From IMG/VR virus record IMGVR_UViG_3300008954_002609, positions 1-64,000 of that record: a stretch of 64,000 nucleotides of DNA; one strand, written 5' to 3'. Below are positions 1 through 64,000 of this stretch, one piece after another (the stretch's first letter is position 1; every line of letters begins with the position of its first letter). The DNA is from a virus. Both the position numbers and the translations under genes were made by a program. The notes beneath the pieces were generated by a model, which saw nothing but the letters and a program-made list of their open reading frames with translations, searched no databases and was not told where the DNA came from.

Positions 1-1555
1 ACTCTGCAAACACGGTATTCCATGCTAGTGCATTTGTACCCAAGTCATTTAGACCGTCTGTCTTTGGAACCAAACTTGAAATAAACCGACCTGTGACGTT
101 AACAGTGTCTCCTGTTGCGTCACCAATCAAAACATCACCTGAAGCGGTGAGATTTGTAATAACTGATGCTGACATATAAGCCTTGAGATCTGCCAATTCG
201 ACACCACGTACTTCATCTGCACTGGTATCGTGAACTGGTACAAGGTCTCCGTCTGCAAGGGCTCCGCCCCAGCTGGCAGCACCTTCTGCAGCCACAAAAT
301 TTAAGTGACCAATTTCTATAGAACCGGAAGCAACGTTGTCTCTGGTGACGCCACCAACTGCAAGTAGCTTGTTCCCTATTCTTGTCCTTGCCATGATTGA
401 AAATCCTCCTCCGAGGGCCGCGCCCCCTGTCATTCCTGATAGTGTTAAATCATCTGCCCTGTCGATGTCGACAGAGTGCTGAAAACTGGACGAAATTGCA
501 ACGTTGCCGTCTGTACCGTCGACGGCGTTCTCTAACGCGATTGAACCTGTGCCATTACTAGTAGAAAACGAAGCTGAAATCTGAATTGGCAGATTGTTAA
601 TCAATCTTGCCCAATGTTGAGCAAATTCAGATGGATTCAGAGCCCTGGTGCTGCCACCATCGCCATGAAACTGAGTATATGTAACTGAGCCTGATTTGAT
701 CGGCGCAGTAGTTGTATAATACTTCATCTGAGAAGCGTTCGTATTATTAGTAGTAGCGAAAATAAACGGTGGTTTGTTCAAGAGCTTTCCGGAGCTTGGA
801 GTGTTGGCTCCTGCTGCAGTCTGCCACGTTGTGTCGGCTCCTGACGCACCACTAGGAAACAATCTAAAACTTATTGGTGTACCGGCAGAAGAGGTATCAG
901 GTCGACACTGAACCTTCACGTATGCATTGCTGTTGGCTAGAGTTGGCGGGTCGATTTCAAGCTCACCTCTACGACGCGCCTCATCCAGAACAAAATATAG
1001 AGGATGTGCAATATAATCCTGAACTATGCTTGCGTTCGAATGCGCCTTTGATACATTAATATGATAACCATAACCATCACGATACATTTTGTTCGTCGTT
1101 CCACCTTGCACCAAGGTATAGTTGGAAGTAATGTTGTAATTGAAATCAATTTCAATCGAACCAGAACGACCATCACGAATCTCAAGCTTTATCGGCTGAG
1201 AACCCGTGGTACACCATAGACTTTCCCAGTCTCCCTTAGTGTTGTCCTTGGTATAATCCCCATACATCGAAGTAAAGTAGATGTAACCTGACTTAGTCCT
1301 ACCCTCTCTGTAGAGAGTCACGTACTTATTCGCACCACCTTCTCCGGCGATGTCAGCAGTGCTGTAAAAGGTACTTGAACCTGTTCCTTCTGCTGCTGTA
1401 CCAGATATTGCGGTGTGAGTAACCGTGTTTGCGGATGCCTGAACAATAAATGTAACCTGGCTATAGTCACTGCCTTGACCGTCATCCAGTTTCACCAAAG
1501 CAAACTTTGGTGGCACCTCATTCTTGACGGCTATAGTTCCTGTAGCTTTTGCCAT
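1..1555 (-). CDS. Putative tail-fibre/virion structural protein, >=518 aa, 3' end beyond the window edge (not in the ORF track)
   Basis: Translated by hand: ATG at 1555, preceded by AAGGAG, with no stop down to position 2 (MAKATGTIAVKNEVPPKF...SSLVPKTDGLNDLGTNALAWNTVFAE). The last visible segment resembles the 'P..D..YDLG.....W..VY' motif of phage fibre proteins. Rich in G/S/T/A. Confidence 0.75.
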   Translation of the reverse strand, partial: MAKATGTIAVKNEVPPKFALVKLDDGQGSDYSQVTFIVQASANTVTHTAISGTAAEGTGSSTFYSTADIAGEGGANKYVTLYREGRTKSGYIYFTSMYGDYTKDNTKGDWESLWCTTGSQPIKLEIRDGRSGSIEIDFNYNITSNYTLVQGGTTNKMYRDGYGYHINVSKAHSNASIVQDYIAHPLYFVLDEARRRGELEIDPPTLANSNAYVKVQCRPDTSSAGTPISFRLFPSGASGADTTWQTAAGANTPSSGKLLNKPPFIFATTNNTNASQMKYYTTTAPIKSGSVTYTQFHGDGGSTRALNPSEFAQHWARLINNLPIQISASFSTSNGTGSIALENAVDGTDGNVAISSSFQHSVDIDRADDLTLSGMTGGAALGGGFSIMARTRIGNKLLAVGGVTRDNVASGSIEIGHLNFVAAEGAASWGGALADGDLVPVHDTSADEVRGVELADLKAYMSASVITNLTASGDVLIGDATGDTVNVTGRFISSLVPKTDGLNDLGTNALAWNTVFAE

Positions 1556-1714
1556 GTTCTTTTTTCTCCTTATGTTTTATTGTTGAATAAAACAAACTTT
1601 TCCGTTAAACATAAAGGGTGAATAAATTGTAAATTATAGTTAGAAAACCGTAAGGAAAGGGATTAGGCAGGAAACTGTAGAAAACCAGAAGAAACTAATT
1701 AAAAAAACGCAAAT

Positions 1715-1948
1715 TTAAGAAAACAATATCTTTTTCAAATTTCTTATATTATTATCAAATCTACAAAAATCTGAACTTAGAAACTCTATTGCTCTTTTCT
1801 TGCACTCGGCGGGTTCCTCAAATTCAAAAAAGAATTTGCCTCCCTCAAGGCGATGACATTGAAGCAATTTTATGTTAAAAATTTGCAAATATGCTGCAAT
1901 ACCTATGTCTGACGTTGTATACGTCGTTTTCATGTCCAGGTTCTCCAT
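1715..1948 (-). CDS. Small DUF5659-like phage protein (likely start at the second Met, MKTTYTTSD)
   Basis: Pattern 'YTTSDIGIAAYL...GKFFFEF' recalled from DUF5659-like proteins. GGAG precedes the second Met. Confidence 0.55.
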   Translation of the reverse strand: MENLDMKTTYTTSDIGIAAYLQIFNIKLLQCHRLEGGKFFFEFEEPAECKKRAIEFLSSDFCRFDNNIRNLKKILFS

Positions 1949-1978
1949 TTAAATATTTTGTCTCAAAAGTAACTATGC

Positions 1979-2572
1979 CTAATTCTTAATAAAAGTAGCC
2001 TTTTCTTCAGGTTTCTCTGGAAACTTAAGTTGATACTCTGAATTAGGATCAAGATTATAGTGTTCGTGCAAACTTGCCACATACTTTTTCAATCCCAGGT
2101 GAATTTGCTCAATATCTTCCATAATGCCTTCTTTTTCTGCCTCATAGTTCTGCTGTAGGAGCCCCAACCGAGACACTAAGCGTGGCAGGGCTTCCCTCAT
2201 TGATTGAACGTCTTGCCAGTGATGATCGGAGATCTCTGCTCGATCATTGAATTGAGGCTTTGGTGGAGGTGGGGGTGGCTCAGGCTCTTGAACCTGGTTC
2301 TTGGCTATCTGACCAGCCTTACTCAGAATAGAAACTCTCTCTTCTTCTGGGGGCTCAGGGGCTGGCTCAGGGGCTGGCTCAGGGGCTGGTTCAGGGGCTG
2401 GTTCAGGGGTTGGTTCAGGGGTTGGTTCAGGTTCGGTCTGGGCGTCTTCTTTCGGAATTTCTTCATCTTCTGACAAGATAGTTTCCAGTGCCTTTTCAGC
2501 CCTATCTTTAAAGTCTGGGTCGTTTTGCTTTATTTGTTCTAGCAGGTTTATTAGTTTATCTAGCGCGGACAT
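1979..2572 (-). CDS. Hypothetical protein with a Pro/Glu-rich linker and C-terminal coiled coil
   Basis: AAGGAG SD. (PEPT)2(PEPA)4 repeat plus a heptaproline run. ACTATTTA motif upstream. Confidence 0.75.
   Translation of the reverse strand: MSALDKLINLLEQIKQNDPDFKDRAEKALETILSEDEEIPKEDAQTEPEPTPEPTPEPAPEPAPEPAPEPAPEPPEEERVSILSKAGQIAKNQVQEPEPPPPPPKPQFNDRAEISDHHWQDVQSMREALPRLVSRLGLLQQNYEAEKEGIMEDIEQIHLGLKKYVASLHEHYNLDPNSEYQLKFPEKPEEKATFIKN
2352..2431. repeat. 12-bp tandem repeat, about 6.7 copies (GGYTCAGGGGYT), encoding PEPA/PEPT
   Basis: Read directly: 3x ggctcaggggct, 1x ggttcaggggct, 2x ggttcaggggtt, plus a partial unit. Confidence 0.95.
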
Positions 2573-2602
2573 TGATTCGGGCTCCTTCTTCTTTTACTAG
2601 TA

Positions 2603-2610
2603 TAAATAGT
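2603..2610 (-). promoter_or_regulatory. Putative late promoter ACTATTTA
   Basis: Recurrent intergenic motif, about 30 nt upstream of the ATG at 2572. Confidence 0.6.
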
Positions 2611-2645
2611 TTTTTTGATGGATTATTACTACAAATTTCTTTTTT

Positions 2646-3548
2646 TCACTCTTCAGTGTCGGTTAAATCCGTTATACTAATTGGCAAGTCGGGCAAGGTA
2701 AGTGAGCCCCTGTATTCGCCTATTTCCCTTTCTACTTGGTCACCTGTCAAAATTCTCTCTCTTGGCATCTTTAAGTCTACTGCATTTTCCCTTATCGAGA
2801 CATTCGGTGTGTCTCCAGAGCCACCGTAAAGGTGCCCCAGGACTTCAATGCTTATTTTCGTTTCATATTTCTTTTCATCAGTAGAAAGAGAGCTTAGGTT
2901 ATTTCTGTGATTAAAGTCTTGTTGTATAAACCCTTCATACCTGTGATACTCATCGTCATTTATTAAAATATAGTGGACGCCACCGGGACTGGTCATAAAG
3001 AAGTCCATTAAATTATTCATTTGTTGTTGGTATTCCGTTCTTAAAGTTACTTCATAACTTACCGTTACATAAACTGGCATTGGAATATACAATGTCTCAT
3101 AAACTACCTTGCCATTTTTCCTAGGAAAGTTAGGCTGACCCCGTTTTTTCTGAGCTTCTGCGTTTGCAAAATTGGCACTCTTGTCTTGTTTTATTCTTCT
3201 AGCAACGGGCAAGACTCCGCCCTTGCCGTCGGGGAAAATTGTATGATGGGGAGCCTGAATTGCACCTTTTTTGCCCAGGTCCTTTTTTACGGAAGTCCTC
3301 TCTGCGGTTATAATGGGGAGAATCAAAGAACCCTCTTTGTCTCTTATCCTTGAATCCGCCTTGGACTGAAATGAGCGTTCGGATGTTGTCCACACTATTG
3401 GCACAGGACTAGAACCTTTCGCTGTATCAACATGAAACTTCTGTTCTTGTAGGTACATCAACATTGCCTTATCTATGTTTTCCAACCTAGAAGGAGCGAA
3501 TGGGAATCCTAAAAATTGTTCATATATATCTTTATCACTTGGCATCAA
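2646..3548 (-). CDS. Tail completion/terminator protein (T4 gp15-like)
   Basis: Follows the gp13- and gp14-like genes. 'PMPVYVTVSYEVTL..EYQQQMN' segment resembles gp15-type proteins. Confidence 0.6.
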   Translation of the reverse strand: MMPSDKDIYEQFLGFPFAPSRLENIDKAMLMYLQEQKFHVDTAKGSSPVPIVWTTSERSFQSKADSRIRDKEGSLILPIITAERTSVKKDLGKKGAIQAPHHTIFPDGKGGVLPVARRIKQDKSANFANAEAQKKRGQPNFPRKNGKVVYETLYIPMPVYVTVSYEVTLRTEYQQQMNNLMDFFMTSPGGVHYILINDDEYHRYEGFIQQDFNHRNNLSSLSTDEKKYETKISIEVLGHLYGGSGDTPNVSIRENAVDLKMPRERILTGDQVEREIGEYRGSLTLPDLPISITDLTDTEE

Positions 3549-4023
3549 ACAATCCCTCTCTAGCCTTTATGCATTCTGCGGTTATTTCCATTTTATGCTG
3601 GACCTGTCCGAATATTTGTTTCGGTTCGTTTAAAGACACTATCTCGTAATATTCATCCCCGTATGAAACAAAATCCCCCTCTCTAACAAATAAGTTCTGA
3701 TCTTCCACAAGTCTCCTCTTGTGAAAATGAACCGTAATTTTTGACTTTCTATCAATTCCTAGATTGGTTGACTCGGTTTCATACCCCTTCCACTCGACCA
3801 GGGCATGAATTCTTATCGGATTTAAGAAGTTTTTCTGTATAGCTTCTCCATAAACTGGGTGGAAATCCGTATTTTCAATGCTAATGGGGTAGTACAAGAT
3901 TTGTTGCCCTATTACCCTTTCCACCAACTCATCGTTTACTTGCTTTACAAGGTCCCGCTCCTTCTTGCCAAGAAAAAGCGGAGGTGGGGGCTGTTGTGGT
4001 TGTTTCCATTTATTATCAGACAT
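3535..4023 (-). CDS. Neck/head-completion protein (T4 gp14-like)
   Basis: 'ELVERVIGQQILYY...VYGEAIQKNF' and 'EGDFV' motifs, plus synteny. Confidence 0.7.
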   Translation of the reverse strand: MSDNKWKQPQQPPPPLFLGKKERDLVKQVNDELVERVIGQQILYYPISIENTDFHPVYGEAIQKNFLNPIRIHALVEWKGYETESTNLGIDRKSKITVHFHKRRLVEDQNLFVREGDFVSYGDEYYEIVSLNEPKQIFGQVQHKMEITAECIKAREGLFDAK

Positions 4024-4029
4024 AGGTCA

Positions 4030-5328
4030 TCACCCCACAAACACCGGGTTGGGGACTTTCTTTTGCAGGTTTGATGCTGCTTCTAAAGTTTCTGCATCGA
4101 CCACAGCCAACTTTGAATAAGTCATTTCTGATAACGTGGCCTTTAACTCCTCCCTTAGTTTTTCTTGCTCTTCTCTCGCCTGAGAAATCAAGTCTGTTCC
4201 GTTCAGCGTTACTGACTCGCCTGGAATTGGTATTGTTTGAAATTTACTTCTTATTTGCCCCAGCATCTCCTTGCACAGAGAGAGGGAGAACCTTCTTATC
4301 CACTGCTTTCCAATACTATTAATACTCTTGTATGGCAAATTGGCGAAAGGCAAAGTATTCATGTTATTGATGCCATCCACACCAGTGTCAATGGCGGAAT
4401 CTTCTTCCATAAAAGGATCCGAGGGGATAGAAAACTGAATCCACATTGCCGATGGACCGCCGGTATATGGAATCGGGTGTATTCTCAGGCGATTATCCTT
4501 CAACTCATATGAAAAGTGAGACATTCTAGTATACATTGCGTCCTCAAACGCTCTCGCCTGGAGCTTGTTTTGCCAAGCTGGAATTAATTCAAAGGTTGAC
4601 GAGTCGGAGAACTGTCCATAATTGTGTAGATTTCCCACAACGTTCAGTCCGCCGTAGTATCCATAGAATCTCCACATTGCATGAGGAGTCTTATAGAAGA
4701 CCTTCTTTATAAGTATCTTCTTGTTTCCAATCTTACGAAAATAGTCAACGTTTGACGATCCCGCAGCGGAGGCGGATACTATTGTCTGGAGGTCGTAATC
4801 TTGCTGACCTTTTGTGATATCAAATGATGCAGAGTATTCTCTCTGTCCTCTGCCCATTCCTATCTCTGCTGCCGCTGCCTCAGTTGCCCTTCTTGCGTAC
4901 CCAAAATCAAAACGAGGAAACTTCAAAGAAGCTTGAGTTCCAGCCAGCGAAGACGACAGGGTGGTATCCCCAGATGACTTCATGTTTCCCAAGTGGTCGA
5001 ACGATGCAGTCGTGTGCCCCAAGAACGAGGACAGGGAATTATTTGCTTGATGAATGTTTACAATATATGAATATTCCAAGACTGCCTCTTCATAAGCAGT
5101 ATAAACGTTTGCTGTTGTCAATTCTACATCAAGAACATCGCCGCCTAATTTTCTATAAACATAAGTAACCTGATCTGCCGCTCCAGACAAAAAATTAAAA
5201 TCATAAAAATCGGATGAAGTGCTCGAATATACTTTATAAGGCACAGACCCGTTAACATCGTTGACTGCTCCAGTAACTGGCAGAACTGATTTACTCATTG
5301 TACTAGCTGGTGTTAGATTTGTTGGCAT
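4030..5328 (-). CDS. Neck protein (T4 gp13-like)
   Basis: C-terminal 'WIRRFSLSLCKEMLGQIRSKF..IPIPGESVTLNG..L' matches the gp13 pattern. GGAGG SD. Confidence 0.75.
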   Translation of the reverse strand: MPTNLTPASTMSKSVLPVTGAVNDVNGSVPYKVYSSTSSDFYDFNFLSGAADQVTYVYRKLGGDVLDVELTTANVYTAYEEAVLEYSYIVNIHQANNSLSSFLGHTTASFDHLGNMKSSGDTTLSSSLAGTQASLKFPRFDFGYARRATEAAAAEIGMGRGQREYSASFDITKGQQDYDLQTIVSASAAGSSNVDYFRKIGNKKILIKKVFYKTPHAMWRFYGYYGGLNVVGNLHNYGQFSDSSTFELIPAWQNKLQARAFEDAMYTRMSHFSYELKDNRLRIHPIPYTGGPSAMWIQFSIPSDPFMEEDSAIDTGVDGINNMNTLPFANLPYKSINSIGKQWIRRFSLSLCKEMLGQIRSKFQTIPIPGESVTLNGTDLISQAREEQEKLREELKATLSEMTYSKLAVVDAETLEAASNLQKKVPNPVFVG

Positions 5329-5356
5329 TCAAGGGATCCTCCAGTGCATTCTCTTT

Positions 5357-5364
5357 TAATTAGT
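5357..5364 (-). promoter_or_regulatory. Putative late promoter ACTAATTA
   Basis: Intergenic, upstream of the neck gene. Confidence 0.6.
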
Positions 5365-5390
5365 TACACAAACAAAGAAAATCCGGTCTG

Positions 5391-5786
5391 TTACACAGAA
5401 GACTTGGTTCTTCTCTTTCTTGTCGATCTAGTTTTGGTAGTTTTGGTAGTTGTAGTAGGATTAGTAGTGCTTGCTTTTGTATTTGCAGGACTCTGTCTTT
5501 TACTTTTGCGACTTCTCTTTGTTGTGCTAGTTTTCGCCTGCTTTGGGGCAATGACCGGGTTCGCCGGTGCGGGCGTGGCTGGGATCTCGCACTGTTCAAC
5601 AGTTGGCTGTTCTGGCTCCATTTGTTTTAAAGCGTTAACTGGTCTCTCTTCTTCAACCAGGGGCGTAGGCTGTGCTTCTTTGTTTGCAGGTTCCGCTTGA
5701 GCCCTAGCAAGCCTTATCGCCTCTCTTTTTCTTGCATACTTTTTAGCATACTTCACCATTGTTAATCTTTTTCTTGTTTTGCCCAT
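5391..5786 (-). CDS. Small, highly basic low-complexity protein
   Basis: AAGGAG SD and its own promoter motif. K/R-rich N- and C-termini. Confidence 0.75.
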   Translation of the reverse strand: MGKTRKRLTMVKYAKKYARKREAIRLARAQAEPANKEAQPTPLVEEERPVNALKQMEPEQPTVEQCEIPATPAPANPVIAPKQAKTSTTKRSRKSKRQSPANTKASTTNPTTTTKTTKTRSTRKRRTKSSV

Positions 5787-5816
5787 TGTAAACTCCTTCT
5801 TATTAGGCTTGTATAG

Positions 5817-5824
5817 TAATTAGT
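5817..5824 (-). promoter_or_regulatory. Putative late promoter ACTAATTA
   Basis: Immediately downstream of a terminator and upstream of the ATG at 5786. Confidence 0.6.
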
Positions 5825-5825
5825 C

Positions 5826-5863
5826 CAAAAAATAGAAAACCCCAAGCCATAAGACTTGGGGCT
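5826..5863 (-). terminator. Rho-independent terminator
   Basis: Minus strand AGCCCCAAGTC-TTAT-GGCTTGGGGTT, followed by TTCTATTTTTT. Confidence 0.85.
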
Positions 5864-5899
5864 GATTCTATTTCGATGATAAGTCGAGTTGATTATTTA

Positions 5900-6340
5900 T
5901 TAAGCGAACGCTGGCGTAGTCGCTGCAGAGATAAATCCCTGAACGAGCCACCTAGTATTGTCCTTATCGTAAACTACATCTACCCAGGAGCCCTGTTCTG
6001 TGTCCGCTGCGAGAGTCAATACGTCATCGTCAGTGGTGACGCCATCAGCTTTTATCTGATCTGTGTCCCCTGCTGCGTCGTCGTCGTCCCATGTGACCGC
6101 ACCCTGAAAGGCATCAGCCGCTGCTGCGGTTATAGTAATAGCGCCTGCGGCATCGTCAATAATCCAAAACGAATATCTAGTCCCGTTCTCCGGATCAGTT
6201 GGCAGGGTGATGGCCACTGCGCCGCCTGCGTCGACTGCGTAAAGCTCCCCACTCTCATTCTTTGAAATTGTCTTGTCAGCAGTTACCACCTCTAATCTCG
6301 CTCTGCTTGCTGAGTATGCTGCTCTTCCTACTTTTGCCAT
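5900..6340 (-). CDS. Putative capsid decoration/head-fibre protein
   Basis: Directly after the major capsid gene. Beta-rich acidic sequence ('AVAITLPT....G.RY.F'). AAGGAG SD. Flanked by its own promoter motif and terminator. Confidence 0.55.
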   Translation of the reverse strand: MAKVGRAAYSASRARLEVVTADKTISKNESGELYAVDAGGAVAITLPTDPENGTRYSFWIIDDAAGAITITAAAADAFQGAVTWDDDDAAGDTDQIKADGVTTDDDVLTLAADTEQGSWVDVVYDKDNTRWLVQGFISAATTPAFA

Positions 6341-6391
6341 TTTATAAATCTCCTTTTAATATATAAAAGCATTTCGCCTTATCACTTGTAG

Positions 6392-6399
6392 TAAATAGT
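6392..6399 (-). promoter_or_regulatory. Putative late promoter ACTATTTA
   Basis: Lies between the capsid terminator and the ATG at 6340. Confidence 0.6.
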
Positions 6400-6411
6400 T
6401 TATCAGTTTAG

Positions 6412-6438
6412 AAAAAGCCCCCCAAATCAATGGGGGGC
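6412..6438 (-). terminator. Rho-independent terminator after the major capsid gene
   Basis: Minus strand GCCCCCCA-TTGATT-TGGGGGGC-TTTTT. Confidence 0.9.
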
Positions 6439-6465
6439 AAATTCTTTTAGCTATCGGATGCTTAC

Positions 6466-8205
6466 TTAAGCACCTGCCTCACCTAGGAGACCACGAACAA
6501 TAACTAGACCGTACATATCAGGACGTACCATCTTCTTCGCATAGCGCGTCATGACGCCCTTACGAGGTACGAAGTCTTCCGTACCGAAGATAGTAGGTGT
6601 GACCTGCAATGGTACATAAGGAGCGTAGACATAGCCACTCTCAAGGAATGAACTACCCTTACGTCCTACGAGAACCACGTTTCTTGGGAAGTAAGGATCA
6701 ACATAGACCTCAAACTTCTTAGAAAGCGAGCCAGTCTTCACAGCACCGATGTCACCTCTATCAGCATCAGCAGTTACGCTTGCGCGGAAACCACTAGTGA
6801 ATTCAAGAATATTGGCAACTTCTGGAGAGCAAACAACAAAGTTTGCGCCGCCGCGAAGCGTCTTTCTGTGGATCTGAGCACTAACGTCATTGATAGTCTC
6901 AATGAGGGTCTCATACCACTCACTGACTGTACCAGTAAAGTCAGGCGATGCTGAAGTAGCACCTAACTCGTTACCACTGCTGTCGACAAACAATCCAGGA
7001 GCACGGCTCCAGTATCGAGTTCCAGCCTTAGCGCCATTAACAAGGTCACCAAGAATTTCCTGATCAATTTCGAGAGCAATCTGCTCCGAAAGGATCCCGG
7101 TCAATTCGACCTCTGCGTCAAGGTTGTGGTATGCATTGAGATCTTGTCCCAATTCAGGTGTCCACTTAGCCTTGAGCTTCTTAGTGACTGCGGTAACAGC
7201 AATGCTGTCAACCTTAATATCAATTTCTGGTATGCGTTGCTTACCAGTGGAAGAACCAACCTCGCCGGTAGCGGGTGATGGCTCTTCAAGACCCCAGGTG
7301 TCAGCACCAACAACAGATCCGAGGGCATCAGCCTGACCTGCGCCTGCGCCGCCAGCCTGGAACTTATCGTTGAGTGGGTAAGACAACAGAATGCCGTCGG
7401 CGGCGTCACCAGAGTTAGGAACACCATTGCCCAAGAAAACAATTCTTAGCTTACCAGCACTGGTAATCTGAGTGAGTCTTCTGACAAGTCGGTTGTTTGC
7501 CGATGCACCTGTAACTTCGCAGATTGCAGACAGGGCATTCCTGTTTAGATCCGCTGGGATACCTGCGCCGGAAAGCTCCAAGACAGTTACGTCATTTGAT
7601 CCAGCCAGAACATCTGGGTCCCACTTGATCAGGTGCTTTTGAGCCTCAGTCATTGCGCTAGGCGCGACTTCGTCACAAGCAGTTGAAGCTGCAGCGAAGT
7701 GACGTGAAGCACTTGCTGTTGGAGAACTGTAACCAGTTCCCAAGTTGTAAAAACCGCCAGGGCCACCACTGCTCATGTCACCATCAAGGTCAACACCACC
7801 AGTGATCTGACGACCAACTACGTTACCGCCATATACGGAATCGCTTTTGTTCATACCGGATCTGGTGTGAGTGTGTGTAAAGTCCAGGAAGAAAATGAGA
7901 CCACTTGGTAGACTCATTGGCTGTACCGAGACCAAATCGTTAGCAATCAATCCGCCGAATACACGACGAACAATTGGGAAAGCAACAGATGCGAAACCTT
8001 CGACATCGCCTGCTGCCATTGAGGAAGCCTCACGGAGAAGCTCCTTAGCCTGATTCTCAAGGAGAACGGCCATGTTATTCTTAGCATTATCGTTGCCTAG
8101 ACCCTCTAGAAGACCAGTCTTTTCCCACTTGTTGAGAAGTGCTGCTCCTTCTTTCGAGACGTCACGGCGCTGAATGCCTTCAGTTAGTTTTTGTAAAACA
8201 GACAT
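6466..8205 (-). CDS. Major capsid protein (T4 gp23-like)
   Basis: Motifs 'AVLLENQ', 'VSVQPMSLPSGLIFF', 'KLKAKWTPELGQDLNAYHNLDAEVEL', 'YAPYVPL' and 'PRKGVMTRYA'. AGGAGG SD. Confidence 0.97.
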   Translation of the reverse strand: MSVLQKLTEGIQRRDVSKEGAALLNKWEKTGLLEGLGNDNAKNNMAVLLENQAKELLREASSMAAGDVEGFASVAFPIVRRVFGGLIANDLVSVQPMSLPSGLIFFLDFTHTHTRSGMNKSDSVYGGNVVGRQITGGVDLDGDMSSGGPGGFYNLGTGYSSPTASASRHFAAASTACDEVAPSAMTEAQKHLIKWDPDVLAGSNDVTVLELSGAGIPADLNRNALSAICEVTGASANNRLVRRLTQITSAGKLRIVFLGNGVPNSGDAADGILLSYPLNDKFQAGGAGAGQADALGSVVGADTWGLEEPSPATGEVGSSTGKQRIPEIDIKVDSIAVTAVTKKLKAKWTPELGQDLNAYHNLDAEVELTGILSEQIALEIDQEILGDLVNGAKAGTRYWSRAPGLFVDSSGNELGATSASPDFTGTVSEWYETLIETINDVSAQIHRKTLRGGANFVVCSPEVANILEFTSGFRASVTADADRGDIGAVKTGSLSKKFEVYVDPYFPRNVVLVGRKGSSFLESGYVYAPYVPLQVTPTIFGTEDFVPRKGVMTRYAKKMVRPDMYGLVIVRGLLGEAGA

Positions 8206-8223
8206 ATTTAGTAACCTCCTATG

Positions 8224-9303
8224 TTATTTTTTAATTCCAGCCAAACGCTGAAGCCGCTCAGAAAGGGGGTCTGCTTGTTTTTGTTCCCTATTTCTTTGCG
8301 AGTTTATTAGTAGAGAAGGTCGGCTTACTGCTTCGCTAAGTGATTTTGGCATAGATCGTTTTTCTGTGCTGCCCACTGTGCTCTGAAGTGTTTCATATAT
8401 AACCTTCGCTTCCTTGGTTGTACTGGCCTTAGAAATTGCTTCGACAATTTTTCTCTTTTGTCGCTCATTCAGGGAGGAATTTTCAAGTGCCTTATTGATG
8501 TATAAAAGCTTCGCATTGGAAACATTTACACTTTCAATCTTTTCTTTCAGTTCTATTAGGACTTCTTTTAGCTGGTCATTTTCTTCGACAAGCTTCAAAG
8601 CCTCTTCTTTTGAATTTTTAATATTTTTAAGTGACTCGCTGAGTTCTTCCACTCTTGCACGTAGAGACTCATTCTCTTCACGAACCTCGTCGTCGTTCTC
8701 GCGGGCGAGTGCTTGATCCTCTAAATCTTCCATCTGGGACTCGGGAGTACCTGCCCACCCACTAGATTGGGGATCAATGTCAACTTTTAATCTTTCCAAT
8801 ATTTCCTCGACAAGAGCATCATCTATGCCCAGGTCGACGTCTTCCGCTAGGGTGCTGCCTGCTTCTGGTGCTGCATCTACTGCTTGCTCTATTTCTGGGG
8901 ATGTTGCCAACTCTTCATGAGTCTCAGAAGCCTCGGGCTCTACTCCCTCTTCTTCTTCATACTTCTCCATTTGCTGAAGAAGCCCCTCCAGGTCTATTGT
9001 GACGGTACCGCTATCATCTGCCGGTGCATCTGCGCCAGGGATATCTTCCTCCAGTGCAGTTGGTACTTGATTTAGTGCCGGATCGGATGTTGGATCTGCA
9101 GTTGCTTCGTCGGAAGAAGGAGTCGCAAATGGATCCTCCTCGGATTCGAGCCCAAACTCGTCCTCCTGTTCCAGAAGAGTGTCTACTGCTTCTTTTATTT
9201 GATCTGAATACTTTTCAATAATCATCGCTTCAGCGTTCTTTATTGCCGACTCTTTTAGAGCCTTTGCGTCGATTATAGCTTGTTCTAACATAGATGTTGA
9301 CAT
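8224..9303 (-). CDS. Prohead core scaffolding protein (gp22-like)
   Basis: Acidic coiled coil directly upstream of the capsid gene, with many L/I-x-E sites. Ends in 'RLQRLAGIKK'. Confidence 0.75.
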   Translation of the reverse strand: MSTSMLEQAIIDAKALKESAIKNAEAMIIEKYSDQIKEAVDTLLEQEDEFGLESEEDPFATPSSDEATADPTSDPALNQVPTALEEDIPGADAPADDSGTVTIDLEGLLQQMEKYEEEEGVEPEASETHEELATSPEIEQAVDAAPEAGSTLAEDVDLGIDDALVEEILERLKVDIDPQSSGWAGTPESQMEDLEDQALARENDDEVREENESLRARVEELSESLKNIKNSKEEALKLVEENDQLKEVLIELKEKIESVNVSNAKLLYINKALENSSLNERQKRKIVEAISKASTTKEAKVIYETLQSTVGSTEKRSMPKSLSEAVSRPSLLINSQRNREQKQADPLSERLQRLAGIKK

Positions 9304-9337
9304 ATACTAACCCCTTAAATGGAAATTTATCTCAAAG

Positions 9338-9345
9338 TAATTAGT
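9338..9345 (-). promoter_or_regulatory. Putative late promoter ACTAATTA (scaffold-capsid operon)
   Basis: Intergenic, about 35 nt upstream of the scaffold ATG. Confidence 0.6.
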
Positions 9346-9375
9346 TACAGATTTTTCTAAATGACAGGAAATTAT

Positions 9376-9558
9376 TTACTCCGCTTTCGTGCGTATTCTT
9401 ATGGTAGGTACGCCCCTGAAGCCTAGAATAAACGGGGGCGGTTGCAAGACTTCTTTTGTGTCTTCTCCTTGCTTTGTAGCAATCGGAGTATATTGGCGCT
9501 TGACATCATTTGTTTTTATTATGTAGTCCGCCGATTTCTTTATATTTGACCTAGCCAT
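9376..9558 (-). CDS. Hypothetical 60-aa protein (start revised to MARSNIKK)
   Basis: TAAGGAG SD precedes the ATG at 9558. The longer start in the track overlaps the upstream gene. Confidence 0.65.
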   Translation of the reverse strand: MARSNIKKSADYIIKTNDVKRQYTPIATKQGEDTKEVLQPPPFILGFRGVPTIRIRTKAE

Positions 9559-9569
9559 GACAACACTCC

Positions 9570-10013
9570 TTAAAAAGTCGAACAAGCAGCAACAACTGTT
9601 GGAGCGCGGTTTTCGGCACCCCAAGCGCCGGCGTCTCTCACAAAAGCAACTCTATCAACGCCATTAATATCAACCTGAAAAGTCTTTGACGTACTTGCTG
9701 TCAAGCTGTCGCAGTCCAGAGTCTCTTTGTAAGCCCAAACGCCTGCGGCGTGCATGTACCACCAAACTTCCACATCTCGACCAGGTGTTCCATTGGCGGT
9801 GGCAGAAACCGTTACAAATAAGTATCTTTGATTTTGTGTTGCGTACCCGGTAGTGCCATCTCTAGCTCCGGCACCCGTTGAAATATTCGTAGTAACGGGG
9901 AGTGCATCGTGAGCTAAAACCGTCACTGCAGTTCCATTAGCGCCCGCTAAATTCTTGGGACCTCTTGTTCTGCCCCAACTTGTATGCTTGTAAACTGTGC
10001 TGTCATGTGCCAT
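9570..10013 (-). CDS. Hypothetical protein, probably virion-associated
   Basis: AAGGAG SD, head-module location, beta-rich composition. Confidence 0.7.
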   Translation of the reverse strand: MAHDSTVYKHTSWGRTRGPKNLAGANGTAVTVLAHDALPVTTNISTGAGARDGTTGYATQNQRYLFVTVSATANGTPGRDVEVWWYMHAAGVWAYKETLDCDSLTASTSKTFQVDINGVDRVAFVRDAGAWGAENRAPTVVAACSTF

Positions 10014-10024
10014 CTTGGGTCTCC

Positions 10025-10258
10025 TTAATCTTTAAATTTGGCATTGTGCTTCTCTGTTATTTCACGGGTTATTTTTAATTTCCTTTCCCGCTTTCTTTTT
10101 CTCTTAACCGAAGGCTTTTCAAAAAACCTCCTTTTCTTAATTACGTCCAGTACTCCGTTTTTCTTGACTTTTCTACAGAACTTCTTAATTAGCCTTTCGT
10201 TCTCTTCTTTTCCCCTAGTTTGTGACCAGACTTCTACATTTACTGACTTTTTAGACAT
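10025..10258 (-). CDS. rpsU: Phage-encoded 30S ribosomal protein bS21
   Basis: 'ERLIKKFCRKVKKNGVLDVIKKRRFFEKPSVKRKRK' fits the bS21 signature (E.ALRRFKR.....G......RE.YEKP...RKR). 77 aa, basic. Confidence 0.9.
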   Translation of the reverse strand: MSKKSVNVEVWSQTRGKEENERLIKKFCRKVKKNGVLDVIKKRRFFEKPSVKRKRKRERKLKITREITEKHNAKFKD

Positions 10259-10272
10259 TTATAAACTCTCTT

Positions 10273-10683
10273 TCATATTAGTTTAGACCAGTTGGTACCG
10301 GCTATATCCATAATTCCGTCTATGTTCACTCCAGCATCGTCTGGGGCATACGATGCTAGCGGATTTGACGGAGTTGAATCTTGACCGGGCGTACCACCCC
10401 TAGTTAAGGGTTCTGTGTTTTCGAAAAGATTAACTCCGTTATAAGCGTCCTTCGAAATAGCTTCAAACAATTTCTTCTTCGTTTCTTCTGTTCTGGTTTT
10501 TGATCGACGAGGGGCTTTCGTCGAGGGTGCTGACTTCTTTTCCACCAGTGGTTCCGCTGTTGCGGTAAGCCCGGTAGCCACCTCTGCAATTATGCCAGAA
10601 AGAACGCCCTCTTCAAAGATCACTTCTTTTATACATTGTTTGATCAGCGGTTTTAGTACCTTTTTTAAATCTTCGTTTTTCAT
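10273..10683 (-). CDS. Hypothetical head-module protein
   Basis: N-terminal 'LKPLIKQCIKEVIFEE' helix. Directly follows the prohead protease. Confidence 0.75.
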   Translation of the reverse strand: MKNEDLKKVLKPLIKQCIKEVIFEEGVLSGIIAEVATGLTATAEPLVEKKSAPSTKAPRRSKTRTEETKKKLFEAISKDAYNGVNLFENTEPLTRGGTPGQDSTPSNPLASYAPDDAGVNIDGIMDIAGTNWSKLI

Positions 10684-10686
10684 AAT

Positions 10687-11283
10687 TTACTCTTTAATGA
10701 TGTCGTTTAAAATTCTGTTAAGTTTATCTGCTTTCGTGAAAATATTTGACCGCTGCTTTGCCTCGGTCATCATAAAAGCGCCTGGAGTGGATGGATCGGA
10801 AACCATATCGAAACAAATCAATTGAAAATCGTCTTCCACTATCGTGCGTCCGTTTTCTTCCCTTATTGACCCCATTCCTCTGGAGGATATCCCCAGCTTG
10901 ACTCCTGCGTTAACGAGTTCCTTCAAGACTTTTCCTGATGGAGTGTTGAGAACTTCAATTTTTCCCATAACCTTATCGCCGTCGGCCCAGACTTCCGTCA
11001 CTAGGTGCGAGGCATTTGCCAAATTAATTACTGAAGTGTCAGGGTGATCTAGCTCTCCTAGAGCCCTTCTCTCTTCCACCAATTTCTTGTAGTTCTTTAC
11101 TTCTCTCATAAGAACATTGCTGGGGTACACCCTGCCATTACCGTTCTGGACGTTTGCGCACTGCATAACCCCCGTAAGATAAATGGCTCCCTCTTCCCTG
11201 ATTCGACGCTTTTCGTCTTCAGTTAGGAGGTCTTGGCATATACCACCTTCACATAATTCATAATATTCTCTTAAAAGCTTCAT
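10687..11283 (-). CDS. Prohead core protease (T4 gp21-like)
   Basis: 'NGNGRVYP', 'ALGELDHP', 'LNTPSGK', 'LGISSRGMGS' and 'DMVSDPSTPGA'. Confidence 0.95.
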   Translation of the reverse strand: MKLLREYYELCEGGICQDLLTEDEKRRIREEGAIYLTGVMQCANVQNGNGRVYPSNVLMREVKNYKKLVEERRALGELDHPDTSVINLANASHLVTEVWADGDKVMGKIEVLNTPSGKVLKELVNAGVKLGISSRGMGSIREENGRTIVEDDFQLICFDMVSDPSTPGAFMMTEAKQRSNIFTKADKLNRILNDIIKE

Positions 11284-11381
11284 AATTCTCCTAGTGCGGG
11301 GACCACCCGCATCATACTTGATCCTTTACAACAGTTAGCCACTGGGCGTATATACCATCTAATGGTAGCAAAAGGTGTCAT
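11280..11381 (-). CDS. 33-aa micro-ORF MTPFATIRWYIRPVANCCKGSSMMRVVPALGEL (below the track cutoff)
   Basis: AGGAG-6 nt-ATG. Its TGA overlaps the protease ATG (ATGA). It fills the intergenic gap exactly. Confidence 0.6.
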   Translation of the reverse strand: MTPFATIRWYIRPVANCCKGSSMMRVVPALGEL

Positions 11382-11383
11382 GT

Positions 11384-11734
11384 TTATCTCCTAACTCTCA
11401 CAACATTACTTCTGTTGCGAGTCATTGAAACTGCTAAACCCTTGTGAGACACCCTGATGCCGTCATCTCCGAAAAGCATGTTCAAGACATAGCTAGTACC
11501 AGAGCTGACGCATCCCAAGAGCACCCCTGTCACAAGAGAATAGTCAAAACTAAATAGTGTTGTCTCTCCGTTTAGAACCCATAAAAGAATACCCACCCAA
11601 AAGCCTGTGCACATTGGACAAGATAAGAGTTCTCCGATCCAACCTGTGGAGGGGCGGATTTTCTCAAATATTTTTCCGTATACTAAAATTTGTGTCAGAC
11701 CGTAGGCAGATAAAGCAAAATACAATAAGCTCAC
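11384..11734 (-). CDS. DUF1360-like membrane protein with CxxC
   Basis: 'GELLSCPMCTGFWVG' plus about 3 hydrophobic segments. Confidence 0.7.
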   Translation of the reverse strand: MSLLYFALSAYGLTQILVYGKIFEKIRPSTGWIGELLSCPMCTGFWVGILLWVLNGETTLFSFDYSLVTGVLLGCVSSGTSYVLNMLFGDDGIRVSHKGLAVSMTRNRSNVVRVRR

Positions 11735-12339
11735 TTTTCCTCGCTTTCTCTTAGGACCGAGTACATGTATTGGTACCCATACGGTCTGGTTCTGTGATCC
11801 ATCGAACCCTTTCTGTCAGAGTGTGGAACCTCGCCTAACTCTGTACTATCTTCTTCGTCTGGATCAAGCATGTGGGTCATCAGATCGTGATCCAAGTGTT
11901 TTCTAGCCATTATATCTGGCTTCTCTTCTTCTAAAAAAAGACTCGTCACGAAAATTGCACTCTGAACAGAGTCCACACCTTCGAGTACGGAATCATATAT
12001 CTTTGCTTCCATGGATGAAAAAACATTGCCCCCCTGGATGGTTGACGGGTCAATTACTCCCTTTTTTCTCATGAATTTATAGAATCGATCTTGAGCTGGG
12101 TATATTTCTCTTTCCATTAGCTTTTTTGGAAAGGTCGTTACCTTCTTCCTAGAGGGTGATATAACTATATCGACAAGGTCGTGGTCCATTATCATTATAT
12201 CACCGTTGAGGGCTCGACGAGCTACTAGTTCAACTGTGACCGGGTCGGGCTCTTCAGCTATAATCTTTATTTTTATATTCCCAGACGGAAGCGTCTCCGA
12301 TACACCTTCTGAGGGTGTTATGTTTATCTTAACTGTCAT
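11731..12339 (-). CDS. Hypothetical protein
   Basis: 202-aa ORF overlapping both neighbours in the operon. Confidence 0.75.
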   Translation of the reverse strand: MTVKINITPSEGVSETLPSGNIKIKIIAEEPDPVTVELVARRALNGDIMIMDHDLVDIVISPSRKKVTTFPKKLMEREIYPAQDRFYKFMRKKGVIDPSTIQGGNVFSSMEAKIYDSVLEGVDSVQSAIFVTSLFLEEEKPDIMARKHLDHDLMTHMLDPDEEDSTELGEVPHSDRKGSMDHRTRPYGYQYMYSVLRESEEK

Positions 12340-13156
12340 TTTCTTCCAACTCTTCGACTAGGCTTTGGATTTTCAAAACCTCCTCTATCATCCCAAGGTC
12401 GATTTCCTTGTTCTTATAACTCTCTAGAAGCTCAAGGACCTTTTCTGTCTTCTTTTTCATGCTATTGTCCTTAGATATTAGAGGGTGAGCAGTAGCTGTG
12501 GATATCTTTTCTTTTAGTGCTCCGATTTCTTCATTCATTGCGACCTTGAGTTCTAATCCTCCGTCCACAAAAGAAGTTACATACCTGGTTAAAAGATTCT
12601 TTTGGCTTTCATTTAATTGATTTTTATACTTTTCGTTGAATCTCTTCACAAATGACTTGTATATTAAATTATCGATAGGACTCTTATCTTCTGGCTTCTT
12701 CTCTTCTCTTGATAATGACTCTACCAGCTTCTGCTCCAACAGCACTCTCTGCTTCACATCGGCAGAATCGCTAAAGATGGAGTATATACTTGCAAGATTT
12801 TTGTAATTCGGGACAAAATTCGTATACACAGAGGTGCCAAGAGATCTATTGATGACTTTGATGAGATTACTCTGTTCTCTAAATATGTTTTTCTTATCCA
12901 ATCTAGAGTATGCGATCTTTGCCTCCATCATAACCCTCTCAGCTAGATCCCTATCCAATCCGGACGTTTCATATAGAGACTTGTAAATTCCCAACTCTTC
13001 CTTGAGAACAGAATCTTTTGAAAAATGATCTTTGATTATTACTTTAATCTTATTCATTTTATTTTTGTCATTCTTGACGGCACTCTTCGTTAACTCTCTA
13101 ACAAGTGCCTCGTAAACAAACGCTGTATTTCTCTTTTTATTATGTTTTAGTCTCAT
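12329..13156 (-). CDS. Hypothetical helical head-module protein (start revised to MRLKHNKKRNT)
   Basis: GAGG-containing SD before the ATG at 13156. Adjacent to the portal gene. Confidence 0.75.
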   Translation of the reverse strand: MRLKHNKKRNTAFVYEALVRELTKSAVKNDKNKMNKIKVIIKDHFSKDSVLKEELGIYKSLYETSGLDRDLAERVMMEAKIAYSRLDKKNIFREQSNLIKVINRSLGTSVYTNFVPNYKNLASIYSIFSDSADVKQRVLLEQKLVESLSREEKKPEDKSPIDNLIYKSFVKRFNEKYKNQLNESQKNLLTRYVTSFVDGGLELKVAMNEEIGALKEKISTATAHPLISKDNSMKKKTEKVLELLESYKNKEIDLGMIEEVLKIQSLVEELEENDS

Positions 13157-15113
13157 TATTTTTCCTCTTCTCAAGATTTTCAATCAATCTCTTTATGTCA
13201 GAATTTATCTCTGTAATCAACTGTTCTTCCTTATCATAATTAGAGCCCTCGTTCTCATAAATGCCCTTTGATATCGATTGCATACCTGCAAGATCGTCAA
13301 AACCATAGCCTTTAAAGATATTTCTACTTGTGGATGAAGCTGTTTCCCTGGAATATTTGGAGTTTAAGGATCTCTTTCTCGCTCCGCTTTGCCTCTTGTC
13401 TCTCTTGACTGGGGTATATTCCTTCTTTCTATCTGCCCTGGTGCGTCCCCTAGATCCTACAACATCATCATCTCTTTTGCCTGGTGCAGCTAATAGAACG
13501 TCGTCTTCGCCCGTGTCTGCTTCGCCGGTATCGCCGCCGAGGTCTTCTTCATCCCCTCCGATGTCTGGCGTGCCTAGATCTCCCTCTCCTCCAAGCTCCT
13601 CTTCCCCAAAGCCTCCTGCGTCGGCGGGCATCAATTCTGCCTGCTCTGCTTCTCCGGCGACCTCAAGGGCTGCGTCAAGCTTCCTATCATAGAACATTTC
13701 TCTCTGGTTTCTCAAGAACTCCTGCTCGGACATATTAAACAACCTTGTCGCTATCCAACGCTTACTGAAGAATCCCTCAGTTGCTGCTGATGCTGTGTCG
13801 AACTTCACCTTCCAGTGCTCCAGTTCTTGCAATTCAGCTATCTTTGAAGGATTTGATAATTTTAATTTAAACGAGGTAAGATCCTCTCCGCGAAAACCCA
13901 AGACATAAAGGTGAACAACACCAATTTTCTCCAGCTCTGTAATTACGGACCTCTGAAGTCTTTGTATTGTCCTGGCAAATCTGATATCTTTTTGTGCCAG
14001 CGTCGTCTTGTCTTCCTCTGCGCCCTCAATCTGAGAAAGATACGAAGGCGGGATCTTCAACGCTGAAAATAATTTGTCTCTAAGATACTTTACGTCATCA
14101 ATGTCGCCAGTGTAAGTACCCCCTGGCAGATTCTCCACCTTGGAAGATACCTCTCCTCGGACTGGGATGAAATAATCTTCGTCTATTGACATCGGATTAT
14201 ATCGAAGGTCGACGCGGCCGGTTGAAGGATCAACCACCTGGTTTCTCTTCATTTGTGTCATGACCTTTTGCATGTACTGTTCAACATCCTGTGGAGGAAT
14301 TGCGCCGACGTCAATATAAAACACTCTGCGCTCTGGCGAACGAACAATCCTGTATGCCATCATAGCATCTTCCAAAAGGGTTAACTGTCTCCAGATTCTT
14401 CTTGCCGGTTCTAAGGCGGACGTACCGTAGGGCGCATATTTGTCATTGCCTAGAATCCTAAAGTGAGCCATTTGCCAATTTTCAAAGGTCATTCCTGCAG
14501 AGTTCCACTGAAATTGGACGTAGTCTGGATTTGTTTTGTCTTCACCTTCCAGTCTTTCCACTTCCTGGGTGGGTAAGCCTATAACACTTTTCACTCCGAT
14601 GATCTCGTCTAAGTCCATGTAAAGGAAAAAGTCGCCGTACTTACACATTGTTCGACACCAGCCGAACAGATTGAATTCTAAATTCAATACTTTATAGTAA
14701 AGCGAATCCAAAATATTCTTTATCTCGTCGTTTTGACAATCTATTGTCAGTAGTGGTTGTAAGTTGCTGGATGTTGTCATCTCATCTGCATAGATGTCCA
14801 AGGCTGAAGCTATTTCCGGCGTGTATTCCATCTGGTCGAAGTCCACATACCTTTCGAGCCTATTCTGGTTCTGCATCGCAGAAGCCATAAGGTTATCAAA
14901 TGGATTGTATTCAATCTTTTTAAATTGCTGACCACTGGCAGATCTAAATCTTCGCGCATACTTGTCCAGTTGTCTTCTTCTTAGCCTTCTGGCTGTCTGG
15001 GTTCTATGCGTAACAATCGGTCCTGAAAGGAGCTTTGTTAACTTTTTGAAAAGCGTGTGCTCTTGATTTACCGGGTTCTTATTGTTTTTATTTCTATTTC
15101 TATTTCTTGCCAT
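13140..15113 (-). CDS. Portal protein (T4 gp20-like)
   Basis: 'LLEDAMMAYRIVRSPERRVFYIDVG', 'EDYFIPVRG', 'LPGG' and 'DDVKYLRDKLFSALKIP'. Confidence 0.96.
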   Translation of the reverse strand: MARNRNRNKNNKNPVNQEHTLFKKLTKLLSGPIVTHRTQTARRLRRRQLDKYARRFRSASGQQFKKIEYNPFDNLMASAMQNQNRLERYVDFDQMEYTPEIASALDIYADEMTTSSNLQPLLTIDCQNDEIKNILDSLYYKVLNLEFNLFGWCRTMCKYGDFFLYMDLDEIIGVKSVIGLPTQEVERLEGEDKTNPDYVQFQWNSAGMTFENWQMAHFRILGNDKYAPYGTSALEPARRIWRQLTLLEDAMMAYRIVRSPERRVFYIDVGAIPPQDVEQYMQKVMTQMKRNQVVDPSTGRVDLRYNPMSIDEDYFIPVRGEVSSKVENLPGGTYTGDIDDVKYLRDKLFSALKIPPSYLSQIEGAEEDKTTLAQKDIRFARTIQRLQRSVITELEKIGVVHLYVLGFRGEDLTSFKLKLSNPSKIAELQELEHWKVKFDTASAATEGFFSKRWIATRLFNMSEQEFLRNQREMFYDRKLDAALEVAGEAEQAELMPADAGGFGEEELGGEGDLGTPDIGGDEEDLGGDTGEADTGEDDVLLAAPGKRDDDVVGSRGRTRADRKKEYTPVKRDKRQSGARKRSLNSKYSRETASSTSRNIFKGYGFDDLAGMQSISKGIYENEGSNYDKEEQLITEINSDIKRLIENLEKRKNNETKT

Positions 15114-15118
15114 GTGTT

Positions 15119-16705
15119 TTATCCCTTAAACAGCCACGGGAACTGCTCATGTTGACTCTTCGTCTTCTGTATTTTATCAAAAATACTCTTGTTTTTATAG
15201 GTATTTTGACCAGGTATGGTGGTATCCAGTCTATTATTCGTGACAATCATAGAATCCAAACACGCCCTCTTATATTCTGTATTTCTCTGGTTTTCTACCA
15301 ATGCTGTGTCCCTTATCCAGCAGCCTATCGCGCAAGCCATAACGAGGTCATCGTTATAACTCCTCATTGCTTCTGGTTTTCCGTTATTCCACACAAAAGT
15401 CTTCATCTCGTTCAAGAGTCGTGTGGAATATACTTTAATTAGTTTATTTCTTATGAATTCCTCCATCTTAGCGATAACTAATGGTCTAGTTTTGGAAGAA
15501 GTTGTAAATCCGGCAATCGCATTTGATAAATTTTCTGCTCTAATCTGGTCGATGTACTCATGAGTTGATTTTATTGAGTGATAAACGTTTGGATATCCTT
15601 TTTCTCGGAGCTTTTCAAGAACAGCATACCCGACAGAATTATTTTCAACAACTACCATACAGTTTCCGTACTCTCTCCCTGAATTATATAGTATGTCGGA
15701 AAATACATCTGGCGTTACTTTTCCTTGATATTCCGCTATGACCTCCATTGTCGATAGTTTTATCGTATGAAAGACTGAATAGTCTCTCCCGTCGCCTCTC
15801 GCAACATCAGCAGATATTAGGTAATCCTCGCCGGGGGCGAACTCTTCCCATATCCAATAATTTCTGTCAAAACCTGTTCTGTATTTTGGCTCTCTAATTA
15901 AATTTTCTATCCAAGCGATATCATCTCCGTGGAAAACAGTCTCGCCCGACATATTAAAATTGCACTCAAGTTCTTGTGCGATTTCTCTCCTGGACATATT
16001 TTTTGTTTCTTTTTCGAACCAATCCTTGTCTCTGTCGGGGTGACGGTCCCAGGGTAGAACAGTTGCATAAAAATCATTTAGCCTTTGGTCTGCTTCGATG
16101 TACGTCTTGTGAAACCAATTACCCACACCGTTTGGAGTGGATAGGGCGATACAGCGTCCACCAGTTGACAAAGTAGGGTACAAGCCCATCCACAAGTCGT
16201 CTAGTCCGTCGACGTGGGCTGCCTCATCAATAACAAGAAGAGAAAGAGCTTCTGAACGGCCGGCGTCCCCACTGGTGGATGACGCTTTTATCTGAGACCC
16301 GTTCGTAAGTTCGAACGAAGTCCTATTGTCAACACTGACCGTTGCTATTGTTAAGAAATCTGGCACGTTCTTCAGTATGTTCTTAACTTTTTTTACTAGG
16401 TTTGACGCTGTTCCAAACTTCGTCGCGATTACCAGGACATTCTTTTCTCTGTGGAACAACATCAACCACACAACATAGGCTGCAGTGATAGTGGAGATGC
16501 CCAACTGTCTAGCTTTTAAAATAACGTTAAATCGGTGATCCAGATAGTCTTTGACTAAGTCTTCCTGAAAGTCGTAAAGCTTAAAGGGGATTAGTCCCTT
16601 TTGTGGGTGAGTTATTTTTGCATAATTATTTATAAAGTAGTTCGGATCCTTGCCGCAACGGACAATTTCTTTCATTACTTCCTTCTTGGTTAATTTGAAG
16701 GTCAT
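15119..16705 (-). CDS. terL: Terminase large subunit (T4 gp17-like)
   Basis: 'LYDFQ', Walker A 'KARQLGIST', Walker B 'LLVIDEAAH', 'STPNG', and nuclease motifs 'ADVARGDGRDYS' and 'DDLVMA'. Confidence 0.97.
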   Translation of the reverse strand: MTFKLTKKEVMKEIVRCGKDPNYFINNYAKITHPQKGLIPFKLYDFQEDLVKDYLDHRFNVILKARQLGISTITAAYVVWLMLFHREKNVLVIATKFGTASNLVKKVKNILKNVPDFLTIATVSVDNRTSFELTNGSQIKASSTSGDAGRSEALSLLVIDEAAHVDGLDDLWMGLYPTLSTGGRCIALSTPNGVGNWFHKTYIEADQRLNDFYATVLPWDRHPDRDKDWFEKETKNMSRREIAQELECNFNMSGETVFHGDDIAWIENLIREPKYRTGFDRNYWIWEEFAPGEDYLISADVARGDGRDYSVFHTIKLSTMEVIAEYQGKVTPDVFSDILYNSGREYGNCMVVVENNSVGYAVLEKLREKGYPNVYHSIKSTHEYIDQIRAENLSNAIAGFTTSSKTRPLVIAKMEEFIRNKLIKVYSTRLLNEMKTFVWNNGKPEAMRSYNDDLVMACAIGCWIRDTALVENQRNTEYKRACLDSMIVTNNRLDTTIPGQNTYKNKSIFDKIQKTKSQHEQFPWLFKG

Positions 16706-16709
16706 AGAC

Positions 16710-17285
16710 TTACTTTAGATTCGAGTTTCTTTGTCCAGCTTCCAGATTAAATGGATCAAAATGCTTATAATTATCTGACTTTGATTTGTTACTACCAGCC
16801 TTACCTAGATCTAAAAACTTCTTAAAGGTGTCGTCTAACCTGTCCTTGCTCTCTTCCGCGTTAGTATCGGAGTCGCCGGACAACTTATAAACTTTGTTGG
16901 CAGTAACCGTAGTTCTTATTCTGGATATGTTTTGCGCTAAGACCTCAATCTCTCCTTCTTCTGACAAAGAAAGAGTATTTCCTGTTAGTTTTTTAAACTC
17001 CTTTTTAAGAAATTTGACAACATCATTGACCATCGACTCGATATCAGATTCAAAGTCTTTGTTGTGAATGTCTTTGAGCTTGCAATCACACTGGTAAGAT
17101 ACTATCAACCTATCTCCGTTAAAACGGACGGAAAAACCATCCATTACCCTAGAGTCCACCAATGGGTTTCCTTCTTCCCTCTTCAGTCCTGTCTTTACTG
17201 GTTCACCTTCAGAATCCAATGCTCCGTCGTGAGAGTTAGCCAGCACTTGTGAAATGCCATTAATTATTTCAAGTGTAGTCGCCAT
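16710..17285 (-). CDS. Hypothetical protein upstream of the terminase
   Basis: 191-aa ORF with GAGG SD and ACTATTTA upstream. Confidence 0.75.
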   Translation of the reverse strand: MATTLEIINGISQVLANSHDGALDSEGEPVKTGLKREEGNPLVDSRVMDGFSVRFNGDRLIVSYQCDCKLKDIHNKDFESDIESMVNDVVKFLKKEFKKLTGNTLSLSEEGEIEVLAQNISRIRTTVTANKVYKLSGDSDTNAEESKDRLDDTFKKFLDLGKAGSNKSKSDNYKHFDPFNLEAGQRNSNLK

Positions 17286-17306
17286 TTAAAAAACCTCGCT
17301 TTATAT

Positions 17307-17314
17307 TAAATAGT
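17307..17314 (-). promoter_or_regulatory. Putative late promoter ACTATTTA (packaging/head operon)
   Basis: Intergenic copy of the recurrent motif. Confidence 0.6.
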
Positions 17315-17318
17315 AGTT

Positions 17319-17726
17319 TCATTTTATAATTGCCATAGTATTCTCATCAGGACGCCACCCAGACTTCCACCGTTCTTCTCTGCCCTCTACATACTGGATG
17401 TAACAACCAAAGCAACACTGAAACTTGTTCATGTAGAGGTCGTCTTTCCTATCAAAGGAATATACGTCACATACTGGACAGTCACGGTCAACTTTTCTTT
17501 CTAAGAATTTCTTAGAAACGAACATGTCTCCTATCATTTCCTTTTCGTCGTTCCTGTTTTCGTTTTCTCTCTTGTAGAAGTCTTTCAAGTCCTGTAGATA
17601 TTTCTGTTCTTTTTCTTTTGTCCACAAGCTCTTTGGATTCTTTATTGCCTCGGCACCATACTTTTCGGCTATAGCTTTCTCCAGTTTTGCAATATAATTG
17701 TAGTCCTTGTTGTCTTTACTCACCAA
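17319..17726 (-). CDS. Hypothetical Cys-rich (probable Zn-binding) protein
   Basis: CPVC ... CCFGC. Confidence 0.75.
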   Translation of the reverse strand: MVSKDNKDYNYIAKLEKAIAEKYGAEAIKNPKSLWTKEKEQKYLQDLKDFYKRENENRNDEKEMIGDMFVSKKFLERKVDRDCPVCDVYSFDRKDDLYMNKFQCCFGCYIQYVEGREERWKSGWRPDENTMAIIK

Positions 17727-17736
17727 ATTACTCCCC

Positions 17737-18255
17737 TCACTTTACCAAAGTCACAATCAACAACGTGGTGGCGACTCCAGTTATGACCCCTCCAGTTGCC
17801 CACCAGACGCTGTAGTCGTTGGGTCGGTCAAGAGCTGCCTGGGTTAGCTTCTCTATTTCCCTGTCCTTTATGGTGTTTATTTCGTTGTGCTGAGTTATCA
17901 ATGTATCCACCCTTAGCTTCAGTTTGTCGATCTCAAACTTGTGCTTGACCTTCAGCTTCTCGATCTCATACATCAATTTGAGTTCGCACTTAGCCCTCTC
18001 TCTAGCTGGCGCAGTAATAAGGACGGCGTTTGCACCGTCGTCATAACACCAGGCGGCGAGAGCACCCCCAAGTCCAATCTGTTCTAGTAAAACATTATCA
18101 TCAATACGAGAAAATGATACAGGAGGGAGTTGTATGTCGTTTATGATAGGGTCCGCAGCGGCGGGTAGGGGCAAACTGAGAGTTGCACACAATATGAGAA
18201 GCCTAGTCCACAAATTTGAATCCAAATTCCTTCTCAATTCTTTTCCTAATTTCAT
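17737..18255 (-). CDS. Exported/membrane protein with a signal-like segment, coiled coil and C-terminal TM helix (spanin-like?); true start probably near 18213
   Basis: 'WTRLLILCATLSLPLPAAA|DP' followed by C-terminal 'VWWATGGVITGVATTLLIVTLVK'. Confidence 0.55.
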   Translation of the reverse strand: MKLGKELRRNLDSNLWTRLLILCATLSLPLPAAADPIINDIQLPPVSFSRIDDNVLLEQIGLGGALAAWCYDDGANAVLITAPARERAKCELKLMYEIEKLKVKHKFEIDKLKLRVDTLITQHNEINTIKDREIEKLTQAALDRPNDYSVWWATGGVITGVATTLLIVTLVK

Positions 18256-18595
18256 CAGGGTTTCCTTTCGACTTTATAATTAATTCTTTTATTTCATTTT
18301 TTTGAATTTCAGAAAGCTCTTTTTCCTTTTCCTTGAAATCCTTCTCTACTCTTTGCAGAGATTTTTCATATTCCTCGATTAAGTCATCTCTCTTTAGTAT
18401 CTCATCGTTGTGAGTTTCTTTTAACACCTGTATTTGCTTTTCATAAGATTCTCTCTTTGCCGCAATAACTTCACTCATTGCGTCCGTATTCCTTCTGGAC
18501 AATATCCAAATGAGTATTGACCACACTACCAAAAAAGGTATCTGCCAATGATTCTTCAACCAAACCCACGCCTTCTTTAACGTGACGACCCACAT
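18203..18595 (-). CDS. N-terminal TM plus coiled-coil protein (i-spanin-like); start revised to MWVVTLKK
   Basis: TGATG overlap with the upstream stop. 'WQIPFLVVWSILIWIL' is followed by a long charged coiled coil. Confidence 0.55.
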   Translation of the reverse strand: MWVVTLKKAWVWLKNHWQIPFLVVWSILIWILSRRNTDAMSEVIAAKRESYEKQIQVLKETHNDEILKRDDLIEEYEKSLQRVEKDFKEKEKELSEIQKNEIKELIIKSKGNPDEIRKRIEKEFGFKFVD

Positions 18596-18801
18596 CAAGA
18601 GCTTTTCTCCCCGTGCTTCCATTGCACAGCCATATCCACAAGAGCTTGTGTGCCGATATATGCCAAAGTGATAGCTGTCCAGTTATCGCTTGTGACCATC
18701 CCGAACCAACACAAAGCCGTGGCGGTTACCCACGCTAAAAACTTTCTTGATATAAACCTTTCTACATATTTGTCTGCAAATGCCTTGAATCTCGCCACCA
18801 T
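18595..18801 (-). CDS. Small two-TM holin-like protein
   Basis: 68 aa. 'SRKFLAWVTATALCWFG...WTAITLAYIGTQALVD'. Confidence 0.55.
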   Translation of the reverse strand: MVARFKAFADKYVERFISRKFLAWVTATALCWFGMVTSDNWTAITLAYIGTQALVDMAVQWKHGEKSS

Positions 18802-18810
18802 GAAACCCCC

Positions 18811-21800
18811 CTATATATTAACGTGTGCAAAGCCAGACTTCCTCTCAATGCTGATCTGCATATCCACGCAATCCTTTAAAGTATCTAGATGTGAAATAAG
18901 AATTACCGTCTTAAAATATCCCTTAACCATGTCCAGGATTCTAACAAATCCTTCCATATTTTCCTCATCCAAGGCAGTTCCGGGCTCATCCAAAATGAAC
19001 AAGTCCGACTTCGGCAGGCTTGATACTGTCAAAAAGGCCAATCGAAGAGCCATCGAGGCTATCGTCTTCTCTGCTCCAGATCCCATCTCCAGGGGTCTAG
19101 GGTCGTGCTTTGGATGCTTAATAAAGATATCCAATTTTTTATCACTGTTCTGAATAAAGATTTCAAAGTCCACTATGTTGGTAAGGATCTTCGCAATCTC
19201 CTGGTTAATTATTGGCAATCTCTCCTTTATGATATTATAGGAAATGCCGTTAGGGTGAGCACAAGACATCAATAAGTCATATGCTGCGAAGTCCGTTGCT
19301 AAAGTCTTGTATTCCCCCTGCTGCTCCTTCAGGGACTTAAGCTTTTCTTCCATGGATCCGTATGACTTGTGAAAAGACAACATGTCTTCGTGACACTGAT
19401 CATACTCCTTTTGTTTTATTTGGTGGATCTTTTCACACTCTCTCCTGTGACCCAACAGAGACTCTAGGTTTTCAATCGCCTCTCTGTTGCTCTCGTACTC
19501 TTGTTCTTTTGCCGACAAATCCTTCAGTACGTGCTTAGATCTAAGAATCTCCGTCTTGTTCTTCTCTAGAGATATCTGCATCTCTGCCATGGAATTGGCT
19601 ACTGTGTTCTTCTTGTCCAGAAGTCTATTATATTTTTCAATGTATTCATCAATTTTCTGCTGCTCTTCAGATTTGAGACCGCTTCCTACATTGTTTATCT
19701 CTGTGCTGATGGCAGACATGTTCGCTTCTTTTTCTTTGATTACGGAGCCCAAAATCTCGGAACAACCACTGCACATCATATCTCCTTTTCTGACTAATTT
19801 TGTCTTCTCTTCGGAGATCCATTTCATCTGAGATAAGAGAAACTCTAACCGATCCTTGTTTTCTATGATCTTTTCTCTCTTTTCTTGATAAGAGCCAATG
19901 TCAAATTCTCCCAAAAAATCCTCTATTTTGGAATAGAGCGCCTGGCTCTCTCGCAATTCATTTTGCGTAGAATCATTTTTATCCGAGAGGTGCTCGACTT
20001 TATTTTCCTCTCTGGAAATCTTTTTTCTTAGCGATTTTATGTCAATGATTTCTGTCGGAACAGAGTCTATCTTTTCTTGCACCTCGCTCATCTCCAGGGA
20101 GATTTCTTGAATATCCTCTTTTAGAGTTTCGCAAATGGCTTTGTTCCTCACAATAGCTATTTCACTTTCTGTGATCTTCTTCTTCGCTTCCTCTATCATG
20201 GAATCGTAGTCCACATCTTCAAGCTTCTTTAATGCGCCCTTAGTTAGAGAACTATCCTCTTTTGCCATCTTGAACTTTTTGTCAAAAATCTCTAGATCTA
20301 GAAACTTTGCCAATATTTCTTTTCTCTTTGTAGATCCCTCATTTACGAAAGACAGAGAATCAAGCTGACTTGCCATAGAAGTTGATAGAAAATCATCTAG
20401 TGTGCCAAAGTACTTTCTGATGTTTCTGTCAGTGTCTTGTCTTGAGGTTCCGTTTAGACTTGTCCTGTTCCCAAGCAAATCTACAGTTTCAAAATCTAGG
20501 TCTGTTTTTGCCTCAAGTGTCTCTTCTCCCTTTAGCTTCTTTACATACTTTTCAGCACGTCTATCAATCAAATATGTCTTATCATCAACGCCAACAATCG
20601 CCCTTACCGAACACTTATCCTCGTTTTGGTTGATGACGTTCAAGTTCCTTCTTACGGATTTTGACGTAGAGTTATACAAAGAAAATAACAAAGAGTCCAC
20701 GACAGAGGACTTGCCGGAGAAATTCTTTCCGAAAATACCTACGATGCCTTCTAGTTTGGCAAAATCAATTCTATTTCCCTCTCCGTAATTGAACATATTG
20801 TCCCACTCTAGAGATTTGAGGCTCCAACTTATATTCCTATATGTGTCCTCTTTTTGCTCAATAGCCTTATTGTACCTTGAGTTCAGGTCCAATACGCGCT
20901 TCATTACATCGTCAGATACTTGAAAATCCTTTAAATAGCCTTTTATTAAATCCTCTTGTGTCTTTAGGTCTCTTAGATCTTTTTGTTCGAACCCATCCCC
21001 AGAATCTAAGGTTATCTTTTTTGTAGCTGCGCGATTCAAATAGGTAACAGACTCTGGATCGTGCCTGTACTTGATTATCTCTACTGCATGGCGCATCTTA
21101 TCTAGAGAAATACTACTATCAGATACAAGCCTCAACCTCGCACCCTTCGGAACACTTATATCGTCTGGTAGGTCTCCCTTGTTGGTGAGGGGGATTGTGA
21201 TAAATGGTTTTGGATTATCGAAAGTGATTAACTTATTGGTAAACTCATCTTTGCTCTCAATATCCCACAGTAAATAACCCTTATCTAGTGATTCTCCGAA
21301 GTTCTGCTGAACAGTTGAGCCCGCATACCAGATACGGCCGTCCTTGTCGAGAGGTTGAGTCTTATGTATATCTCCCAAAAAGGCAAAATCAAACTCACTG
21401 AAGATCTCAATGTCGTGGTCGCCGCCGAGGGTCCAGTTTAAGTCGGTCTTAGATTTATCGATGGCTCCATGATAGAGGGCTATATTTATCTTGTCTGGAT
21501 CTGTTGGGTCGACCCAGTTCTCTTCGTCAAACACAGATAACACATTAAGGCAAAACTTGTCGTCAAGATGCACCTCTCCTGCGTTCTTAATTAAATGTAA
21601 GTTAGGGGAACCAATTGCTTTAACAATTGGACTCAGGGCGTCTTGGCGGTTGTGGTTACGCAAATTGCCATCATGATTTCCTAAAATTATATATGTTGGG
21701 GCAATATTGCTAAGATTTTCGAAAAAATCTCGTGCCATGTCTACAAACTCTGGTGAAATTTGTGTCTTAGTGTGTGCGATGTCCCCGCAGTGAATAATAT

Positions 21801-21912
21801 AATCCACGTTACTATCAATCAGTGATCGATAGAGCTGATCAAAAACCTCTCTATATTCAAAATGATATTTAAGATTTCTAATGTGGGTGTCCGCAATATG
21901 CGCGAATCTCAT
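18811..21912 (-). CDS. Fused SbcD/Mre11 nuclease - SbcC/Rad50 ATPase (gp47-gp46 equivalent)
   Basis: Phosphoesterase motifs DTH, GD, GNHD and GDIH. Then Walker A GKNFSGKS, coiled coil with central CSGC, signature MGSGAE, Walker B LFILDEP and H-loop ISH, all in one ORF. Confidence 0.93.
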   Translation of the reverse strand: MRFAHIADTHIRNLKYHFEYREVFDQLYRSLIDSNVDYIIHCGDIAHTKTQISPEFVDMARDFFENLSNIAPTYIILGNHDGNLRNHNRQDALSPIVKAIGSPNLHLIKNAGEVHLDDKFCLNVLSVFDEENWVDPTDPDKINIALYHGAIDKSKTDLNWTLGGDHDIEIFSEFDFAFLGDIHKTQPLDKDGRIWYAGSTVQQNFGESLDKGYLLWDIESKDEFTNKLITFDNPKPFITIPLTNKGDLPDDISVPKGARLRLVSDSSISLDKMRHAVEIIKYRHDPESVTYLNRAATKKITLDSGDGFEQKDLRDLKTQEDLIKGYLKDFQVSDDVMKRVLDLNSRYNKAIEQKEDTYRNISWSLKSLEWDNMFNYGEGNRIDFAKLEGIVGIFGKNFSGKSSVVDSLLFSLYNSTSKSVRRNLNVINQNEDKCSVRAIVGVDDKTYLIDRRAEKYVKKLKGEETLEAKTDLDFETVDLLGNRTSLNGTSRQDTDRNIRKYFGTLDDFLSTSMASQLDSLSFVNEGSTKRKEILAKFLDLEIFDKKFKMAKEDSSLTKGALKKLEDVDYDSMIEEAKKKITESEIAIVRNKAICETLKEDIQEISLEMSEVQEKIDSVPTEIIDIKSLRKKISREENKVEHLSDKNDSTQNELRESQALYSKIEDFLGEFDIGSYQEKREKIIENKDRLEFLLSQMKWISEEKTKLVRKGDMMCSGCSEILGSVIKEKEANMSAISTEINNVGSGLKSEEQQKIDEYIEKYNRLLDKKNTVANSMAEMQISLEKNKTEILRSKHVLKDLSAKEQEYESNREAIENLESLLGHRRECEKIHQIKQKEYDQCHEDMLSFHKSYGSMEEKLKSLKEQQGEYKTLATDFAAYDLLMSCAHPNGISYNIIKERLPIINQEIAKILTNIVDFEIFIQNSDKKLDIFIKHPKHDPRPLEMGSGAEKTIASMALRLAFLTVSSLPKSDLFILDEPGTALDEENMEGFVRILDMVKGYFKTVILISHLDTLKDCVDMQISIERKSGFAHVNI

Positions 21913-21944
21913 GTATCCTCCATTTATCTAGATTATATTATAGT

Positions 21945-21973
21945 ATTATATTACAATCTGATAAAGGAGTCAA
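21945..21973 (-). promoter_or_regulatory. Sigma70-type promoter TTGACT-N17-TATAAT
   Basis: Read directly on the minus strand. Followed by further TATAAT copies and a GGAGG SD for the SbcCD fusion. Confidence 0.8.
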
Positions 21974-22161
21974 GTACTTTCTTCGTTTAAGAACTTTACG
22001 AATTTTGTCAAAAAAGCTTGTCTGTCGTTTATGGACAAGTCCTTGAACTCTAGGATTAGTTTTTCTGCTATGTCGTTACCCAAAGTAGAAGAATCTGCTA
22101 CAGTCATTCTCTCTACTTCTTCGCGAATAATTTGCTTTATCTTCTTTCTAGTGATTTCCAT
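21970..22161 (-). CDS. Small hypothetical protein with an N-terminal 'ITRKKIKQIIREE' motif
   Basis: GGGAG SD. Fills the gap between primase and SbcCD. Confidence 0.7.
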   Translation of the reverse strand: MEITRKKIKQIIREEVERMTVADSSTLGNDIAEKLILEFKDLSINDRQAFLTKFVKFLNEEST

Positions 22162-22174
22162 GTGGATGATCTCC

Positions 22175-23101
22175 CTAAAACCTCAAACACTGATATAAGT
22201 AGTCTGTCGAATCAATAATGGTCGCTTCTTTCTTTCTTGTCTCAAATTCAGACCTGGACATACTGCCCACATCCTCATACGGTGAGACGTCTACCTTATA
22301 TACAGTTATATCATATTCTAGAAGCAAATTTATTATTCTTTTCTCTTTTTCGAATGCGTCTGGGTCCAAAGCCATGTATATGGTTGCTTTTTCTTTAATA
22401 ATTTTTTGAAATAATTCAGAACCCTCTCTAAGGAAAGACCCCAAAATAGGAACCGCGTTGCCTGCGACGATGGCGTCGAACACGCCCTCGACCAAAACTA
22501 CGGGCTTGTCCCAGTCAGTATATAAATCATTAAATACTATGTCCCTACTTGATGGAGGATTCTTATATTTTGGAAATTGATTACCATACGATCTTGCTAT
22601 GAAATAGTTTAAGTCTCCATGATTATCAAAAGAAGGTACACATATTCTTCCAGCATATTCACCTTCGTCGCAAAACCCTATCTTCCATCTCAGGATATCT
22701 TCCTTCGTTACGCCCCTCTTCCTCAAGTACGACCTAGCATGGCGAGCACTTAGGGGTCCTGAATTTCCCGTCAAAGTCTTGAAAGACTCTGGCAAGTTAA
22801 CAACTTCTGGAACCTTTGGTTCCTTTGTCTTGAAAAGGTCGTCGAAAGTAGTTATATCTACTGTTCCATCTAGGTCAGACCATCTCTTGTGTTCAGAATA
22901 TGGAGCATATCTCTTTAAGAGTTTTACAATCTTTAATCCGGAATATCCGCAAACCCAACATTTGAACACTCCTTTTTCGATATTTATAGATAGTTTTCTT
23001 TTGTCGTGGTCGCATTTGGGGCACTTAAATAGATATTCTTCTCCCGACTGGTAAGATCTGCCGAGGACCCCTTCTAGGATTTCAAGTTTTTCTCCTGCCA
23101 T
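22175..23101 (-). CDS. DNA primase (DnaG/T4 gp61-like)
   Basis: Zn finger CPKC...CWVC. TOPRIM motifs 'VLVEGVFDA' and 'LDPDA'. 'KYKNP'. Confidence 0.9.
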   Translation of the reverse strand: MAGEKLEILEGVLGRSYQSGEEYLFKCPKCDHDKRKLSINIEKGVFKCWVCGYSGLKIVKLLKRYAPYSEHKRWSDLDGTVDITTFDDLFKTKEPKVPEVVNLPESFKTLTGNSGPLSARHARSYLRKRGVTKEDILRWKIGFCDEGEYAGRICVPSFDNHGDLNYFIARSYGNQFPKYKNPPSSRDIVFNDLYTDWDKPVVLVEGVFDAIVAGNAVPILGSFLREGSELFQKIIKEKATIYMALDPDAFEKEKRIINLLLEYDITVYKVDVSPYEDVGSMSRSEFETRKKEATIIDSTDYLYQCLRF

Positions 23102-23613
23102 TTAATCAACCCTGCCTTTGCTATAACCCAGCTATCCGCACGATCTGTTACACCGGGTTTAGGATTGCCAAACTTTGTATATTCTACCTCGAAAGACGGG
23201 TTCTTGTCAAGAACAAAATCCAAAACAACTTCCTTTGCCTTTGTTCCTCGTGGAACAGTGATGCCGCAGGTCTTTCTCGCTTCGGATGCGGATATATAAT
23301 TCGGCTTCTTTCCAAGCATTCTGAACGCTGTCCACGAAACCATGCCATTAAAGCTTTGTAATATTGACATCGTCTTCGCAGATGATCCTCCGGAATTAAA
23401 AAATTTAAATGGCTCTTCTATGTAGATCTCTTGTATCTTGTGTTTTAGGGCTATCCCCAAAAGCCAAAGTCGGACGCCTTCGGCCTTGTCAAATAAGTCT
23501 TTGAAATGCTTTTTGTTCCTCATGTCCCACGATTCACACGCGACAATATTACCATCCATGTCGAGAATGGTCGCTCCTGTAATACTTGTTGAAATGTCTA
23601 GTCCTAAAATCAT
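23074..23613 (-). CDS. RuvC-like Holliday junction resolvase
   Basis: 'MILGLDISTSITG', 'IYIEEP' and 'DRADS' acidic catalytic pattern. Confidence 0.85.
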   Translation of the reverse strand: MILGLDISTSITGATILDMDGNIVACESWDMRNKKHFKDLFDKAEGVRLWLLGIALKHKIQEIYIEEPFKFFNSGGSSAKTMSILQSFNGMVSWTAFRMLGKKPNYISASEARKTCGITVPRGTKAKEVVLDFVLDKNPSFEVEYTKFGNPKPGVTDRADSWVIAKAGLIKWQEKNLKS

Positions 23614-24287
23614 TTAAAAGTCTGGTAAACGTATTGCATATATCTTATCAAAATTGCCTCTTTTCGTTCCTCATTTTCTGTGTGATACCACTGCCAGGCG
23701 GTAGTATCTTTTACCATTTTAATCGCTTGTTTGAGATTTTTTATATTTTTTTTTAATATTTGTATGTGTTCTTTTTCTGGGTCCGGTGGGCTGATGTTCA
23801 AGTCTTCTGCTATTTCCAACAAATCTGACAAGTCTGCATTCTCTGAAGCCTGTTGTGCTCTCCTGAACAACTCCTCCTTCTTTTGTGCCTCTTCACTAGA
23901 TACCCCTATAAGCGCATCTGGGTGGGACTCTCTTGCTATAGCCCTGTATAGCTTCTTAACACTCTTAGAGTCGGGATTCTTCTTCTTTATCTTCTTTGTG
24001 GGTAGCTCTTCTTCCTTTTCTTTTTTATTTTTTTGTTTTGCTCTTTTGCCGGCTTTACTCAGGTTTGATTTCTTTTTTGGCTCGTCCTCTTTTTTAGTCT
24101 TATTCATGGCTCCCTGGAGAACTTCTTGTTCATCAATTGGACAAGTCTCGCAAACTTTGTTGTAGGCTTCAGCAAAATCTAGCTGCGCGTCTTCGAAGAT
24201 CTCTTCATCCATAATGAGTTCCGCTTTAAGGAATTTCGCCTCCAAGACAAGCATGTTGTAAAGCTTTTTATCTCTACTGACTAACAT
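23610..24287 (-). CDS. J-domain (DnaJ-like) protein
   Basis: 'VKKLYRAIARESHPD...KEELFRRAQQA' with an intact HPD motif. Confidence 0.8.
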   Translation of the reverse strand: MLVSRDKKLYNMLVLEAKFLKAELIMDEEIFEDAQLDFAEAYNKVCETCPIDEQEVLQGAMNKTKKEDEPKKKSNLSKAGKRAKQKNKKEKEEELPTKKIKKKNPDSKSVKKLYRAIARESHPDALIGVSSEEAQKKEELFRRAQQASENADLSDLLEIAEDLNISPPDPEKEHIQILKKNIKNLKQAIKMVKDTTAWQWYHTENEERKEAILIRYMQYVYQTFK

Positions 24288-24290
24288 GAT

Positions 24291-25556
24291 CTAGAAATCC
24301 AACTTTATCTTGAATGTATAGTCCCTGTCCTCTGTTTTCCTTACCGGATTTGCGAGTTTCGCGATTGCTATAAGATTTCTATTTTTATCATATATGCCTA
24401 TTTTCGATATGTATGTTTGCTTACTAAAGGATCCCGTAGGATCAGAATATGGAGTATATTGCAGATTCTTTACCTTCAAACCTTTATGCTCTTTGAACGT
24501 AAAACTCGAAGTGTGAGGCAAAGATAATTGCCCTTTTTCTAGAAAAGTCGGGTTTGTTGAGTTGTTGACCTCTCCCTTACGGGCGTGAGCCAGCATAGTC
24601 ACGGTTGGAACATAGTTGATCCCCTCGAAACTAACAACAAATGTCGAACCCGTGAGTACTCCAGCAGCGGTGCCGTCGTTCGCGCCGCGTCCAAAATATT
24701 TCCACTTTGGAGTATATGTATCATTGCCAATGTATTTGTCGGTAAACGCATCGTTAATATCCCAGGCTCCAGTCAATGCCAAGAAACCTTCATTATACAG
24801 GACCACGCCGCCGACCTTTCCGTCGTCGGTGGCAGCATTGTATGTACCAGAGACCTGTATCAACTCTCCGTTCCTCTTTGTATCTCTTAGTTCCGCTGCC
24901 AAAGTTCCAGTTATATAAAACTGTAACGCTACTGATCCCTTCTTTATGGAGGATCCATAAAATATAGATGGTATCTCTATCAGCGACATCTCTTGGAGGC
25001 TCTTATCCCACTGGATACCTGGCATGTTTGTGGACGCACTGTTAAATGCATAGTGTTTGCTGATGTGCGCATACTTATCAAACGAATTCTTCAAAGAATT
25101 TATGTACTTCTTGTTTCCAGTTATCGTCTTGAACGATCCGTTGTTCTCCACCACGTCTATAATTGTTGTTGAGGTTTCGGATAATTTAATTGTCTTAATA
25201 CTTGACGTTAGTGGGTATTTTCCCTTTATCGTGTCGCCATGCGAAAACTGGGTTGCACTATCAAACTCTGTCGTACTTATCGTTTTAAACGCCGTTCTAG
25301 ACCCCTCTTTGGTTACAAAAGGATAAATTGATCCACTTCCTGGGGGCAGGTCAGACTGGTCTATCGCTCTATCGACATTTAACTCATATAGGCTCAAAAA
25401 GCCTTGTGGGGTGGCATTCGTATTATTAAAGTTTGCTTTAGAGTTCTTAACGCCGTTTATGTAAACTTTTGAATCAAAGATTACGAATTGTTGTTGGGGG
25501 AAGGTCTTTATCCTATTGTAGAACAAATCTCCCGAATTGAATGTATAATACGGCAT
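24291..25556 (-). CDS. Baseplate/tail structural protein with a C-terminal tail-collar-like segment
   Basis: Ends 'YISKIGIYDKNRNLIAIAKLANPVRK....YTFKIKLDF'. Paralogous to the next gene. Confidence 0.65.
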   Translation of the reverse strand: MPYYTFNSGDLFYNRIKTFPQQQFVIFDSKVYINGVKNSKANFNNTNATPQGFLSLYELNVDRAIDQSDLPPGSGSIYPFVTKEGSRTAFKTISTTEFDSATQFSHGDTIKGKYPLTSSIKTIKLSETSTTIIDVVENNGSFKTITGNKKYINSLKNSFDKYAHISKHYAFNSASTNMPGIQWDKSLQEMSLIEIPSIFYGSSIKKGSVALQFYITGTLAAELRDTKRNGELIQVSGTYNAATDDGKVGGVVLYNEGFLALTGAWDINDAFTDKYIGNDTYTPKWKYFGRGANDGTAAGVLTGSTFVVSFEGINYVPTVTMLAHARKGEVNNSTNPTFLEKGQLSLPHTSSFTFKEHKGLKVKNLQYTPYSDPTGSFSKQTYISKIGIYDKNRNLIAIAKLANPVRKTEDRDYTFKIKLDF

Positions 25557-25564
25557 AACACTTC

Positions 25565-26866
25565 TTAGTAATCCAATCTAACTCTTAGCGTTAGTTCGTT
25601 CGTAGGGTCCTTCCTTAGTGGTTCAGATAGCTTCGCTGCAGCCAATAATTCGTTGTCCGGAGAATACAAGCCAATTGTTGTAATGTAACTAATTGGCATG
25701 TCGCTTGGAACGTTCTTTACTCTTATCTGGCTTTCCGTTAGATATGACGGATTCGAACTATAATTAAACTCATTATGATGTGCCCTACAGAAATAAACTG
25801 TTGAGTTCAGCTCAGTAGTATTATTAAAAGAAACATTTAATATTCTGTGTCTGATCGCGCTTGCTGCTGTCTGTATTGATGACCCCGTAAACAATGAATA
25901 AACGTCTGCATGTCCCAGAGCAGTGATATCTACTCCTGCGGCGTCTACTACCTGCTTGTGCATCATGCAACTTGCAGAATTCAGAATACCGCCAGTTAGG
26001 TGGTACACCGTTGCTGGTGACGTTGAGGCAGTGACTTGTCTGACGCCTGCGTCTCCACCGCCGTCGTGATTAGCTCTGGCGAATGCGCGGGCATCCAGAA
26101 CAACTATGCCTGCCTGATAAAAGATCAGACCTATGTTGCCTGGGCTAGTTGGATGATTAGATCCTGTAGTCAGACCATGTGCAATTGGCGCAGTAATTGC
26201 GTTTGATGTCCCGCCGCTTGAAGCAGATAGAATACCATATTCTCCTGCTGGAGAATTTATTCTGTAATCGTTCTGAGCGTTTGTGTCTTTTACTACAATG
26301 GTTCTACCTGTGTACTTTCTAAGATCGCCGGTAGTTTCATCTGGTGCATCTGGAGTGCCGTAGTGAGGAGATACACCCAAGGTCATGCTGAATGATCCCT
26401 TCTTGATCTCGTCCTTTGTAAGTAATCTTGAAAAGTTCAAGAAAAAAGCCTCGTGGATTTTTCCAGTTTTTGGATTCCCTGTAACATCTCCATCCTGATC
26501 GAACGCTCTTATGTTGCCATCCTTATCGTGGCCCATCAGAACCTGAGCCATTTGATTGTATATCTGTATCTTCTTTTCTTGCTGAGTTCTTGCTACCTGC
26601 TTAATATTTCCAGATAAAACAGACCCTGTTGAATAGCCAGTTGTGATATCAAAAATGTGATTAGCCGAAGAACTGAGGTATGGGTAATCATACACTGATT
26701 GGAACATTCCATGTGAATAGTTTTTTATATTCAATTCTGTCGCAATGCTCCCATCCCTGTTGTATGTACCTGAGACGATTGCTCCGGTGATAGGGATTGC
26801 TTCGTGAAGTAATGTCTTACTTGTTACTATGTCAGTGTTGAGAAATGTCTTGAAAGTTGTTGCCAT
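25565..26866 (-). CDS. Baseplate/tail structural protein with a C-terminal tail-collar-like segment
   Basis: Ends 'YITTIGLYSPDNELLAAAKLSEPLRK....LTLRVRLDY'. Shares 'IKKGS' and 'N.S.NP' with the 421-aa paralog. Confidence 0.65.
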   Translation of the reverse strand: MATTFKTFLNTDIVTSKTLLHEAIPITGAIVSGTYNRDGSIATELNIKNYSHGMFQSVYDYPYLSSSANHIFDITTGYSTGSVLSGNIKQVARTQQEKKIQIYNQMAQVLMGHDKDGNIRAFDQDGDVTGNPKTGKIHEAFFLNFSRLLTKDEIKKGSFSMTLGVSPHYGTPDAPDETTGDLRKYTGRTIVVKDTNAQNDYRINSPAGEYGILSASSGGTSNAITAPIAHGLTTGSNHPTSPGNIGLIFYQAGIVVLDARAFARANHDGGGDAGVRQVTASTSPATVYHLTGGILNSASCMMHKQVVDAAGVDITALGHADVYSLFTGSSIQTAASAIRHRILNVSFNNTTELNSTVYFCRAHHNEFNYSSNPSYLTESQIRVKNVPSDMPISYITTIGLYSPDNELLAAAKLSEPLRKDPTNELTLRVRLDY

Positions 26867-26878
26867 TGTTCAGTCCTT

Positions 26879-27877
26879 TTAGCTTGTTCCTTGTTTCTTG
26901 ATGTATCTGATCGGTATGTCTATGGAATATCCGGTGGTCGCTGCGGTGATGCGGACGAATGTGTCTATATAATAATAAACCTTTCCGTTTCTTAGCCCAA
27001 CCACTGGGGCATTGTCTGATGTTTGAGTAAAAGTACTTCCTAGCTTTTCGAACAAATAAGTAGATGTGTTCAAATTCAAACTAGGCTTAACTCTAAACTG
27101 CAGCACTTTTCCTCTAGGTCCTCTAATTCTATGCTTTGTCTTGTTTCCTCGAACCAGGGCGGCATTCAAGGTGTCGAACCTATCTCTGATTATTCCGCCG
27201 GCGTCCATCCCCGAGTTGGCGCTAATGTAATAACTAGCAATTTGATCATCATCTATGAACGATACGGGAAGAGATGCGTCACTGCCAAGTGCTGGTGGAC
27301 CAATCAATGTTCCCAACCTATCATCCATTTCAATTATAAATTGAGTTTCCCTCAAATTCGCAGGCAAGTCTAAAGAAGGTGGGACCTTCTTGGTGTCCAT
27401 GCCTGTCTCCAGAGCGATATAATTGCTCCCGTTGGTATGAATGATTCCCGAGTCATCTACATGAGCAGATACCAAGGAAGTATCGGAGTCTTCAGTGTTG
27501 GCATCAACCGTTATGATGTACGTTCCGATATTTGCCAGTTTGGTTGGTGCCAAATCTGGAGCCGAGTTCTGGAATCCGCCGTCGCACAACTTCATTATAG
27601 GCATGTGAAGTATGTTGGTGTTTGTTATTGTCATCAGTTTTGATTTCATTAGAGAAGTGTTATTCGTGAATGCCTCCAAAATTGGAGTCTTTAATACCTC
27701 CAAATCATAGTAAGCTGACCCGCTGGGGTGGTTTCTATTAAAGAGGGAATAATCTATTTCGTCGTCGCCTAGAGCGAATTTAGTAATTTTAAAGTCGCCT
27801 CGCGCCATTCGAAATCTTCCGGTATCCGTCAAAACCGCGTCTAGTATAATGTCTCCGGAATTATCAAGAAAAGCCAT
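26879..27877 (-). CDS. Baseplate/tail structural protein
   Basis: N-terminal 'DAVLTDTGRFRMARGDFKITKFALGDDEIDY'. AGGAG SD. Confidence 0.65.
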   Translation of the reverse strand: MAFLDNSGDIILDAVLTDTGRFRMARGDFKITKFALGDDEIDYSLFNRNHPSGSAYYDLEVLKTPILEAFTNNTSLMKSKLMTITNTNILHMPIMKLCDGGFQNSAPDLAPTKLANIGTYIITVDANTEDSDTSLVSAHVDDSGIIHTNGSNYIALETGMDTKKVPPSLDLPANLRETQFIIEMDDRLGTLIGPPALGSDASLPVSFIDDDQIASYYISANSGMDAGGIIRDRFDTLNAALVRGNKTKHRIRGPRGKVLQFRVKPSLNLNTSTYLFEKLGSTFTQTSDNAPVVGLRNGKVYYYIDTFVRITAATTGYSIDIPIRYIKKQGTS

Positions 27878-27939
27878 ATTTTTTACTCCTAGGTATTCTA
27901 CTAACTAATTAGGGATTAATCCTCAATAAATCCTAACAT

Positions 27940-30900
27940 TTATGAATTTATCTCCGTATTATCTTCAATTCTAGTATATTTCTTTTGAAATTTAAAATTT
28001 ATATCAACCTGCTTACCTGTTGACTTCGAGGTTATTCTGCATTTAAATTGCTTTCCCCACAAAGTCTCTCCTGGGTTGTCAGGCGTGCCCACAGATCCGA
28101 CCTCCTGGTGTCGTTCCCACTCCAAGAAACTGCCCCCGCCTGGGAGCGGAAGAATTGTTTGCAACATAGCCGGCGTTATCATTATCTTTTTTCTAAAAAC
28201 CATCTTTGTCTCTTCTACTGGTTTCGGAAAATTCCAGATGGACATTTTCATATAAACCATATCATCTTCCGATATGAGTTCAACCTCATATATGTTTGTA
28301 GGATTGGAAACGTGCCCGTGGACATCTTCCGACCTAAACGTGTAATAGTATTTCTTGTTTGGCAACACATCATCCTCGAAGGCTGTACTTGTCGCATCCG
28401 ACTCTATCCTCGTTAGCTTGTTTTCGTAAAAGTCATCCCAAGCCAGAGGAGGAGTATCTATTCTAAAAATCTCAAAAACTTTTGTCATATCATCGTTCTT
28501 AAATTTTACTGGTTGCACAGTGGTCCCATCTGATCTTTTGCGGGGAACGCTTCCAGCATATACTTGTCTTTGTGAGATTCTGACCATATCAAACTGCCCA
28601 TGATCATCTGGTTCGAGTATTACGGGGTTTGCCACCATTTCTCCAGTGTTGCTATTCAGCCAAAACAAAATCTTGTTTTTCACTCCCTTGTATGGGATGA
28701 TGTTGACGTCTGGCGGAACGGGTGGCTTATCCAATATTGCGATTTCCCTTGTGTGCATCGGCACGACAGCGATTCTGACGCTGGGGGTGTGAACAACTCC
28801 GAAAAAGAATCTGCCATCAGCATGTCGTCGATCGGCGGGGTCACTTGCCTCATGAAATCTCCGTATTTGCGCGTCTGTCATACAATCCAAATAAGCGTAT
28901 CTAGTACCGATTATCATGACAATAGATGAAACTTTATAAAGATATCTCTTTCCGTACTCCACTTGACTATCAACGTACTTGACTATGTCAACATCCTCTC
29001 TGTTGCCAAACATGAAAGTCTGGATCAGTACGCCTTCTTCGCTCATTTTGTCAACCCGATACCCAACAATCTCCGAATATGCCGGATGACCGTTCAAAAC
29101 ATCGTTAAAATTTGTCCGATATTTCTCTTCCACTATATTCTTAATTTTGGACTTCATTATCGCCCTACTTAATTGTGACCTAAACACTTCTTGTGGCATT
29201 GATCTACCGGATGTTGGTCTGTTGTTTTCTAAGGTTTCTAACCATTCATTTAAATCTGTATATTGTATATCACTTTCTACAATATCCGAAAATACCTTTT
29301 TAGTTTTTGCGGATGGTTGTATTCTATCTCCTTCTGGTACGAACTCTCCGTCTAACCTTCTCCTGACGTTCCCTAAATCAAGATCAATCCCCTCAAAGGC
29401 GTCAGAAACGTCCCCCACTATGGCACTCTGAGAGGACAGTATCGCATCCTCTTCCTGGGTACTGGATCCAAGTAACTGGGTTACTACCTTCATCCTTTCG
29501 AAATCATACCTCATCTCGCGAGGTCCATTACCAATTACTCTGTCGTCGTTAGGAAAACCCAGTGGAAAAAATAAGTTAAATAAATTATCTCTATCCTCGA
29601 TCCTAATTGCTTGCACCAATTTAGATTCAGTATTGGTCGTTATTTCTATTCCCGTATACATCGGGAACATATCTTTTTCCTTAAAAACCTTCTTAAAGGT
29701 CTCGGTTCCAGGGTCGGCATAGACATCCAAATTTGATACTTCCGCCCAGCGGCGGTGGACGAAGATACCATATTGTGTCGCTGCTCGTTCTCTCAATAAC
29801 TCTCGGTGTTGTGTAGCAGAATTGCCAGGAGTAACCAAATTTAAGAGATTTTCTTGCATCAAAAGCTCTTCTCTCACTCGTGATTCTCTATTGCGCTGCA
29901 CTGACCTACCTGGCTTAAACTTATAATAATTTGGAAGCCTGACCTCTTCGTAAAACGGAGATAATATCTCTTCGTATATTCGATCATAGTGGTTGTAGAC
30001 TCCATAAATATCTGCGTATATTCCAGTGTTAAAATCTGTTTTGTCCATTTGTTCCTTTGTCAGAAAATCAGGAATCATGGTCACATGGTCATGAAATGTG
30101 TGCACATAGCTGCCACCAGGGCGGAGAGACGGATCCCTAAACTCCTCCAAGGTGGTACCATACTGGAGCCGTCCGGAAGCGCCTGCATTCCTATAAAAAG
30201 GAACCACAGGCCATATATTCTTAGATTCAACCACCTGGCTAAAGTCCGCATCATATTTAAAGAAACTCCTTGGTCCAAATCGTCGGTATTCTCCATCACT
30301 AGTCGTTTGTGATCGTTTTCTAAAGTTTTGAAGATTTTGTCCTGCATATGGGAGACCATATAAATAGTTTCTCCAATTCCATCGAGATTGTTGTGGTAGA
30401 TTCTCACCAGCTGGAACAAGTATCTTAAAGGACTCTTGGAATATTGGGAACGATATCTCCGGGCTTCGTTGAGTAAACATTCCTAAGATACGTTGCAATT
30501 CGAACCAGTCTTTAGGAGGCAATATTGCATCCAACCTATCAATCCGATCAGGTCTACCAAGAGTAACCGGAGTCGATGGAGACGGTGACCACAGGACATT
30601 CGTCTTGTTAAAGAAACTAAATTCTGGTTTGTGGATTCCGTGAAAAGAAAGATCTGTGGCTCCCTCTGTAGGCTCTGTCGGAAGAAGTCCATGGATGTGT
30701 GCCTGGTGTAGCCACATCTTTCCTGTTGCATACCTAAATGTATCTCCTCCGCTTGTGCCCATCTCCCAGCTCATCTCACGCCTAGAAGGCACATTTGGTG
30801 GGATACGACCGTGTAAGGACTGGTTCGCTGGATCTTCCCCTCCTAGTCCAGATGGTCCAGGTATCTGGTTCCATGGGAAAAATTCAACAGATGATCGATG

Positions 30901-31374
30901 GGATGATCCGAACATGTTTTCATGATCTATCAGCCATTTAAACTTTCCTGCGGCAAAATTATGTCCTGGTTCTGGTACTATTTCGTTGAAATCCGCCCCA
31001 GTAGATGCGGCGATGGCATAGGCTTCGGCGGCTTGGGCGACGACCGCACCAAGTTCGGCTTCTACTGCATTCACCAAATCAACCTGGGCTCCGACTTCGC
31101 CCATAGCGGCTATGATTGCACCCATAGCAGCGCCAGGAACAGGACCACTAGGTGTCTCGTTTCTACAAAGACCCGTCACAGCATCGATCATGGAAATAGC
31201 ACTAGTAGCTGCAGCAGCGTTTGCATTTGCCTCCGCTTGAACCCCTGAAACGAGTCCAACGAGTCCCGAACTGCCCTCCGCAGCCCTGACAGAATCTCTG
31301 ACTAAACTTCCAAAGCCTGTAGCAGCATATCCTCCTGGCGATGGTCCGTCTCGCCTTTCACCGTCCCATGGCAT
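27940..31374 (-). CDS. Large hypothetical virion-region protein with C-terminal FN3-like repeats
   Basis: 'YVDSQVEYGKRYLYKVSSI' and 'FEDDVLPNKKYYYTFRSEDVHGHVSNP' resemble FN3 strands. Ala-rich N-terminus. Confidence 0.65.
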   Translation of the reverse strand: MPWDGERRDGPSPGGYAATGFGSLVRDSVRAAEGSSGLVGLVSGVQAEANANAAAATSAISMIDAVTGLCRNETPSGPVPGAAMGAIIAAMGEVGAQVDLVNAVEAELGAVVAQAAEAYAIAASTGADFNEIVPEPGHNFAAGKFKWLIDHENMFGSSHRSSVEFFPWNQIPGPSGLGGEDPANQSLHGRIPPNVPSRREMSWEMGTSGGDTFRYATGKMWLHQAHIHGLLPTEPTEGATDLSFHGIHKPEFSFFNKTNVLWSPSPSTPVTLGRPDRIDRLDAILPPKDWFELQRILGMFTQRSPEISFPIFQESFKILVPAGENLPQQSRWNWRNYLYGLPYAGQNLQNFRKRSQTTSDGEYRRFGPRSFFKYDADFSQVVESKNIWPVVPFYRNAGASGRLQYGTTLEEFRDPSLRPGGSYVHTFHDHVTMIPDFLTKEQMDKTDFNTGIYADIYGVYNHYDRIYEEILSPFYEEVRLPNYYKFKPGRSVQRNRESRVREELLMQENLLNLVTPGNSATQHRELLRERAATQYGIFVHRRWAEVSNLDVYADPGTETFKKVFKEKDMFPMYTGIEITTNTESKLVQAIRIEDRDNLFNLFFPLGFPNDDRVIGNGPREMRYDFERMKVVTQLLGSSTQEEDAILSSQSAIVGDVSDAFEGIDLDLGNVRRRLDGEFVPEGDRIQPSAKTKKVFSDIVESDIQYTDLNEWLETLENNRPTSGRSMPQEVFRSQLSRAIMKSKIKNIVEEKYRTNFNDVLNGHPAYSEIVGYRVDKMSEEGVLIQTFMFGNREDVDIVKYVDSQVEYGKRYLYKVSSIVMIIGTRYAYLDCMTDAQIRRFHEASDPADRRHADGRFFFGVVHTPSVRIAVVPMHTREIAILDKPPVPPDVNIIPYKGVKNKILFWLNSNTGEMVANPVILEPDDHGQFDMVRISQRQVYAGSVPRKRSDGTTVQPVKFKNDDMTKVFEIFRIDTPPLAWDDFYENKLTRIESDATSTAFEDDVLPNKKYYYTFRSEDVHGHVSNPTNIYEVELISEDDMVYMKMSIWNFPKPVEETKMVFRKKIMITPAMLQTILPLPGGGSFLEWERHQEVGSVGTPDNPGETLWGKQFKCRITSKSTGKQVDINFKFQKKYTRIEDNTEINS

Positions 31375-31376
31375 AT

Positions 31377-34300
31377 CTAATACTTTCCTCTCGTGTTGTT
31401 ATTTTTTCCAATACTTTGAACACCTTTACCTCTTGTTTTGTTTGCCTGCTTTGCTTGACTCTTTGCTCTTGCCTTTGCTCTTGCTTTAGCCTTTGCTTTT
31501 ATCCTTGCTCTCGCTGTCGCTTGTTCTTTCGAGCTTCGCTTTTGCTCAATACTGTTCCTTTTGCTCGTATTTTTTGGAATATCTCCCCCTGATGGTATAA
31601 ATATTTGCGACATTGAATTACTCATCTTATTATCTGTCTTGTTTTCTACTGTTTTTCCTCTACCCAGTGCCTTTTTTGCCTTGCTCTTTCTCTCTTGCTT
31701 CTCTTTGTTCGCTTCCAATGTTACCTTCGTTGACACCCTTGATACTAGAGCCTGCTGCTGTAGTTTGGCGGACTGAGGCTTGGGTGGCTGCATGATCTTT
31801 CGTGCTGACTTTTCCACCTGCTCTTGGATCTTAGATGCCTGCTTCGGTGGGTCCTTTTTAGCCTTTGATATTGTTGTCTCGCTCTGGATGGTAAAAAACT
31901 TTTTGCCGGAAGACATCTTTTCAGGTTTGGTAATTCCAGATTTTGGATCCGAATATTCTTCCATCTTGTATTTGCCCGGCTTCAATCCCTTCTTTACTTC
32001 TTCAATCTTGACTTCCTTATATATCGGCTTATTTAATATTGGCTTCCCTTTTATATCTTTCTCGAACCCCTTCAGTTTCTCTATTTTTTTCATTGTTCCA
32101 TATATAACTTTCGATGCTACCTGACCTTTTTTTCCTACGGCTGGTCCTGGCTTTATCAGCTTTTCAATTTGTGGTGCAATGCTAATTTTTTCTTTTTCTT
32201 TTTGCTTTTTTTGAGTGGTTGTTTTCTTCTCTTCTGTCCTCTTGTTTATGCTTTTTCTGGCTTTTGGTATTATGATCTTCTCTTTCTCTACGTCCACGAC
32301 TCTATTCGACTTTGCTGCGGCTGCCTTCACTAGGCTGTTGGCTTTCGTGAACGTGTTCCTCCTTTGCTGACTTGGCTGTTCTTTCACTAGATCGAGCTTA
32401 GTTACAGATTCTATTACCGGCTTCGGCTCGCGAGGTATAACTTCACAAAAAGAAGTGCTCTCGTCTTGGATGAACACCTCATCCACCTTGTCGGTCACGT
32501 CTGCAGAATAAAATGCCATATTTTGATCTTCAGTCTTTGCTGAGTTTACTATCTCTACCATCATTTCTGTTTGCTTTTGGAGACTCGGGGCTTTCAGAAT
32601 TTCCGAAAAATCAATATCTCCCAAGTTATCAAGAATAGATTTGGGTGATTTCTTAGCCAAAATATTAACGGTAGTGTCCAGCATGTCTATGACGGAGTTT
32701 GATTTCTGTCCTATAGGTAGATCAAAAATAGACTCAGGTTCCGTAGTATAAGAAAACGTTGGCTTGCCCAATCCCAAAGAAACAGAATTCGCAGATATCA
32801 CAGCAGGAAACCCATCATAAGACTTGTCTTTTAGATCAAATTTTTCCTCCTCCACTTGCAACAGTTGCTGGACCTGTTCCGAGGTTATCCTATGACTTCC
32901 CAGTCCCCTCTCGATTAGCTGAATTTTTGCTTTTTCATTTGTTTTCTTGGGGCTGTTACGTTTTGCTATCTCGTTCATTCGGGCTCTGGCAGATATACGA
33001 CGCCTTCCGCGTCTTCTAACTCGCTGGTTTTTACCTTTCACAATCATGGACAGTTTACTATTTGATTCTTGGTGCGCTGTTGTAACCAATTCATTGCCTA
33101 TTTTGCGCGGATCTGTATTGACCTTGGGCTTTTTCGTGGTCAACTTTGCAAGTTCATTGAATTTTGATGCAAAATCGGACACCAGCGCGGACCTGGCATA
33201 TTGTTCTGTGTCACTTTGTGCACTGTCTGTAGATTCTTGAGCATTGTAGGACAGTACAGTCTCTGTAAGATCAAATAAAGAATTTACCGAAAATGGGCGG
33301 CGGCGGTCGCTTGCGTCTACAAAATCATCCCAATCTCCAAAAAACTTCTTAACCTTCATGGTCTTGGGGCTTCTTCCAGAGCTAGCAGCCCCGCCTCTTG
33401 TGAGGTCTACGTTGGATGAGTCTTTAATGAGGTCAACATCCAAAATGTCCTCCAAAAGAGATTGGACTTCATTAAATGACTTAAGAACATTTGATACTTG
33501 TTCTGGTCTGGAATTCTCTGGCCTCAGTAAGGATATTACATTATCGATAGTAAACTTAGAAAGCTGTGCGTTGTCATGCTCTGCCAAATTACCCATTCGA
33601 AAAATCGCATCTGCATACACTATGTTAATCGCCACGAAATAAGACCTACAAATCTTCAAAAAATCATATTCTTTGTTCGCGTGCTGCCTAAAATTTGGGG
33701 TGAATCTTCTTGTCAAGTGGTTATAGTTTCCTGATCCTTCGGTCCTCTGTAGTGCCTTCTCTCTATAGTCTGGAAAGTCTGACCCGTCGGGACCTGTTCG
33801 TCCCGTCCTGCTATAGTATTTGGCGCTCATGAACGGGATTATACATTCGTTGTGATACCTCTCTAGTTCATTTGTAGATCTTCTCAATTCAGAAAGTATT
33901 TTCTTGAGATATTTTTCAAACCCATCCTCGTAAGTCAATTCGATTCCATACTGATATGTTCCATCGTATACATTTGTTAGAGAATCGTCTCTTCCTATAA
34001 AGTTCCTGAAAAAAGGAAAAGGAGCGTAGCCGTCCGTTTGTATCGGCAAAGGAGCAGAAGAGTCCTGCTGGAACCACGCCAGCATATTAGTGAGAGAAGT
34101 TTCCCTGGTTAATTCCTCAACTGGTTCGTCGGTAACTATTCCTGCTCCACTGTCCATCACAATCAAAAGATCTGACTCGTCAAATCTGTTTACCAAATTA
34201 TCGGCGGGTGAACGCTCGCCGGTTTGGGCTACAGTAATGGCTGAACTCCCTTTGGTAAACACATCTGGGGCTGGACAACCTAAAGAATTTGCACCTAGGG

Positions 34301-35492
34301 GTCTGTCCGTCACTCTCCTTCTCAATATCCGAATGTCAACAAGCCTAAAATAGTCTCTGGGGCGGAGGAGAGAGTACTTTGTCACGTTTGGCAGGTTATC
34401 ATACATGTATCCATATTTTGAATTTGTTTTAAAAATCTGTTCTTGGTCGACCATAAATTCAAAAGTTACCCCACCAGTCGAAGGATCATGATCTATTTCA
34501 GCTCTTGCGTTAAAATGATTTGACCTTGCATCCTTCAAGAACCTTAATTCTTTCCTCTCTTGCAAGAAGCTAGGCATGTGTGTTGGTAAATATAAGTCTA
34601 CTTCAGATCTCTGAAAGCCCCTGAAGTCTTGCACTATCATGTTTGGGACCACTATATCTGTTAAATATTGTGCACCGTCAGAATGGAACCTCCCTGCCAT
34701 GTATCTTCCGTCTTCCATTATATGATATGGACCCGTATAGGGGACACCTCGTTGGTCTAATAATATCATCTTGTGAGGATCCACGATGCCGTTCTGAAGC
34801 ACTGTTGTTTGAGCCGGAGTACCATAAATGGAATTTAAGAATTGTGCATCTGTTAGTCCTATATTTAAATCAAATATGCTAAAGTCCATATATGTAAACG
34901 AGTGAACCTTCATGTTCCTGACTCTGGCGGGGATTGTCGGTATAGAAATCTCTTTATGGTATTTGTATACCGGCTCATTGTTTGCGTCGTACTGCTTAAA
35001 ATGATCGGAAGTTTCAAAGATCATTTGGTCTCCATTATTACCTCTCACCGTATCCGTATAAAAGGTAATATCATTTCGAATGGCGGCGAGTGTCTGAAGG
35101 GCTTGCGGGATGGTAGGCGCGTTTTGACCTAATATTGCTGCAACCCTGTCTCTGAAGTTTCCACGCTCAATTGCTGATGAGACGAATATAGCTTTTATTA
35201 TTCTTGAGGCAGCCGCAGATGTGGTTACTACGACTACCACCTTGCACGCTTGAGCCAAAAGCGATTCCGATACCGATTGTGGATCCTGTCCTGGAGGTGT
35301 CCTAATTCGAGATCTTGTCGCAGCAAGTACGTCTTCGTCCATAACATCACTTATCGCTATATCTACTGTTGCGGTAACATTTTCATCAGTAGGAGAGGAT
35401 TCCAGGGTAACCCTGTTTATCTCGACATTTGGCAGAAAGTTGCCTATAAGGTCTCTCTCGGGAGAGGTTACTCTACTTCTAGTCGTCATCAC
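31377..35492 (-). CDS. Large hypothetical protein with a Lys-rich C-terminal tail
   Basis: 1371-aa ORF in the operon. Confidence 0.8.
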   Translation of the reverse strand: MMTTRSRVTSPERDLIGNFLPNVEINRVTLESSPTDENVTATVDIAISDVMDEDVLAATRSRIRTPPGQDPQSVSESLLAQACKVVVVVTTSAAASRIIKAIFVSSAIERGNFRDRVAAILGQNAPTIPQALQTLAAIRNDITFYTDTVRGNNGDQMIFETSDHFKQYDANNEPVYKYHKEISIPTIPARVRNMKVHSFTYMDFSIFDLNIGLTDAQFLNSIYGTPAQTTVLQNGIVDPHKMILLDQRGVPYTGPYHIMEDGRYMAGRFHSDGAQYLTDIVVPNMIVQDFRGFQRSEVDLYLPTHMPSFLQERKELRFLKDARSNHFNARAEIDHDPSTGGVTFEFMVDQEQIFKTNSKYGYMYDNLPNVTKYSLLRPRDYFRLVDIRILRRRVTDRPLGANSLGCPAPDVFTKGSSAITVAQTGERSPADNLVNRFDESDLLIVMDSGAGIVTDEPVEELTRETSLTNMLAWFQQDSSAPLPIQTDGYAPFPFFRNFIGRDDSLTNVYDGTYQYGIELTYEDGFEKYLKKILSELRRSTNELERYHNECIIPFMSAKYYSRTGRTGPDGSDFPDYREKALQRTEGSGNYNHLTRRFTPNFRQHANKEYDFLKICRSYFVAINIVYADAIFRMGNLAEHDNAQLSKFTIDNVISLLRPENSRPEQVSNVLKSFNEVQSLLEDILDVDLIKDSSNVDLTRGGAASSGRSPKTMKVKKFFGDWDDFVDASDRRRPFSVNSLFDLTETVLSYNAQESTDSAQSDTEQYARSALVSDFASKFNELAKLTTKKPKVNTDPRKIGNELVTTAHQESNSKLSMIVKGKNQRVRRRGRRRISARARMNEIAKRNSPKKTNEKAKIQLIERGLGSHRITSEQVQQLLQVEEEKFDLKDKSYDGFPAVISANSVSLGLGKPTFSYTTEPESIFDLPIGQKSNSVIDMLDTTVNILAKKSPKSILDNLGDIDFSEILKAPSLQKQTEMMVEIVNSAKTEDQNMAFYSADVTDKVDEVFIQDESTSFCEVIPREPKPVIESVTKLDLVKEQPSQQRRNTFTKANSLVKAAAAKSNRVVDVEKEKIIIPKARKSINKRTEEKKTTTQKKQKEKEKISIAPQIEKLIKPGPAVGKKGQVASKVIYGTMKKIEKLKGFEKDIKGKPILNKPIYKEVKIEEVKKGLKPGKYKMEEYSDPKSGITKPEKMSSGKKFFTIQSETTISKAKKDPPKQASKIQEQVEKSARKIMQPPKPQSAKLQQQALVSRVSTKVTLEANKEKQERKSKAKKALGRGKTVENKTDNKMSNSMSQIFIPSGGDIPKNTSKRNSIEQKRSSKEQATARARIKAKAKARAKARAKSQAKQANKTRGKGVQSIGKNNNTRGKY

Positions 35493-36459
35493 ATAAATCC
35501 CCCGTAGGAATTGCCGTATCAGTTATTCTAAACCCTAGGTCCCTATCCCTATATGTCTTTGTCATTGGGTCATATACGTCGCTGTCAAAATCTATCTCCA
35601 CATATGTCGCCAATTCGTTCTTCTGGGGAACGTCCGATTCCTTCAACAACAATGCTAGCAACTTTTCCTCCACCACTTTCAGTCCATTTTCTATAAATTC
35701 CTCCTCGCCATCAACAAGAAAAAACTCAACTTCAAAATTATCATCAGAGACTGGAACGTTATCTTCTACTATATCCAATATAATATAACTCTTGTCCTTT
35801 GATACATTTAGCACATACCCGTCGACAAATTCTATCTCGTTCTCGTCGCCGTATTGCGTCTGATATTCTTCGATGTCTATCGTTTCTTCTGGCGGGGTGG
35901 TGGTTGCCTCCAACTCATAATCCACTATCATATTTATCTGAGGACGTCTGTATCCAATATTTGGACCCGAAGCACTGACCTCTATCGGTGTTTCGAATCT
36001 CTGACTATTTTTACTTGCAATGTTCCACGACGGAACATACCTGTTTCCAGTCTGTGAGTTTCCCAGCAGATTTCTCATTAACTTTCTATCGTCGGGAGTA
36101 ATAGATATGTCATCCACATAATCTTTTCCATAAAGATCATCACCCAGGACCTTTGCAAGCATGTCAGGATCGTCATCCCCCTCTGGTGCGTTTGTTATTT
36201 GATTGTTTAATCTTGTCACTCTTGATTCCGCACCTTCGTGTTCGTAGAGCGGTCTCATTCTTATCGTGTTGTTTTGTATTCTTTTGTGAGAAGATTTGCC
36301 CGTCTCAAAAGCATTTTCTCCGTAAGACACATCATAAAGAACCTCGTCGTCAGAGAAGGCATAATACACAGGCTCAAATTTGCCCTTTGATAAAAGGTAT
36401 TTGCCGTATTGAGTGAGTTGAACCTCCATTACTTCTTCTTTTTTATTAAAAAACGACAT
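35479..36459 (-). CDS. Baseplate/tail structural protein, N-terminus similar to 26879..27877
   Basis: 'EVQLTQYGKYLLSKGKFEPVYYAFSDDEVLYD'. Confidence 0.65.
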   Translation of the reverse strand: MSFFNKKEEVMEVQLTQYGKYLLSKGKFEPVYYAFSDDEVLYDVSYGENAFETGKSSHKRIQNNTIRMRPLYEHEGAESRVTRLNNQITNAPEGDDDPDMLAKVLGDDLYGKDYVDDISITPDDRKLMRNLLGNSQTGNRYVPSWNIASKNSQRFETPIEVSASGPNIGYRRPQINMIVDYELEATTTPPEETIDIEEYQTQYGDENEIEFVDGYVLNVSKDKSYIILDIVEDNVPVSDDNFEVEFFLVDGEEEFIENGLKVVEEKLLALLLKESDVPQKNELATYVEIDFDSDVYDPMTKTYRDRDLGFRITDTAIPTGDLCDDD

Positions 36460-39400
36460 TATTTCTTAGGAACCCCCTTGATAATCATGGAGAAATGATT
36501 TGCAGTATCAAATTGCCTAGGTGAGTCTTCCTCCTCCTTGTTAATTGAGATACCTGCTGTTCTAGCCACCACGCTTGCAATCTCCTCTCTTGTGAGTGGT
36601 TGTGATATATCTTCCTGTCTCGCAAAGCCAACTTCTGCCTCCACTTTAACTAGTTCGACGAGAGAGAAATAATCATATGGCCAATTATATCCATAATCAA
36701 AAATATCATTCTCAACTGATACCTCTCCGTCTGGGTGTCCGTTTGGTAATCTATCCCTCTTCATTTTCTTGAAGTAGTTTGTTTCTGCCTTCTTCTTAGC
36801 CTTGAACACCAGCCATTTTACTCCTTCATTCAATTTTTCATCGGACAGTAACCCACCATTTTGTGTCAATTCATGAGAAACTACTGCTTCTGCTTGGAGG
36901 CTGTCGCCAGAGTCCTTATGGAAGTTATTCAAGGCTACATCCGGTGGTAGATTTTGCCACATAAGAGCAATATCATTCTTTGATAAAGTGTGCTCAAACT
37001 CAAAAATATACATAGCGAAAGGAGATATAAAATTCTCCTCTGGATCGTTGTACTTCAAGAAATTCATCTTTGGAGGGATAACATATCTCAGCATCTTATC
37101 TACCATGTCCTGGATGCTCTTTCTTGGAACGATTGGCTCTGAGTGTCCGCTTCGTCCGCTCGCGTTTTGTGACGTGGTGGTTGAGCCCATTTCCACTGCT
37201 TCGATTTCCGACTTTTTGTATTTGGAAAAGCCTGCTGCCTGAACAGCCTTGTAGACCTCGCTTTTTGGCAAAACAAAGAATTGTCTTTTTCCGTTCGCTC
37301 CCTCAATGAACGGAACAGCAACAACTGCCTCTGAGATCTTTCTCTCTTCTGGCATTTGCCCGATCGAAACCCTCTTCACTTCATTGCCCAATTCCTTACC
37401 TTGTGATACGAAGTGCATTCCCAGCAACTCATCCAATGGTGCGCTGGTAGAATTTCTCTTGGTAGGTCTAATCTCCATAAAACTAATCGGAGTCTTATAG
37501 GATCCAGTTTGGTGCCACATCCCCAGCGTCTTTGTGAGCCCATATGGCTTTGGTTGTACTGCACTTGCCCTTCTAAAGTCCATATTGGGGGTCTCCCATT
37601 TGGACTGTATTATCCAAGACTTTCTTAGTATGTCCGCGTCTTCTCTGGTGTTCTCCTTAGTTGGCAATAGGCTAGCTTCACTAATATCGATTCCGTTAAA
37701 GCTCGACGAAATTTGCATTGCGTGCGACTTATTCAAAGATTCTATAATAGGCTGGATACTGTTTCTTGAACCCGGCTTACCGATGGCAAAATCACTATTC
37801 GTAAGTCCACTAAATATATAATCTGTTGAACCTGCAGAGCCTGTGCCCTTTACAAACCTATTATATTTAATAGTATTTGTTCCCAATTTGTTTTGCGTAG
37901 TTATCGTCTCTAGGACGTCTTCCACTGACTCATACTTGACACCCACTTCCGGGGTGAAAGTGTATTCCACTTCTGCATAACTATCGTAATGAGGCGGAGT
38001 AAATGGAGAAAATCCATGACCGGGATATTCTGTTTTGTCTCTCCCCACCTCTTTCCAGGATCCGGACGAGTTTGCATCTACCGGGGGACCGAATGCTTCA
38101 GGTCTATTGTATATAGGAAAGTCTTCAGTCGGTGGACGATACAGCCTCAGAGTCATCTTATACGTCTTGTTGGGGTCTACAGCCTGCTTTAGCACATCTG
38201 CGGACTTTAGAATCGTAGAGTGCCCGCCCTTTAAGAAGAAATTCATAGTTTCTGCAAAGAAGTTGTTTGAGGCTTTCGTATAATTTGTTTGACCCAATGC
38301 TCGCATTTCCGTTAAGCTAAAGCTGGATGTCATTGCCGAAGACGTGGTTGGAGTGCCTCTTACAAAAGTCTGGGCGTATGTATCCTCACCGTAGGCGAAC
38401 AAGCCCCGAGAGTGTGGGTCCATGGCATTGATATCGTTAGTATTGTGAATACCCGCGTTAGCCGTTCTGTTGCCGCCTCCTATGTTTCTCATAAACGAAC
38501 ATGGTTGAAGACTGGCACTTGGGTGTGGCTCCGTCTCGTAAAATACGACCCTTTCGTCCACGAGTGCTGTATTCACATTCGCACCAACTCTAGTAACAGT
38601 ATTACTCTGCAGTCTTCTGGGGTCTATTACTGCTTCGAAAGGGATTCTCTCCACTCTCTGTATGCCGCCGTATGGGCTTGACGATCCCGTTGACCAATAG
38701 CTCATGTAGGATGTGGGACCGTAAACGCCGTAATTTGAGCCACTCAACACACCCATACTGTAACTAGCAGATCCTATTCTAGGTATTCCGCCATCCATGG
38801 TCTCATTATATGGTGAGCCAGTTATATAAGTCGGATACTTGTAGGCACCCGTGAGCATGTGCACAGCTCCAGTGAGCCACGCATCGCCAAACCTGGTTAT
38901 GCCGCCGCTGCCGTCGTCCTTAAATACCTTGGAGTCGATTTCTTGCCAAACGTCACTGAATCCTGTAAATTGTGCATAAGAAAGAGTCTCTACTCGACCG
39001 CCAGAGCCACTGAGTCCAAACTTGCCAGCATCTGCATATAGGTCCAGTGCATGATTTCTCATATTCTGTTGGTTTGTCATATACGCAGATCCAGAATCTC
39101 CGGCAGTCATATACCCGTAGTCATTACCCATTCTATACCATCCAACTAAATTCTTGGCTTCGTTCTTGCCAACACACACATCGGGGCGGAATGGTGTGCC
39201 CAGCTGTGGTGCGTCAGTCGCATATGATCCATATGACTCACCGCCGTGAAGACCCAGGATAGATGCTGTTGACATTTGCTTATTCCATATGGTCACTTCT
39301 GCAACTGCCATTTCCATTGAGCCGCGCATAATATCTTCTGGGTTTGACCCTGTTGCTGCGCGGGTGTTACCTATCGAACAGTTGTGGTCTCCGGTTACGG

Positions 39401-42400
39401 GTGGCTCAAATACCAGAGCTGTTTCATTCAAAGTTCCTGCAGACCTTGTCAATTCGTGTTGGTAAGATTTACCATTTAGATAAAACGCAGGAGCGGAACC
39501 ATCAAACTTTTTCGTAACCGCCATATGGTGCCACAAGTTACTACTGCTAAGGATCCTTTTCTTTGTTTGCCACTCTTTATAACTGCTGCTTCCGTGCCAC
39601 ATCCCGAAAACCAGCCTGCCTCCTCGCTTCAAAAACTGGATACCTTCTGTGCAATTGTTATCATCGCCAATATGTATCAAGCTTCCAGAGTTTTCCGGGT
39701 TGTTCGTAGCATCGTCTGGATCTTCTTTGAAGTTGGCCCACATAGAAAAGCTTATTCCTGAAGTTGCTGCAGTGGAAGCTTTTCTGATACTTCCTGTCAC
39801 CATCTTCATCCAATCTTGTGCCTGACCTATATCACACCTATTTGTAGATCCAGATCCATTGAAAAGGGTGACAAACTCCAAATATGGTCTATCTTTCTTG
39901 GGAACGAAGACTGGATAGTCGACCGCGATACCAGACTTTATAGAATTATATGTTATCCCTGGGGAGTAAAAGGGAGCCAGAGCTGTTCTCCAGTGAGCAT
40001 AGTTACTACCAGTGGTAGTATAGTCTTCCGGAGTTATCGAGGTTCCTGGTCCATATGTACTCTTGAAAGTCTCCGCTAACTGAAGGGTTCTCTGGGCTGG
40101 ATAGAATCCCTTGTATGGCAGAAGCTTCTTTAGTGCCTTGCACTTGAGTGTCAAGTTAGCAGGGTGCATTTCTAATGATCGGTGCCCACTCTTCACTATT
40201 TCAAAATGCTTTATAAAATCACTATGACCATATACCTTAAAGAAATCTCCTTGGCTGCTATTGTTATAATTGTCTGAGGCTCCTGTCAAAGACAAGAAAT
40301 CCGATTGGAAACAATCAAAGAACGGGTCTTGCGATGGGCTGTCCATATAATCCGACATATGATCGCTGATCCTATACTCTGGTATTACAGAATACTCTTT
40401 CCCAATTATTCTCATGTCCTGGGCGTAATCATCATAATTTTCGTAATTAAATGGATATCTTCCTGCTTGATCTCCCGCTTCCCACTTGGCTGCTCCAGCT
40501 AAATATGTATTGGTTGAAGCACTCACCTTAAGGAAGTTTGCCAACAGAGACACATGCCTTATCCCTGTACGCACAGTCTCGACCCTGGCACCGTCCATGC
40601 TGGTGTTGAGAGTATAGTCGGTGCCCGAAAATCCGCCTCGGTACCCTGATGTTGGCCAACGGGACTTTTCATGAACCCCCCTAAATTCTAGAGTCACCTT
40701 GGCTCCACTAGAACTAGCCTTTATCCTAGGCTTTATACCACTGTGTGTATTTATTGTTTCCTTTATTGCATCGGCAATACCTGCTTTGGTGTAACTAGAC
40801 TGCGACAGGCAAACTGCTATAGTGGGTCTACCCGTGCCCCAAATCTGTGTCTCTCTTGTTACCTTCAATGCTTCCGTCTTAACGAAGACCAGAGAAAACT
40901 CGTGTTCCGTACCTGGACCGTTAAAGACAATTTCCATGTAGCTGTTTTCTACGCCACCTGTTGAATACGTGTTCCAGCTGTCGCCGTAAGTGGATTTATT
41001 CCAATAATTTTCTCTGTTAGCCTCTTCCACAGTTAAGCAATAGGTCCATGGAGTTTCTGGGAATTTTCTAGCATACAAGGCTGAAGCACTTGGGTTGCCC
41101 CACCAAGTATTACTCCCAGACCTGAATAAACTATAAGAAGACATCAATTCGCCCTCTCCAAAGGTTCCCGGAACATCAGTGCCTAGGCTTATCTCTTTCG
41201 AAGTCCCAAAATTCTCTTGTGCATCGAGGGGCCACATGCTGCTTGTGATTCCGATGTGTTCGCCCTGTGAGTTTGGCTCTGAGACGCCTCTATCCGACCT
41301 CTTTGTCTTCCACCAATCTATAACAAAATTTTCTCTCTTTCTTGACTTGTTTGAATAAGAGTTAACATCTCTTGGGTATATCGTGACAGGATACACTGAT
41401 TGCACTATATTTTTCGGCATCTTGGTGCTTAGTGCCTCTGACATATCGAATATTTGATCAATTTGTAAGAACCTTACCAATTCAGGGTTCGAGAATGTCA
41501 CCAAATCATTCAAGTATGTGATCTTTCCTCCCGAAGCAATAGATCTACCTCCTGGTGTTCTAAGTAGGGCTGCTCTCATGGTGGTGAGTGCTACGGGAAC
41601 GTTAGACGATTCATCGATAGAAGCAATTGCAGTGGTTGTAAGCGGCTTGGAGTAGGTGACCACTGATTCGGTAAATCTGTACCTTTGTGAAGAGATTGTT
41701 CTGCTTGTTCTTGTTTTCGTGTGTTCGATATTTTCCGGCCAAGAATAATCTCCATCCGTAAAATAGGATGGAGAGAAGGACATCATTTCGGGATCATCTC
41801 TCCTAACTGCAAGTGAAAATATATTTTCTTTTCTTAATTTTCTTGCAACAGGGTGGTCGCCTGCCCTTAATTGCTTCCATGTCGGGTACCCATGTATAGA
41901 TCCTCTGTTTAGTAACATGTGATTGAGGGTGTGTGCCCTCAATCGAGCCTCGATTGAACTAGTGAGTAGACCACCACGGGAATCAATTGGTGCCAAGCCA
42001 CCTAGCGTGTTGTTGCTTTGTGAGACATGCTCGTATATAATAGAATTCAGTCCGAGAAAGTCAGTTGGTATACCAGGGTCCGGGCGGTTAGTTAGTGCAT
42101 GATCAACCCCGTAAGAGAGGAGCCTATTTGCATCGCTTGTTCTCAGACCCCTATCGCTCGCGGAAAGAAAAGTGGGGGACTCAAAGTCGACCGCATTTGC
42201 TTCATTCGTCTCAAATATTTTTTCGTTGGTCTGGGACTTTGGATAGGTAAAGTTCGATTCAAGTCTGTTATAACTACATGTTGTCTCTAAGGTCGAATTT
42301 CTAATCCATGCGTACCCGAGATCACTCTGTGGTATTTGATGTTGTACAAAATTGTTGTCATACTTTGGTCTGCATTCATGCCCAGACTCATCACTCGATG

Positions 42401-45400
42401 TTGCAACGTATCTGGGGTTTCCTTGCACCTTATGATAGGATGCTGTAGTTGTTGATGAAGTTATCGAACTGTTATGCGTGGCACCAAATTGTCCCATCCT
42501 GTCAGTAGACCACTCATTTAGCGCCAGTCTTGCCATAAGGTTTCTATAATTTAGGGTATTATAAACCGAATATTGATTTGTTGCGACATCGAGACCAGGA
42601 CCACCTAAACTATCGCCCGCTGTCTCGACTCCGCCAGGGGCAGAGAATCTGTTAACAAAGACATTCTTTCTTTTCGGTCTTTCATACTTCCTTCTTTCGT
42701 TAATCTCTACGAAGTATGGAGAATTAGTTGTTGTGCCAATAGGCTCATTCGACGCAGTGCGTATCAAGAACACTGGACTCATCTCCACTGATGTTCCCTG
42801 AACTATTTCATATTCGTGCTTGTAGTTGCCGATATTTAATACTGTGTCCTTTGCGTACTCACTTGCTGTAGTCTTTATATTTCTTATATTGACTGGCCTC
42901 TTTGCCAATGGCTCCCTAAGCACTCTGGACCTATTATGGGTACTAGAGGTCAAAGACACATGAAAAGTTCCCGGTGGCTCGTGATTCAATGCATACAAAT
43001 TCGGGGAAGTAACGTACAACTGACCTTGAGACATTGTTAATGCAAACGCCTCGAATCGTCGACCCTTGTGGTCCAGGCTCATTGTTGTGTTTTGCAAGGC
43101 TGGGTCGGCTTGTGGTATCTTTGGTCTCATCATGTTCAGGTGCTGATGTCTGTGAGAGTGTCCACCCACCCAATGTTCCGTAAATGGAGACTGAATAGGG
43201 ATCTCCCTGTCGTCACCATAAGCATCTGAGTGGAGATTTGTTATGTCTATGCCCTTCTTAAAGTTATCATAAATTTCAGCCTTGTAGTCAGTTGGCACAT
43301 CTGTTGAGCTACTATACATACTAAAAGGGGCTATTGTATTAAGGTCAAAGTCAGCATTTGTGTTTGATATGTCTGCTTTGCCTCCAAGCCTCTTCTTTTC
43401 AAAAACCTCTGATCCAATGCCGTTTCCATATCTTGGATGATAAACGTCTGTGCATTCTTTTCCAAAATCAACATCGGACCCACTTATTCTAATAAAATCT
43501 TTCGCGCCAGGATTACTTGTCCCAAGAAAGAAATCCTTTTTCTTGTTTAGGTGAAAGTTGTCTCCAGCGTGCACAACAGGCTGAATTTCTGCCTTTAGTC
43601 TATATGGCTTTGTTAAGCTACGAAGAGTATAACTGGTACCTGAAACCTCAGTGTAAATTGTCCTTCTTAGCGTTTCTCTCTCGGCGTCTGTTGCAGATAT
43701 ACCAGATGATAAAGAAGTTTCTTTTCTCCCTGCTCTCTCTGACCACCACAAACAATTCTCAGTCTGCAAGGCACTGCCAGAAGGCTTGTATATGCCGGTA
43801 TGCTTGAGTAGTGGAGCGTGACCAAACTTCCAGTTATACACTAGTTCATTTATTGATTTAATTTGACCAGGTTCTGGCTCTGCTTGCTTCCCCTCCAAAG
43901 TAGGGAACTTAGCCCAGTACTTGTTTCTTTCGAGAACATGACTCTCTATCATATTCCTTATATCTTCGGAAAAATCTGCAGATGCTGGCTTCAACTGGTC
44001 TAGCATTGAAGACAGTGCCGAGTCTATCCACTTATAAAACTCAACGTACTTCTCTATGTCTGGAGTATTCTCTATTCTGTCAAAAAAGAGTTGCCTTAGC
44101 TTCTCCATTGACTTATAGTTTGGTCTGTATCTATTTACGGGCTCTCCGATTAAATTACTAAAGTCCTTTATTGTTGCAAACATATCTAACATCTCTTGAG
44201 ATATTGCCTGATACATGCTCTTTTCTATTGAAAAGTTATAATTTATCGGTTTAGAGTCTCTGGTAAATGTCTGTTCATCTCTAGACAGGACCCTAACCAT
44301 ATTCGAGCTTTGCACGTTTTCTGGTATGTTTTGTCGGGACATCTCCAGGAAAGCAACCGTCACACTGGAAGTGGAGTTTGATTGAAAGAAATCTCCGCGA
44401 CCAGGGTGGTTTGTTGCCACCACGTCACCTGCCCAGCCATAATCCCTCTTGTTTTTGAAAGAGCCAGATGTTATGTCGTCTATTATAAATTGACCACCTG
44501 TCGAAGAGCCTGTAACCGTAGTAAAATCCCAATTCAACGCAAGAGTGTCGATTGATGGGACGGGATTGTCCAATCCTGGCATAAAAGTGTACGCATTCCT
44601 CATTGGGTGAGGCACACCGTAAGCCTTTGGATCTATCGAGTGAGCTTTAATAGTCTCGTTATCTAGATAAGATAACCAATGACGCAAAGAAGAAACATGA
44701 ACGTCCGACAAAGTCTTTGTGGAGCCTGCAAAGTCTGTTCTGTGGGCTCCGGCGTACAATCTTTTAGAATATTGGTGGAACCTTTGACCTTGGGCGTTAG
44801 TTAAGGAGGATGTTAGATAAAATTTATCCTTTACCTCTCCTGCGTCTGTTCTAATTCCGTAGTACTCTATTTGATAAGAATTCGTAGATCCAGAAATCGT
44901 GTTACCAAACGTTCCCTTCGGTGCAACTCTAACTGCGAAATTCCACTTTGTTCCGTCATACACGTCATAGAATACCGGGGATTCCATTGCGGATACTATC
45001 CCAGAGGTAGACCTTATGACAAATTTTGCATTTCTAGAGTGTCGTTCGTCCTTTACAGCATAGGTCTCGAAATTCGCAAAGTCTTTTGCGCTGGCTGGCC
45101 AAGCCAAATCAGTCCCTGCTCCTTTGACAGTGTGTGCACCAAACAAGGAGCTTGATACGTTGGTGGAGATGAACCCAGGCTCGCCAGGGCGGTGTACCTT
45201 CGGAAAAACAACCTCTGCTTCCGTCGTGAAAGATAAGCCAACAGAGGAATCATTTCCGTGAGCACCAGTAATATATCCAGAAACAGGAAATTCTGAAGAT
45301 TTGTTGCCCCTCCCAAGACTGGAACTATACTGATATATGGTTGCAGAATGATTATGAGGGTGATAGAAATTTATACACCTTGTCTTAAGGCTTGATACAC

Positions 45401-47231
45401 GATAATTTTGCTCTACAGGATAATCTACTCCGTCGGCATACATGTTTATCTTTACAATCTCTTCATCTATTCCGTAACACCTTAACAGATTTCTGAATGC
45501 CTTCTCCGTGCCTTTGGATTTATAAATGTGGACAAGATTGTTATAAATGTTTTGATATATTACATTTTTTACATCTTCTAATCTCTGTTCATAATTTCTC
45601 TTTTCATCTCGTGAGGCGAATGCGGATAGCACATCTGCTTCTATGAAGATCTCCGGCGTTTCAAAACCAGCAGATCTTAGCATGGTATCCATGAAAGGGA
45701 GTGGCTTGTTACCATAATCTTGGTTTCTAAGGTGCTTTAAACTTGCTAAGTGCTGTATTTGCAGGAACAATTCATCAAAGTACGAGCCCATTATTTGGGT
45801 AAGCTTTCTTAATTCTCCATTGTCATCCTCTTCCAGAATCCACCCAGGTACAGAGTGATATATTGCAGCGTTGTTTGAGACGTCATACGTTTTTCCCAAT
45901 TCCCTCACATCATCCAAGTACTTGTTGAGCTTGGGGTTCTCCACATGTATTATTGGTTCCGCGAACTCCGTTGCCGAAGCCGAAGATTGGATTATTGCTG
46001 ACTTGATACTTCTTGCTCCGGAGGCATAGCCAACCCAGTTTCCGTTAGATACTCGACCCGAATAATCCAGAACAACCTTGTCTATACTGCTTGTTAGGGT
46101 TATCCCCTCATTAAACTTATAATAGATGCCCAAATCAACATTTGGATCTTCAACGTTCGACCCACCATCAACCTGAGCGAACCAATTGCGCCCAATGTCC
46201 TTGGATGACCTTTTCGTCTTCCAAAACCTAAACTCGTCCAATGAGCCAGATAGCTTACCAAATCCCAAACCAGGATTCAAAGAAGAATCCGAATCGTTCA
46301 AATCTGTCCCACTTGCGTCTTTTGCTGCAACAAGTGATCCGATGTTTGCCACCAGCGTGGTGTTCAAGCCACCTACGGATGAACCAGTGAGGAGCTGATG
46401 ATTCAGGTCTCCGTCCACATACATTCTGTAGTTGACCTGGCTTCCAGTATTCTGGAAGGCAAATGCGTAGTGGTGCCATTCTCCGTCTGATGCACTAGCG
46501 TAAAGACCAGCTGCACCTGAGACTATTAGATTCTTGAAGCCTGTTGATCCTGACCTGTAAGTGACTACCCACGGAGAGTTCTCCGTGGAAAGAGAACTGT
46601 CAAGCTCTATTGTTAGACGACCATATTTATGATCACCAGGTGTAGAACCCGATGTCCAAGCATCAAAGAGAACTTCTCTCTTTGTCAGAGACTGGTATGC
46701 GTCCTTCTTTAACCAAAATTCTACCGTGTTGCCGCGGCCGCCGTTAATGGTTAAATTCGATGTTCTATTGCTTGCCGTGCTCCACACGTTGTCAATATTA
46801 GGTCCGCCCTTTATGTAGACATATTCTTTTGTAGCGGGATTTCCATAGCTTCCTGATGTTGATACTCTAGATCCCCAGCCTGAAGGTGAAAACTTTATAT
46901 AACCGTGAGTTCTCGGGTATTCGTTCTCAAGTAAATAAAGATCAAGACCAGGAGAGTCGTTCACCCATTTTATTTTTTCAAACGAAGAGCCATCATACGG
47001 ATATTGTTCGTAAATTCTCTTTACGGCTGATTCATAGTATTCTTCCGCTAAACCAAACTTCGCAAAGTTGGAAGCGGTGGAATAGTTCACATGAGGTTTG
47101 AATTTTATCTTTCTCTTTACATACTCATCAATGTATTGACCGGATTCGATATCCTCAGTCAGATTATTGATCGTCGTTCCTGGCAGCATTTGCAAGGATT
47201 TTGTTTTGCTAAAAAGATTTTTTAAACTCAT
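36459..47231 (-). CDS. Giant (3590 aa) baseplate/adhesin protein with LamG (ConA-like) domains
   Basis: LamG-like 'TVEFWLK...WHHYAF...MYVDG...GSLDEFRFW' and 'SFSMW...WHHMAVT...FYLNG...EVTIWN'. Wedge-type 'NNLVHIYKSKGTEKAFRNLLRCYG'. Confidence 0.75.
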   Translation of the reverse strand: MSLKNLFSKTKSLQMLPGTTINNLTEDIESGQYIDEYVKRKIKFKPHVNYSTASNFAKFGLAEEYYESAVKRIYEQYPYDGSSFEKIKWVNDSPGLDLYLLENEYPRTHGYIKFSPSGWGSRVSTSGSYGNPATKEYVYIKGGPNIDNVWSTASNRTSNLTINGGRGNTVEFWLKKDAYQSLTKREVLFDAWTSGSTPGDHKYGRLTIELDSSLSTENSPWVVTYRSGSTGFKNLIVSGAAGLYASASDGEWHHYAFAFQNTGSQVNYRMYVDGDLNHQLLTGSSVGGLNTTLVANIGSLVAAKDASGTDLNDSDSSLNPGLGFGKLSGSLDEFRFWKTKRSSKDIGRNWFAQVDGGSNVEDPNVDLGIYYKFNEGITLTSSIDKVVLDYSGRVSNGNWVGYASGARSIKSAIIQSSASATEFAEPIIHVENPKLNKYLDDVRELGKTYDVSNNAAIYHSVPGWILEEDDNGELRKLTQIMGSYFDELFLQIQHLASLKHLRNQDYGNKPLPFMDTMLRSAGFETPEIFIEADVLSAFASRDEKRNYEQRLEDVKNVIYQNIYNNLVHIYKSKGTEKAFRNLLRCYGIDEEIVKINMYADGVDYPVEQNYRVSSLKTRCINFYHPHNHSATIYQYSSSLGRGNKSSEFPVSGYITGAHGNDSSVGLSFTTEAEVVFPKVHRPGEPGFISTNVSSSLFGAHTVKGAGTDLAWPASAKDFANFETYAVKDERHSRNAKFVIRSTSGIVSAMESPVFYDVYDGTKWNFAVRVAPKGTFGNTISGSTNSYQIEYYGIRTDAGEVKDKFYLTSSLTNAQGQRFHQYSKRLYAGAHRTDFAGSTKTLSDVHVSSLRHWLSYLDNETIKAHSIDPKAYGVPHPMRNAYTFMPGLDNPVPSIDTLALNWDFTTVTGSSTGGQFIIDDITSGSFKNKRDYGWAGDVVATNHPGRGDFFQSNSTSSVTVAFLEMSRQNIPENVQSSNMVRVLSRDEQTFTRDSKPINYNFSIEKSMYQAISQEMLDMFATIKDFSNLIGEPVNRYRPNYKSMEKLRQLFFDRIENTPDIEKYVEFYKWIDSALSSMLDQLKPASADFSEDIRNMIESHVLERNKYWAKFPTLEGKQAEPEPGQIKSINELVYNWKFGHAPLLKHTGIYKPSGSALQTENCLWWSERAGRKETSLSSGISATDAERETLRRTIYTEVSGTSYTLRSLTKPYRLKAEIQPVVHAGDNFHLNKKKDFFLGTSNPGAKDFIRISGSDVDFGKECTDVYHPRYGNGIGSEVFEKKRLGGKADISNTNADFDLNTIAPFSMYSSSTDVPTDYKAEIYDNFKKGIDITNLHSDAYGDDREIPIQSPFTEHWVGGHSHRHQHLNMMRPKIPQADPALQNTTMSLDHKGRRFEAFALTMSQGQLYVTSPNLYALNHEPPGTFHVSLTSSTHNRSRVLREPLAKRPVNIRNIKTTASEYAKDTVLNIGNYKHEYEIVQGTSVEMSPVFLIRTASNEPIGTTTNSPYFVEINERRKYERPKRKNVFVNRFSAPGGVETAGDSLGGPGLDVATNQYSVYNTLNYRNLMARLALNEWSTDRMGQFGATHNSSITSSTTTASYHKVQGNPRYVATSSDESGHECRPKYDNNFVQHQIPQSDLGYAWIRNSTLETTCSYNRLESNFTYPKSQTNEKIFETNEANAVDFESPTFLSASDRGLRTSDANRLLSYGVDHALTNRPDPGIPTDFLGLNSIIYEHVSQSNNTLGGLAPIDSRGGLLTSSIEARLRAHTLNHMLLNRGSIHGYPTWKQLRAGDHPVARKLRKENIFSLAVRRDDPEMMSFSPSYFTDGDYSWPENIEHTKTRTSRTISSQRYRFTESVVTYSKPLTTTAIASIDESSNVPVALTTMRAALLRTPGGRSIASGGKITYLNDLVTFSNPELVRFLQIDQIFDMSEALSTKMPKNIVQSVYPVTIYPRDVNSYSNKSRKRENFVIDWWKTKRSDRGVSEPNSQGEHIGITSSMWPLDAQENFGTSKEISLGTDVPGTFGEGELMSSYSLFRSGSNTWWGNPSASALYARKFPETPWTYCLTVEEANRENYWNKSTYGDSWNTYSTGGVENSYMEIVFNGPGTEHEFSLVFVKTEALKVTRETQIWGTGRPTIAVCLSQSSYTKAGIADAIKETINTHSGIKPRIKASSSGAKVTLEFRGVHEKSRWPTSGYRGGFSGTDYTLNTSMDGARVETVRTGIRHVSLLANFLKVSASTNTYLAGAAKWEAGDQAGRYPFNYENYDDYAQDMRIIGKEYSVIPEYRISDHMSDYMDSPSQDPFFDCFQSDFLSLTGASDNYNNSSQGDFFKVYGHSDFIKHFEIVKSGHRSLEMHPANLTLKCKALKKLLPYKGFYPAQRTLQLAETFKSTYGPGTSITPEDYTTTGSNYAHWRTALAPFYSPGITYNSIKSGIAVDYPVFVPKKDRPYLEFVTLFNGSGSTNRCDIGQAQDWMKMVTGSIRKASTAATSGISFSMWANFKEDPDDATNNPENSGSLIHIGDDNNCTEGIQFLKRGGRLVFGMWHGSSSYKEWQTKKRILSSSNLWHHMAVTKKFDGSAPAFYLNGKSYQHELTRSAGTLNETALVFEPPVTGDHNCSIGNTRAATGSNPEDIMRGSMEMAVAEVTIWNKQMSTASILGLHGGESYGSYATDAPQLGTPFRPDVCVGKNEAKNLVGWYRMGNDYGYMTAGDSGSAYMTNQQNMRNHALDLYADAGKFGLSGSGGRVETLSYAQFTGFSDVWQEIDSKVFKDDGSGGITRFGDAWLTGAVHMLTGAYKYPTYITGSPYNETMDGGIPRIGSASYSMGVLSGSNYGVYGPTSYMSYWSTGSSSPYGGIQRVERIPFEAVIDPRRLQSNTVTRVGANVNTALVDERVVFYETEPHPSASLQPCSFMRNIGGGNRTANAGIHNTNDINAMDPHSRGLFAYGEDTYAQTFVRGTPTTSSAMTSSFSLTEMRALGQTNYTKASNNFFAETMNFFLKGGHSTILKSADVLKQAVDPNKTYKMTLRLYRPPTEDFPIYNRPEAFGPPVDANSSGSWKEVGRDKTEYPGHGFSPFTPPHYDSYAEVEYTFTPEVGVKYESVEDVLETITTQNKLGTNTIKYNRFVKGTGSAGSTDYIFSGLTNSDFAIGKPGSRNSIQPIIESLNKSHAMQISSSFNGIDISEASLLPTKENTREDADILRKSWIIQSKWETPNMDFRRASAVQPKPYGLTKTLGMWHQTGSYKTPISFMEIRPTKRNSTSAPLDELLGMHFVSQGKELGNEVKRVSIGQMPEERKISEAVVAVPFIEGANGKRQFFVLPKSEVYKAVQAAGFSKYKKSEIEAVEMGSTTTSQNASGRSGHSEPIVPRKSIQDMVDKMLRYVIPPKMNFLKYNDPEENFISPFAMYIFEFEHTLSKNDIALMWQNLPPDVALNNFHKDSGDSLQAEAVVSHELTQNGGLLSDEKLNEGVKWLVFKAKKKAETNYFKKMKRDRLPNGHPDGEVSVENDIFDYGYNWPYDYFSLVELVKVEAEVGFARQEDISQPLTREEIASVVARTAGISINKEEEDSPRQFDTANHFSMIIKGVPKK

Positions 47232-49172
47232 TTACTTTTCTACTCTAAACTTAAAAACCTTATCTTGCACAACGTGTCTACCCTCCAGATCATAAGCAAA
47301 CTGAATACCATATGAGTAGCCAGATTCGAACAGAGACATGTTAAGGTCAAAGTAATTCCCCTTCTTATCATACGATAACTTCGTATATTTTGTCTGCTGA
47401 CCGGCAGAACCCGTCCCAAATGGTACCACGTCTAGCCGATCAATTATCCTATAAATTCGATAATATCCTTCTTTTACTATTGAAGGAGAAGTCTCGGCTG
47501 TCGCAACATTGTAAATATTTGGTTGCCAATTCCTCTCTCTAATAAAAACCCTGAATCTAACTTTGTCACTTTGTGAGTATGATTCTTTAAAATTGCTTAT
47601 ACTAGTGACATAACCTTGGATACCTGGGTTATAATCATACGCATTGTGTTTCTTTACCTTAAATACTGAACCAGTCACCAACTGTATCCCTTGAGATACT
47701 CCTGTCGGCTTACTCCAGACGTCGAATATTTCGCTTTCAGATCCTGTAAATGCAAAAGAAGCAGAATAAATGCCAGTACTGACCCAGCCTCCGGTTACAA
47801 CTGTGGCACCATCGACGGTTACGCCACCTCCTATTGGCAACGTTTTCGCCTTTATAGCTGTATTTTTTACGTTACCTGATGGAAATAACTGTAGGTTTAT
47901 TTGTGTATACGCGCTGTTGCTGCCAGAATTTCCGCCTAAGACTGGAATGTTCTTTAATTTTCCATTTACGATATTGTATAAATATAGAGTATTTAAATTG
48001 TCTTCACCTGTTAGAAGCGAGCTACTAAGATGAAAGTCTCCCCTGTCGTCACCTATTGAGTCATCCCAGCGGGCTTCAATGAGCGGTCTCTTATAGAAAT
48101 ACTCAGACCCTCTTGCGAAAAATTTCTTAGTATAATAGGACCTGTTGTATCCTCCATTCTCATACGACCCAGACATCTTAAGCATGATACCATAGTTCTC
48201 TCTATCGGGGTCCACCGTTGATTCAGCTTCTATCCATTCTTCCACCAAGGCGGTTACATTTAATTCTAAGTCTTCTGTACCTTTTTCAAAATACTTGGAA
48301 TAGTTTGGCAAATTACGGCCGGCAGTGTATCCAACTTCATGATAATCACCGCCCTCGGTGGACCATCGGATTTTACCACCGTGCTGAACCGTAGTAACAG
48401 TCAGGTGGCTAGTAGATATGTTTCCCTGGAATGATCCAGAAACTCCTGCTGATCCCGTTGTTGTGATCCTAACTGTTGCCCCTGCTGAATCATCCGTATC
48501 GTCATAAGACACAGATGCAGATAGTCCCGTTTCGTATGTTCTGATGGATCCGCTCAATATATTAGCCATCTGTTTGACTGTGCTTATACTGCCAGTGAAC
48601 GGAACCGTAATCTCTACTCCAGGCAAAGCTGCTGTGATTGCGTCGGAATCTGTTTGAAAAACAAAATTAAACCTTTTGTTATCCGCGTTATAAATAGTAA
48701 AATATTCGTTCTTGAGGTTTCCTTTTGTGGTTGTTATAAACTTTACGTCTGTTATGTTCTGCTGTAGCGTGTTTGAAGCCATAATCCAACTAGCTTCGTC
48801 ATTGTCCGTGTACTCTTCCATATCAAGACCCTGTCCCTCGTCCCAGGACCTAGAAACAGGAAGAACATGCAAATTGAATTTCTTAGGTAGGCTGTCACCG
48901 TGAGGACAATTAAACATTCTTAAGAAAAACCTTACAGACCCAGACTCAGGTATATCTCCGTTTGTTCGATCCGTGGTGATAGTATCTACAGGAAACTTAA
49001 CCAACGCTCTTGCTTTTTCTAGAGACGAAGTTGTCGATTGTCCATATATGGAAAAGACTTCTAAAATATCTGACTCACCCATATTTGACCCAGTAGCCCT
49101 CGTGGATAAGTCGTTCTTAAATGCGTTTGTAATGGTTGTGTCTGCGTTTGCAGTATATCTCTTTATAGCCAT
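47232..49172 (-). CDS. Virion structural protein (baseplate region)
   Basis: Lies between gp6 and the giant protein. Beta-rich. 'ADTTI...VSRSWDEGQG...NVTALVEEW...NYGIMLK' resembles DNRLRE-type domains. Confidence 0.6.
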   Translation of the reverse strand: MAIKRYTANADTTITNAFKNDLSTRATGSNMGESDILEVFSIYGQSTTSSLEKARALVKFPVDTITTDRTNGDIPESGSVRFFLRMFNCPHGDSLPKKFNLHVLPVSRSWDEGQGLDMEEYTDNDEASWIMASNTLQQNITDVKFITTTKGNLKNEYFTIYNADNKRFNFVFQTDSDAITAALPGVEITVPFTGSISTVKQMANILSGSIRTYETGLSASVSYDDTDDSAGATVRITTTGSAGVSGSFQGNISTSHLTVTTVQHGGKIRWSTEGGDYHEVGYTAGRNLPNYSKYFEKGTEDLELNVTALVEEWIEAESTVDPDRENYGIMLKMSGSYENGGYNRSYYTKKFFARGSEYFYKRPLIEARWDDSIGDDRGDFHLSSSLLTGEDNLNTLYLYNIVNGKLKNIPVLGGNSGSNSAYTQINLQLFPSGNVKNTAIKAKTLPIGGGVTVDGATVVTGGWVSTGIYSASFAFTGSESEIFDVWSKPTGVSQGIQLVTGSVFKVKKHNAYDYNPGIQGYVTSISNFKESYSQSDKVRFRVFIRERNWQPNIYNVATAETSPSIVKEGYYRIYRIIDRLDVVPFGTGSAGQQTKYTKLSYDKKGNYFDLNMSLFESGYSYGIQFAYDLEGRHVVQDKVFKFRVEK

Positions 49173-50962
49173 TAGACAATTCTACCTTCTATATCAATTT
49201 GTGGATATTTCATTTCCAAGATAGCAGTGCTTGGAGGAGTTATGACGCGACCACCTTCAGATGAATTACTCTTTATACTGAAAAGGATCTCAGAATATGG
49301 TGCGCCTGCTTTATTGAATATTTCAACATTTGCAACGTCAACCACTGCTGGAACATCTTTAAGAGCCTTGAATATGTCTGATACAGTGATCGGTTCGCCT
49401 ATTTCTCTTACCTCTGTAGTAATTTCCTCTACCACCAACTGAGACTCTCTCAGTGCTTGGTGTCGGTTCGCGTTTTCGTCTATCACTATGTCGTATCTTA
49501 CCCCGTAGTTTATAATTCTTGCATCTAGAATGTCAATAGTGTCGTTTATCATTCTAGCACTATTGAGCCAAGTTCTTAAATTTCTCTTTATTGTTGAGTT
49601 AGCCCTGGTTAGAGTTCCGTCGGGAGCCTCAGACAAGACATACAAGTTAAGATTCCTTTTGAAAGAATCTCTATCTTTTTGAATGGTGCATCTCTTTATG
49701 GCTCCAAAATTAGCCGGCATGGCATAAGTCATGCTCACGTAGTCCTGTTTTGTTACTGCTCTGTTTTGTGCCGCGAAATTAGCCATGGCGCGGAGCTTGA
49801 CCTCCTCTACGTTGGGTAGAGAAACATCTCCAATAATGGGCTCCGAGTTTGAAACTTCCAGGCTGCTTGCTATGAATCTTCTGGTTGATCTATCCAAATT
49901 TAATACGTCAACAAAGTCCATAATCGGAGAGGTAACTCTCACTATCCTGTTGGCTCCAGCGTTGACGCTCTCTGCTGTATTCGCCCTGTATACTATTCTT
50001 AACATAGTATTCGCTGGGGCGACTCCAAACTTATCTGTAGATGTTAACTTAACTGGATCGAAGTTTGTATCTGATATAAAGTTTTTACCGTGCCTCTTAA
50101 GTGTGATGTTCGCAGGATCAGCCACCGAACCTGAAACTAATTCTGTTTCTGATCCGTATCCAAATTGCAGGGAAGTCATTGTGTCAATGTGAGTGACGCT
50201 GAACCTCCTAGGGACAGACATTGCTTTTAATAAATTTGGCACAGAATCATTCTTAGCATTACTGTTGGTCACAGGCTTGAACACCGTATCTTGTGATAAA
50301 TGCTCCACTTCATGATAAATATGACCTTCTGAGTCAGATACCGATATCACTTCTGTTATATTTGTATCTGGAATATCGATCGAGAGGAACCTCTGGAAAT
50401 CTCCAACTTCGACTGTGTGGACCCTATTTTCTCCGGACATTACTCGCCCTTCGGACTTCACAGCATAATAAGTAGGTGCGCCGGTTTCCTCGTTGACCCT
50501 TGCAACAACAACCTCGTTTGATGATTCTGCGAAAGATATATCGTCCATCAGTGAATACGGCATACCACGCTCTGTCTCAACCCGCGTGCCCGTTCTAAGA
50601 ATCGGGGCGTATCTCAGGTCTGGTCCCCCATCTGAAGCCGCTGGGACTAGCGCGTAAAATTGACACATCCCATACGAAGCAGGGGATTTGTTTAATTTAT
50701 ATCCCAAGAACTGGGACAGCTTTAGAACATTTGTATACTCCCCGGCTGTTGCAAAAAAAGACTCATTTGCCTGATAGTCTAAATAAAACGATAGCATATC
50801 TCCAACATACGCCACCGTGTCTATCATCAGAGAACCAAAAGAAGCTTCACTGAAATCCTTAAATGTATCCGGATAATACCTCTTTGTGTGTTGTAGTAGG
50901 GACCTTCTTATACTCGTAAAGTCTCTACTTGTGTAATCAATGGGTATATTCTTCTTTGGCAT
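49172..50962 (-). CDS. Baseplate wedge subunit (T4 gp6 / baseplate J-like)
   Basis: 'IDYTSRDF..IR', 'AYVGDMLSFYLDYQANESF' and 'QNRAVTKQDY'. Confidence 0.92.
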   Translation of the reverse strand: MPKKNIPIDYTSRDFTSIRRSLLQHTKRYYPDTFKDFSEASFGSLMIDTVAYVGDMLSFYLDYQANESFFATAGEYTNVLKLSQFLGYKLNKSPASYGMCQFYALVPAASDGGPDLRYAPILRTGTRVETERGMPYSLMDDISFAESSNEVVVARVNEETGAPTYYAVKSEGRVMSGENRVHTVEVGDFQRFLSIDIPDTNITEVISVSDSEGHIYHEVEHLSQDTVFKPVTNSNAKNDSVPNLLKAMSVPRRFSVTHIDTMTSLQFGYGSETELVSGSVADPANITLKRHGKNFISDTNFDPVKLTSTDKFGVAPANTMLRIVYRANTAESVNAGANRIVRVTSPIMDFVDVLNLDRSTRRFIASSLEVSNSEPIIGDVSLPNVEEVKLRAMANFAAQNRAVTKQDYVSMTYAMPANFGAIKRCTIQKDRDSFKRNLNLYVLSEAPDGTLTRANSTIKRNLRTWLNSARMINDTIDILDARIINYGVRYDIVIDENANRHQALRESQLVVEEITTEVREIGEPITVSDIFKALKDVPAVVDVANVEIFNKAGAPYSEILFSIKSNSSEGGRVITPPSTAILEMKYPQIDIEGRIV

Positions 50963-50980
50963 GTATACTCCCTCTCCTTA

Positions 50981-51376
50981 TTAAATAGTCTGCGATGTAC
51001 TTATTTCAAGAATATCATCTGTCTGGAGACCGTCAATCGTATACAACAATTGTATTGATATTGGGACCCCCGATGACATGTAAAGCCCTTGTTCTGGTGC
51101 CTTTATTGCTATGTTCTTTATTTTCACGAATGGCATATATCTCTTTATCTGTTGGGTGATCTTACCTCTTATATCATCGTAGGTGAACTCGTTAGCTAAT
51201 TCGAAAAGATACCTTCTCAAACCAACGCCGAAAAGAGGATCCATGACTCTCTCTCCAGGGGAAGTCAATATAAGCATTTTTAAATTTTGTTTCACGGCGG
51301 CATACACCGTTTTATTCATGACGTAGCCGTCTTGGGCATCTATCTGTAACGGCAATTTTACTGAAACTGAAGGCAT
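50981..51376 (-). CDS. Baseplate wedge/sheath initiator (T4 gp25-like)
   Basis: 'VKQNLKMLILTSPGERVMDPLFGVGL'. Confidence 0.92.
   Translation of the reverse strand: MPSVSVKLPLQIDAQDGYVMNKTVYAAVKQNLKMLILTSPGERVMDPLFGVGLRRYLFELANEFTYDDIRGKITQQIKRYMPFVKIKNIAIKAPEQGLYMSSGVPISIQLLYTIDGLQTDDILEISTSQTI
50982..50989 (-). promoter_or_regulatory. Putative late promoter ACTATTTA overlapping the gp25 stop
   Basis: Same motif, about 20 nt upstream of the gp6 ATG. Confidence 0.45.
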
Positions 51377-51380
51377 TATT

Positions 51381-54300
51381 TTAGTCTCCTAATAAATTAT
51401 TTATACTATCGCGCAAATCTTGTGCCTGCTCTTCTTCCGGGTCGGATTTGCCAGCTGGCTTATTGTCATCGCATACCTTAAATACTTGTTCAGGATCTTT
51501 TTTAAGCCTATCTCTGTATCTTTCTCCTGACATTTCTGATAATCCCATAGCCAGTAGCCCAAAAGGTGTCAAAAATGACCCGTATCTGTCGCTGGTCCTC
51601 TTTGTTATCGAGTTCTCTATTCTTGTTGTGATGGTTAGCAAATCCCCTGCCCCATCTATTAACAGTGGTATGCCCGCGCCCGGTGGTATCATACTCATCC
51701 CAGCTGCTATTTTTCCTGCCGCTACTGCAGTATCTATTGGTCCTTGTATGTTCATTGGGACAAAAGTCTTTTTCGGGGTAAAACCGTTTTTGACTGAGAG
51801 GTCGGCGGTGGACAACTCTCCAGATTCAATGGACAAGGACTGTATGTTTAGACCTGCCTTTGTGTTTCGTGGGTTCTTATCAAATGTCTTTTTAAGATCC
51901 TTGTATGCAGGATCTAATCCGCCGGCAACAGTCCTCACCAACCTAGGGATGAATGTCTTAAACATTTTTTCAACAATTTTACTTATATCTGGGATACTCT
52001 GCATCGCTGCATCTCCAAGACCAGTGGATGTCTGGTCAGAAGTTAGTAGATTGTAACTTGAGGCTCCACCTAAAGGTAATTGATTAGAAGCAGTGTTAAT
52101 GTCCGTGTCACCTAATGCTTGAACCATCTTCTGAGTTAGCTTTCTTGTTGGCATAAAAATTTGTACCAGATCCGGAGATAGGTCGAACATGCTTTGGATA
52201 TAAATCGTATACATCTCCTGATACCTGTCTAGAGGAAATACGAAGTCGAAAAAGTACCTCATATTAAACCCTGGCTCCTCGACCAGTGACCTTTTGCCGT
52301 TGTCTTCTATATATTCTCCGAGTCCCAGGGCGTTCCTTATCGCATTATCATCCACCTTGTTTAAGAGTTTCCGCAACCTATCCAGGTGGACCCCTTCCGT
52401 GGCTTCTATTTGGTCTTGGCTGGGATTACCTAAATCTAAAAATGCACGAGGCTCAAACATGGCTTCTACTTCTTTAAATATTTCGCGGTGGCATGATGGC
52501 CACTGTTCGGAAGCTATAGGGGTTGGAAACATAAGACCAATTGGTTGCGCTGTAACCTGGTTGATCCCCAGAGCACCACCCAATTCAGGCATGATCACTC
52601 TAAATCCACCATCGCCGCCTGCTTCTGCGGCTACACCCAAGCCGGTTGTCCAATATGCAACATTAACGAACGGGACCCCATATACGAATTCTGCTCTAAA
52701 CTTACCGTAGTCGTTTGTGGATGTATCAGGGTGTATCTCAAGTGCCGGTGATGGTGTAAACGTCTCATGAAGCCAATTTTTTGCCAACCTCCTCACTTTC
52801 TGTTCTTCCTCCGCATTGCCGGCATTAAAGTCAGTGAAAAATTTCAACTGTGCTTCTCGTCTGCCTGACCTGTGTGGAGTCGTAGTCCCTATATAAGCCC
52901 TGTTCTTGGCAACCAACTCTGATTTAGGAACAAATTTATGTTCCAGGCGAAGACCGGGATTGATCATACTATTTACGTTTACCCCGGCCCAATAAGACCA
53001 ATCAGTCATGATATTAGAGCCTAGCAGGGAAAACTCATCGATAGTGTTTGGAGTTTCAATGTCAGCGTTATCATGGAGGTTTAATGTGCGTCGTTGGGCA
53101 CCAATGAAGTCTCTATACATGTCTGGATCAAGTGCCTCGATTGGGTCTGGGTCGCCCATTGAACTGAGTATCTTTTTTGCCATTTGTTCTGCTAATTCGC
53201 TCGGGGTGGCATCGACCACCTCAAATGTACCGTCCTCATTCTGAACTGATTTAAAGGGTCTAAAATCTATTCCTGTCATTTTACCTGGACAAAATACCAA
53301 CCTAATTCCCCTGAATGTATTAAATGCGTTTTCTACGATTTCCCGCTTTATCTGTTTTGCCAGAGCAACCAAATTTGCCTTGCCCTCATTCATTCCCTGA
53401 TTTCCAACAGGAATGCCATCTTCTGCCCGTATTATGCTTTGGATAAATAATAACAAATCAAGGTGTTCGTCTCGGTTGAATACCCCCTCATAACACCTCC
53501 AGGTCCTCCTCTTTTCAAGAAATGGGAAATATAACTCAGGTAATGACGGGGAATTTGCGTTTGGACCCAAAGTGGCGACGGCTTCTTGTATAAGATTATG
53601 TTCCAATATTTGACTCAGGGATCCCTTGATCCTGTTCTGAATAAATTCTTCTGAGAATTTATAGTACTTTTCTAAGTAAAATTTGCCTTGCTCATATTCT
53701 CTCAGGTCTGATAAAGTGGTCCCTCCGAAGATCCTCGGTCCTGAATCGTGAGATTTATGCAACGGCAACAGACCTCTGTACTGGTCAATGCCGTTTAACC
53801 GCATTGCCTCTCTGTTTTCAGGGTTTGGTCTGATGCTCTCGCGAGACACTACTTCTGTGGCTGTTTCTGAAAGTTCGTTGAAAAACTCTTCTTTGAGAGA
53901 CTTAAAAGAAGGAGAGAATATTCTATCTATGGTATCGCTCATGTCTTCGCTATCCAACACTACGTCTAATATATTCTTTACAGCTGCTCGTATATTACTG
54001 TCATTTCCCACCTTCCTCACCTCTTCAAGGAAGGGATTTCCATCAATTCCGGCGGAGCTTGCTGCCTCGTGACCCCAATTGCCGGCAATGGTGGCTACGA
54101 AATAGTCATGTATATAGTCTGAGATTATTTCAGATTTTAATATTTCACTTGCCGAATATGCAGAAAATACATACATTCCCTTTAAAACAAATTCCAAAAC
54201 ATAGGTCTTGACATAGAAGATAACCAACTGAGAAATCATGCCCTCTTCAAGTGGACCAGGCTTTGAAAAGTCTCTATTTTCTGGTTTGTTGTTTTTATTT

Positions 54301-57300
54301 CCTAGTGACTTCTTATATTTTGACAACATATCCTTTCTCATTTGATCAAAATTTATAACACCTTCATTTGACACATAACATGACTTTTCTTCGTTTCGCA
54401 AAAACTCAGATGATATGAAATCTCCAAAATCTTCTACTATGTTTTTATCAAAGAAAATTGATTCACTAATGGATTCCGATATTTTTTCTAAAAAGTATTG
54501 GGACATCATGCCATAAGCACCGATTTCTGTGGCGGATGCCGTGGATGAATCAGACTTGCCAGTGCCCACAAGCTTGGTCCAAATGCTGTTTCTGAATCCG
54601 TCCACTTCTTCGGATGATATATCTGTCTCGTCTTGCTCCAACACGGATTGCCAAGAAGCACAAAATATTTCCGCAAAAGCGTTTGGTCTCAATAGCTTTT
54701 CCTCATTTGGTGCAAGCCTGATATCTCTCGCGGATCGTCGTAATCCTAGGAACTCTTCCGGTATTTCGCTTCTATATGTCTTACCCTTCCAATCATTAAA
54801 CAACAGTCTACTTGGGCGATGGAAATTATAACAATCTTTTATATTGTCAGAGGAAACAAAAGGGATTTCCTGATATAAAATGCTTTGATTAGAAATAGGC
54901 GCATCTGTACTCTCTAAAATATCAAAAATATTAGTTGGCAAAGCTATCTTTATTTCAAAATTCTTTGTTTCCCCCACTCTCAAGGGAGCCTCTGGATTTA
55001 TTTGAACTGGAGTTTCGTCGTCGTTGTCGTCGTCCTCCATCGCTGGTGGAATAGTGGCGGCATGATAGCCCAGTCCGAGGTCGTATGCTGGATATTGAGC
55101 TGGCGAAGCGAGAATTGTATCGTCCGAGTTAACAAGCAAGCGTTTGAGCCAAGGGACGGGAACTGCATCGTCTAGCATGTTTCTCATAGGAAATTGCATT
55201 ATATGAGACAATTCCATTTGGTCCTGTCTTTCAGCTAGATTGTAGAACTTTGGCTTTCCACCGCGAGAAGCCCTTATTTGAAGGAGTCTATTTCTACTCT
55301 CCTCCATCTTTAAGCGATAATATGCGTGAGTATCTGGCTGTAAATCGGCTCTGTCTCCGCCAGTGGCAAGTCTCATTCTATCGTTGCCTCGTATTTCCGT
55401 TACTCGCTCTAGGGCTGCCATCTCCCGAACATGTTGTGCTTCTGCTTCCTCCAGGAGGGCTTCTATATCGTCAGCTGTCTCCATCGCACCGTAGCACTGG
55501 TACCCTATTGGATTAGCGTCTTTGTCCACCTCTAGGGCAGCGCCGGGCTTTTGAATTCTCCCTCCACCTTCTTGCATGGCTCTTAGTTTGTTTTTCAAAA
55601 ATGCAATTGCATTCCTCGCGGGCTGGTGAAATAAATAATATGTTTCAAAAATTCGTATTATCCAGAAGACTTTGTTTCCGTTGTTGCGGTTGAGGACGGC
55701 TTTTGTTATCTGTATATCATCCGCCTCTGAACTATCGGTTTGGAGCCAATTTTCCGCATCCATATCATCATCCAAGGCAAGCATTCCACGACTTAAGGAA
55801 TATCTCACTGGGGCGGTGGCGTTGCCTGCCTGGGCGCGTTGCTCGTGAACCCTATCGAAGATTGATTCTATGTGAAAGTCAGGATTGATACCGCCGTCGT
55901 CATTGAGATAACCATTATTGTTCATTCGCAAGCCGCCCTGCTCTTCTGGGAAGAAGCCATTTTTGTCTCGTTCAATTTGCTGTGCGTAGCTAGCCAACAC
56001 ATCCGATTCACGGTTTCTAGAAGTATCCTTAAGTTCTTGTAATTGTTTTTTTAGAAATTCATATTCTGCTGCTTCTATAGGGTTAAAACCTGCTTCGCCG
56101 GGTTCTTTCTGTTTCGACACCATGTCGAATAATGATGGCACAAAACTAGAAATGTCCATTTTAAAGGCTATTGCGACATTATCCATAAGAGCTTTCGAGG
56201 CTAAATCAGCCATCTTGTTAGTCTCTGGAGCATCGTAGGGTCCTGGTAAGTTGCCATCGAAAAAGCCCGCAAGAGGATCCCTATCGAATAGGTCCTTCAA
56301 GGAAGCCCTCCTCTTCTCAGCAGATACAAGCGCCTCTGCTATTTCTTCTGGTGTAGCATTTTGACCCTCAAGTCGTTGTCTCAGTGAGGGATTTCCATCG
56401 GGACATAGGTCTCCCAGTATTATTTCTGATGAATTAGCAAGCTTTGCGCAAAGGGCTGGGTCTACAAAATTTCCTAAGATTTCAAAAAATTCTTGTATCT
56501 CCGCTTCGCTTGTTAGGAAATTCTTTATATTAGAGTAATGATTATCTATTAGATTCTTTGTTATCGTCAACGTTTCAAAGCCGGCTGCGCCTTCGAGCAA
56601 AGCACACATTTCGGGCGGGGTTAATGCTAACGCCAAAGCGTCGAACAGATCTGCTAAGTCGGAAAAGGACCCTACCGGGATGTTCATTCTTTCCAAGGAC
56701 TGTGCTGCCTTTTTCATCAGTTCTAGTTTTTTATCTGTCCCCTCTTTAGATCCAAAGGCATCTTCCCACACAGCGGCACCATAATCCAGCAAATCTTGAC
56801 AACTTGGTAGACCTACACTTCCTATTAGATCAAGTATTCCCCTGACTATCCCACACAAAAAAGCAATCAACAGATCCAATAAAGCAGCCTCAATCATGGG
56901 TATCATTATAGCCAAAGGGTCCCACCTAGGAATATCTGGCAGAGTCGGAAGACTAAAATCAAAATCCCACTTAAAACTTATTGGCCAAGGGATGTCGGGA
57001 ATACAGGAAGCGTAACTACAGAACAACATTTCAAAATCAAATTTGTCCAAAAATTCCTGGTATAGCTCCTCTAGAGTACATAAGTCTTCTTTAGGGACCG
57101 GATCAATAATAGAATAAGTTTTGCCCCTCTCGAACCTTATTAGCTTTCCCCGCAAGGCGTTGGAGGTGGGGTTCTTGCCATCTAAATTATAATCCTCATT
57201 CAGCCTGTCCTCATATGTCTTTATTTGGCTTTCCAACTTTATGATTTCTTTGCTTACGCTCGATGTATCTATTTCAAAAATTCCGCCGGTTGACTTCAGT

Positions 57301-60300
57301 ACAACAACAAAAGGACTCGTATACTTCTGTATGTTTGTGAACATTGCCTCATCTGGAGTTTCTACCAAATCTAGAGCTTCAACAAAACAATTCTCTTCTG
57401 ACTCAAGGGCTGCCTCGTACAAGTCATGCAAATTGGCTAGAAAATTCATTGTCTTCGGAAAATTCCAGGGAGGCTTTTCTAATATTGCTGGATATCCCTG
57501 CATTAGATCTTGCTTGGGTTTTCTGCCGGTACGCTCATAAGATATTCTAAGAGGCACTGCTCCGGACCTGTCCACAATCATTTCTCTCTTACTTATTTTT
57601 CTTGCACTAACTGTTTCATCAAAGTGAATGGATAACCAATCTTTTGGCTTTGATTTTGCAATTCCATTTTTTTGCAGGTACCTCTTTACGGCGGCTTTTA
57701 CTGATCTAAGATTTTCTGACTCTTTCTTGAAGTTTATATAAGGATCAAGTCTTCCGCCTTCCAGTTGAAATATCGCGATGTCCCTGGCGTATTTTAGAAA
57801 CATATCCGAGACCTTGTCTATCATCTTCTCGAACTCGTCCATAGGATAACTGACGTCAACAGGGAAGCTTTCCATATCGCGTTCGCGTGCCCTCAGCTGT
57901 GTTCTTCTTGCTAGCTCTTGTGCATTAGATAATGGCAGACCCTTACTAGCGCCCGTCAAGCCTTGAATTTCCGCCTCCCTGGAGTATTTCTTTGTCGCTC
58001 TAAGTGCGGATTTTGCGCCGGATTTAGCAGCCTCTTTCTTGTTTTGTGAAGCCCATTTCAAGCCAGCGCGGGCTGACTTCTCTGCATTATCAATTGCTTC
58101 TTCAGCGCGGTTCAACTCACTGTTCATTCGTTCACGAGCTTCCCTAGCTGCCTCAGACATTCTCTCTGGGGCGTTCTCTACAAAATCCGCAACCCTCTTT
58201 GCAGTTTGTCTAGCCTTCTCTATTGTCTCTCCTATCGTCATCGCACGATACGACCCAGGAGGATAGGTAATTTCCTTGAACATTTTCTTTCTTAGTCGTA
58301 TTATAAACTTAAACGTAGAGCCTGGTCTCGGAGTTGGGCTTTGAATTTTATGTATCGATGCGAATATTGGTCTAGCGCCAGGCTTCAGAGATTGACCAAA
58401 CAAAACGTCTACAGGTTTTGGCGACTCTCTCATAGCAGCCTCCAGATCAACATCAGAAGTCTCGTCAGGATCAGGAGGAGGAATTGGTGGAATCTGCAAA
58501 TTGTCTGACAGACTTTGACTTTCTATTGTCATCGTGAATCTCTTACTAGAATCGAATTCAGACAAAGAGTCTATTCTGGTCTGATAAGATAACAAATCCG
58601 CATAAGCTTCCTTGTGTTCCTCAACACTTCCCTTTATTTCCCACGAAGTATCTTTTCTATAAAAATCAAAGATCTGGGCTACACCGTTTCTCAATGCAGA
58701 TTCGCTGTTGTTCTTTAGGAAAAGAGAATAAGATTCGGGATTCATCGAATTTACTTCTTTCCTGGTCGTATTCGTGAAGTATGCATGATAAATATAGTCC
58801 CCATCTTCCCACGGTTCCGTGGGGGTGTCACCCACTTGCCTGTCAGTTAGGGACTCTACGGTACTGCTTGAGGTTCCAGTGATTCCTCCGCTTATACCTT
58901 CAAGGAAGTCCATTGCCTCCGTTGCGGCGGCTCTCAACCCTCCCCTATACATAAACAAATATGTTGGGGTATCAACAATTCCAATTTGCTGATTGAAATC
59001 TTGGCTCGGTGTATTCGAGTACCTACTGGTTTTTTCCTTATCTTCGGATGGAGAAATTCCCTGCATTATATTTATGAGTTGTAGCTGATTTTCTTTCTGA
59101 AGTCTCGATAAAGCTTTTTTTGTATCCTCGTCAAAATAATCATCAATGCCAAGTTTTGTATCGAGAAGGTCTTTCAGATAATACTTGATTATCAAAGTCT
59201 GAATACTTTTTGTGCCCTTCTTTATTGGTAGGTTGAATTCTATACTTCTATTTTTGTTGTCGACAAGAATAAATCTCTTATTATTTAGTGCACTCTGAAC
59301 CTCTGGATTAGCTCTTATCCTTCTAGTTGTTTCTGGACCTGTAGCTACTTCTGGGTCGCCAACTATGCTCTGAACACCTTGATCTGCTTCTGCCGCCATT
59401 GATTCATATTCTTCCCTCATCGGGTCAAGAAGTTCTCGATGGGCGTTAACTCGCTGAATGAGGAGGTTTCTCATCTGCTCGTCTGTAAATCTGTTGATCC
59501 TTCTCTCTATGATATCTAATCTATTCGTGGTTTCCAGTATTCCACTTAAAACCTCACGTATTGTTGAATCAGGAGACGAAGCAAGCTCTTGGAGTTCTTG
59601 TATCGTCTCTTCAAAATCCAACAACCTAGACTCCACTTCTGCCTTCTGGACTTCTTGTTCAGCGGATTCCAGAATAGCCCTTGAGTGCATCTTTAATTGC
59701 CGCTGTGGAGTGAACGTTGCTGTGGGGTGTGGTTTACCTTCTGTGTAAAAATTGTGATCCGTATATACAACGTTGATAGAAATTATCTTGTCCCAGTCGT
59801 CGTTCAAAGGTTCTGTTCTTACATTTATGTGGTTTATTCCATAAGCTGCGATCTCGGGATCTAATCTAATAAGGTTTCTCCTTACTGGATCAGTGCTCCT
59901 GGGGTCTGATGAAAATAATTTCCAATAGTTTATCAGCCTGTCTATCTCCCTCTCTACTGGCTGGAGTGGTGTAGACGTAGCCGTACCGTCATAAGAAGAC
60001 TCATTATAGCCATCTTGTGCCCTCAACACAAAGCCTTCTTCCCATGCATCCGAAACTCTGTTCCACTCTTCTACAATATCGGCTGATACTGTGCCACGGT
60101 GGGCTCTCCTGGTTTGGTTCCCCAGTTCACCTTGCCAATTGTATCTTATTATTGTCTCGTCATTTGTGGCTGTGACCGCCTCAATTACAATATTATACCT
60201 TTCCCTTATTGCCTGATCTTCCTCCTCAAGCCTCGCATCCAAAGCTGGGTTTGACATTAGGGATTTTCTTATCTCTGTTAAAGAAGTCAATAATTCAGAA

Positions 60301-60854
60301 ACTGTCCCTAATCTTGCCACGATCATATTGTTTAGAGATGGGTCTGTAGATCTACTAGAAGCCTCTCTCCTTCTTGCATCCTGCAAATAAGGCGGAGGAG
60401 GATCTAAGAGTATCTTGTTTTCCATATCAAACAAGACAGAACGAAAAGCCTCGTCTTCAGAAATATTAGACGGATCTCCATATCCCCTGTAACGCTCAGA
60501 ATATGTTTTAACTGATATAGGGTCATACCTCTGTCTACGACCAGTTACCGGATCTGGAGGTCCTGGCAAGGCAAGGGCAGTAAACTCTGTTTCGAGAATC
60601 ATCATCAGCCCGCCGTCATTCATCGGATCATCTATTGGAACAATATTCAAATAATCACTTCTTGTTAATGCTTGGTTCCATTCTAGGTCTCTACGGGTAC
60701 CCGGTTCTATATCGAACTGCTGATGGGATACGTGAGTTAATCTCTGCTCCTCTGTAGGCGCACCTGTATCCAACATCCTGGCTGTTGGCTCCCTAAGTAG
60801 CCTGCCTATAAGTTGGGTGAATATTCCCCTCTGTTCTTCTCTAGTATAACTCAT
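51381..60854 (-). CDS. Giant (3157 aa) acidic hypothetical protein with a degenerate peptidoglycan-binding-like segment
   Basis: Uninterrupted ORF between the spike-like gene and gp25. Confidence 0.8.
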   Translation of the reverse strand: MSYTREEQRGIFTQLIGRLLREPTARMLDTGAPTEEQRLTHVSHQQFDIEPGTRRDLEWNQALTRSDYLNIVPIDDPMNDGGLMMILETEFTALALPGPPDPVTGRRQRYDPISVKTYSERYRGYGDPSNISEDEAFRSVLFDMENKILLDPPPPYLQDARRREASSRSTDPSLNNMIVARLGTVSELLTSLTEIRKSLMSNPALDARLEEEDQAIRERYNIVIEAVTATNDETIIRYNWQGELGNQTRRAHRGTVSADIVEEWNRVSDAWEEGFVLRAQDGYNESSYDGTATSTPLQPVEREIDRLINYWKLFSSDPRSTDPVRRNLIRLDPEIAAYGINHINVRTEPLNDDWDKIISINVVYTDHNFYTEGKPHPTATFTPQRQLKMHSRAILESAEQEVQKAEVESRLLDFEETIQELQELASSPDSTIREVLSGILETTNRLDIIERRINRFTDEQMRNLLIQRVNAHRELLDPMREEYESMAAEADQGVQSIVGDPEVATGPETTRRIRANPEVQSALNNKRFILVDNKNRSIEFNLPIKKGTKSIQTLIIKYYLKDLLDTKLGIDDYFDEDTKKALSRLQKENQLQLINIMQGISPSEDKEKTSRYSNTPSQDFNQQIGIVDTPTYLFMYRGGLRAAATEAMDFLEGISGGITGTSSSTVESLTDRQVGDTPTEPWEDGDYIYHAYFTNTTRKEVNSMNPESYSLFLKNNSESALRNGVAQIFDFYRKDTSWEIKGSVEEHKEAYADLLSYQTRIDSLSEFDSSKRFTMTIESQSLSDNLQIPPIPPPDPDETSDVDLEAAMRESPKPVDVLFGQSLKPGARPIFASIHKIQSPTPRPGSTFKFIIRLRKKMFKEITYPPGSYRAMTIGETIEKARQTAKRVADFVENAPERMSEAAREARERMNSELNRAEEAIDNAEKSARAGLKWASQNKKEAAKSGAKSALRATKKYSREAEIQGLTGASKGLPLSNAQELARRTQLRARERDMESFPVDVSYPMDEFEKMIDKVSDMFLKYARDIAIFQLEGGRLDPYINFKKESENLRSVKAAVKRYLQKNGIAKSKPKDWLSIHFDETVSARKISKREMIVDRSGAVPLRISYERTGRKPKQDLMQGYPAILEKPPWNFPKTMNFLANLHDLYEAALESEENCFVEALDLVETPDEAMFTNIQKYTSPFVVVLKSTGGIFEIDTSSVSKEIIKLESQIKTYEDRLNEDYNLDGKNPTSNALRGKLIRFERGKTYSIIDPVPKEDLCTLEELYQEFLDKFDFEMLFCSYASCIPDIPWPISFKWDFDFSLPTLPDIPRWDPLAIMIPMIEAALLDLLIAFLCGIVRGILDLIGSVGLPSCQDLLDYGAAVWEDAFGSKEGTDKKLELMKKAAQSLERMNIPVGSFSDLADLFDALALALTPPEMCALLEGAAGFETLTITKNLIDNHYSNIKNFLTSEAEIQEFFEILGNFVDPALCAKLANSSEIILGDLCPDGNPSLRQRLEGQNATPEEIAEALVSAEKRRASLKDLFDRDPLAGFFDGNLPGPYDAPETNKMADLASKALMDNVAIAFKMDISSFVPSLFDMVSKQKEPGEAGFNPIEAAEYEFLKKQLQELKDTSRNRESDVLASYAQQIERDKNGFFPEEQGGLRMNNNGYLNDDGGINPDFHIESIFDRVHEQRAQAGNATAPVRYSLSRGMLALDDDMDAENWLQTDSSEADDIQITKAVLNRNNGNKVFWIIRIFETYYLFHQPARNAIAFLKNKLRAMQEGGGRIQKPGAALEVDKDANPIGYQCYGAMETADDIEALLEEAEAQHVREMAALERVTEIRGNDRMRLATGGDRADLQPDTHAYYRLKMEESRNRLLQIRASRGGKPKFYNLAERQDQMELSHIMQFPMRNMLDDAVPVPWLKRLLVNSDDTILASPAQYPAYDLGLGYHAATIPPAMEDDDNDDETPVQINPEAPLRVGETKNFEIKIALPTNIFDILESTDAPISNQSILYQEIPFVSSDNIKDCYNFHRPSRLLFNDWKGKTYRSEIPEEFLGLRRSARDIRLAPNEEKLLRPNAFAEIFCASWQSVLEQDETDISSEEVDGFRNSIWTKLVGTGKSDSSTASATEIGAYGMMSQYFLEKISESISESIFFDKNIVEDFGDFISSEFLRNEEKSCYVSNEGVINFDQMRKDMLSKYKKSLGNKNNKPENRDFSKPGPLEEGMISQLVIFYVKTYVLEFVLKGMYVFSAYSASEILKSEIISDYIHDYFVATIAGNWGHEAASSAGIDGNPFLEEVRKVGNDSNIRAAVKNILDVVLDSEDMSDTIDRIFSPSFKSLKEEFFNELSETATEVVSRESIRPNPENREAMRLNGIDQYRGLLPLHKSHDSGPRIFGGTTLSDLREYEQGKFYLEKYYKFSEEFIQNRIKGSLSQILEHNLIQEAVATLGPNANSPSLPELYFPFLEKRRTWRCYEGVFNRDEHLDLLLFIQSIIRAEDGIPVGNQGMNEGKANLVALAKQIKREIVENAFNTFRGIRLVFCPGKMTGIDFRPFKSVQNEDGTFEVVDATPSELAEQMAKKILSSMGDPDPIEALDPDMYRDFIGAQRRTLNLHDNADIETPNTIDEFSLLGSNIMTDWSYWAGVNVNSMINPGLRLEHKFVPKSELVAKNRAYIGTTTPHRSGRREAQLKFFTDFNAGNAEEEQKVRRLAKNWLHETFTPSPALEIHPDTSTNDYGKFRAEFVYGVPFVNVAYWTTGLGVAAEAGGDGGFRVIMPELGGALGINQVTAQPIGLMFPTPIASEQWPSCHREIFKEVEAMFEPRAFLDLGNPSQDQIEATEGVHLDRLRKLLNKVDDNAIRNALGLGEYIEDNGKRSLVEEPGFNMRYFFDFVFPLDRYQEMYTIYIQSMFDLSPDLVQIFMPTRKLTQKMVQALGDTDINTASNQLPLGGASSYNLLTSDQTSTGLGDAAMQSIPDISKIVEKMFKTFIPRLVRTVAGGLDPAYKDLKKTFDKNPRNTKAGLNIQSLSIESGELSTADLSVKNGFTPKKTFVPMNIQGPIDTAVAAGKIAAGMSMIPPGAGIPLLIDGAGDLLTITTRIENSITKRTSDRYGSFLTPFGLLAMGLSEMSGERYRDRLKKDPEQVFKVCDDNKPAGKSDPEEEQAQDLRDSINNLLGD

Positions 60855-60876
60855 TTAACTAATTACTTACTTCCCG

Positions 60877-62709
60877 TTAATTAACATTATTGTATTTACT
60901 TCTTATTGACTTTTTTGCACCTGCTCTAGTATACTGGTATCTCCACTTATTTATATTCCATTTTCCTGCTGCACTAGAAAAAGTGTCTATACTTGCAAGT
61001 TTCGCAACATCCGTAGCGCAAAGAACCGCAAGCGAAGGAGATGGGGACGTGGGTCCAGGTCCAGCTGTAATATGGATGTGCGTGCCCAAAGCAGCCTCCA
61101 AGATAGCTATGTGCTTTATTATCGATTGAACTGCGCCGACCGTTTCGCTTAGTATTTCTGACAGGTCATTTACACATTCCACCATATTATTTCCTAAAAT
61201 CATCGGCTGAAGTTCCGAACCCTTATACTGTCCGTTTCCTGCTATGATATCTACGCCCTTCCTAGCTGTCATCAAACCACCCTGAGAATTGTATCCATCT
61301 ACTCCGGTTATCAATTTAATCCCCTCTCTGGCTATTACACGAACGCCGTCCGCTTTGAGGGCGATGGCAGAGCGAGGATTAGAATCCTTCTGGATAGGTT
61401 TTTCTTCGTTGTTTCCGATGCGACCAGGGGCAAGCCTAAAATTTTGATCTACATAAGTTTTTTGACTCAAATAAATTCTAGCAGCATCCATCGCTGGCGA
61501 TCCCGCACGACCTGTGGTTCCTGGATCTCTAGCTGTATTGAAAATGGGGTCCACAGTCATTGGTTTGTTTTTTCTATCTACTGCTCTCGGATTAGGACTC
61601 ATTCTTCCTACGACAATATCTATTGCTCCGCATTGTGTATTTCCCTTGCCACCGAAGCCGCTGCCAAGATTGTCAGTCCTGTCCCTACCTAAGACAATCC
61701 AAGAATTATATCTATTTGATATAACCTTCTCTGTCTTTGCTTGTCTAAAATCTGGCACCGGGTCCAACATGTGATCTCCGTAAGTACCTGAGCTTTTTAT
61801 CTTTTCGTCTTCCGATAGACCCTCTAAGCTCTCCATCTGCTCCTTAGACGCCCCCTCTTGCTGGACTGACTTCTTCACCTTTGGTACTACCGGCTTCTTT
61901 ATTTGGGGGGGACTATCTGGACTCGTAGCGGGGGCATCGTCGTCGCAAGGCTTTAGGTTTTTATTTTTTTTAGCTTTCTTCTTACTCTCATCGATAACCA
62001 TTTCATAAACGTTTCCGCGAAGGTTTATCGTATTAATATCTATGTTTTCCCTAATCTCCCTGTCTGTGTCGGCGGCGCACAATGGGCGAGTGGGTCGCTG
62101 TGCTGGTGGTGGTGGTTCTACTGAAAAGTCGGATCCGGCGACCATAAACTTGTTTTTAAGATCCTCTCCGTATATCCTCAATAATTCCGCTCGCTCTTCT
62201 CCTGAGCCGTCGACAAAATCATCCAGTTCAAAATAATCTAATTGGTCAACAATATCTGGTGGCGTGCCGGCAGAGGGCACAACCGATAGTGTAGTAGGTT
62301 GATCTTCATCTTCGAAATTTCGTATTTCTCTATCTATTGCTGCGTCGGTTTGAGCGCCCGCTGTGGCCGCGTCCCTCATGGTCGTGGTGCGCCCCTCTAT
62401 CGCAAGGCTTCCGTCTGCTTTTGTCACGACTATTGGTCTTGTTATGTCATCTCTTCTGTCTACTATCTCTTCCACACTCCTCGCTTCTTCGAGGTCTGAC
62501 ATGGGTGCCTCTGGAAATCCCTCTGATGTGTATGAGAAATCTTGATATTGCCCTTTTATTCTTTCTCTTGCCTCTACGAGTCCTTGATAGTTGGGAGCAA
62601 TGGACATAGTCTCTTCTTTTAAAATGGCTCCAGTAGCAGGATCATAGATTACTATCCTGATATCTTGATTTGAATTATTTTTTATATGGGCTTTTACAAT
62701 GTCAACCAT
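60877..62709 (-). CDS. Putative baseplate central spike/hub protein (gp5/gpV-like C-terminal region)
   Basis: Position upstream of gp25. Beta-strand repeats 'IALKADGVRVIAREGIKLITG', 'QPMILGN' and a terminal H-x-H ('THIH'). Confidence 0.55.
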   Translation of the reverse strand: MVDIVKAHIKNNSNQDIRIVIYDPATGAILKEETMSIAPNYQGLVEARERIKGQYQDFSYTSEGFPEAPMSDLEEARSVEEIVDRRDDITRPIVVTKADGSLAIEGRTTTMRDAATAGAQTDAAIDREIRNFEDEDQPTTLSVVPSAGTPPDIVDQLDYFELDDFVDGSGEERAELLRIYGEDLKNKFMVAGSDFSVEPPPPAQRPTRPLCAADTDREIRENIDINTINLRGNVYEMVIDESKKKAKKNKNLKPCDDDAPATSPDSPPQIKKPVVPKVKKSVQQEGASKEQMESLEGLSEDEKIKSSGTYGDHMLDPVPDFRQAKTEKVISNRYNSWIVLGRDRTDNLGSGFGGKGNTQCGAIDIVVGRMSPNPRAVDRKNKPMTVDPIFNTARDPGTTGRAGSPAMDAARIYLSQKTYVDQNFRLAPGRIGNNEEKPIQKDSNPRSAIALKADGVRVIAREGIKLITGVDGYNSQGGLMTARKGVDIIAGNGQYKGSELQPMILGNNMVECVNDLSEILSETVGAVQSIIKHIAILEAALGTHIHITAGPGPTSPSPSLAVLCATDVAKLASIDTFSSAAGKWNINKWRYQYTRAGAKKSIRSKYNNVN

Positions 62710-62720
62710 TCTCTATATTC

Positions 62721-64000
62721 CTATGACGGCAACTGCGCGTATTTTCTGAAATCTGGCATGGTGTTGTAGGAAGATGTGAGAAACTCCGGTGGAACATACT
62801 TAAGCAGCACATTTATTGTATTGTTCTTTTTTGCAAAGGCTCTGCACTTCGAAATAGCATTGAAACTTCCCTTCTTTTGTCCCAAGGCTGCTAAATCAGA
62901 TTTGTGAAGATAGAGCCACGCAAGACCCCTTCCTGCAAAGCCTCTTCCTCCGTTTGCCTTATTCCATGCATCCATGTGTGTATTGTTCTTTCTTGTATCA
63001 ACATGTCGGACTCCCCACCGATCAAACCCGAAGTCGGTCCAGCCTGCTGCCTGGAAATAGCCTATCTGCCTTCTGACGAAGTTGTGGTGCCCATCGTTGT
63101 TTCCTGGTGGTGGAAAGTCAGTCCTATTATCCATCCTTTTGCCGCGAGCGCCCACGCTAGTTCGATAAATATCTATACCTAGTCCGTACCCGTGGGCTGA
63201 CCACTTTGCCCCACTCTGCCGCAAACTGTTGGACAATCCGTATATTCCTGGACCTGGCCATGTATTCAAAAACTCTATCCATCTCCTCATTGTATCTTCT
63301 GTCAGAATAACGGGGAATGTTCGTGTCAAATTCGGGTGAGACAAAAGAATTCCAGAAAACGGGAGACATGGTTCTGGAAATTGCTGTGTGAAGCCGTCTT
63401 TATCTTCGACAAGTCCACGGGTCAGTAACTTTTGCAATTCGTCCCCCTTAAGCCATCTTTGCTTTTTTGGGGATTTATTATACCTTAAATGGAATCTTTT
63501 TAATGGTTTTATTGTTTCTCTTCCCGTGACTGCAATTGGCGGAGGAAGGACGCCGGAAGCACCAACGCCACGGTTAGCTCCGGCTCCAACTCCCTGCTGA
63601 CGGGCGGGGGTTCCATCTGGACCGAGGATGGCTGATGCTGATGCACCAGGCGTAGTAGTGGCGACCGTTTGAACCTGAGCACCTGGAGCGAATGCGTTAG
63701 TGGCTCCGCCGCCTTGGTTCCAATATTTAGATTTGTATCCCTCAATCGTTGTAGAATCAGCCTCCAACATACTGTGAAATATTCCGTACTGTCCTGTTTC
63801 CTGATCAGTGATCTCGATTAAGCACTCTCTTAAAGAAAAATCCGCTATATCTTGAAAGTCATTATTCAATGTATAAAACCTGGGGAGTTGATATATTCTT
63901 TCTAAATCGTCCTTGCTCCTAGGTGGCAGCAACATTGAGCATATACCCCCAGCTGGAACACAGTAGTAAATGTGTACCATGGACTGATTAAATGCTTCAG
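62721..64000 (-). CDS. Protein with a C-terminal Zn peptidase M15-like (LAS) domain; probably 5'-truncated by the window edge
   Basis: 'LR.....SAHGYGLGIDI...RHVD' matches the H-x6-D...H metal ligands. The frame stays open from ATG 63980 to the window end. Confidence 0.7.
   Translation of the reverse strand, partial: EAFNQSMVHIYYCVPAGGICSMLLPPRSKDDLERIYQLPRFYTLNNDFQDIADFSLRECLIEITDQETGQYGIFHSMLEADSTTIEGYKSKYWNQGGGATNAFAPGAQVQTVATTTPGASASAILGPDGTPARQQGVGAGANRGVGASGVLPPPIAVTGRETIKPLKRFHLRYNKSPKKQRWLKGDELQKLLTRGLVEDKDGFTQQFPEPCLPFSGILLSHPNLTRTFPVILTEDTMRRWIEFLNTWPGPGIYGLSNSLRQSGAKWSAHGYGLGIDIYRTSVGARGKRMDNRTDFPPPGNNDGHHNFVRRQIGYFQAAGWTDFGFDRWGVRHVDTRKNNTHMDAWNKANGGRGFAGRGLAWLYLHKSDLAALGQKKGSFNAISKCRAFAKKNNTINVLLKYVPPEFLTSSYNTMPDFRKYAQLPS

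What the first reader, a model, noticed from the sequence alone, without database searches (positions are those of the whole stretch)
10025..10258. Ribosomal protein bS21 in the head operon of a phage whose late genes carry strong Shine-Dalgarno sites
Seen: a bS21 gene between the prohead protease and scaffold/capsid genes. AGGAG or GGAGG precede the starts at 1555, 2572, 5328, 5786, 6340, 8205, 9558, 10013, 11283, 21912, 27877 and 50962, while bS21 itself has only GAGAG. Established: bS21 sits beside the 16S anti-SD and is exchangeable, it helps occlude the anti-SD in Bacteroidota, and phage-encoded bS21 genes near structural genes are already known. Inference: the phage bS21 swaps into host 30S late in infection and biases initiation toward SD-led structural mRNAs. 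The host cannot be identified from this window.
Basis: partly seen in the sequence, partly recalled or inferred. Interest (0 to 1): 0.7.

Follow-up and report, generated by a model that had tools for sequence, protein, structure and literature searches.

The report
Phage ribosomal protein S21, head operon
An uncultured marine T4-like phage carries a working copy of the small ribosomal protein bS21 inside its capsid-assembly operon; phage bS21 genes beside head genes are already published, and the phage's ribosome-binding sites point to an ordinary host rather than a new trick.

Summary
Window 10025-10258 (minus strand) encodes a 77-aa bS21 (Pfam PF01165, 44.5 bits). It lies between a T4-type prohead protease and the scaffold and capsid genes.

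The gene is a core gene of an abundant aquatic phage lineage:
- It keeps the same position and strand in 64 of 67 relatives picked by protease similarity alone.
- There is one copy per genome, and dN/dS is about 0.04-0.11.
- The same layout is annotated in the cultured Microcystis phage Mel-JY01.

The SD-bias idea is not supported:
- SD sites are used across the whole genome. In a complete 190-kb relative, the replication genes have SDs as strong as the later genes.
- The weak SD of bS21 itself is not conserved; 35 of 54 relatives have a normal one.
- Canonical TTGACA/TATAAT promoters are present.
- The protein has Arg/Lys where Bacteroidota bS21 has the anti-SD-masking Tyr54, and its tail is strongly basic.

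So this is a generic bS21 matched to an SD-reading host that is probably not Bacteroidota. The host itself remains unidentified.

Phage bS21 next to prohead protease and capsid genes is published (Chen 2022; Mizuno 2019). This scan has noted the same thing in several other genomes. It is a new member of a known kind, of low to moderate interest.

The parts
10025..10258 (-). Phage bS21 (rpsU-like) gene, 77 aa, pI 10.8, 38% Lys+Arg
   Evidence: Pfam PF01165 44.5 bits; PHROG 21469; PDB sequence hits are all bS21 chains; AF2 model pLDDT 84 with helices 20-34, 36-44 and 49-75, and the top Foldseek hits are bS21 chains; dN/dS 0.04-0.11
10266..10270 (-). Weak SD-like GAGAG, 7 nt before the bS21 ATG, in the 14-nt gap after the TGA of the upstream gene
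   Evidence: Read from the sequence; dG -4.4, rank 71 of 98; not conserved in relatives
10021..10025 (-). AGGAG SD of the downstream 147-aa gene, overlapping the last base of the bS21 TAA stop (tight packing or coupling)
   Evidence: Read from the sequence; dG -9.2
10687..11283 (-). T4 gp21-type prohead core protease
   Evidence: Pfam Peptidase_S77 E 6.5e-32; PHROG 207
10273..10683 (-). Conserved 136-aa gene of unknown function, always directly upstream of bS21 in relatives
   Evidence: No Pfam or PHROG hit; synteny in about 75 loci
9570..10013 (-). 147-aa Ala/Gly/Thr-rich gene of unknown function in a variable slot downstream of bS21
   Evidence: No family hit; present in only some relatives
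9376..9558 (-). 60-aa basic gene; true start at 9558 behind AAGGAG
   Evidence: conserved in close relatives
8224..9303 (-). Acidic (pI 4.3) scaffold-like protein, in the gp22 position
   Evidence: Composition; synteny; no family hit
6466..8205 (-). Major capsid protein, gp23 type, behind AGGAGG
   Evidence: Pfam Gp23 E 1.3e-74; SD dG -11.4
13140..15113 (-). Portal protein, gp20 type
   Evidence: Pfam Portal_T4 E 5e-78
15119..16705 (-). Large terminase
   Evidence: Pfam Terminase_6N; 42-43% identical to TerL of Mel-JY01 and Flavobacterium phage immuto
6417..6438 (-). Strong intrinsic terminator after the capsid gene; end of the head transcription unit
   Evidence: 8-bp stem with 7 GC pairs plus a T run
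21945..21973 (-). Canonical sigma70 promoter TTGACT-17-TATAAT, then GGAGG, before the SbcCD-like nuclease gene. A clue to the host type, not part of the bS21 operon
   Evidence: Read from the sequence

Best explanation
This is a functional phage-encoded ribosomal protein bS21. It is a vertically inherited core gene of a large, abundant lineage of aquatic T4-like myoviruses.

It sits in the head-morphogenesis operon, in the order terminase, portal, core genes, protease, orf136, bS21, scaffold, capsid. It is therefore made together with the structural proteins.

The product most likely occupies the normal bS21 site on the host 30S platform next to the anti-SD. There it would top up or replace host bS21, so that ribosomes stay competent for mRNA binding and initiation when virion proteins are made in bulk.

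It is the generic, non-masking bS21 type, and it matches a host that already reads Shine-Dalgarno sites and uses canonical sigma70 promoters. It does not create a late-gene-specific SD programme.

Shown here: identity, fold, conservation, synteny, purifying selection, genome-wide SD use, and absence of the Bacteroidota Tyr54 signature.

Inferred only: ribosome incorporation, timing, and benefit.
For: Identity:
- Pfam 44.5 bits.
- A profile of 51 viral homologues hits every bacterial bS21 in the PDB at 33-53 bits.
- AF2 model with pLDDT 84, and the best Foldseek matches are bS21 chains.

Core gene:
- The order portal..protease-orf136-bS21..scaffold-MCP holds in about 75 IMG/VR loci, with capsid identity down to about 50%.
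- Of 67 loci chosen by protease similarity alone with at least 1500 nt downstream, 64 carry bS21 on the same strand. The other 3 run off the contig.
- There is one copy in each of 5 large relatives, including a CheckV-100% genome of 190 kb.
- The 51 syntenic viral bS21 form one group apart from the sampled bacteria, SH-aLRT 94.
- dN/dS is 0.04-0.11.

Operon context:
- The gaps are 14 nt and 11 nt, and the downstream SD overlaps the bS21 stop.
- No strong promoter or terminator lies between 17.3 kb and 9.4 kb.

Host type:
- SD sites are enriched genome-wide, in this contig and in the complete relative including its DnaE and RNR genes.
- SD use across 54 related head modules is 61% against about 10% in controls.
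- The related Flavobacterium phage immuto has no bS21 and essentially no SDs, 1 of 21.
- Perfect TTGACA-17-TATAAT sites lie on the coding strand.

bS21 type:
- F. johnsoniae 7jil_z is the lowest-scoring bacterial bS21.
- The position aligned to Tyr54 is Arg/Lys in 38 of about 47 family members.
- The tail has a net charge of +8 to +14.

Published precedent:
- HTVC008M bS21 enters E. coli ribosomes (PMC6375957).
- Phage bS21 is transcribed together with structural genes (PMC9723584).
Against: - There is no expression or proteomic data for this phage or its close relatives; no RNA run holds the stretch.
- The host is unknown, so 'matches the host type' rests on phage signals only.
- Ribosomes carrying HTVC008M bS21 were almost inactive in an E. 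coli in vitro system (PMC6375957), so incorporation does not prove benefit.
- The huge phage LR756508 has bS21 in the same position but SD use at background level, 2 of 16. The gene's role is therefore not tied to SD-rich genomes.
- The position among prohead-core genes would also fit a packaged protein.
Confidence: 0.62

Rival explanations
1. Phage bS21 swaps into host 30S late in infection and selectively raises initiation on SD-led structural mRNAs over host and early mRNAs.
For: - Head genes have the strongest SDs: median dG -8.3 here and -8.2 in G001, against -6 to -6.7 elsewhere.
- bS21 lies next to the anti-SD and is needed for SD pairing in E. coli, as cited in PMC6375957 and PMC9723584.
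- The gene is co-located with late genes.
Against: - SDs are equally frequent in replication genes and in the glycan island. The difference between replication and head genes is not significant (p = 0.16).
- An SD-reading host would have SD-led mRNAs too, so SD alone cannot discriminate phage from host.
- bS21's own weak SD is not conserved.
- LR756508 has the same bS21 position without SD use.
Confidence: 0.15
2. Unmasking model. The host is a Bacteroidota species whose ribosomes hide the anti-SD. The Tyr54-less phage bS21 displaces host bS21, frees the anti-SD, and so gives SD-led phage mRNAs exclusive access.
For: - The family lacks Tyr54 and has a basic tail.
- F. johnsoniae ribosomes lacking bS21 gain SD recognition (PMC9976891).
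- The closest cultured head-module relatives include a Flavobacterium phage and a Rhodothermus phage.
- Chen 2022 assigns many bS21 myoviruses to Bacteroidetes hosts.
Against: - Replication genes, which must be translated before a late gene's product exists, carry SDs as strong as later genes.
- The promoters are canonical TTGACA/TATAAT. That Bacteroidota use a different promoter consensus is my own knowledge, not tested here.
- The real Flavobacterium phage of this head lineage has A-rich, SD-free leaders and no bS21.
- Bacteroidota-infecting bS21 phages keep an aromatic residue at position 54 (PMC9723584).
Confidence: 0.04
3. Packaged-protein model. The very basic bS21 homologue is loaded into the capsid with the prohead core. 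It is either injected to act on ribosomes from the start of infection or serves as a DNA-neutralising internal protein.
For: - It is placed among prohead-core genes (protease, orf136, scaffold).
- pI is 10.8 and 38% of residues are Lys or Arg.
- Chen 2022 raises encapsidation as a possibility.
- Some relatives add 20-35 aa Arg/Tyr/Asn-rich N-terminal extensions.
Against: - The rRNA-binding core (ERLIKRF...G..., YEKPSVKR) is kept across deep divergence and still matches bacterial bS21 profiles. A mere polycation would not need this.
- There are no virion proteomics.
Confidence: 0.07
4. Neutral hitch-hiker. A recently captured host rpsU with no role for the phage.
For: Ribosomal genes are sometimes picked up by phages (PMC6375957).
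Against: - It is present at the same site in 64 of 67 independently chosen relatives.
- It forms a virus-only clade.
- dN/dS is about 0.04-0.11, with synonymous sites saturated in most pairs.
- The best bacterial match is only 57% over 44 aa.
Confidence: 0.02

Closest known systems
RpsU (bS21) of Microcystis phage Mel-JY01 (GenBank PP395634.1, WWT39311.1)
   Same: Same gene order and strand: TerL, portal, three small genes, prohead protease, about 150-aa orf, bS21 (75 aa), scaffold region, gp23-type capsid. Pfam 45 bits. TerL is 42% and MCP 36% identical to this phage. It uses 4-mer SDs in 12 of 21 head-region genes.
   Different: Only 48% identical over a 46-column local match, 44% in the multiple alignment, with a different tail. 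It is a freshwater cultured phage with a reported cyanobacterial host. In the tree it is a long branch outside the marine clade.
bS21-encoding freshwater T4-like myoviruses, clades a-e, and the 900-genome context survey (Chen et al. 2022, ISME Commun 2:31, PMC9723584)
   Same: bS21 lies within a few genes of the prohead protease, capsid, portal and terminase genes. In their survey the prohead protease was within ten genes in 310 of 900 genomes, generally 2-4 genes away. They found late co-expression with structural genes and proposed substitution into host ribosomes.
   Different: In their clades bS21 is on the opposite strand to the structural genes, the hosts are Bacteroidetes, and an aromatic residue (Tyr54) is kept. 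Here the gene is on the same strand, the position is Arg/Lys, the tail is strongly basic, SDs and sigma70 promoters are present, and the habitat is marine.
bS21 of Pelagibacter myophage HTVC008M (Mizuno et al. 2019, PMC6375957)
   Same: A phage bS21 of a marine T4-like myovirus, and the only one shown experimentally to enter 70S ribosomes (in E. coli). Its genome is SD-using (12 of 20 ORFs).
   Different: Only 37% identical over 35 aa. Its gene lies about 16 kb from the capsid gene, not in the head operon. It was clearly captured from its SAR11 host, whereas this clade has no close bacterial donor.
Flavobacterium johnsoniae bS21 (PDB 7JIL chain z; Jha et al. 2021 PMC7797042; McNutt et al. 2023 PMC9976891)
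   Same: Same family and fold, and the same platform site beside the 16S 3' tail.
   Different: F. johnsoniae bS21 has Tyr54 stacking on A1534 and a less basic C-terminus, which sequesters the anti-SD. Here the aligned position is Lys62 (Arg/Lys across the family), no aromatic residue lies between F46 and H71, and the tail has net charge +10. It is the lowest-scoring bacterial bS21 against the viral profile, 33 bits against 45-53.

Membership tests
Ribosomal protein bS21 (Pfam PF01165) | Sequence scores above the curated family threshold | tested here: met
   44.5 bits against a cut-off of 27, E 1.2e-11; 44.2 bits in the genome search
Ribosomal protein bS21 (Pfam PF01165) | Small (about 55-90 aa), very basic protein with the conserved R-F-K/R...G...(F/Y)-(F/Y)-E-K-P-S...K-R core | tested here: met
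   77 aa, pI 10.8. FFEKPSVKRKRK aligns to S. aureus, B. subtilis and E. coli bS21. F27, S50 and K52 are invariant and E47, K48, P49 nearly invariant across 51 viral homologues
Ribosomal protein bS21 (Pfam PF01165) | Helical hairpin-like fold as seen in 30S structures | tested here: met
   AF2 pLDDT 84 with helices 20-34, 36-44 and 49-75. The top 9 Foldseek PDB matches are bS21 chains, e.g. 5nd8_u rmsd 1.6 A over 44 columns. E-values are weak (0.017 and above), as expected for so small a protein
Ribosomal protein bS21 (Pfam PF01165) | Binds the 30S platform and is part of the ribosome | not testable with these tools
   Only precedent exists: HTVC008M bS21 in E. coli ribosomes (PMC6375957)
Bacteroidota-type anti-SD-sequestering bS21 | Signature Tyr (or other aromatic) at F. 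johnsoniae position 54 | tested here: not met
   HMMER aligns query 18-59 to 7jil_z 10-51, and the viral profile 11-58 to chain 6-53, without length change. Extending by a few residues puts Tyr54 opposite Lys62. That position is R or K in 38 of about 47 family members, Y in one and H in one
Bacteroidota-type anti-SD-sequestering bS21 | C-terminal part markedly less basic than in other phyla | tested here: not met
   The tail after KPS has net charge +10 here and +8 to +14 across the family
Chen et al. 2022 bS21 phage clades a-e | bS21 encoded on the strand opposite to the flanking structural genes | tested here: not met
   Same strand here and in all 65 protease-selected relatives with a hit
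Chen et al. 2022 bS21 phage clades a-e | Bacteroidetes host | tested here: inconclusive
   The host is unidentified. SD use in all gene classes, canonical sigma70 promoters, and the SD-free leaders of the related Flavobacterium phage argue against it
T4-like head morphogenesis module | gp20 portal, gp21 protease, gp23 capsid and gp17-type terminase in one cluster | tested here: met
   Pfam Portal_T4, Peptidase_S77, Gp23 and Terminase_6N

The most novel reading that the evidence does not exclude
The phage bS21 raises how strongly initiation depends on SD strength. It would do this for example by restoring full bS21 occupancy on the ribosomes of a slow-growing oligotrophic host, or by holding the 16S tail in a more pairing-competent position. 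The head genes, which have the strongest SDs of the genome, would then outcompete host and other phage mRNAs late in infection. They exclude only an all-or-none late-gene SD programme and make a Bacteroidota unmasking scenario unlikely.
Probability: 0.12. Interest if true: 0.6.

Novelty: new member of a known kind. Interest (0 to 1): 0.25.

Why it matters
Phage bS21 is the most common ribosomal protein gene in viruses, and its function has never been shown in an infection.

This case adds that one very abundant marine T4-like lineage keeps a virus-specific, non-masking bS21 as a fixed core gene of the head operon. More than 597 IMG/VR contigs share the protease.

Within the same head-module family, the bS21 type and the phage's own translation signals follow the kind of host. 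The Flavobacterium phage has neither SDs nor bS21. These marine phages have both SDs and a generic bS21.

This narrows the plausible roles to keeping host ribosomes initiation-competent, rather than re-coding SD recognition. It also points to a cultured relative, Mel-JY01, with the same gene order in which the question could be tested.

It does not open a new kind of mechanism.

Tried and rejected
- tblastn of the 77-aa protein against 50,697 phage records found nothing at E 1e-3. The query is short and low-complexity-masked, so this is not evidence of absence. A Pfam search of chosen records did find bS21 in Mel-JY01, HTVC008M and LR756508.
- Host prediction from a bS21 phylogeny failed. The pattern-seeded genome scan returns only motif-sharing phyla (Bacillota, Chloroflexota, Myxococcota, Acidobacteriota), at most 57% identical over 44 aa. 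The viral clade stands apart from all of them. I had no way to fetch Bacteroidota, Proteobacteria or Cyanobacteria bS21 for the tree, so it cannot name or exclude a donor.
- The ESM Atlas returned only virus-only bS21 clusters.
- No RNA holder was listed among public runs. The holders are marine metagenome DNA only, so expression could not be examined, and I did not lay reads.
- A search for family-B DNA polymerase in five large relatives found none. The polymerase is DnaE-type.
- There is no paper on Mel-JY01 in the library.
- IMG/VR ids of the relatives are not in the supplements of Chen 2022 that are held as text.
- I considered that the 75-aa gene after the protease of Flavobacterium phage immuto might be an unannotated bS21. 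It is not: there is no Pfam hit and it is acidic and unrelated.
- I considered a protease-cleavage or capsid-targeting motif at the bS21 N-terminus. The LVE seen in close relatives is not conserved in this protein, so I dropped the idea.

Full report
**What is there**

The window is the first 64 kb of a 104,467-bp IMG/VR virus contig (GC 41.5%, CheckV 37% complete). Nearly all of its genes are on the minus strand.

ORF 10025..10258 (minus strand) encodes 77 aa. It matches Pfam Ribosomal_S21 at 44.5 bits against a cut-off of 27, and PHROG 21469 'ribosomal protein S21'.

Against PDB sequences it hits only bS21 chains. The best are S. aureus, B. subtilis and Lactococcus (E 1.8e-7 to 4e-6), with E. 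coli around 1e-4.

An AlphaFold2 model built on 51 viral homologues has pLDDT 84 and three helices. Its best Foldseek matches are bS21 chains from chloroplast, E. coli, S. aureus and Pseudomonas ribosomes, although the E-values are weak for so small a protein.

The neighbours are a T4-type head module, all on the same strand:
- terminase 15119-16705
- portal 13140-15113
- three small genes
- Peptidase_S77 protease 10687-11283
- a 136-aa unknown
- bS21
- a 147-aa unknown
- a 60-aa gene
- an acidic scaffold-like protein 8224-9303
- gp23-type capsid protein 6466-8205

The gaps around bS21 are 14 and 11 nt. The AGGAG of the next gene overlaps the bS21 stop codon.

No strong promoter or terminator lies between about 17.3 kb and 9.4 kb, and a strong terminator follows the capsid gene.

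**The Shine-Dalgarno claim**

The one at 9558 identifies the real start of the small gene.

Over the whole contig, 29 of 98 starts have AGGAG or GGAGG at -18..-4, against 2.1% of control ATGs (p = 5e-25). 47 of 98 have at least a 4-mer, against 13%.

SD use is not a property of late genes, however. Strong (5-mer) sites by gene class:

| Gene class | Strong SDs |
|---|---|
| Head genes | 8 of 21 |
| Tail genes | 4 of 16 |
| Sugar-enzyme island | 14 of 37 |

The closest large relative, G001, is 190,183 bp and CheckV 100% complete, and it shares this bS21 at 74% identity. Its 0-40 kb block holds a DnaE-type polymerase and a class II ribonucleotide reductase. Median pairing energies to a generic anti-SD in G001:

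| Block | Median dG (kcal/mol) |
|---|---|
| Replication block, 0-40 kb | -6.65 |
| 92.5-190 kb block | -6.05 (p = 0.78 vs replication) |
| Head/tail core | -8.2 (p = 0.16 vs replication) |
| Control ATGs | -3.7 |

Head genes therefore have the strongest sites, as highly expressed genes do in most bacteria and phages. The SD programme is nevertheless genome-wide and includes genes that must be translated before a late product exists.

It is not conserved: 35 of 54 distinct relatives have a normal 4-mer or better.

**A core gene of a large lineage**

A scan seeded with the bS21 family found about 75 IMG/VR loci with the order portal, orf284, orf202, orf116, protease, orf136, bS21, (variable), scaffold, capsid. 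Capsid identity falls to about 50% and bS21 identity to 37-74%.

A scan seeded with the protease alone removes that selection bias. More than 597 contigs matched. Of the best 80, 67 have at least 1500 nt downstream of the protease, and 64 of those carry bS21 on the same strand, a median 438 nt after the protease. The other three run off the contig end.

Five large relatives each have exactly one copy. dN/dS is 0.04-0.11, including the two unsaturated pairs at 0.09 and 0.11.

In a tree with the available bacterial sequences, the 51 syntenic viral proteins form one group (SH-aLRT 94). The best bacterial match is 57% over 44 aa. The bacterial sample is biased by the search motif and lacks several major phyla. 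The tree therefore supports an old, virus-specific clade but cannot name a donor or host.

The close family is marine, from Tara and marine metagenome records.

**Which kind of bS21, and which kind of host**

In Bacteroidota, Tyr54 of bS21 and a less basic C-terminus help sequester the anti-SD (PMC7797042). The Bacteroidetes-infecting bS21 phages keep an aromatic residue there (PMC9723584).

In this protein the situation is different:
- HMMER alignments to F. johnsoniae bS21 (7jil_z) run without length change to within a few residues of position 54. One alignment ends at chain residue 51 and the other at 53.
- By extension, Lys62 falls opposite Tyr54 and Ile63 opposite Ile55.
- No aromatic residue lies between F46 and H71.
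- The tail has net charge +10.
- Across the family that position is Arg or Lys in 38 of about 47 sequences.
- 7jil_z is the lowest-scoring bacterial bS21 against the viral profile, 33 bits against 45-53.

Independent signals agree on the host type:
- Perfect or near-perfect TTGACA-17-TATAAT sites lie on the coding strand in this contig, at 21945-21973, 93040-93068 and 103997-104025.
- The same is seen in the small-gene block of G001, where 14 of 15 sites with at least 10 of 12 matches are on the coding strand.

The closest cultured relatives by terminase and capsid are about 42-45% identical. They compare as follows:

| Phage | bS21 | SD use |
|---|---|---|
| Flavobacterium phage immuto | none | 1 of 21; A-rich, SD-free leaders |
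| Rhodothermus phage RM378 | none | 3 of 21 |
| Microcystis phage Mel-JY01 | annotated RpsU in the same position | 4-mer SDs in 12 of 21 |
| Huge phage LR756508 | in the same position | background level, 2 of 16 |

Taken together, the phage's translation signals and its bS21 type look matched to an SD-reading, sigma70-canonical host. Presence of bS21 is not tied to SD-rich genomes. The host itself remains unidentified.

**Mechanism**

The best-supported reading is the published one. A late-expressed phage bS21 enters host 30S subunits at the normal, exchangeable bS21 site. It keeps or raises the pool of initiation-competent ribosomes during bulk virion protein synthesis (PMC6375957, PMC9723584).

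Shown here are identity, fold, deep conservation of the rRNA-binding core, fixed operon position and purifying selection. Incorporation, timing and benefit are inferred.

The rival readings stand as follows:
- An unmasking model in a Bacteroidota host is unlikely, given the early-gene SDs and the promoter type.
- A packaged-protein role is possible, given the position among prohead-core genes and the extreme basicity. The conserved ribosomal core argues against a mere polycation.

**Comparison with what is known, and verdict**

Phage bS21 beside prohead protease and capsid genes is already documented. The prohead protease was within ten genes of bS21 in 310 of 900 bS21 phages, generally 2-4 genes away (PMC9723584). 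The very same gene order is annotated in GenBank for Mel-JY01.

This case differs from the Chen clades in strand, Tyr54, habitat and probable host type. It differs from HTVC008M in location and in lacking a recognisable host donor.

It is therefore a new member, a marine virus-specific clade, of a known kind.

The scan has flagged the same observation before on other DNA. At least five other genomes share this bS21 family, and at least 21 findings concern phage bS21. Two earlier follow-ups reached the same 'non-masking type, SD-using host' conclusion, which I reached from my own tests.

Interest is low to moderate.

Noticed in passing
window 9376-9624: The longest-ORF start (TTG at 9624) overlaps the upstream gene. 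The ATG at 9558 sits behind AAGGAG with good spacing and gives a 60-aa basic protein that is conserved in close relatives.
   Followed up: partly
window minus strand at 2603, 5357, 5817, 6392, 9338, 17307, 50982: The octamer ACTAWTTA is enriched (15 copies against 5.6 +/- 2.3 in shuffles) and lies in intergenic gaps before morphogenesis genes. Flavobacterium phage immuto has (A/G)CTATTTATAA before its portal gene and two other head-region genes (L161 near 2700, 4585, 13400). It may be a shared T4-like late promoter.
   Followed up: partly
L098, L100, L101, L105, L145, L151 (bS21 ORFs near 5880-6210): Some relatives carry bS21 with a 20-35 aa N-terminal extension rich in Arg, Tyr, Asn and Asp (89-103 aa in total). 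This is a variant form of unknown meaning.
   Followed up: no
G001 = L163-L172 (190,183 bp relative): The genome is almost unidirectional, with 207 of 236 ORFs on one strand. It has a DnaE-type Pol III alpha (1149 aa, G001 23157-26606) and a class II ribonucleotide reductase instead of a T4-type family-B polymerase. It also has tRNA-Arg(TCT) and tRNA-Met(CAT).
   Followed up: partly
window 18811-21912 and 21945-21973: A fused SbcD-SbcC-like nuclease (Metallophos plus SMC_N/AAA_23, 1033 aa) sits inside the late cluster. It lies behind a canonical TTGACT-17-TATAAT promoter and a GGAGG.
   Followed up: partly
L174/L178 (LR756508.1, 484-kb uncultured huge phage): It has a 79-aa bS21 about 2 kb upstream of the capsid gene on the same strand, but SD use in that 20-kb region is at background level (2 of 16 ORFs). 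So the same gene position occurs in an SD-poor genome.
   Followed up: partly
L155, L158 (IMG/VR contigs from isolate genomes): Their bS21 is nested among Streptococcus bS21 in the tree and lacks the head-module synteny. It is probably host rpsU on prophage-flank or misbinned sequence, not a phage gene.
   Followed up: no
G000 97868-97942 (beyond the window): ARAGORN calls a single tRNA with a CAT anticodon as tRNA-Met. A TTGAAA-18-TATAAT site lies just upstream at 97949-97978.
   Followed up: no
window 6417-6438: A perfect GC-rich hairpin (GCCCCCC...GGGGGGC) has T runs on both strands. It looks like a bidirectional terminator directly after the capsid gene.
   Followed up: no

Follow-up and report, generated by a model that had tools for sequence, protein, structure and literature searches.

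What does a short tripeptide signify when it recurs throughout some virion proteins of a phage and is not enriched in others? The question is raised by 64,000 nucleotides of the IMG/VR record IMGVR_UViG_3300008954_002609 (positions 1 to 64,000, termed the window), which form part of a longer contig of an uncultured marine T4-like phage. A sequence-only reading of the window had taken [S/T]-[G/A/S]-[S/T] as a possible sequon for an enzyme that decorates exposed virion surfaces. The outer tail and fiber proteins contain Ser/Thr-Gly-Ser 5-10 times more often than expected, and in related phages this excess tracks a conserved pair of glycosyltransferases (GTs), making the tripeptide a probable attachment site for the phage's own sugar coat. 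This analysis establishes that the tag is statistically real and conserved, which sugar genes accompany it, and that the two co-vary; whether [S/T]-G-S is a phage-encoded O-glycosylation sequon is evenly balanced on the sequence evidence, with a structural motif particular to the lineage as the chief competitor.

The [S/T]-G-S tag and the proteins that carry it

Against composition-preserving shuffles the broad class [ST][GAS][ST] is in excess in the 3590-aa protein (66 observed, 27 expected, z 7.6), the 646-aa protein (15 and 5.4, z 4.3), the 421-aa protein (10 and 3.4, z 3.8), the fiber fragment at 2-1555 (14 and 6.2, z 3.3), the gp13-like neck protein (7 and 3.2, z 2.2) and the 433-aa protein (8 and 4.0, z 2.1), the same set that the sequence-only reading had singled out. 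The same shuffles show no enrichment in the 1144-aa protein (3 and 3.5) and mild depletion in the 1371-aa protein (1 and 6.0, z -2.0), but the 3157-aa protein lies slightly over expectation (17 and 9.7), so that the proposed scarcity in the second class really means absence of enrichment. Portal and terminase, also named as motif-poor, are untagged in all genomes, as are the capsid and the gp6-like wedge protein.

Chance recurrence in Ser-, Thr- and Gly-rich loops is a very improbable source of the excess. The tagged proteins are richer in these residues than others, and unrelated phage proteomes have a background observed/expected ratio of ~1.2-1.5 rather than 1.0. The enrichment nevertheless survives global, block and dipeptide-preserving shuffling, the last two of which refute local composition or low complexity as its cause: within 10-residue blocks the 3590-aa protein retains a z of 6.0, and with dipeptides preserved the 3590-, 646-, 570- and 518-aa proteins remain significant (z 6.7, 5.0, 4.2 and 2.9, respectively). 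The same residues in other orders (GSS, SSG, GTS, STG and others) are neither enriched nor conserved, and the sites themselves are positionally conserved. Disappearance of the excess on shuffling was a refuting condition set by the sequence-only reading, and it did not occur. The 421- and 433-aa proteins, proposed as carriers on the broad class, are not significant alone for [ST]GS in the dipeptide-preserving test (3 sites each, z ~1).

The core of the motif is narrower than first proposed. In the motif-rich proteins TGS (24 observed, 3.8 expected) and SGS (24 observed, 4.6 expected) rank first and second in enrichment among all 8000 tripeptides and stand 2.2-2.4-fold above Markov-1 expectation, compared with 0.97 for SGT and 0.57 for TGT; TGT, TAT and TST are not enriched in these proteins. 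The core is [S/T]-G-S, in which position 3 takes Ser but not Thr. Only [ST]GS separates genomes that have the GT pair from genomes that lack it, and [ST]AS, [ST]SS, [ST]GT and [ST]GN do not. The gp13-like neck protein has an excess of [ST][AS]S (5 observed, 1.4 expected) but no [ST]GS (0.5 expected), and its place in the tagged class is doubtful. Codon use is varied, as had been noted by eye, with 41 distinct 9-mers among 48 sites and none preferred, which excludes a DNA-level cause. Given the top two tripeptide ranks, the Markov-1 excess and the varied codons, the signal lies at the level of the peptide. The flanks are weakly defined as φ-[ST]-G-S-φ, with hydrophobic residues favored at -1 and +1 and a shortage of charged residues and proline.

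Table 1. Positions and [ST]GS content of the tagged, untagged and glycosyltransferase genes (window coordinates unless marked contig)
Feature	Position	Strand	[ST]GS observed	[ST]GS expected	Remarks
3590-aa giant, baseplate-distal or fiber	36459..47231	-	25	5.1	Main tag carrier; Laminin_G_3 (ConA-like lectin) domains, Pfam PF13385
646-aa protein	47232..49172	-	11	1.1	Directly downstream of gp6-like wedge gene
433-aa virion protein	25565..26866	-	3	0.6	Clade-specific family
421-aa protein	24291..25556	-	3	0.6	Paralogue of 433-aa protein, shared C-terminal end
518-aa fiber fragment	2..1555	-	6	1.1	ORF runs off window and contig start
432-aa gp13-like neck protein (head-tail adaptor Ad2)	4030..5328	-			Weak motif variant only
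570-aa fiber	contig 98632-100344		19	2.9	Seventh rich protein; outside window
3157-aa giant	51381..60854	-	0	1.6	Untagged; upstream of gp25-like gene
596-aa gp6-like baseplate wedge protein	49172..50962	-	1	0.4	Untagged control
1144-aa and 1371-aa proteins	27940..35492	-	0 each	0.7, 0.8	Between tagged genes
GT#1	contig 90592-91857				421 aa, GT4-type; kept across deep clade
GT#2	contig 88505-90616				N-terminal 410 aa of 703-aa protein, putatively GT4-type; adjoins GT#1; kept across deep clade except in LR756508

The sites are dispersed along the tail, baseplate and fiber proteins (Table 1). Orthologues of the 3590-aa giant in 80 relatives have 8-32 [ST]GS sites each, compared with 0-2 in orthologues of the 3157-aa protein. 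The latter has a TM-like segment and weak PG-binding and FliD matches and resembles a tape-measure or ejection protein. The gp6-like wedge protein has none in every relative checked, and counts in major capsid proteins stay close to expectation (0-3) in every genome. The 433-aa family always co-occurs with GT#1 and has conserved φ-V-S-G-S-L and G-S-G-S sites in LR756508, RM378, immuto and Mel-JY01. Searches of PHROGs and isolated phages with the tagged proteins gave no useful matches.

The tag resides on the baseplate-distal giants, the fibers and the 433-aa family. Some relatives also have it in the variable part of the sheath, where sites arose de novo at non-homologous positions, with 15 (3.6 expected) in phages with the GT pair and 5 (3.8 expected) in those without. 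The suggestion that exposed virion surfaces in general are marked is too broad, since capsid and portal are untagged. Recurrence of the tag on mutually non-homologous proteins throughout a deep clade points to a trans-acting cause.

Conservation and predicted structure of the sites

The 646-aa protein is a string of FN3/Ig-like β-sandwich domains, as judged from an AF2 model and Foldseek, and has >4200 marine homologues, all ~8-fold enriched in the tag; all 83 homologues examined among IMG/VR relatives retain it. At ~50 % identity, 7-8 sites are 70-100 % conserved, and [ST]GS occupies 8 conserved columns compared with 1 for all seven composition-matched permutations together, a pattern indicating that whole tripeptides are under purifying selection in this family. 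Site 587 is 100 % conserved with Ser and Thr alternating at position 1. Several of the conserved sites, this one among them, fall in low-confidence loops of the model.

The rival structural explanation holds that φ-[S/T]-G-S-φ is a strand cap or turn of the β-sandwich and fiber modules of this lineage, spread by descent and module shuffling, with the GTs acting elsewhere. It is considered unlikely, though it keeps a real share of the probability. The AF2 model of the 646-aa protein is consistent with it, as 10 of the 11 sites are predicted in coil and six sites start 0-2 residues from a strand end. The hydrophobic flanks with their depletion of charged residues and proline fit the same explanation, as does SGS in the 570-aa fiber, where it is integral to a 10-residue structural repeat. 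Lost sites in the 646-aa family often become x-G-N, which retains the turn and not the hydroxyl. The motif is also not avoided elsewhere: the non-enriched remainder shows no consistent depletion (observed/expected 0.70-1.90 with the GT pair and 0.72-1.42 without), although avoidance in non-substrates is not obligatory for sequon-directed glycosylation systems.

Type II' hairpin turns (X-G-[S/T/N]-X) share with the tag a central glycine, a small polar residue next to it, hydrophobic strands on both sides and a coil directly after the strands. Turn propensity leaves unexplained the strict Ser at position 3, as Thr and Asn are equally turn-compatible there yet not enriched. Glycine is present throughout the homologues at the 7-8 conserved sites, but this is untrue for 13 of the 15 variable sites: there relatives carry P, Q, V, T, E, N or A, and the tripeptides were gained de novo. 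Only one site of the model lies in a short hairpin loop, and one is predicted inside a helix. No flank signature beyond weak hydrophobicity is shared by the sites (KL at most 0.3 bits), which speaks against a hidden, shuffled module around them. The structural explanation also has to accommodate a tag on mutually non-homologous proteins, the near-expected sheath counts in phages without the GT pair, and T4, whose homologous tail machinery is without the tag: its baseplate, sheath and fiber proteins have 7 sites where 10.3 are expected, excluding a generic property of T4-type tail folds.

Glycosyltransferase genes and their co-variation with the tag

The sequence-only reading had found no modifying enzyme, which is correct within the window. 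The same contig, however, devotes ~28 kb just beyond the window, at ~66-92 kb, to genes for sugar nucleotides and glycosyltransferases, with ~8 GTs in Pfam scans (three GT2, ~four GT4 and one GT9). GT#1 scores 50.6 bits on PF00534 (Glycos_transf_1, cut-off 26.4) and GT#2 scores 23.1 bits, below that cut-off; a 5-sequence GT#2 profile matches the GT4-like B736L with an E value of 4e-9. Neither matched a curated family, the resemblance being to generic GT4 enzymes only. GT#1 is the sole enzyme among the few clade-specific genes at the BLASTP level, and its conservation equals that of capsid, portal and terminase. The surrounding island varies in content among phages (20-28 kb) and includes nonulosonate and heptose enzymes and sulfo-, formyl-, carbamoyl- and methyl-transferases. 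It is essentially soluble, with no polytopic membrane ORF, and Pfam scans found no flippase, polymerase, lipid-carrier, Wzx, Wzy, WecA or OTase families in it. A search for the candidate late-promoter octamer upstream of the GT genes found none.

Among the genomes compared, the six with both GTs (the present phage, G007, immuto, Mel-JY01, RM378 and G017) are tag-rich, with proteome observed/expected ratios of 2.37-2.93, and the seven without the pair are tag-poor; genomes with neither GT, including T4, cyanophages and a pelagiphage, have ratios of 0.72-1.59. LR756508 has kept GT#1, lacks GT#2 by BLAST and HMM and is tag-poor (1.37). It is nested in the clade (the alternative appears in 0 of 200 bootstrap trees, p-AU 0.003), and together these features indicate joint loss of GT#2 and the tag, a coincidence that the structural explanation does not account for. 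LR756508 excludes GT#1 alone as the correlate, and the GT pair, or GT#2, fits the presence of the tag better. The co-variation represents two independent evolutionary events only, and LR756508 is a 484-kb phage whose tail genes have diverged greatly; both points weigh against the sequon.

Other genomes bear on this pattern to differing degrees. Four further long IMG/VR relatives are tag-rich; the two without the GTs are also without the flanking nuclease, and are only 55-71 % complete. Some giant fibers of HTVC008M and S-SKS1, which have no GT pair, show a modest ~3-fold SGS excess, a point in favor of the structural explanation. The unrelated phages S-CBS4, TJE1 and S-EIVl have weak GT4 matches and no tag, and are uninformative as a replicate because their GTs are only generically similar. 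The tag is common to phages of Flavobacterium, Microcystis, Rhodothermus and unidentified marine hosts. Of the two sources originally proposed for a modifying enzyme, phage or host, a host-encoded one is unlikely, since the tag spans phages of different hosts and tracks a phage-encoded GT pair.

A trans-acting cause does not by itself name an enzyme, and the tripeptide could be read by another post-translational enzyme, such as a kinase or a transferase that places acyl or sulfo groups directly on Ser. It could equally serve a tail-assembly chaperone or be a host-surface ligand, and in each case the co-variation with the GT pair would be incidental. The contig does encode sulfotransferases, a carbamoyltransferase, a GDSL acyl-esterase, ClpP and a trypsin-like protease. 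None of these genes is conserved across the clade, unlike GT#1, and such another reader is considered improbable. The acceptor of the GT pair could also be non-protein. DNA as the acceptor is disfavored for the cultured relative immuto, and for that phage specifically, by nucleoside analysis, which found canonical dA, dC and dT with formyl-preQ1 and reported no glycosylated bases (bioRxiv 10.1101/2023.04.13.536721).

From these patterns we infer that the GT pair acts on proteins and that [ST]GS is what it reads; the assignment of the acceptor residue is of the same kind. In the proposed mechanism phage enzymes acting in the host cytoplasm during assembly would O-glycosylate the outer tail proteins, and [S/T]-G-S, usually hydrophobic-flanked at the end of a β-strand, would mark the acceptor. 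GT#1 and GT#2 would start the chain on the Ser/Thr hydroxyl, and the soluble sugar-nucleotide, transferase and decorating enzymes of the neighboring hypervariable island would build a glycan that differs between phages.

Relation to known glycosylation systems and implications

Several bacterial systems use soluble GT-B or GT4-type enzymes to transfer nucleotide sugars directly onto Ser/Thr (or Asn) with no lipid carrier. GtfA/GtfB act on serine-rich repeat adhesins, BAHT (TibC/AAH) on autotransporter β-helices, Maf on flagellins and HMW1C/NGT on N-X-S/T. The substrates, as here, are surface-destined and fibrous or β-rich, and the nonulosonate genes of the present island resemble those of flagellin glycosylation islands. 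Features of this sequon-directed cytoplasmic class found in the present phages are an enriched and conserved motif on defined substrates, soluble machinery, and co-variation of motif and enzyme, the last from two events only. In contrast to those systems, Pfam scans of the contig found no Maf (PF01973), DUF1975 or BAHT signatures, and we know of no [S/T]-G-S sequon for any of them. Searches of the literature for an [S/T]-G-S sequon or for glycosylated tail fibers found nothing.

Chloroviruses glycosylate their own capsid with their own enzymes. Among solved structures, B736L of PBCV NY-2A (PDB code 3OY2), a virus-encoded GT4-like enzyme, lies closest to both GT#1 and GT#2, but only weakly so (E 1e-6 to 4e-9) and only over the nucleotide-sugar-binding half. 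Chlorovirus capsid glycans differ in being N-linked, and the atypical sites that bear them are not [S/T]-G-S. Virion glycosylation is reported for the mycobacteriophages Che8, Corndog and Myrna, with glycans at the C termini of capsid and tail-tube subunits and a glycan coat on the particle; phage-encoded GTs are proposed to modify these virion proteins in the cytoplasm (Freeman et al. 2023, Cell Host Microbe, as cited in PMC12619734). The two lineages have genome-encoded GTs in common and differ in the acceptor. Here it would be a dispersed, defined tripeptide on baseplate-distal giants, fibers and sometimes the sheath, rather than the C terminus of capsid or tail-tube subunits, and the capsid is untagged. 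The lineage here is also T4-like and marine and has a 20-28-kb hypervariable sugar island.

The most general form of the proposal is that sequon-directed O-glycosylation is a phage-run system throughout a deep lineage of T4-like phages from aquatic habitats. A conserved priming GT pair would read φ-[S/T]-G-S-φ on outer tail proteins, and a hypervariable sugar island of 0-28 kb would make the tail glycan specific to each phage. This is advanced tentatively, with confidence a little short of even. Metagenomes supply thousands of members of the lineage so defined, and cultured members infect Flavobacterium, Microcystis and Rhodothermus. The proposal is directly testable because three cultured relatives (immuto, RM378 and Mel-JY01) have both the tag and the GT pair. 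If the tag is structural, it is still a strongly conserved lineage-specific signature separating outer from internal tail proteins across thousands of unannotated marine phage genes.

If [S/T]-G-S is a sequon, the sugar-coated proteins of uncultured phages, and the sites on them, would be readable from sequence alone, and no O-glycosylation sequon would have been defined before it for a bacterial virus. The investment of as much as a quarter of the genome in sugar chemistry by abundant ocean phages would then have an explanation, and it would mean that phage tails, not only host surfaces, carry hypervariable glycans, with a bearing on adsorption, evasion of recognition by hosts or grazers, particle stability and phage-surface engineering. 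The tail glycan would then amount to a phage 'serotype', analogous to the O-antigen diversity of bacteria.

Genome context and the distal baseplate module

The contig is a single one of 104,467 bp, and the window spans its first 64 kb. Its source is a marine myovirus, uncultured and very remotely T4-like, whose major capsid protein shares 36-45 % identity with the homologues in Flavobacterium phage immuto, Microcystis phage Mel-JY01, Rhodothermus phage RM378 and the uncultured 484-kb phage LR756508. With a length roughly half that of complete relatives and no sheath gene, the contig represents an incomplete genome. The minus strand holds all long genes, and on the plus strand just one gene of any size is present, for a trypsin-like peptidase in the 93-98-kb region of the contig.

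The region from 24291 to 49172 covers the distal baseplate and fibre module. Two baseplate proteins can be recognised, one gp25-like (131 aa) and one a gp6-like wedge protein (596 aa). The wedge gene is followed by those for a 646-aa protein, a 3590-aa giant with Laminin_G_3 lectin-like domains, proteins of 326, 1371, 1144 and 332 aa, and the paralogous 433- and 421-aa proteins. The paralogues resemble each other at their C-terminal ends, and their gene family is among the handful restricted to this deep clade, with five copies in Mel-JY01 and two each in immuto, the relative G007 and LR756508. Upstream of the gp25-like gene lies a second giant of 3157 aa, which has a strongly hydrophobic segment, weak peptidoglycan-binding and FliD-like matches, and orthologues of 2100-2600 aa; it is probably a tape-measure or ejection protein of great length.

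Features of the contig and of related phages referred to in the text
Feature	Sequence	Coordinates	Strand	Remarks
T4-type portal (PF07230; 657-aa ORF) and large terminase (528-aa ORF)	window	13140-16705
1033-aa protein	window	18811-21912		SbcD-like metallophosphoesterase and SbcC/SMC-type ATPase fused in one chain (Metallophos + SMC_N/AAA_23); separate genes in LR756508
421-aa and 433-aa proteins	window	24291-26866
3590-aa giant	window	36459-47231
3157-aa giant	window	51381-60854
Sugar-gene island	contig, outside window	~66-92 kb
703-aa protein	contig, outside window	88505-90616	minus	GT#2 (~410 aa) fused to a 293-aa C-terminal domain
GT#1 (421 aa)	contig, outside window	90592-91857
PIN-PhoH fusion, ClpP-like protease, PP-loop ATPase, trypsin-like peptidase	contig, outside window	93-98 kb
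570-aa fibre	contig, outside window	98632-100344	minus	19 sites, densest on contig; N-terminal run of I/F-S-G-S-x-x-T-F/Y-x-x units spaced 10, 15 and 20 residues
GT#1, split into two ORFs	Mel-JY01, PP395634.1	83441-84932		genome still tag-rich
GT#1, in-frame TAG	IMG/VR relative G011	94280-95500
Portal homologue (1386-aa ORF)	LR756508	145763-149923		more than twice usual length

Enrichment and structural setting of the tripeptide

The sequence-only reading had noted by eye that tripeptides of the class [S/T]-[G/A/S]-[S/T] pervade one set of virion proteins and are scarce in another. Composition-preserving shuffles bear this out, with z values of 7.6 for the 3590-aa, 4.3 for the 646-aa, 3.8 for the 421-aa, 3.3 for the fibre, 2.2 for the neck and 2.1 for the 433-aa protein, and no enrichment in the 1371-aa (z -2.0) or 1144-aa proteins. 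The excess is almost unchanged when shuffling is confined to 10-residue blocks. In a ranking of all 8000 tripeptides TGS is first (24 observed, 3.8 expected) and SGS second (24 against 4.6), SAS and TSS come next with a weaker excess, and TGT, TAT and TST show no enrichment; the class as first drawn is therefore too wide and is narrowed here to [S/T]-G-S, termed the tag. The tripeptides stand 2.2-2.4-fold above a first-order Markov expectation. Under dipeptide-preserving shuffles the 3590-, 646-, 570- and 518-aa proteins stay significant, and the 421- and 433-aa proteins, each taken alone, are not. The varied codon usage reported earlier is confirmed by 41 different 9-mers among 48 sites. Over the whole contig the distribution is near-bimodal, with ~70 sites in seven proteins versus ~5 in the other ~90 ORFs. 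One of the seven is the 570-aa fibre encoded outside the window (19 observed, 2.9 expected), a protein without a homologue in isolated phages.

AlphaFold2 models the 646-aa protein (pLDDT 74.8) as a chain of FN3/Ig-like β-sandwiches in which 10 of the 11 tag sites lie in coil and six start no more than two residues from a strand end; three sit in loops of pLDDT below 50, a single site falls within a predicted helix, and just one within a short hairpin. The flanks of 266 sites, taken from five genomes, hold little information: hydrophobic residues are preferred at -1 (55 % versus 33 % background) and +1 (47 %), Lys never occurs at +1, and there is a deficit of Asp, Glu and Pro. The main alternative to a modification sequon, a lineage-specific structural motif, is possible if rather unlikely. 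A structural cap would show the same strand-end and hydrophobic-flank context, SGS is part of a 10-residue repeat in the fibre, and G-S is often replaced by G-N.

More than 4200 metagenomic homologues of the 646-aa protein are found, many from Tara Oceans, and the best 120 of these are all ~8-fold enriched for the tag. At ~50 % overall identity the family keeps the exact tripeptide at 7-8 sites in 70-100 % of sequences, the remaining sites being lineage-specific; [ST]GS occupies eight conserved columns, and the seven permutations of its residues together only one. Of 15 variable columns, 13 have no Gly in those relatives where the motif is missing. The split between proteins is constant among 83 IMG/VR relatives, with 0-2 sites each in the upstream giant and the gp6-like protein, 2-12 (median 7) in the 646-aa homologue and up to 32 in the downstream giant. 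In the 433-aa family two [ST]GS-type sites are kept clade-wide, including LR756508 and RM378.

The sugar island and the glycosyltransferase pair

The earlier statement that no modifying enzyme is visible holds for the window and fails for the contig, where a dense array of soluble sugar genes is present. These comprise sugar-nucleotide genes (UDP-glucose dehydrogenase, two epimerase/dehydratases, NeuB, CMP-sugar synthetase, PIG-L deacetylase and PfkB kinase), decorating genes (two formyltransferases, two or three sulfotransferases, two methyltransferases, a carbamoyltransferase and a GDSL esterase) and transferases (a GT9 heptosyltransferase-like protein, three GT2 and ~four GT4). At the far end of the island, adjoining a PD-(D/E)XK nuclease, lie two adjacent predicted transferases, GT#1 and GT#2, and the annotation of immuto shows the identical order of nuclease, GT, GT and variable island. 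Both are uncharacterised enzymes, GT#1 of GT4 type and GT#2 putatively so, whose nearest solved relative, at weak similarity, is the chlorovirus transferase B736L. The C-terminal domain fused to GT#2 has no match in Pfam or NCBIfam and is a separate downstream gene in the relatives G007 and G008. The interruptions of GT#1 in Mel-JY01 and G011 could be sequencing error, pseudogenes or recoding.

Modification of host envelope glycans by the transferases and the island is possible but fits poorly, as one enzyme matches the core morphogenetic genes in conservation and the island is without any export machinery: it encodes neither flippase nor polymerase, and neither a lipid-carrier enzyme nor a polytopic membrane protein. 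As to DNA as another possible target, nucleoside analysis of immuto found canonical dA, dC and dT with formyl-preQ1 in place of dG, and no sugar-bearing base is reported (bioRxiv 10.1101/2023.04.13.536721).

Distribution of the tag and its probable role

Whole-proteome ratios of observed to expected [ST]GS were compared between genomes grouped by the GT pair, T4 being represented by its structural half only. With both transferases present the ratio is 2.88 for the contig under study, 2.51 for immuto, 2.53 for Mel-JY01, 2.67 for RM378, and 2.37 and 2.93 for the relatives G007 and G017 (each 100 % complete), SGS and TGS being among the very top tripeptides. With neither present it is 0.72 for T4, 1.52 for HTVC008M, 1.21 for S-SKS1, 1.52 for P-RSM6 and 1.24-1.59 for three unrelated phages. 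Only [ST]GS separates the groups; [ST]AS, [ST]SS, [ST]GT and [ST]GN do not. The pooled T4 baseplate, sheath and fibre proteins have 7 sites versus 10.3 expected. In the sheath, a fold common to all compared phages, GT-pair genomes have 15 sites (3.6 expected) at non-homologous positions, versus 5 (3.8 expected) in pair-less genomes. Portal and large terminase have no site in any of the 10 genomes compared. For most of the tagged proteins in immuto the phage under study has no homologue that can be detected, and GT#1 is the only clade-specific enzyme among the handful of proteins common to the deep clade. On the side of a structural motif, an SGS excess of ~3-fold is seen in certain giant fibres of pair-less phages, and a search for motif avoidance in untagged proteins found none.

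A clade member that has syntenic baseplate genes and a GT#1 adjoining the nuclease, LR756508 is the exception to this pattern. GT#2, which adjoins GT#1 in every tag-rich genome, was not found in LR756508 by BLAST, HMM or genome search; the proteome ratio is 1.37, and the homologues of tagged proteins are bare save for the 433-family member. LR756508 falls within the clade, with immuto plus Mel-JY01 as its sister group, in the TerL tree, the MCP tree and that of the two concatenated; the tag-rich genomes are monophyletic in 0 of 200 bootstrap trees, and their monophyly is rejected by an AU test (p 0.003). Most simply, the GT pair and tag would have been gained at the base of the clade, and GT#2 and tag later lost together on the branch leading to LR756508. 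The co-variation amounts to two events only, a point against the sequon.

The literature searched yielded no [S/T]-G-S O-glycosylation sequon. The closest known system is mycobacteriophage virion glycosylation, whose reported targets and site architecture differ from those proposed here. The proposal of a sequon for a phage or host enzyme on exposed virion surfaces survives in part, for outer tail proteins and with a phage-encoded rather than host-encoded enzyme, since the tag co-varies with the phage GT pair. On this sequence evidence the best single explanation, with an about even chance of being correct, is that [S/T]-G-S would serve as a phage-encoded O-glycosylation sequon on the outer tail proteins.
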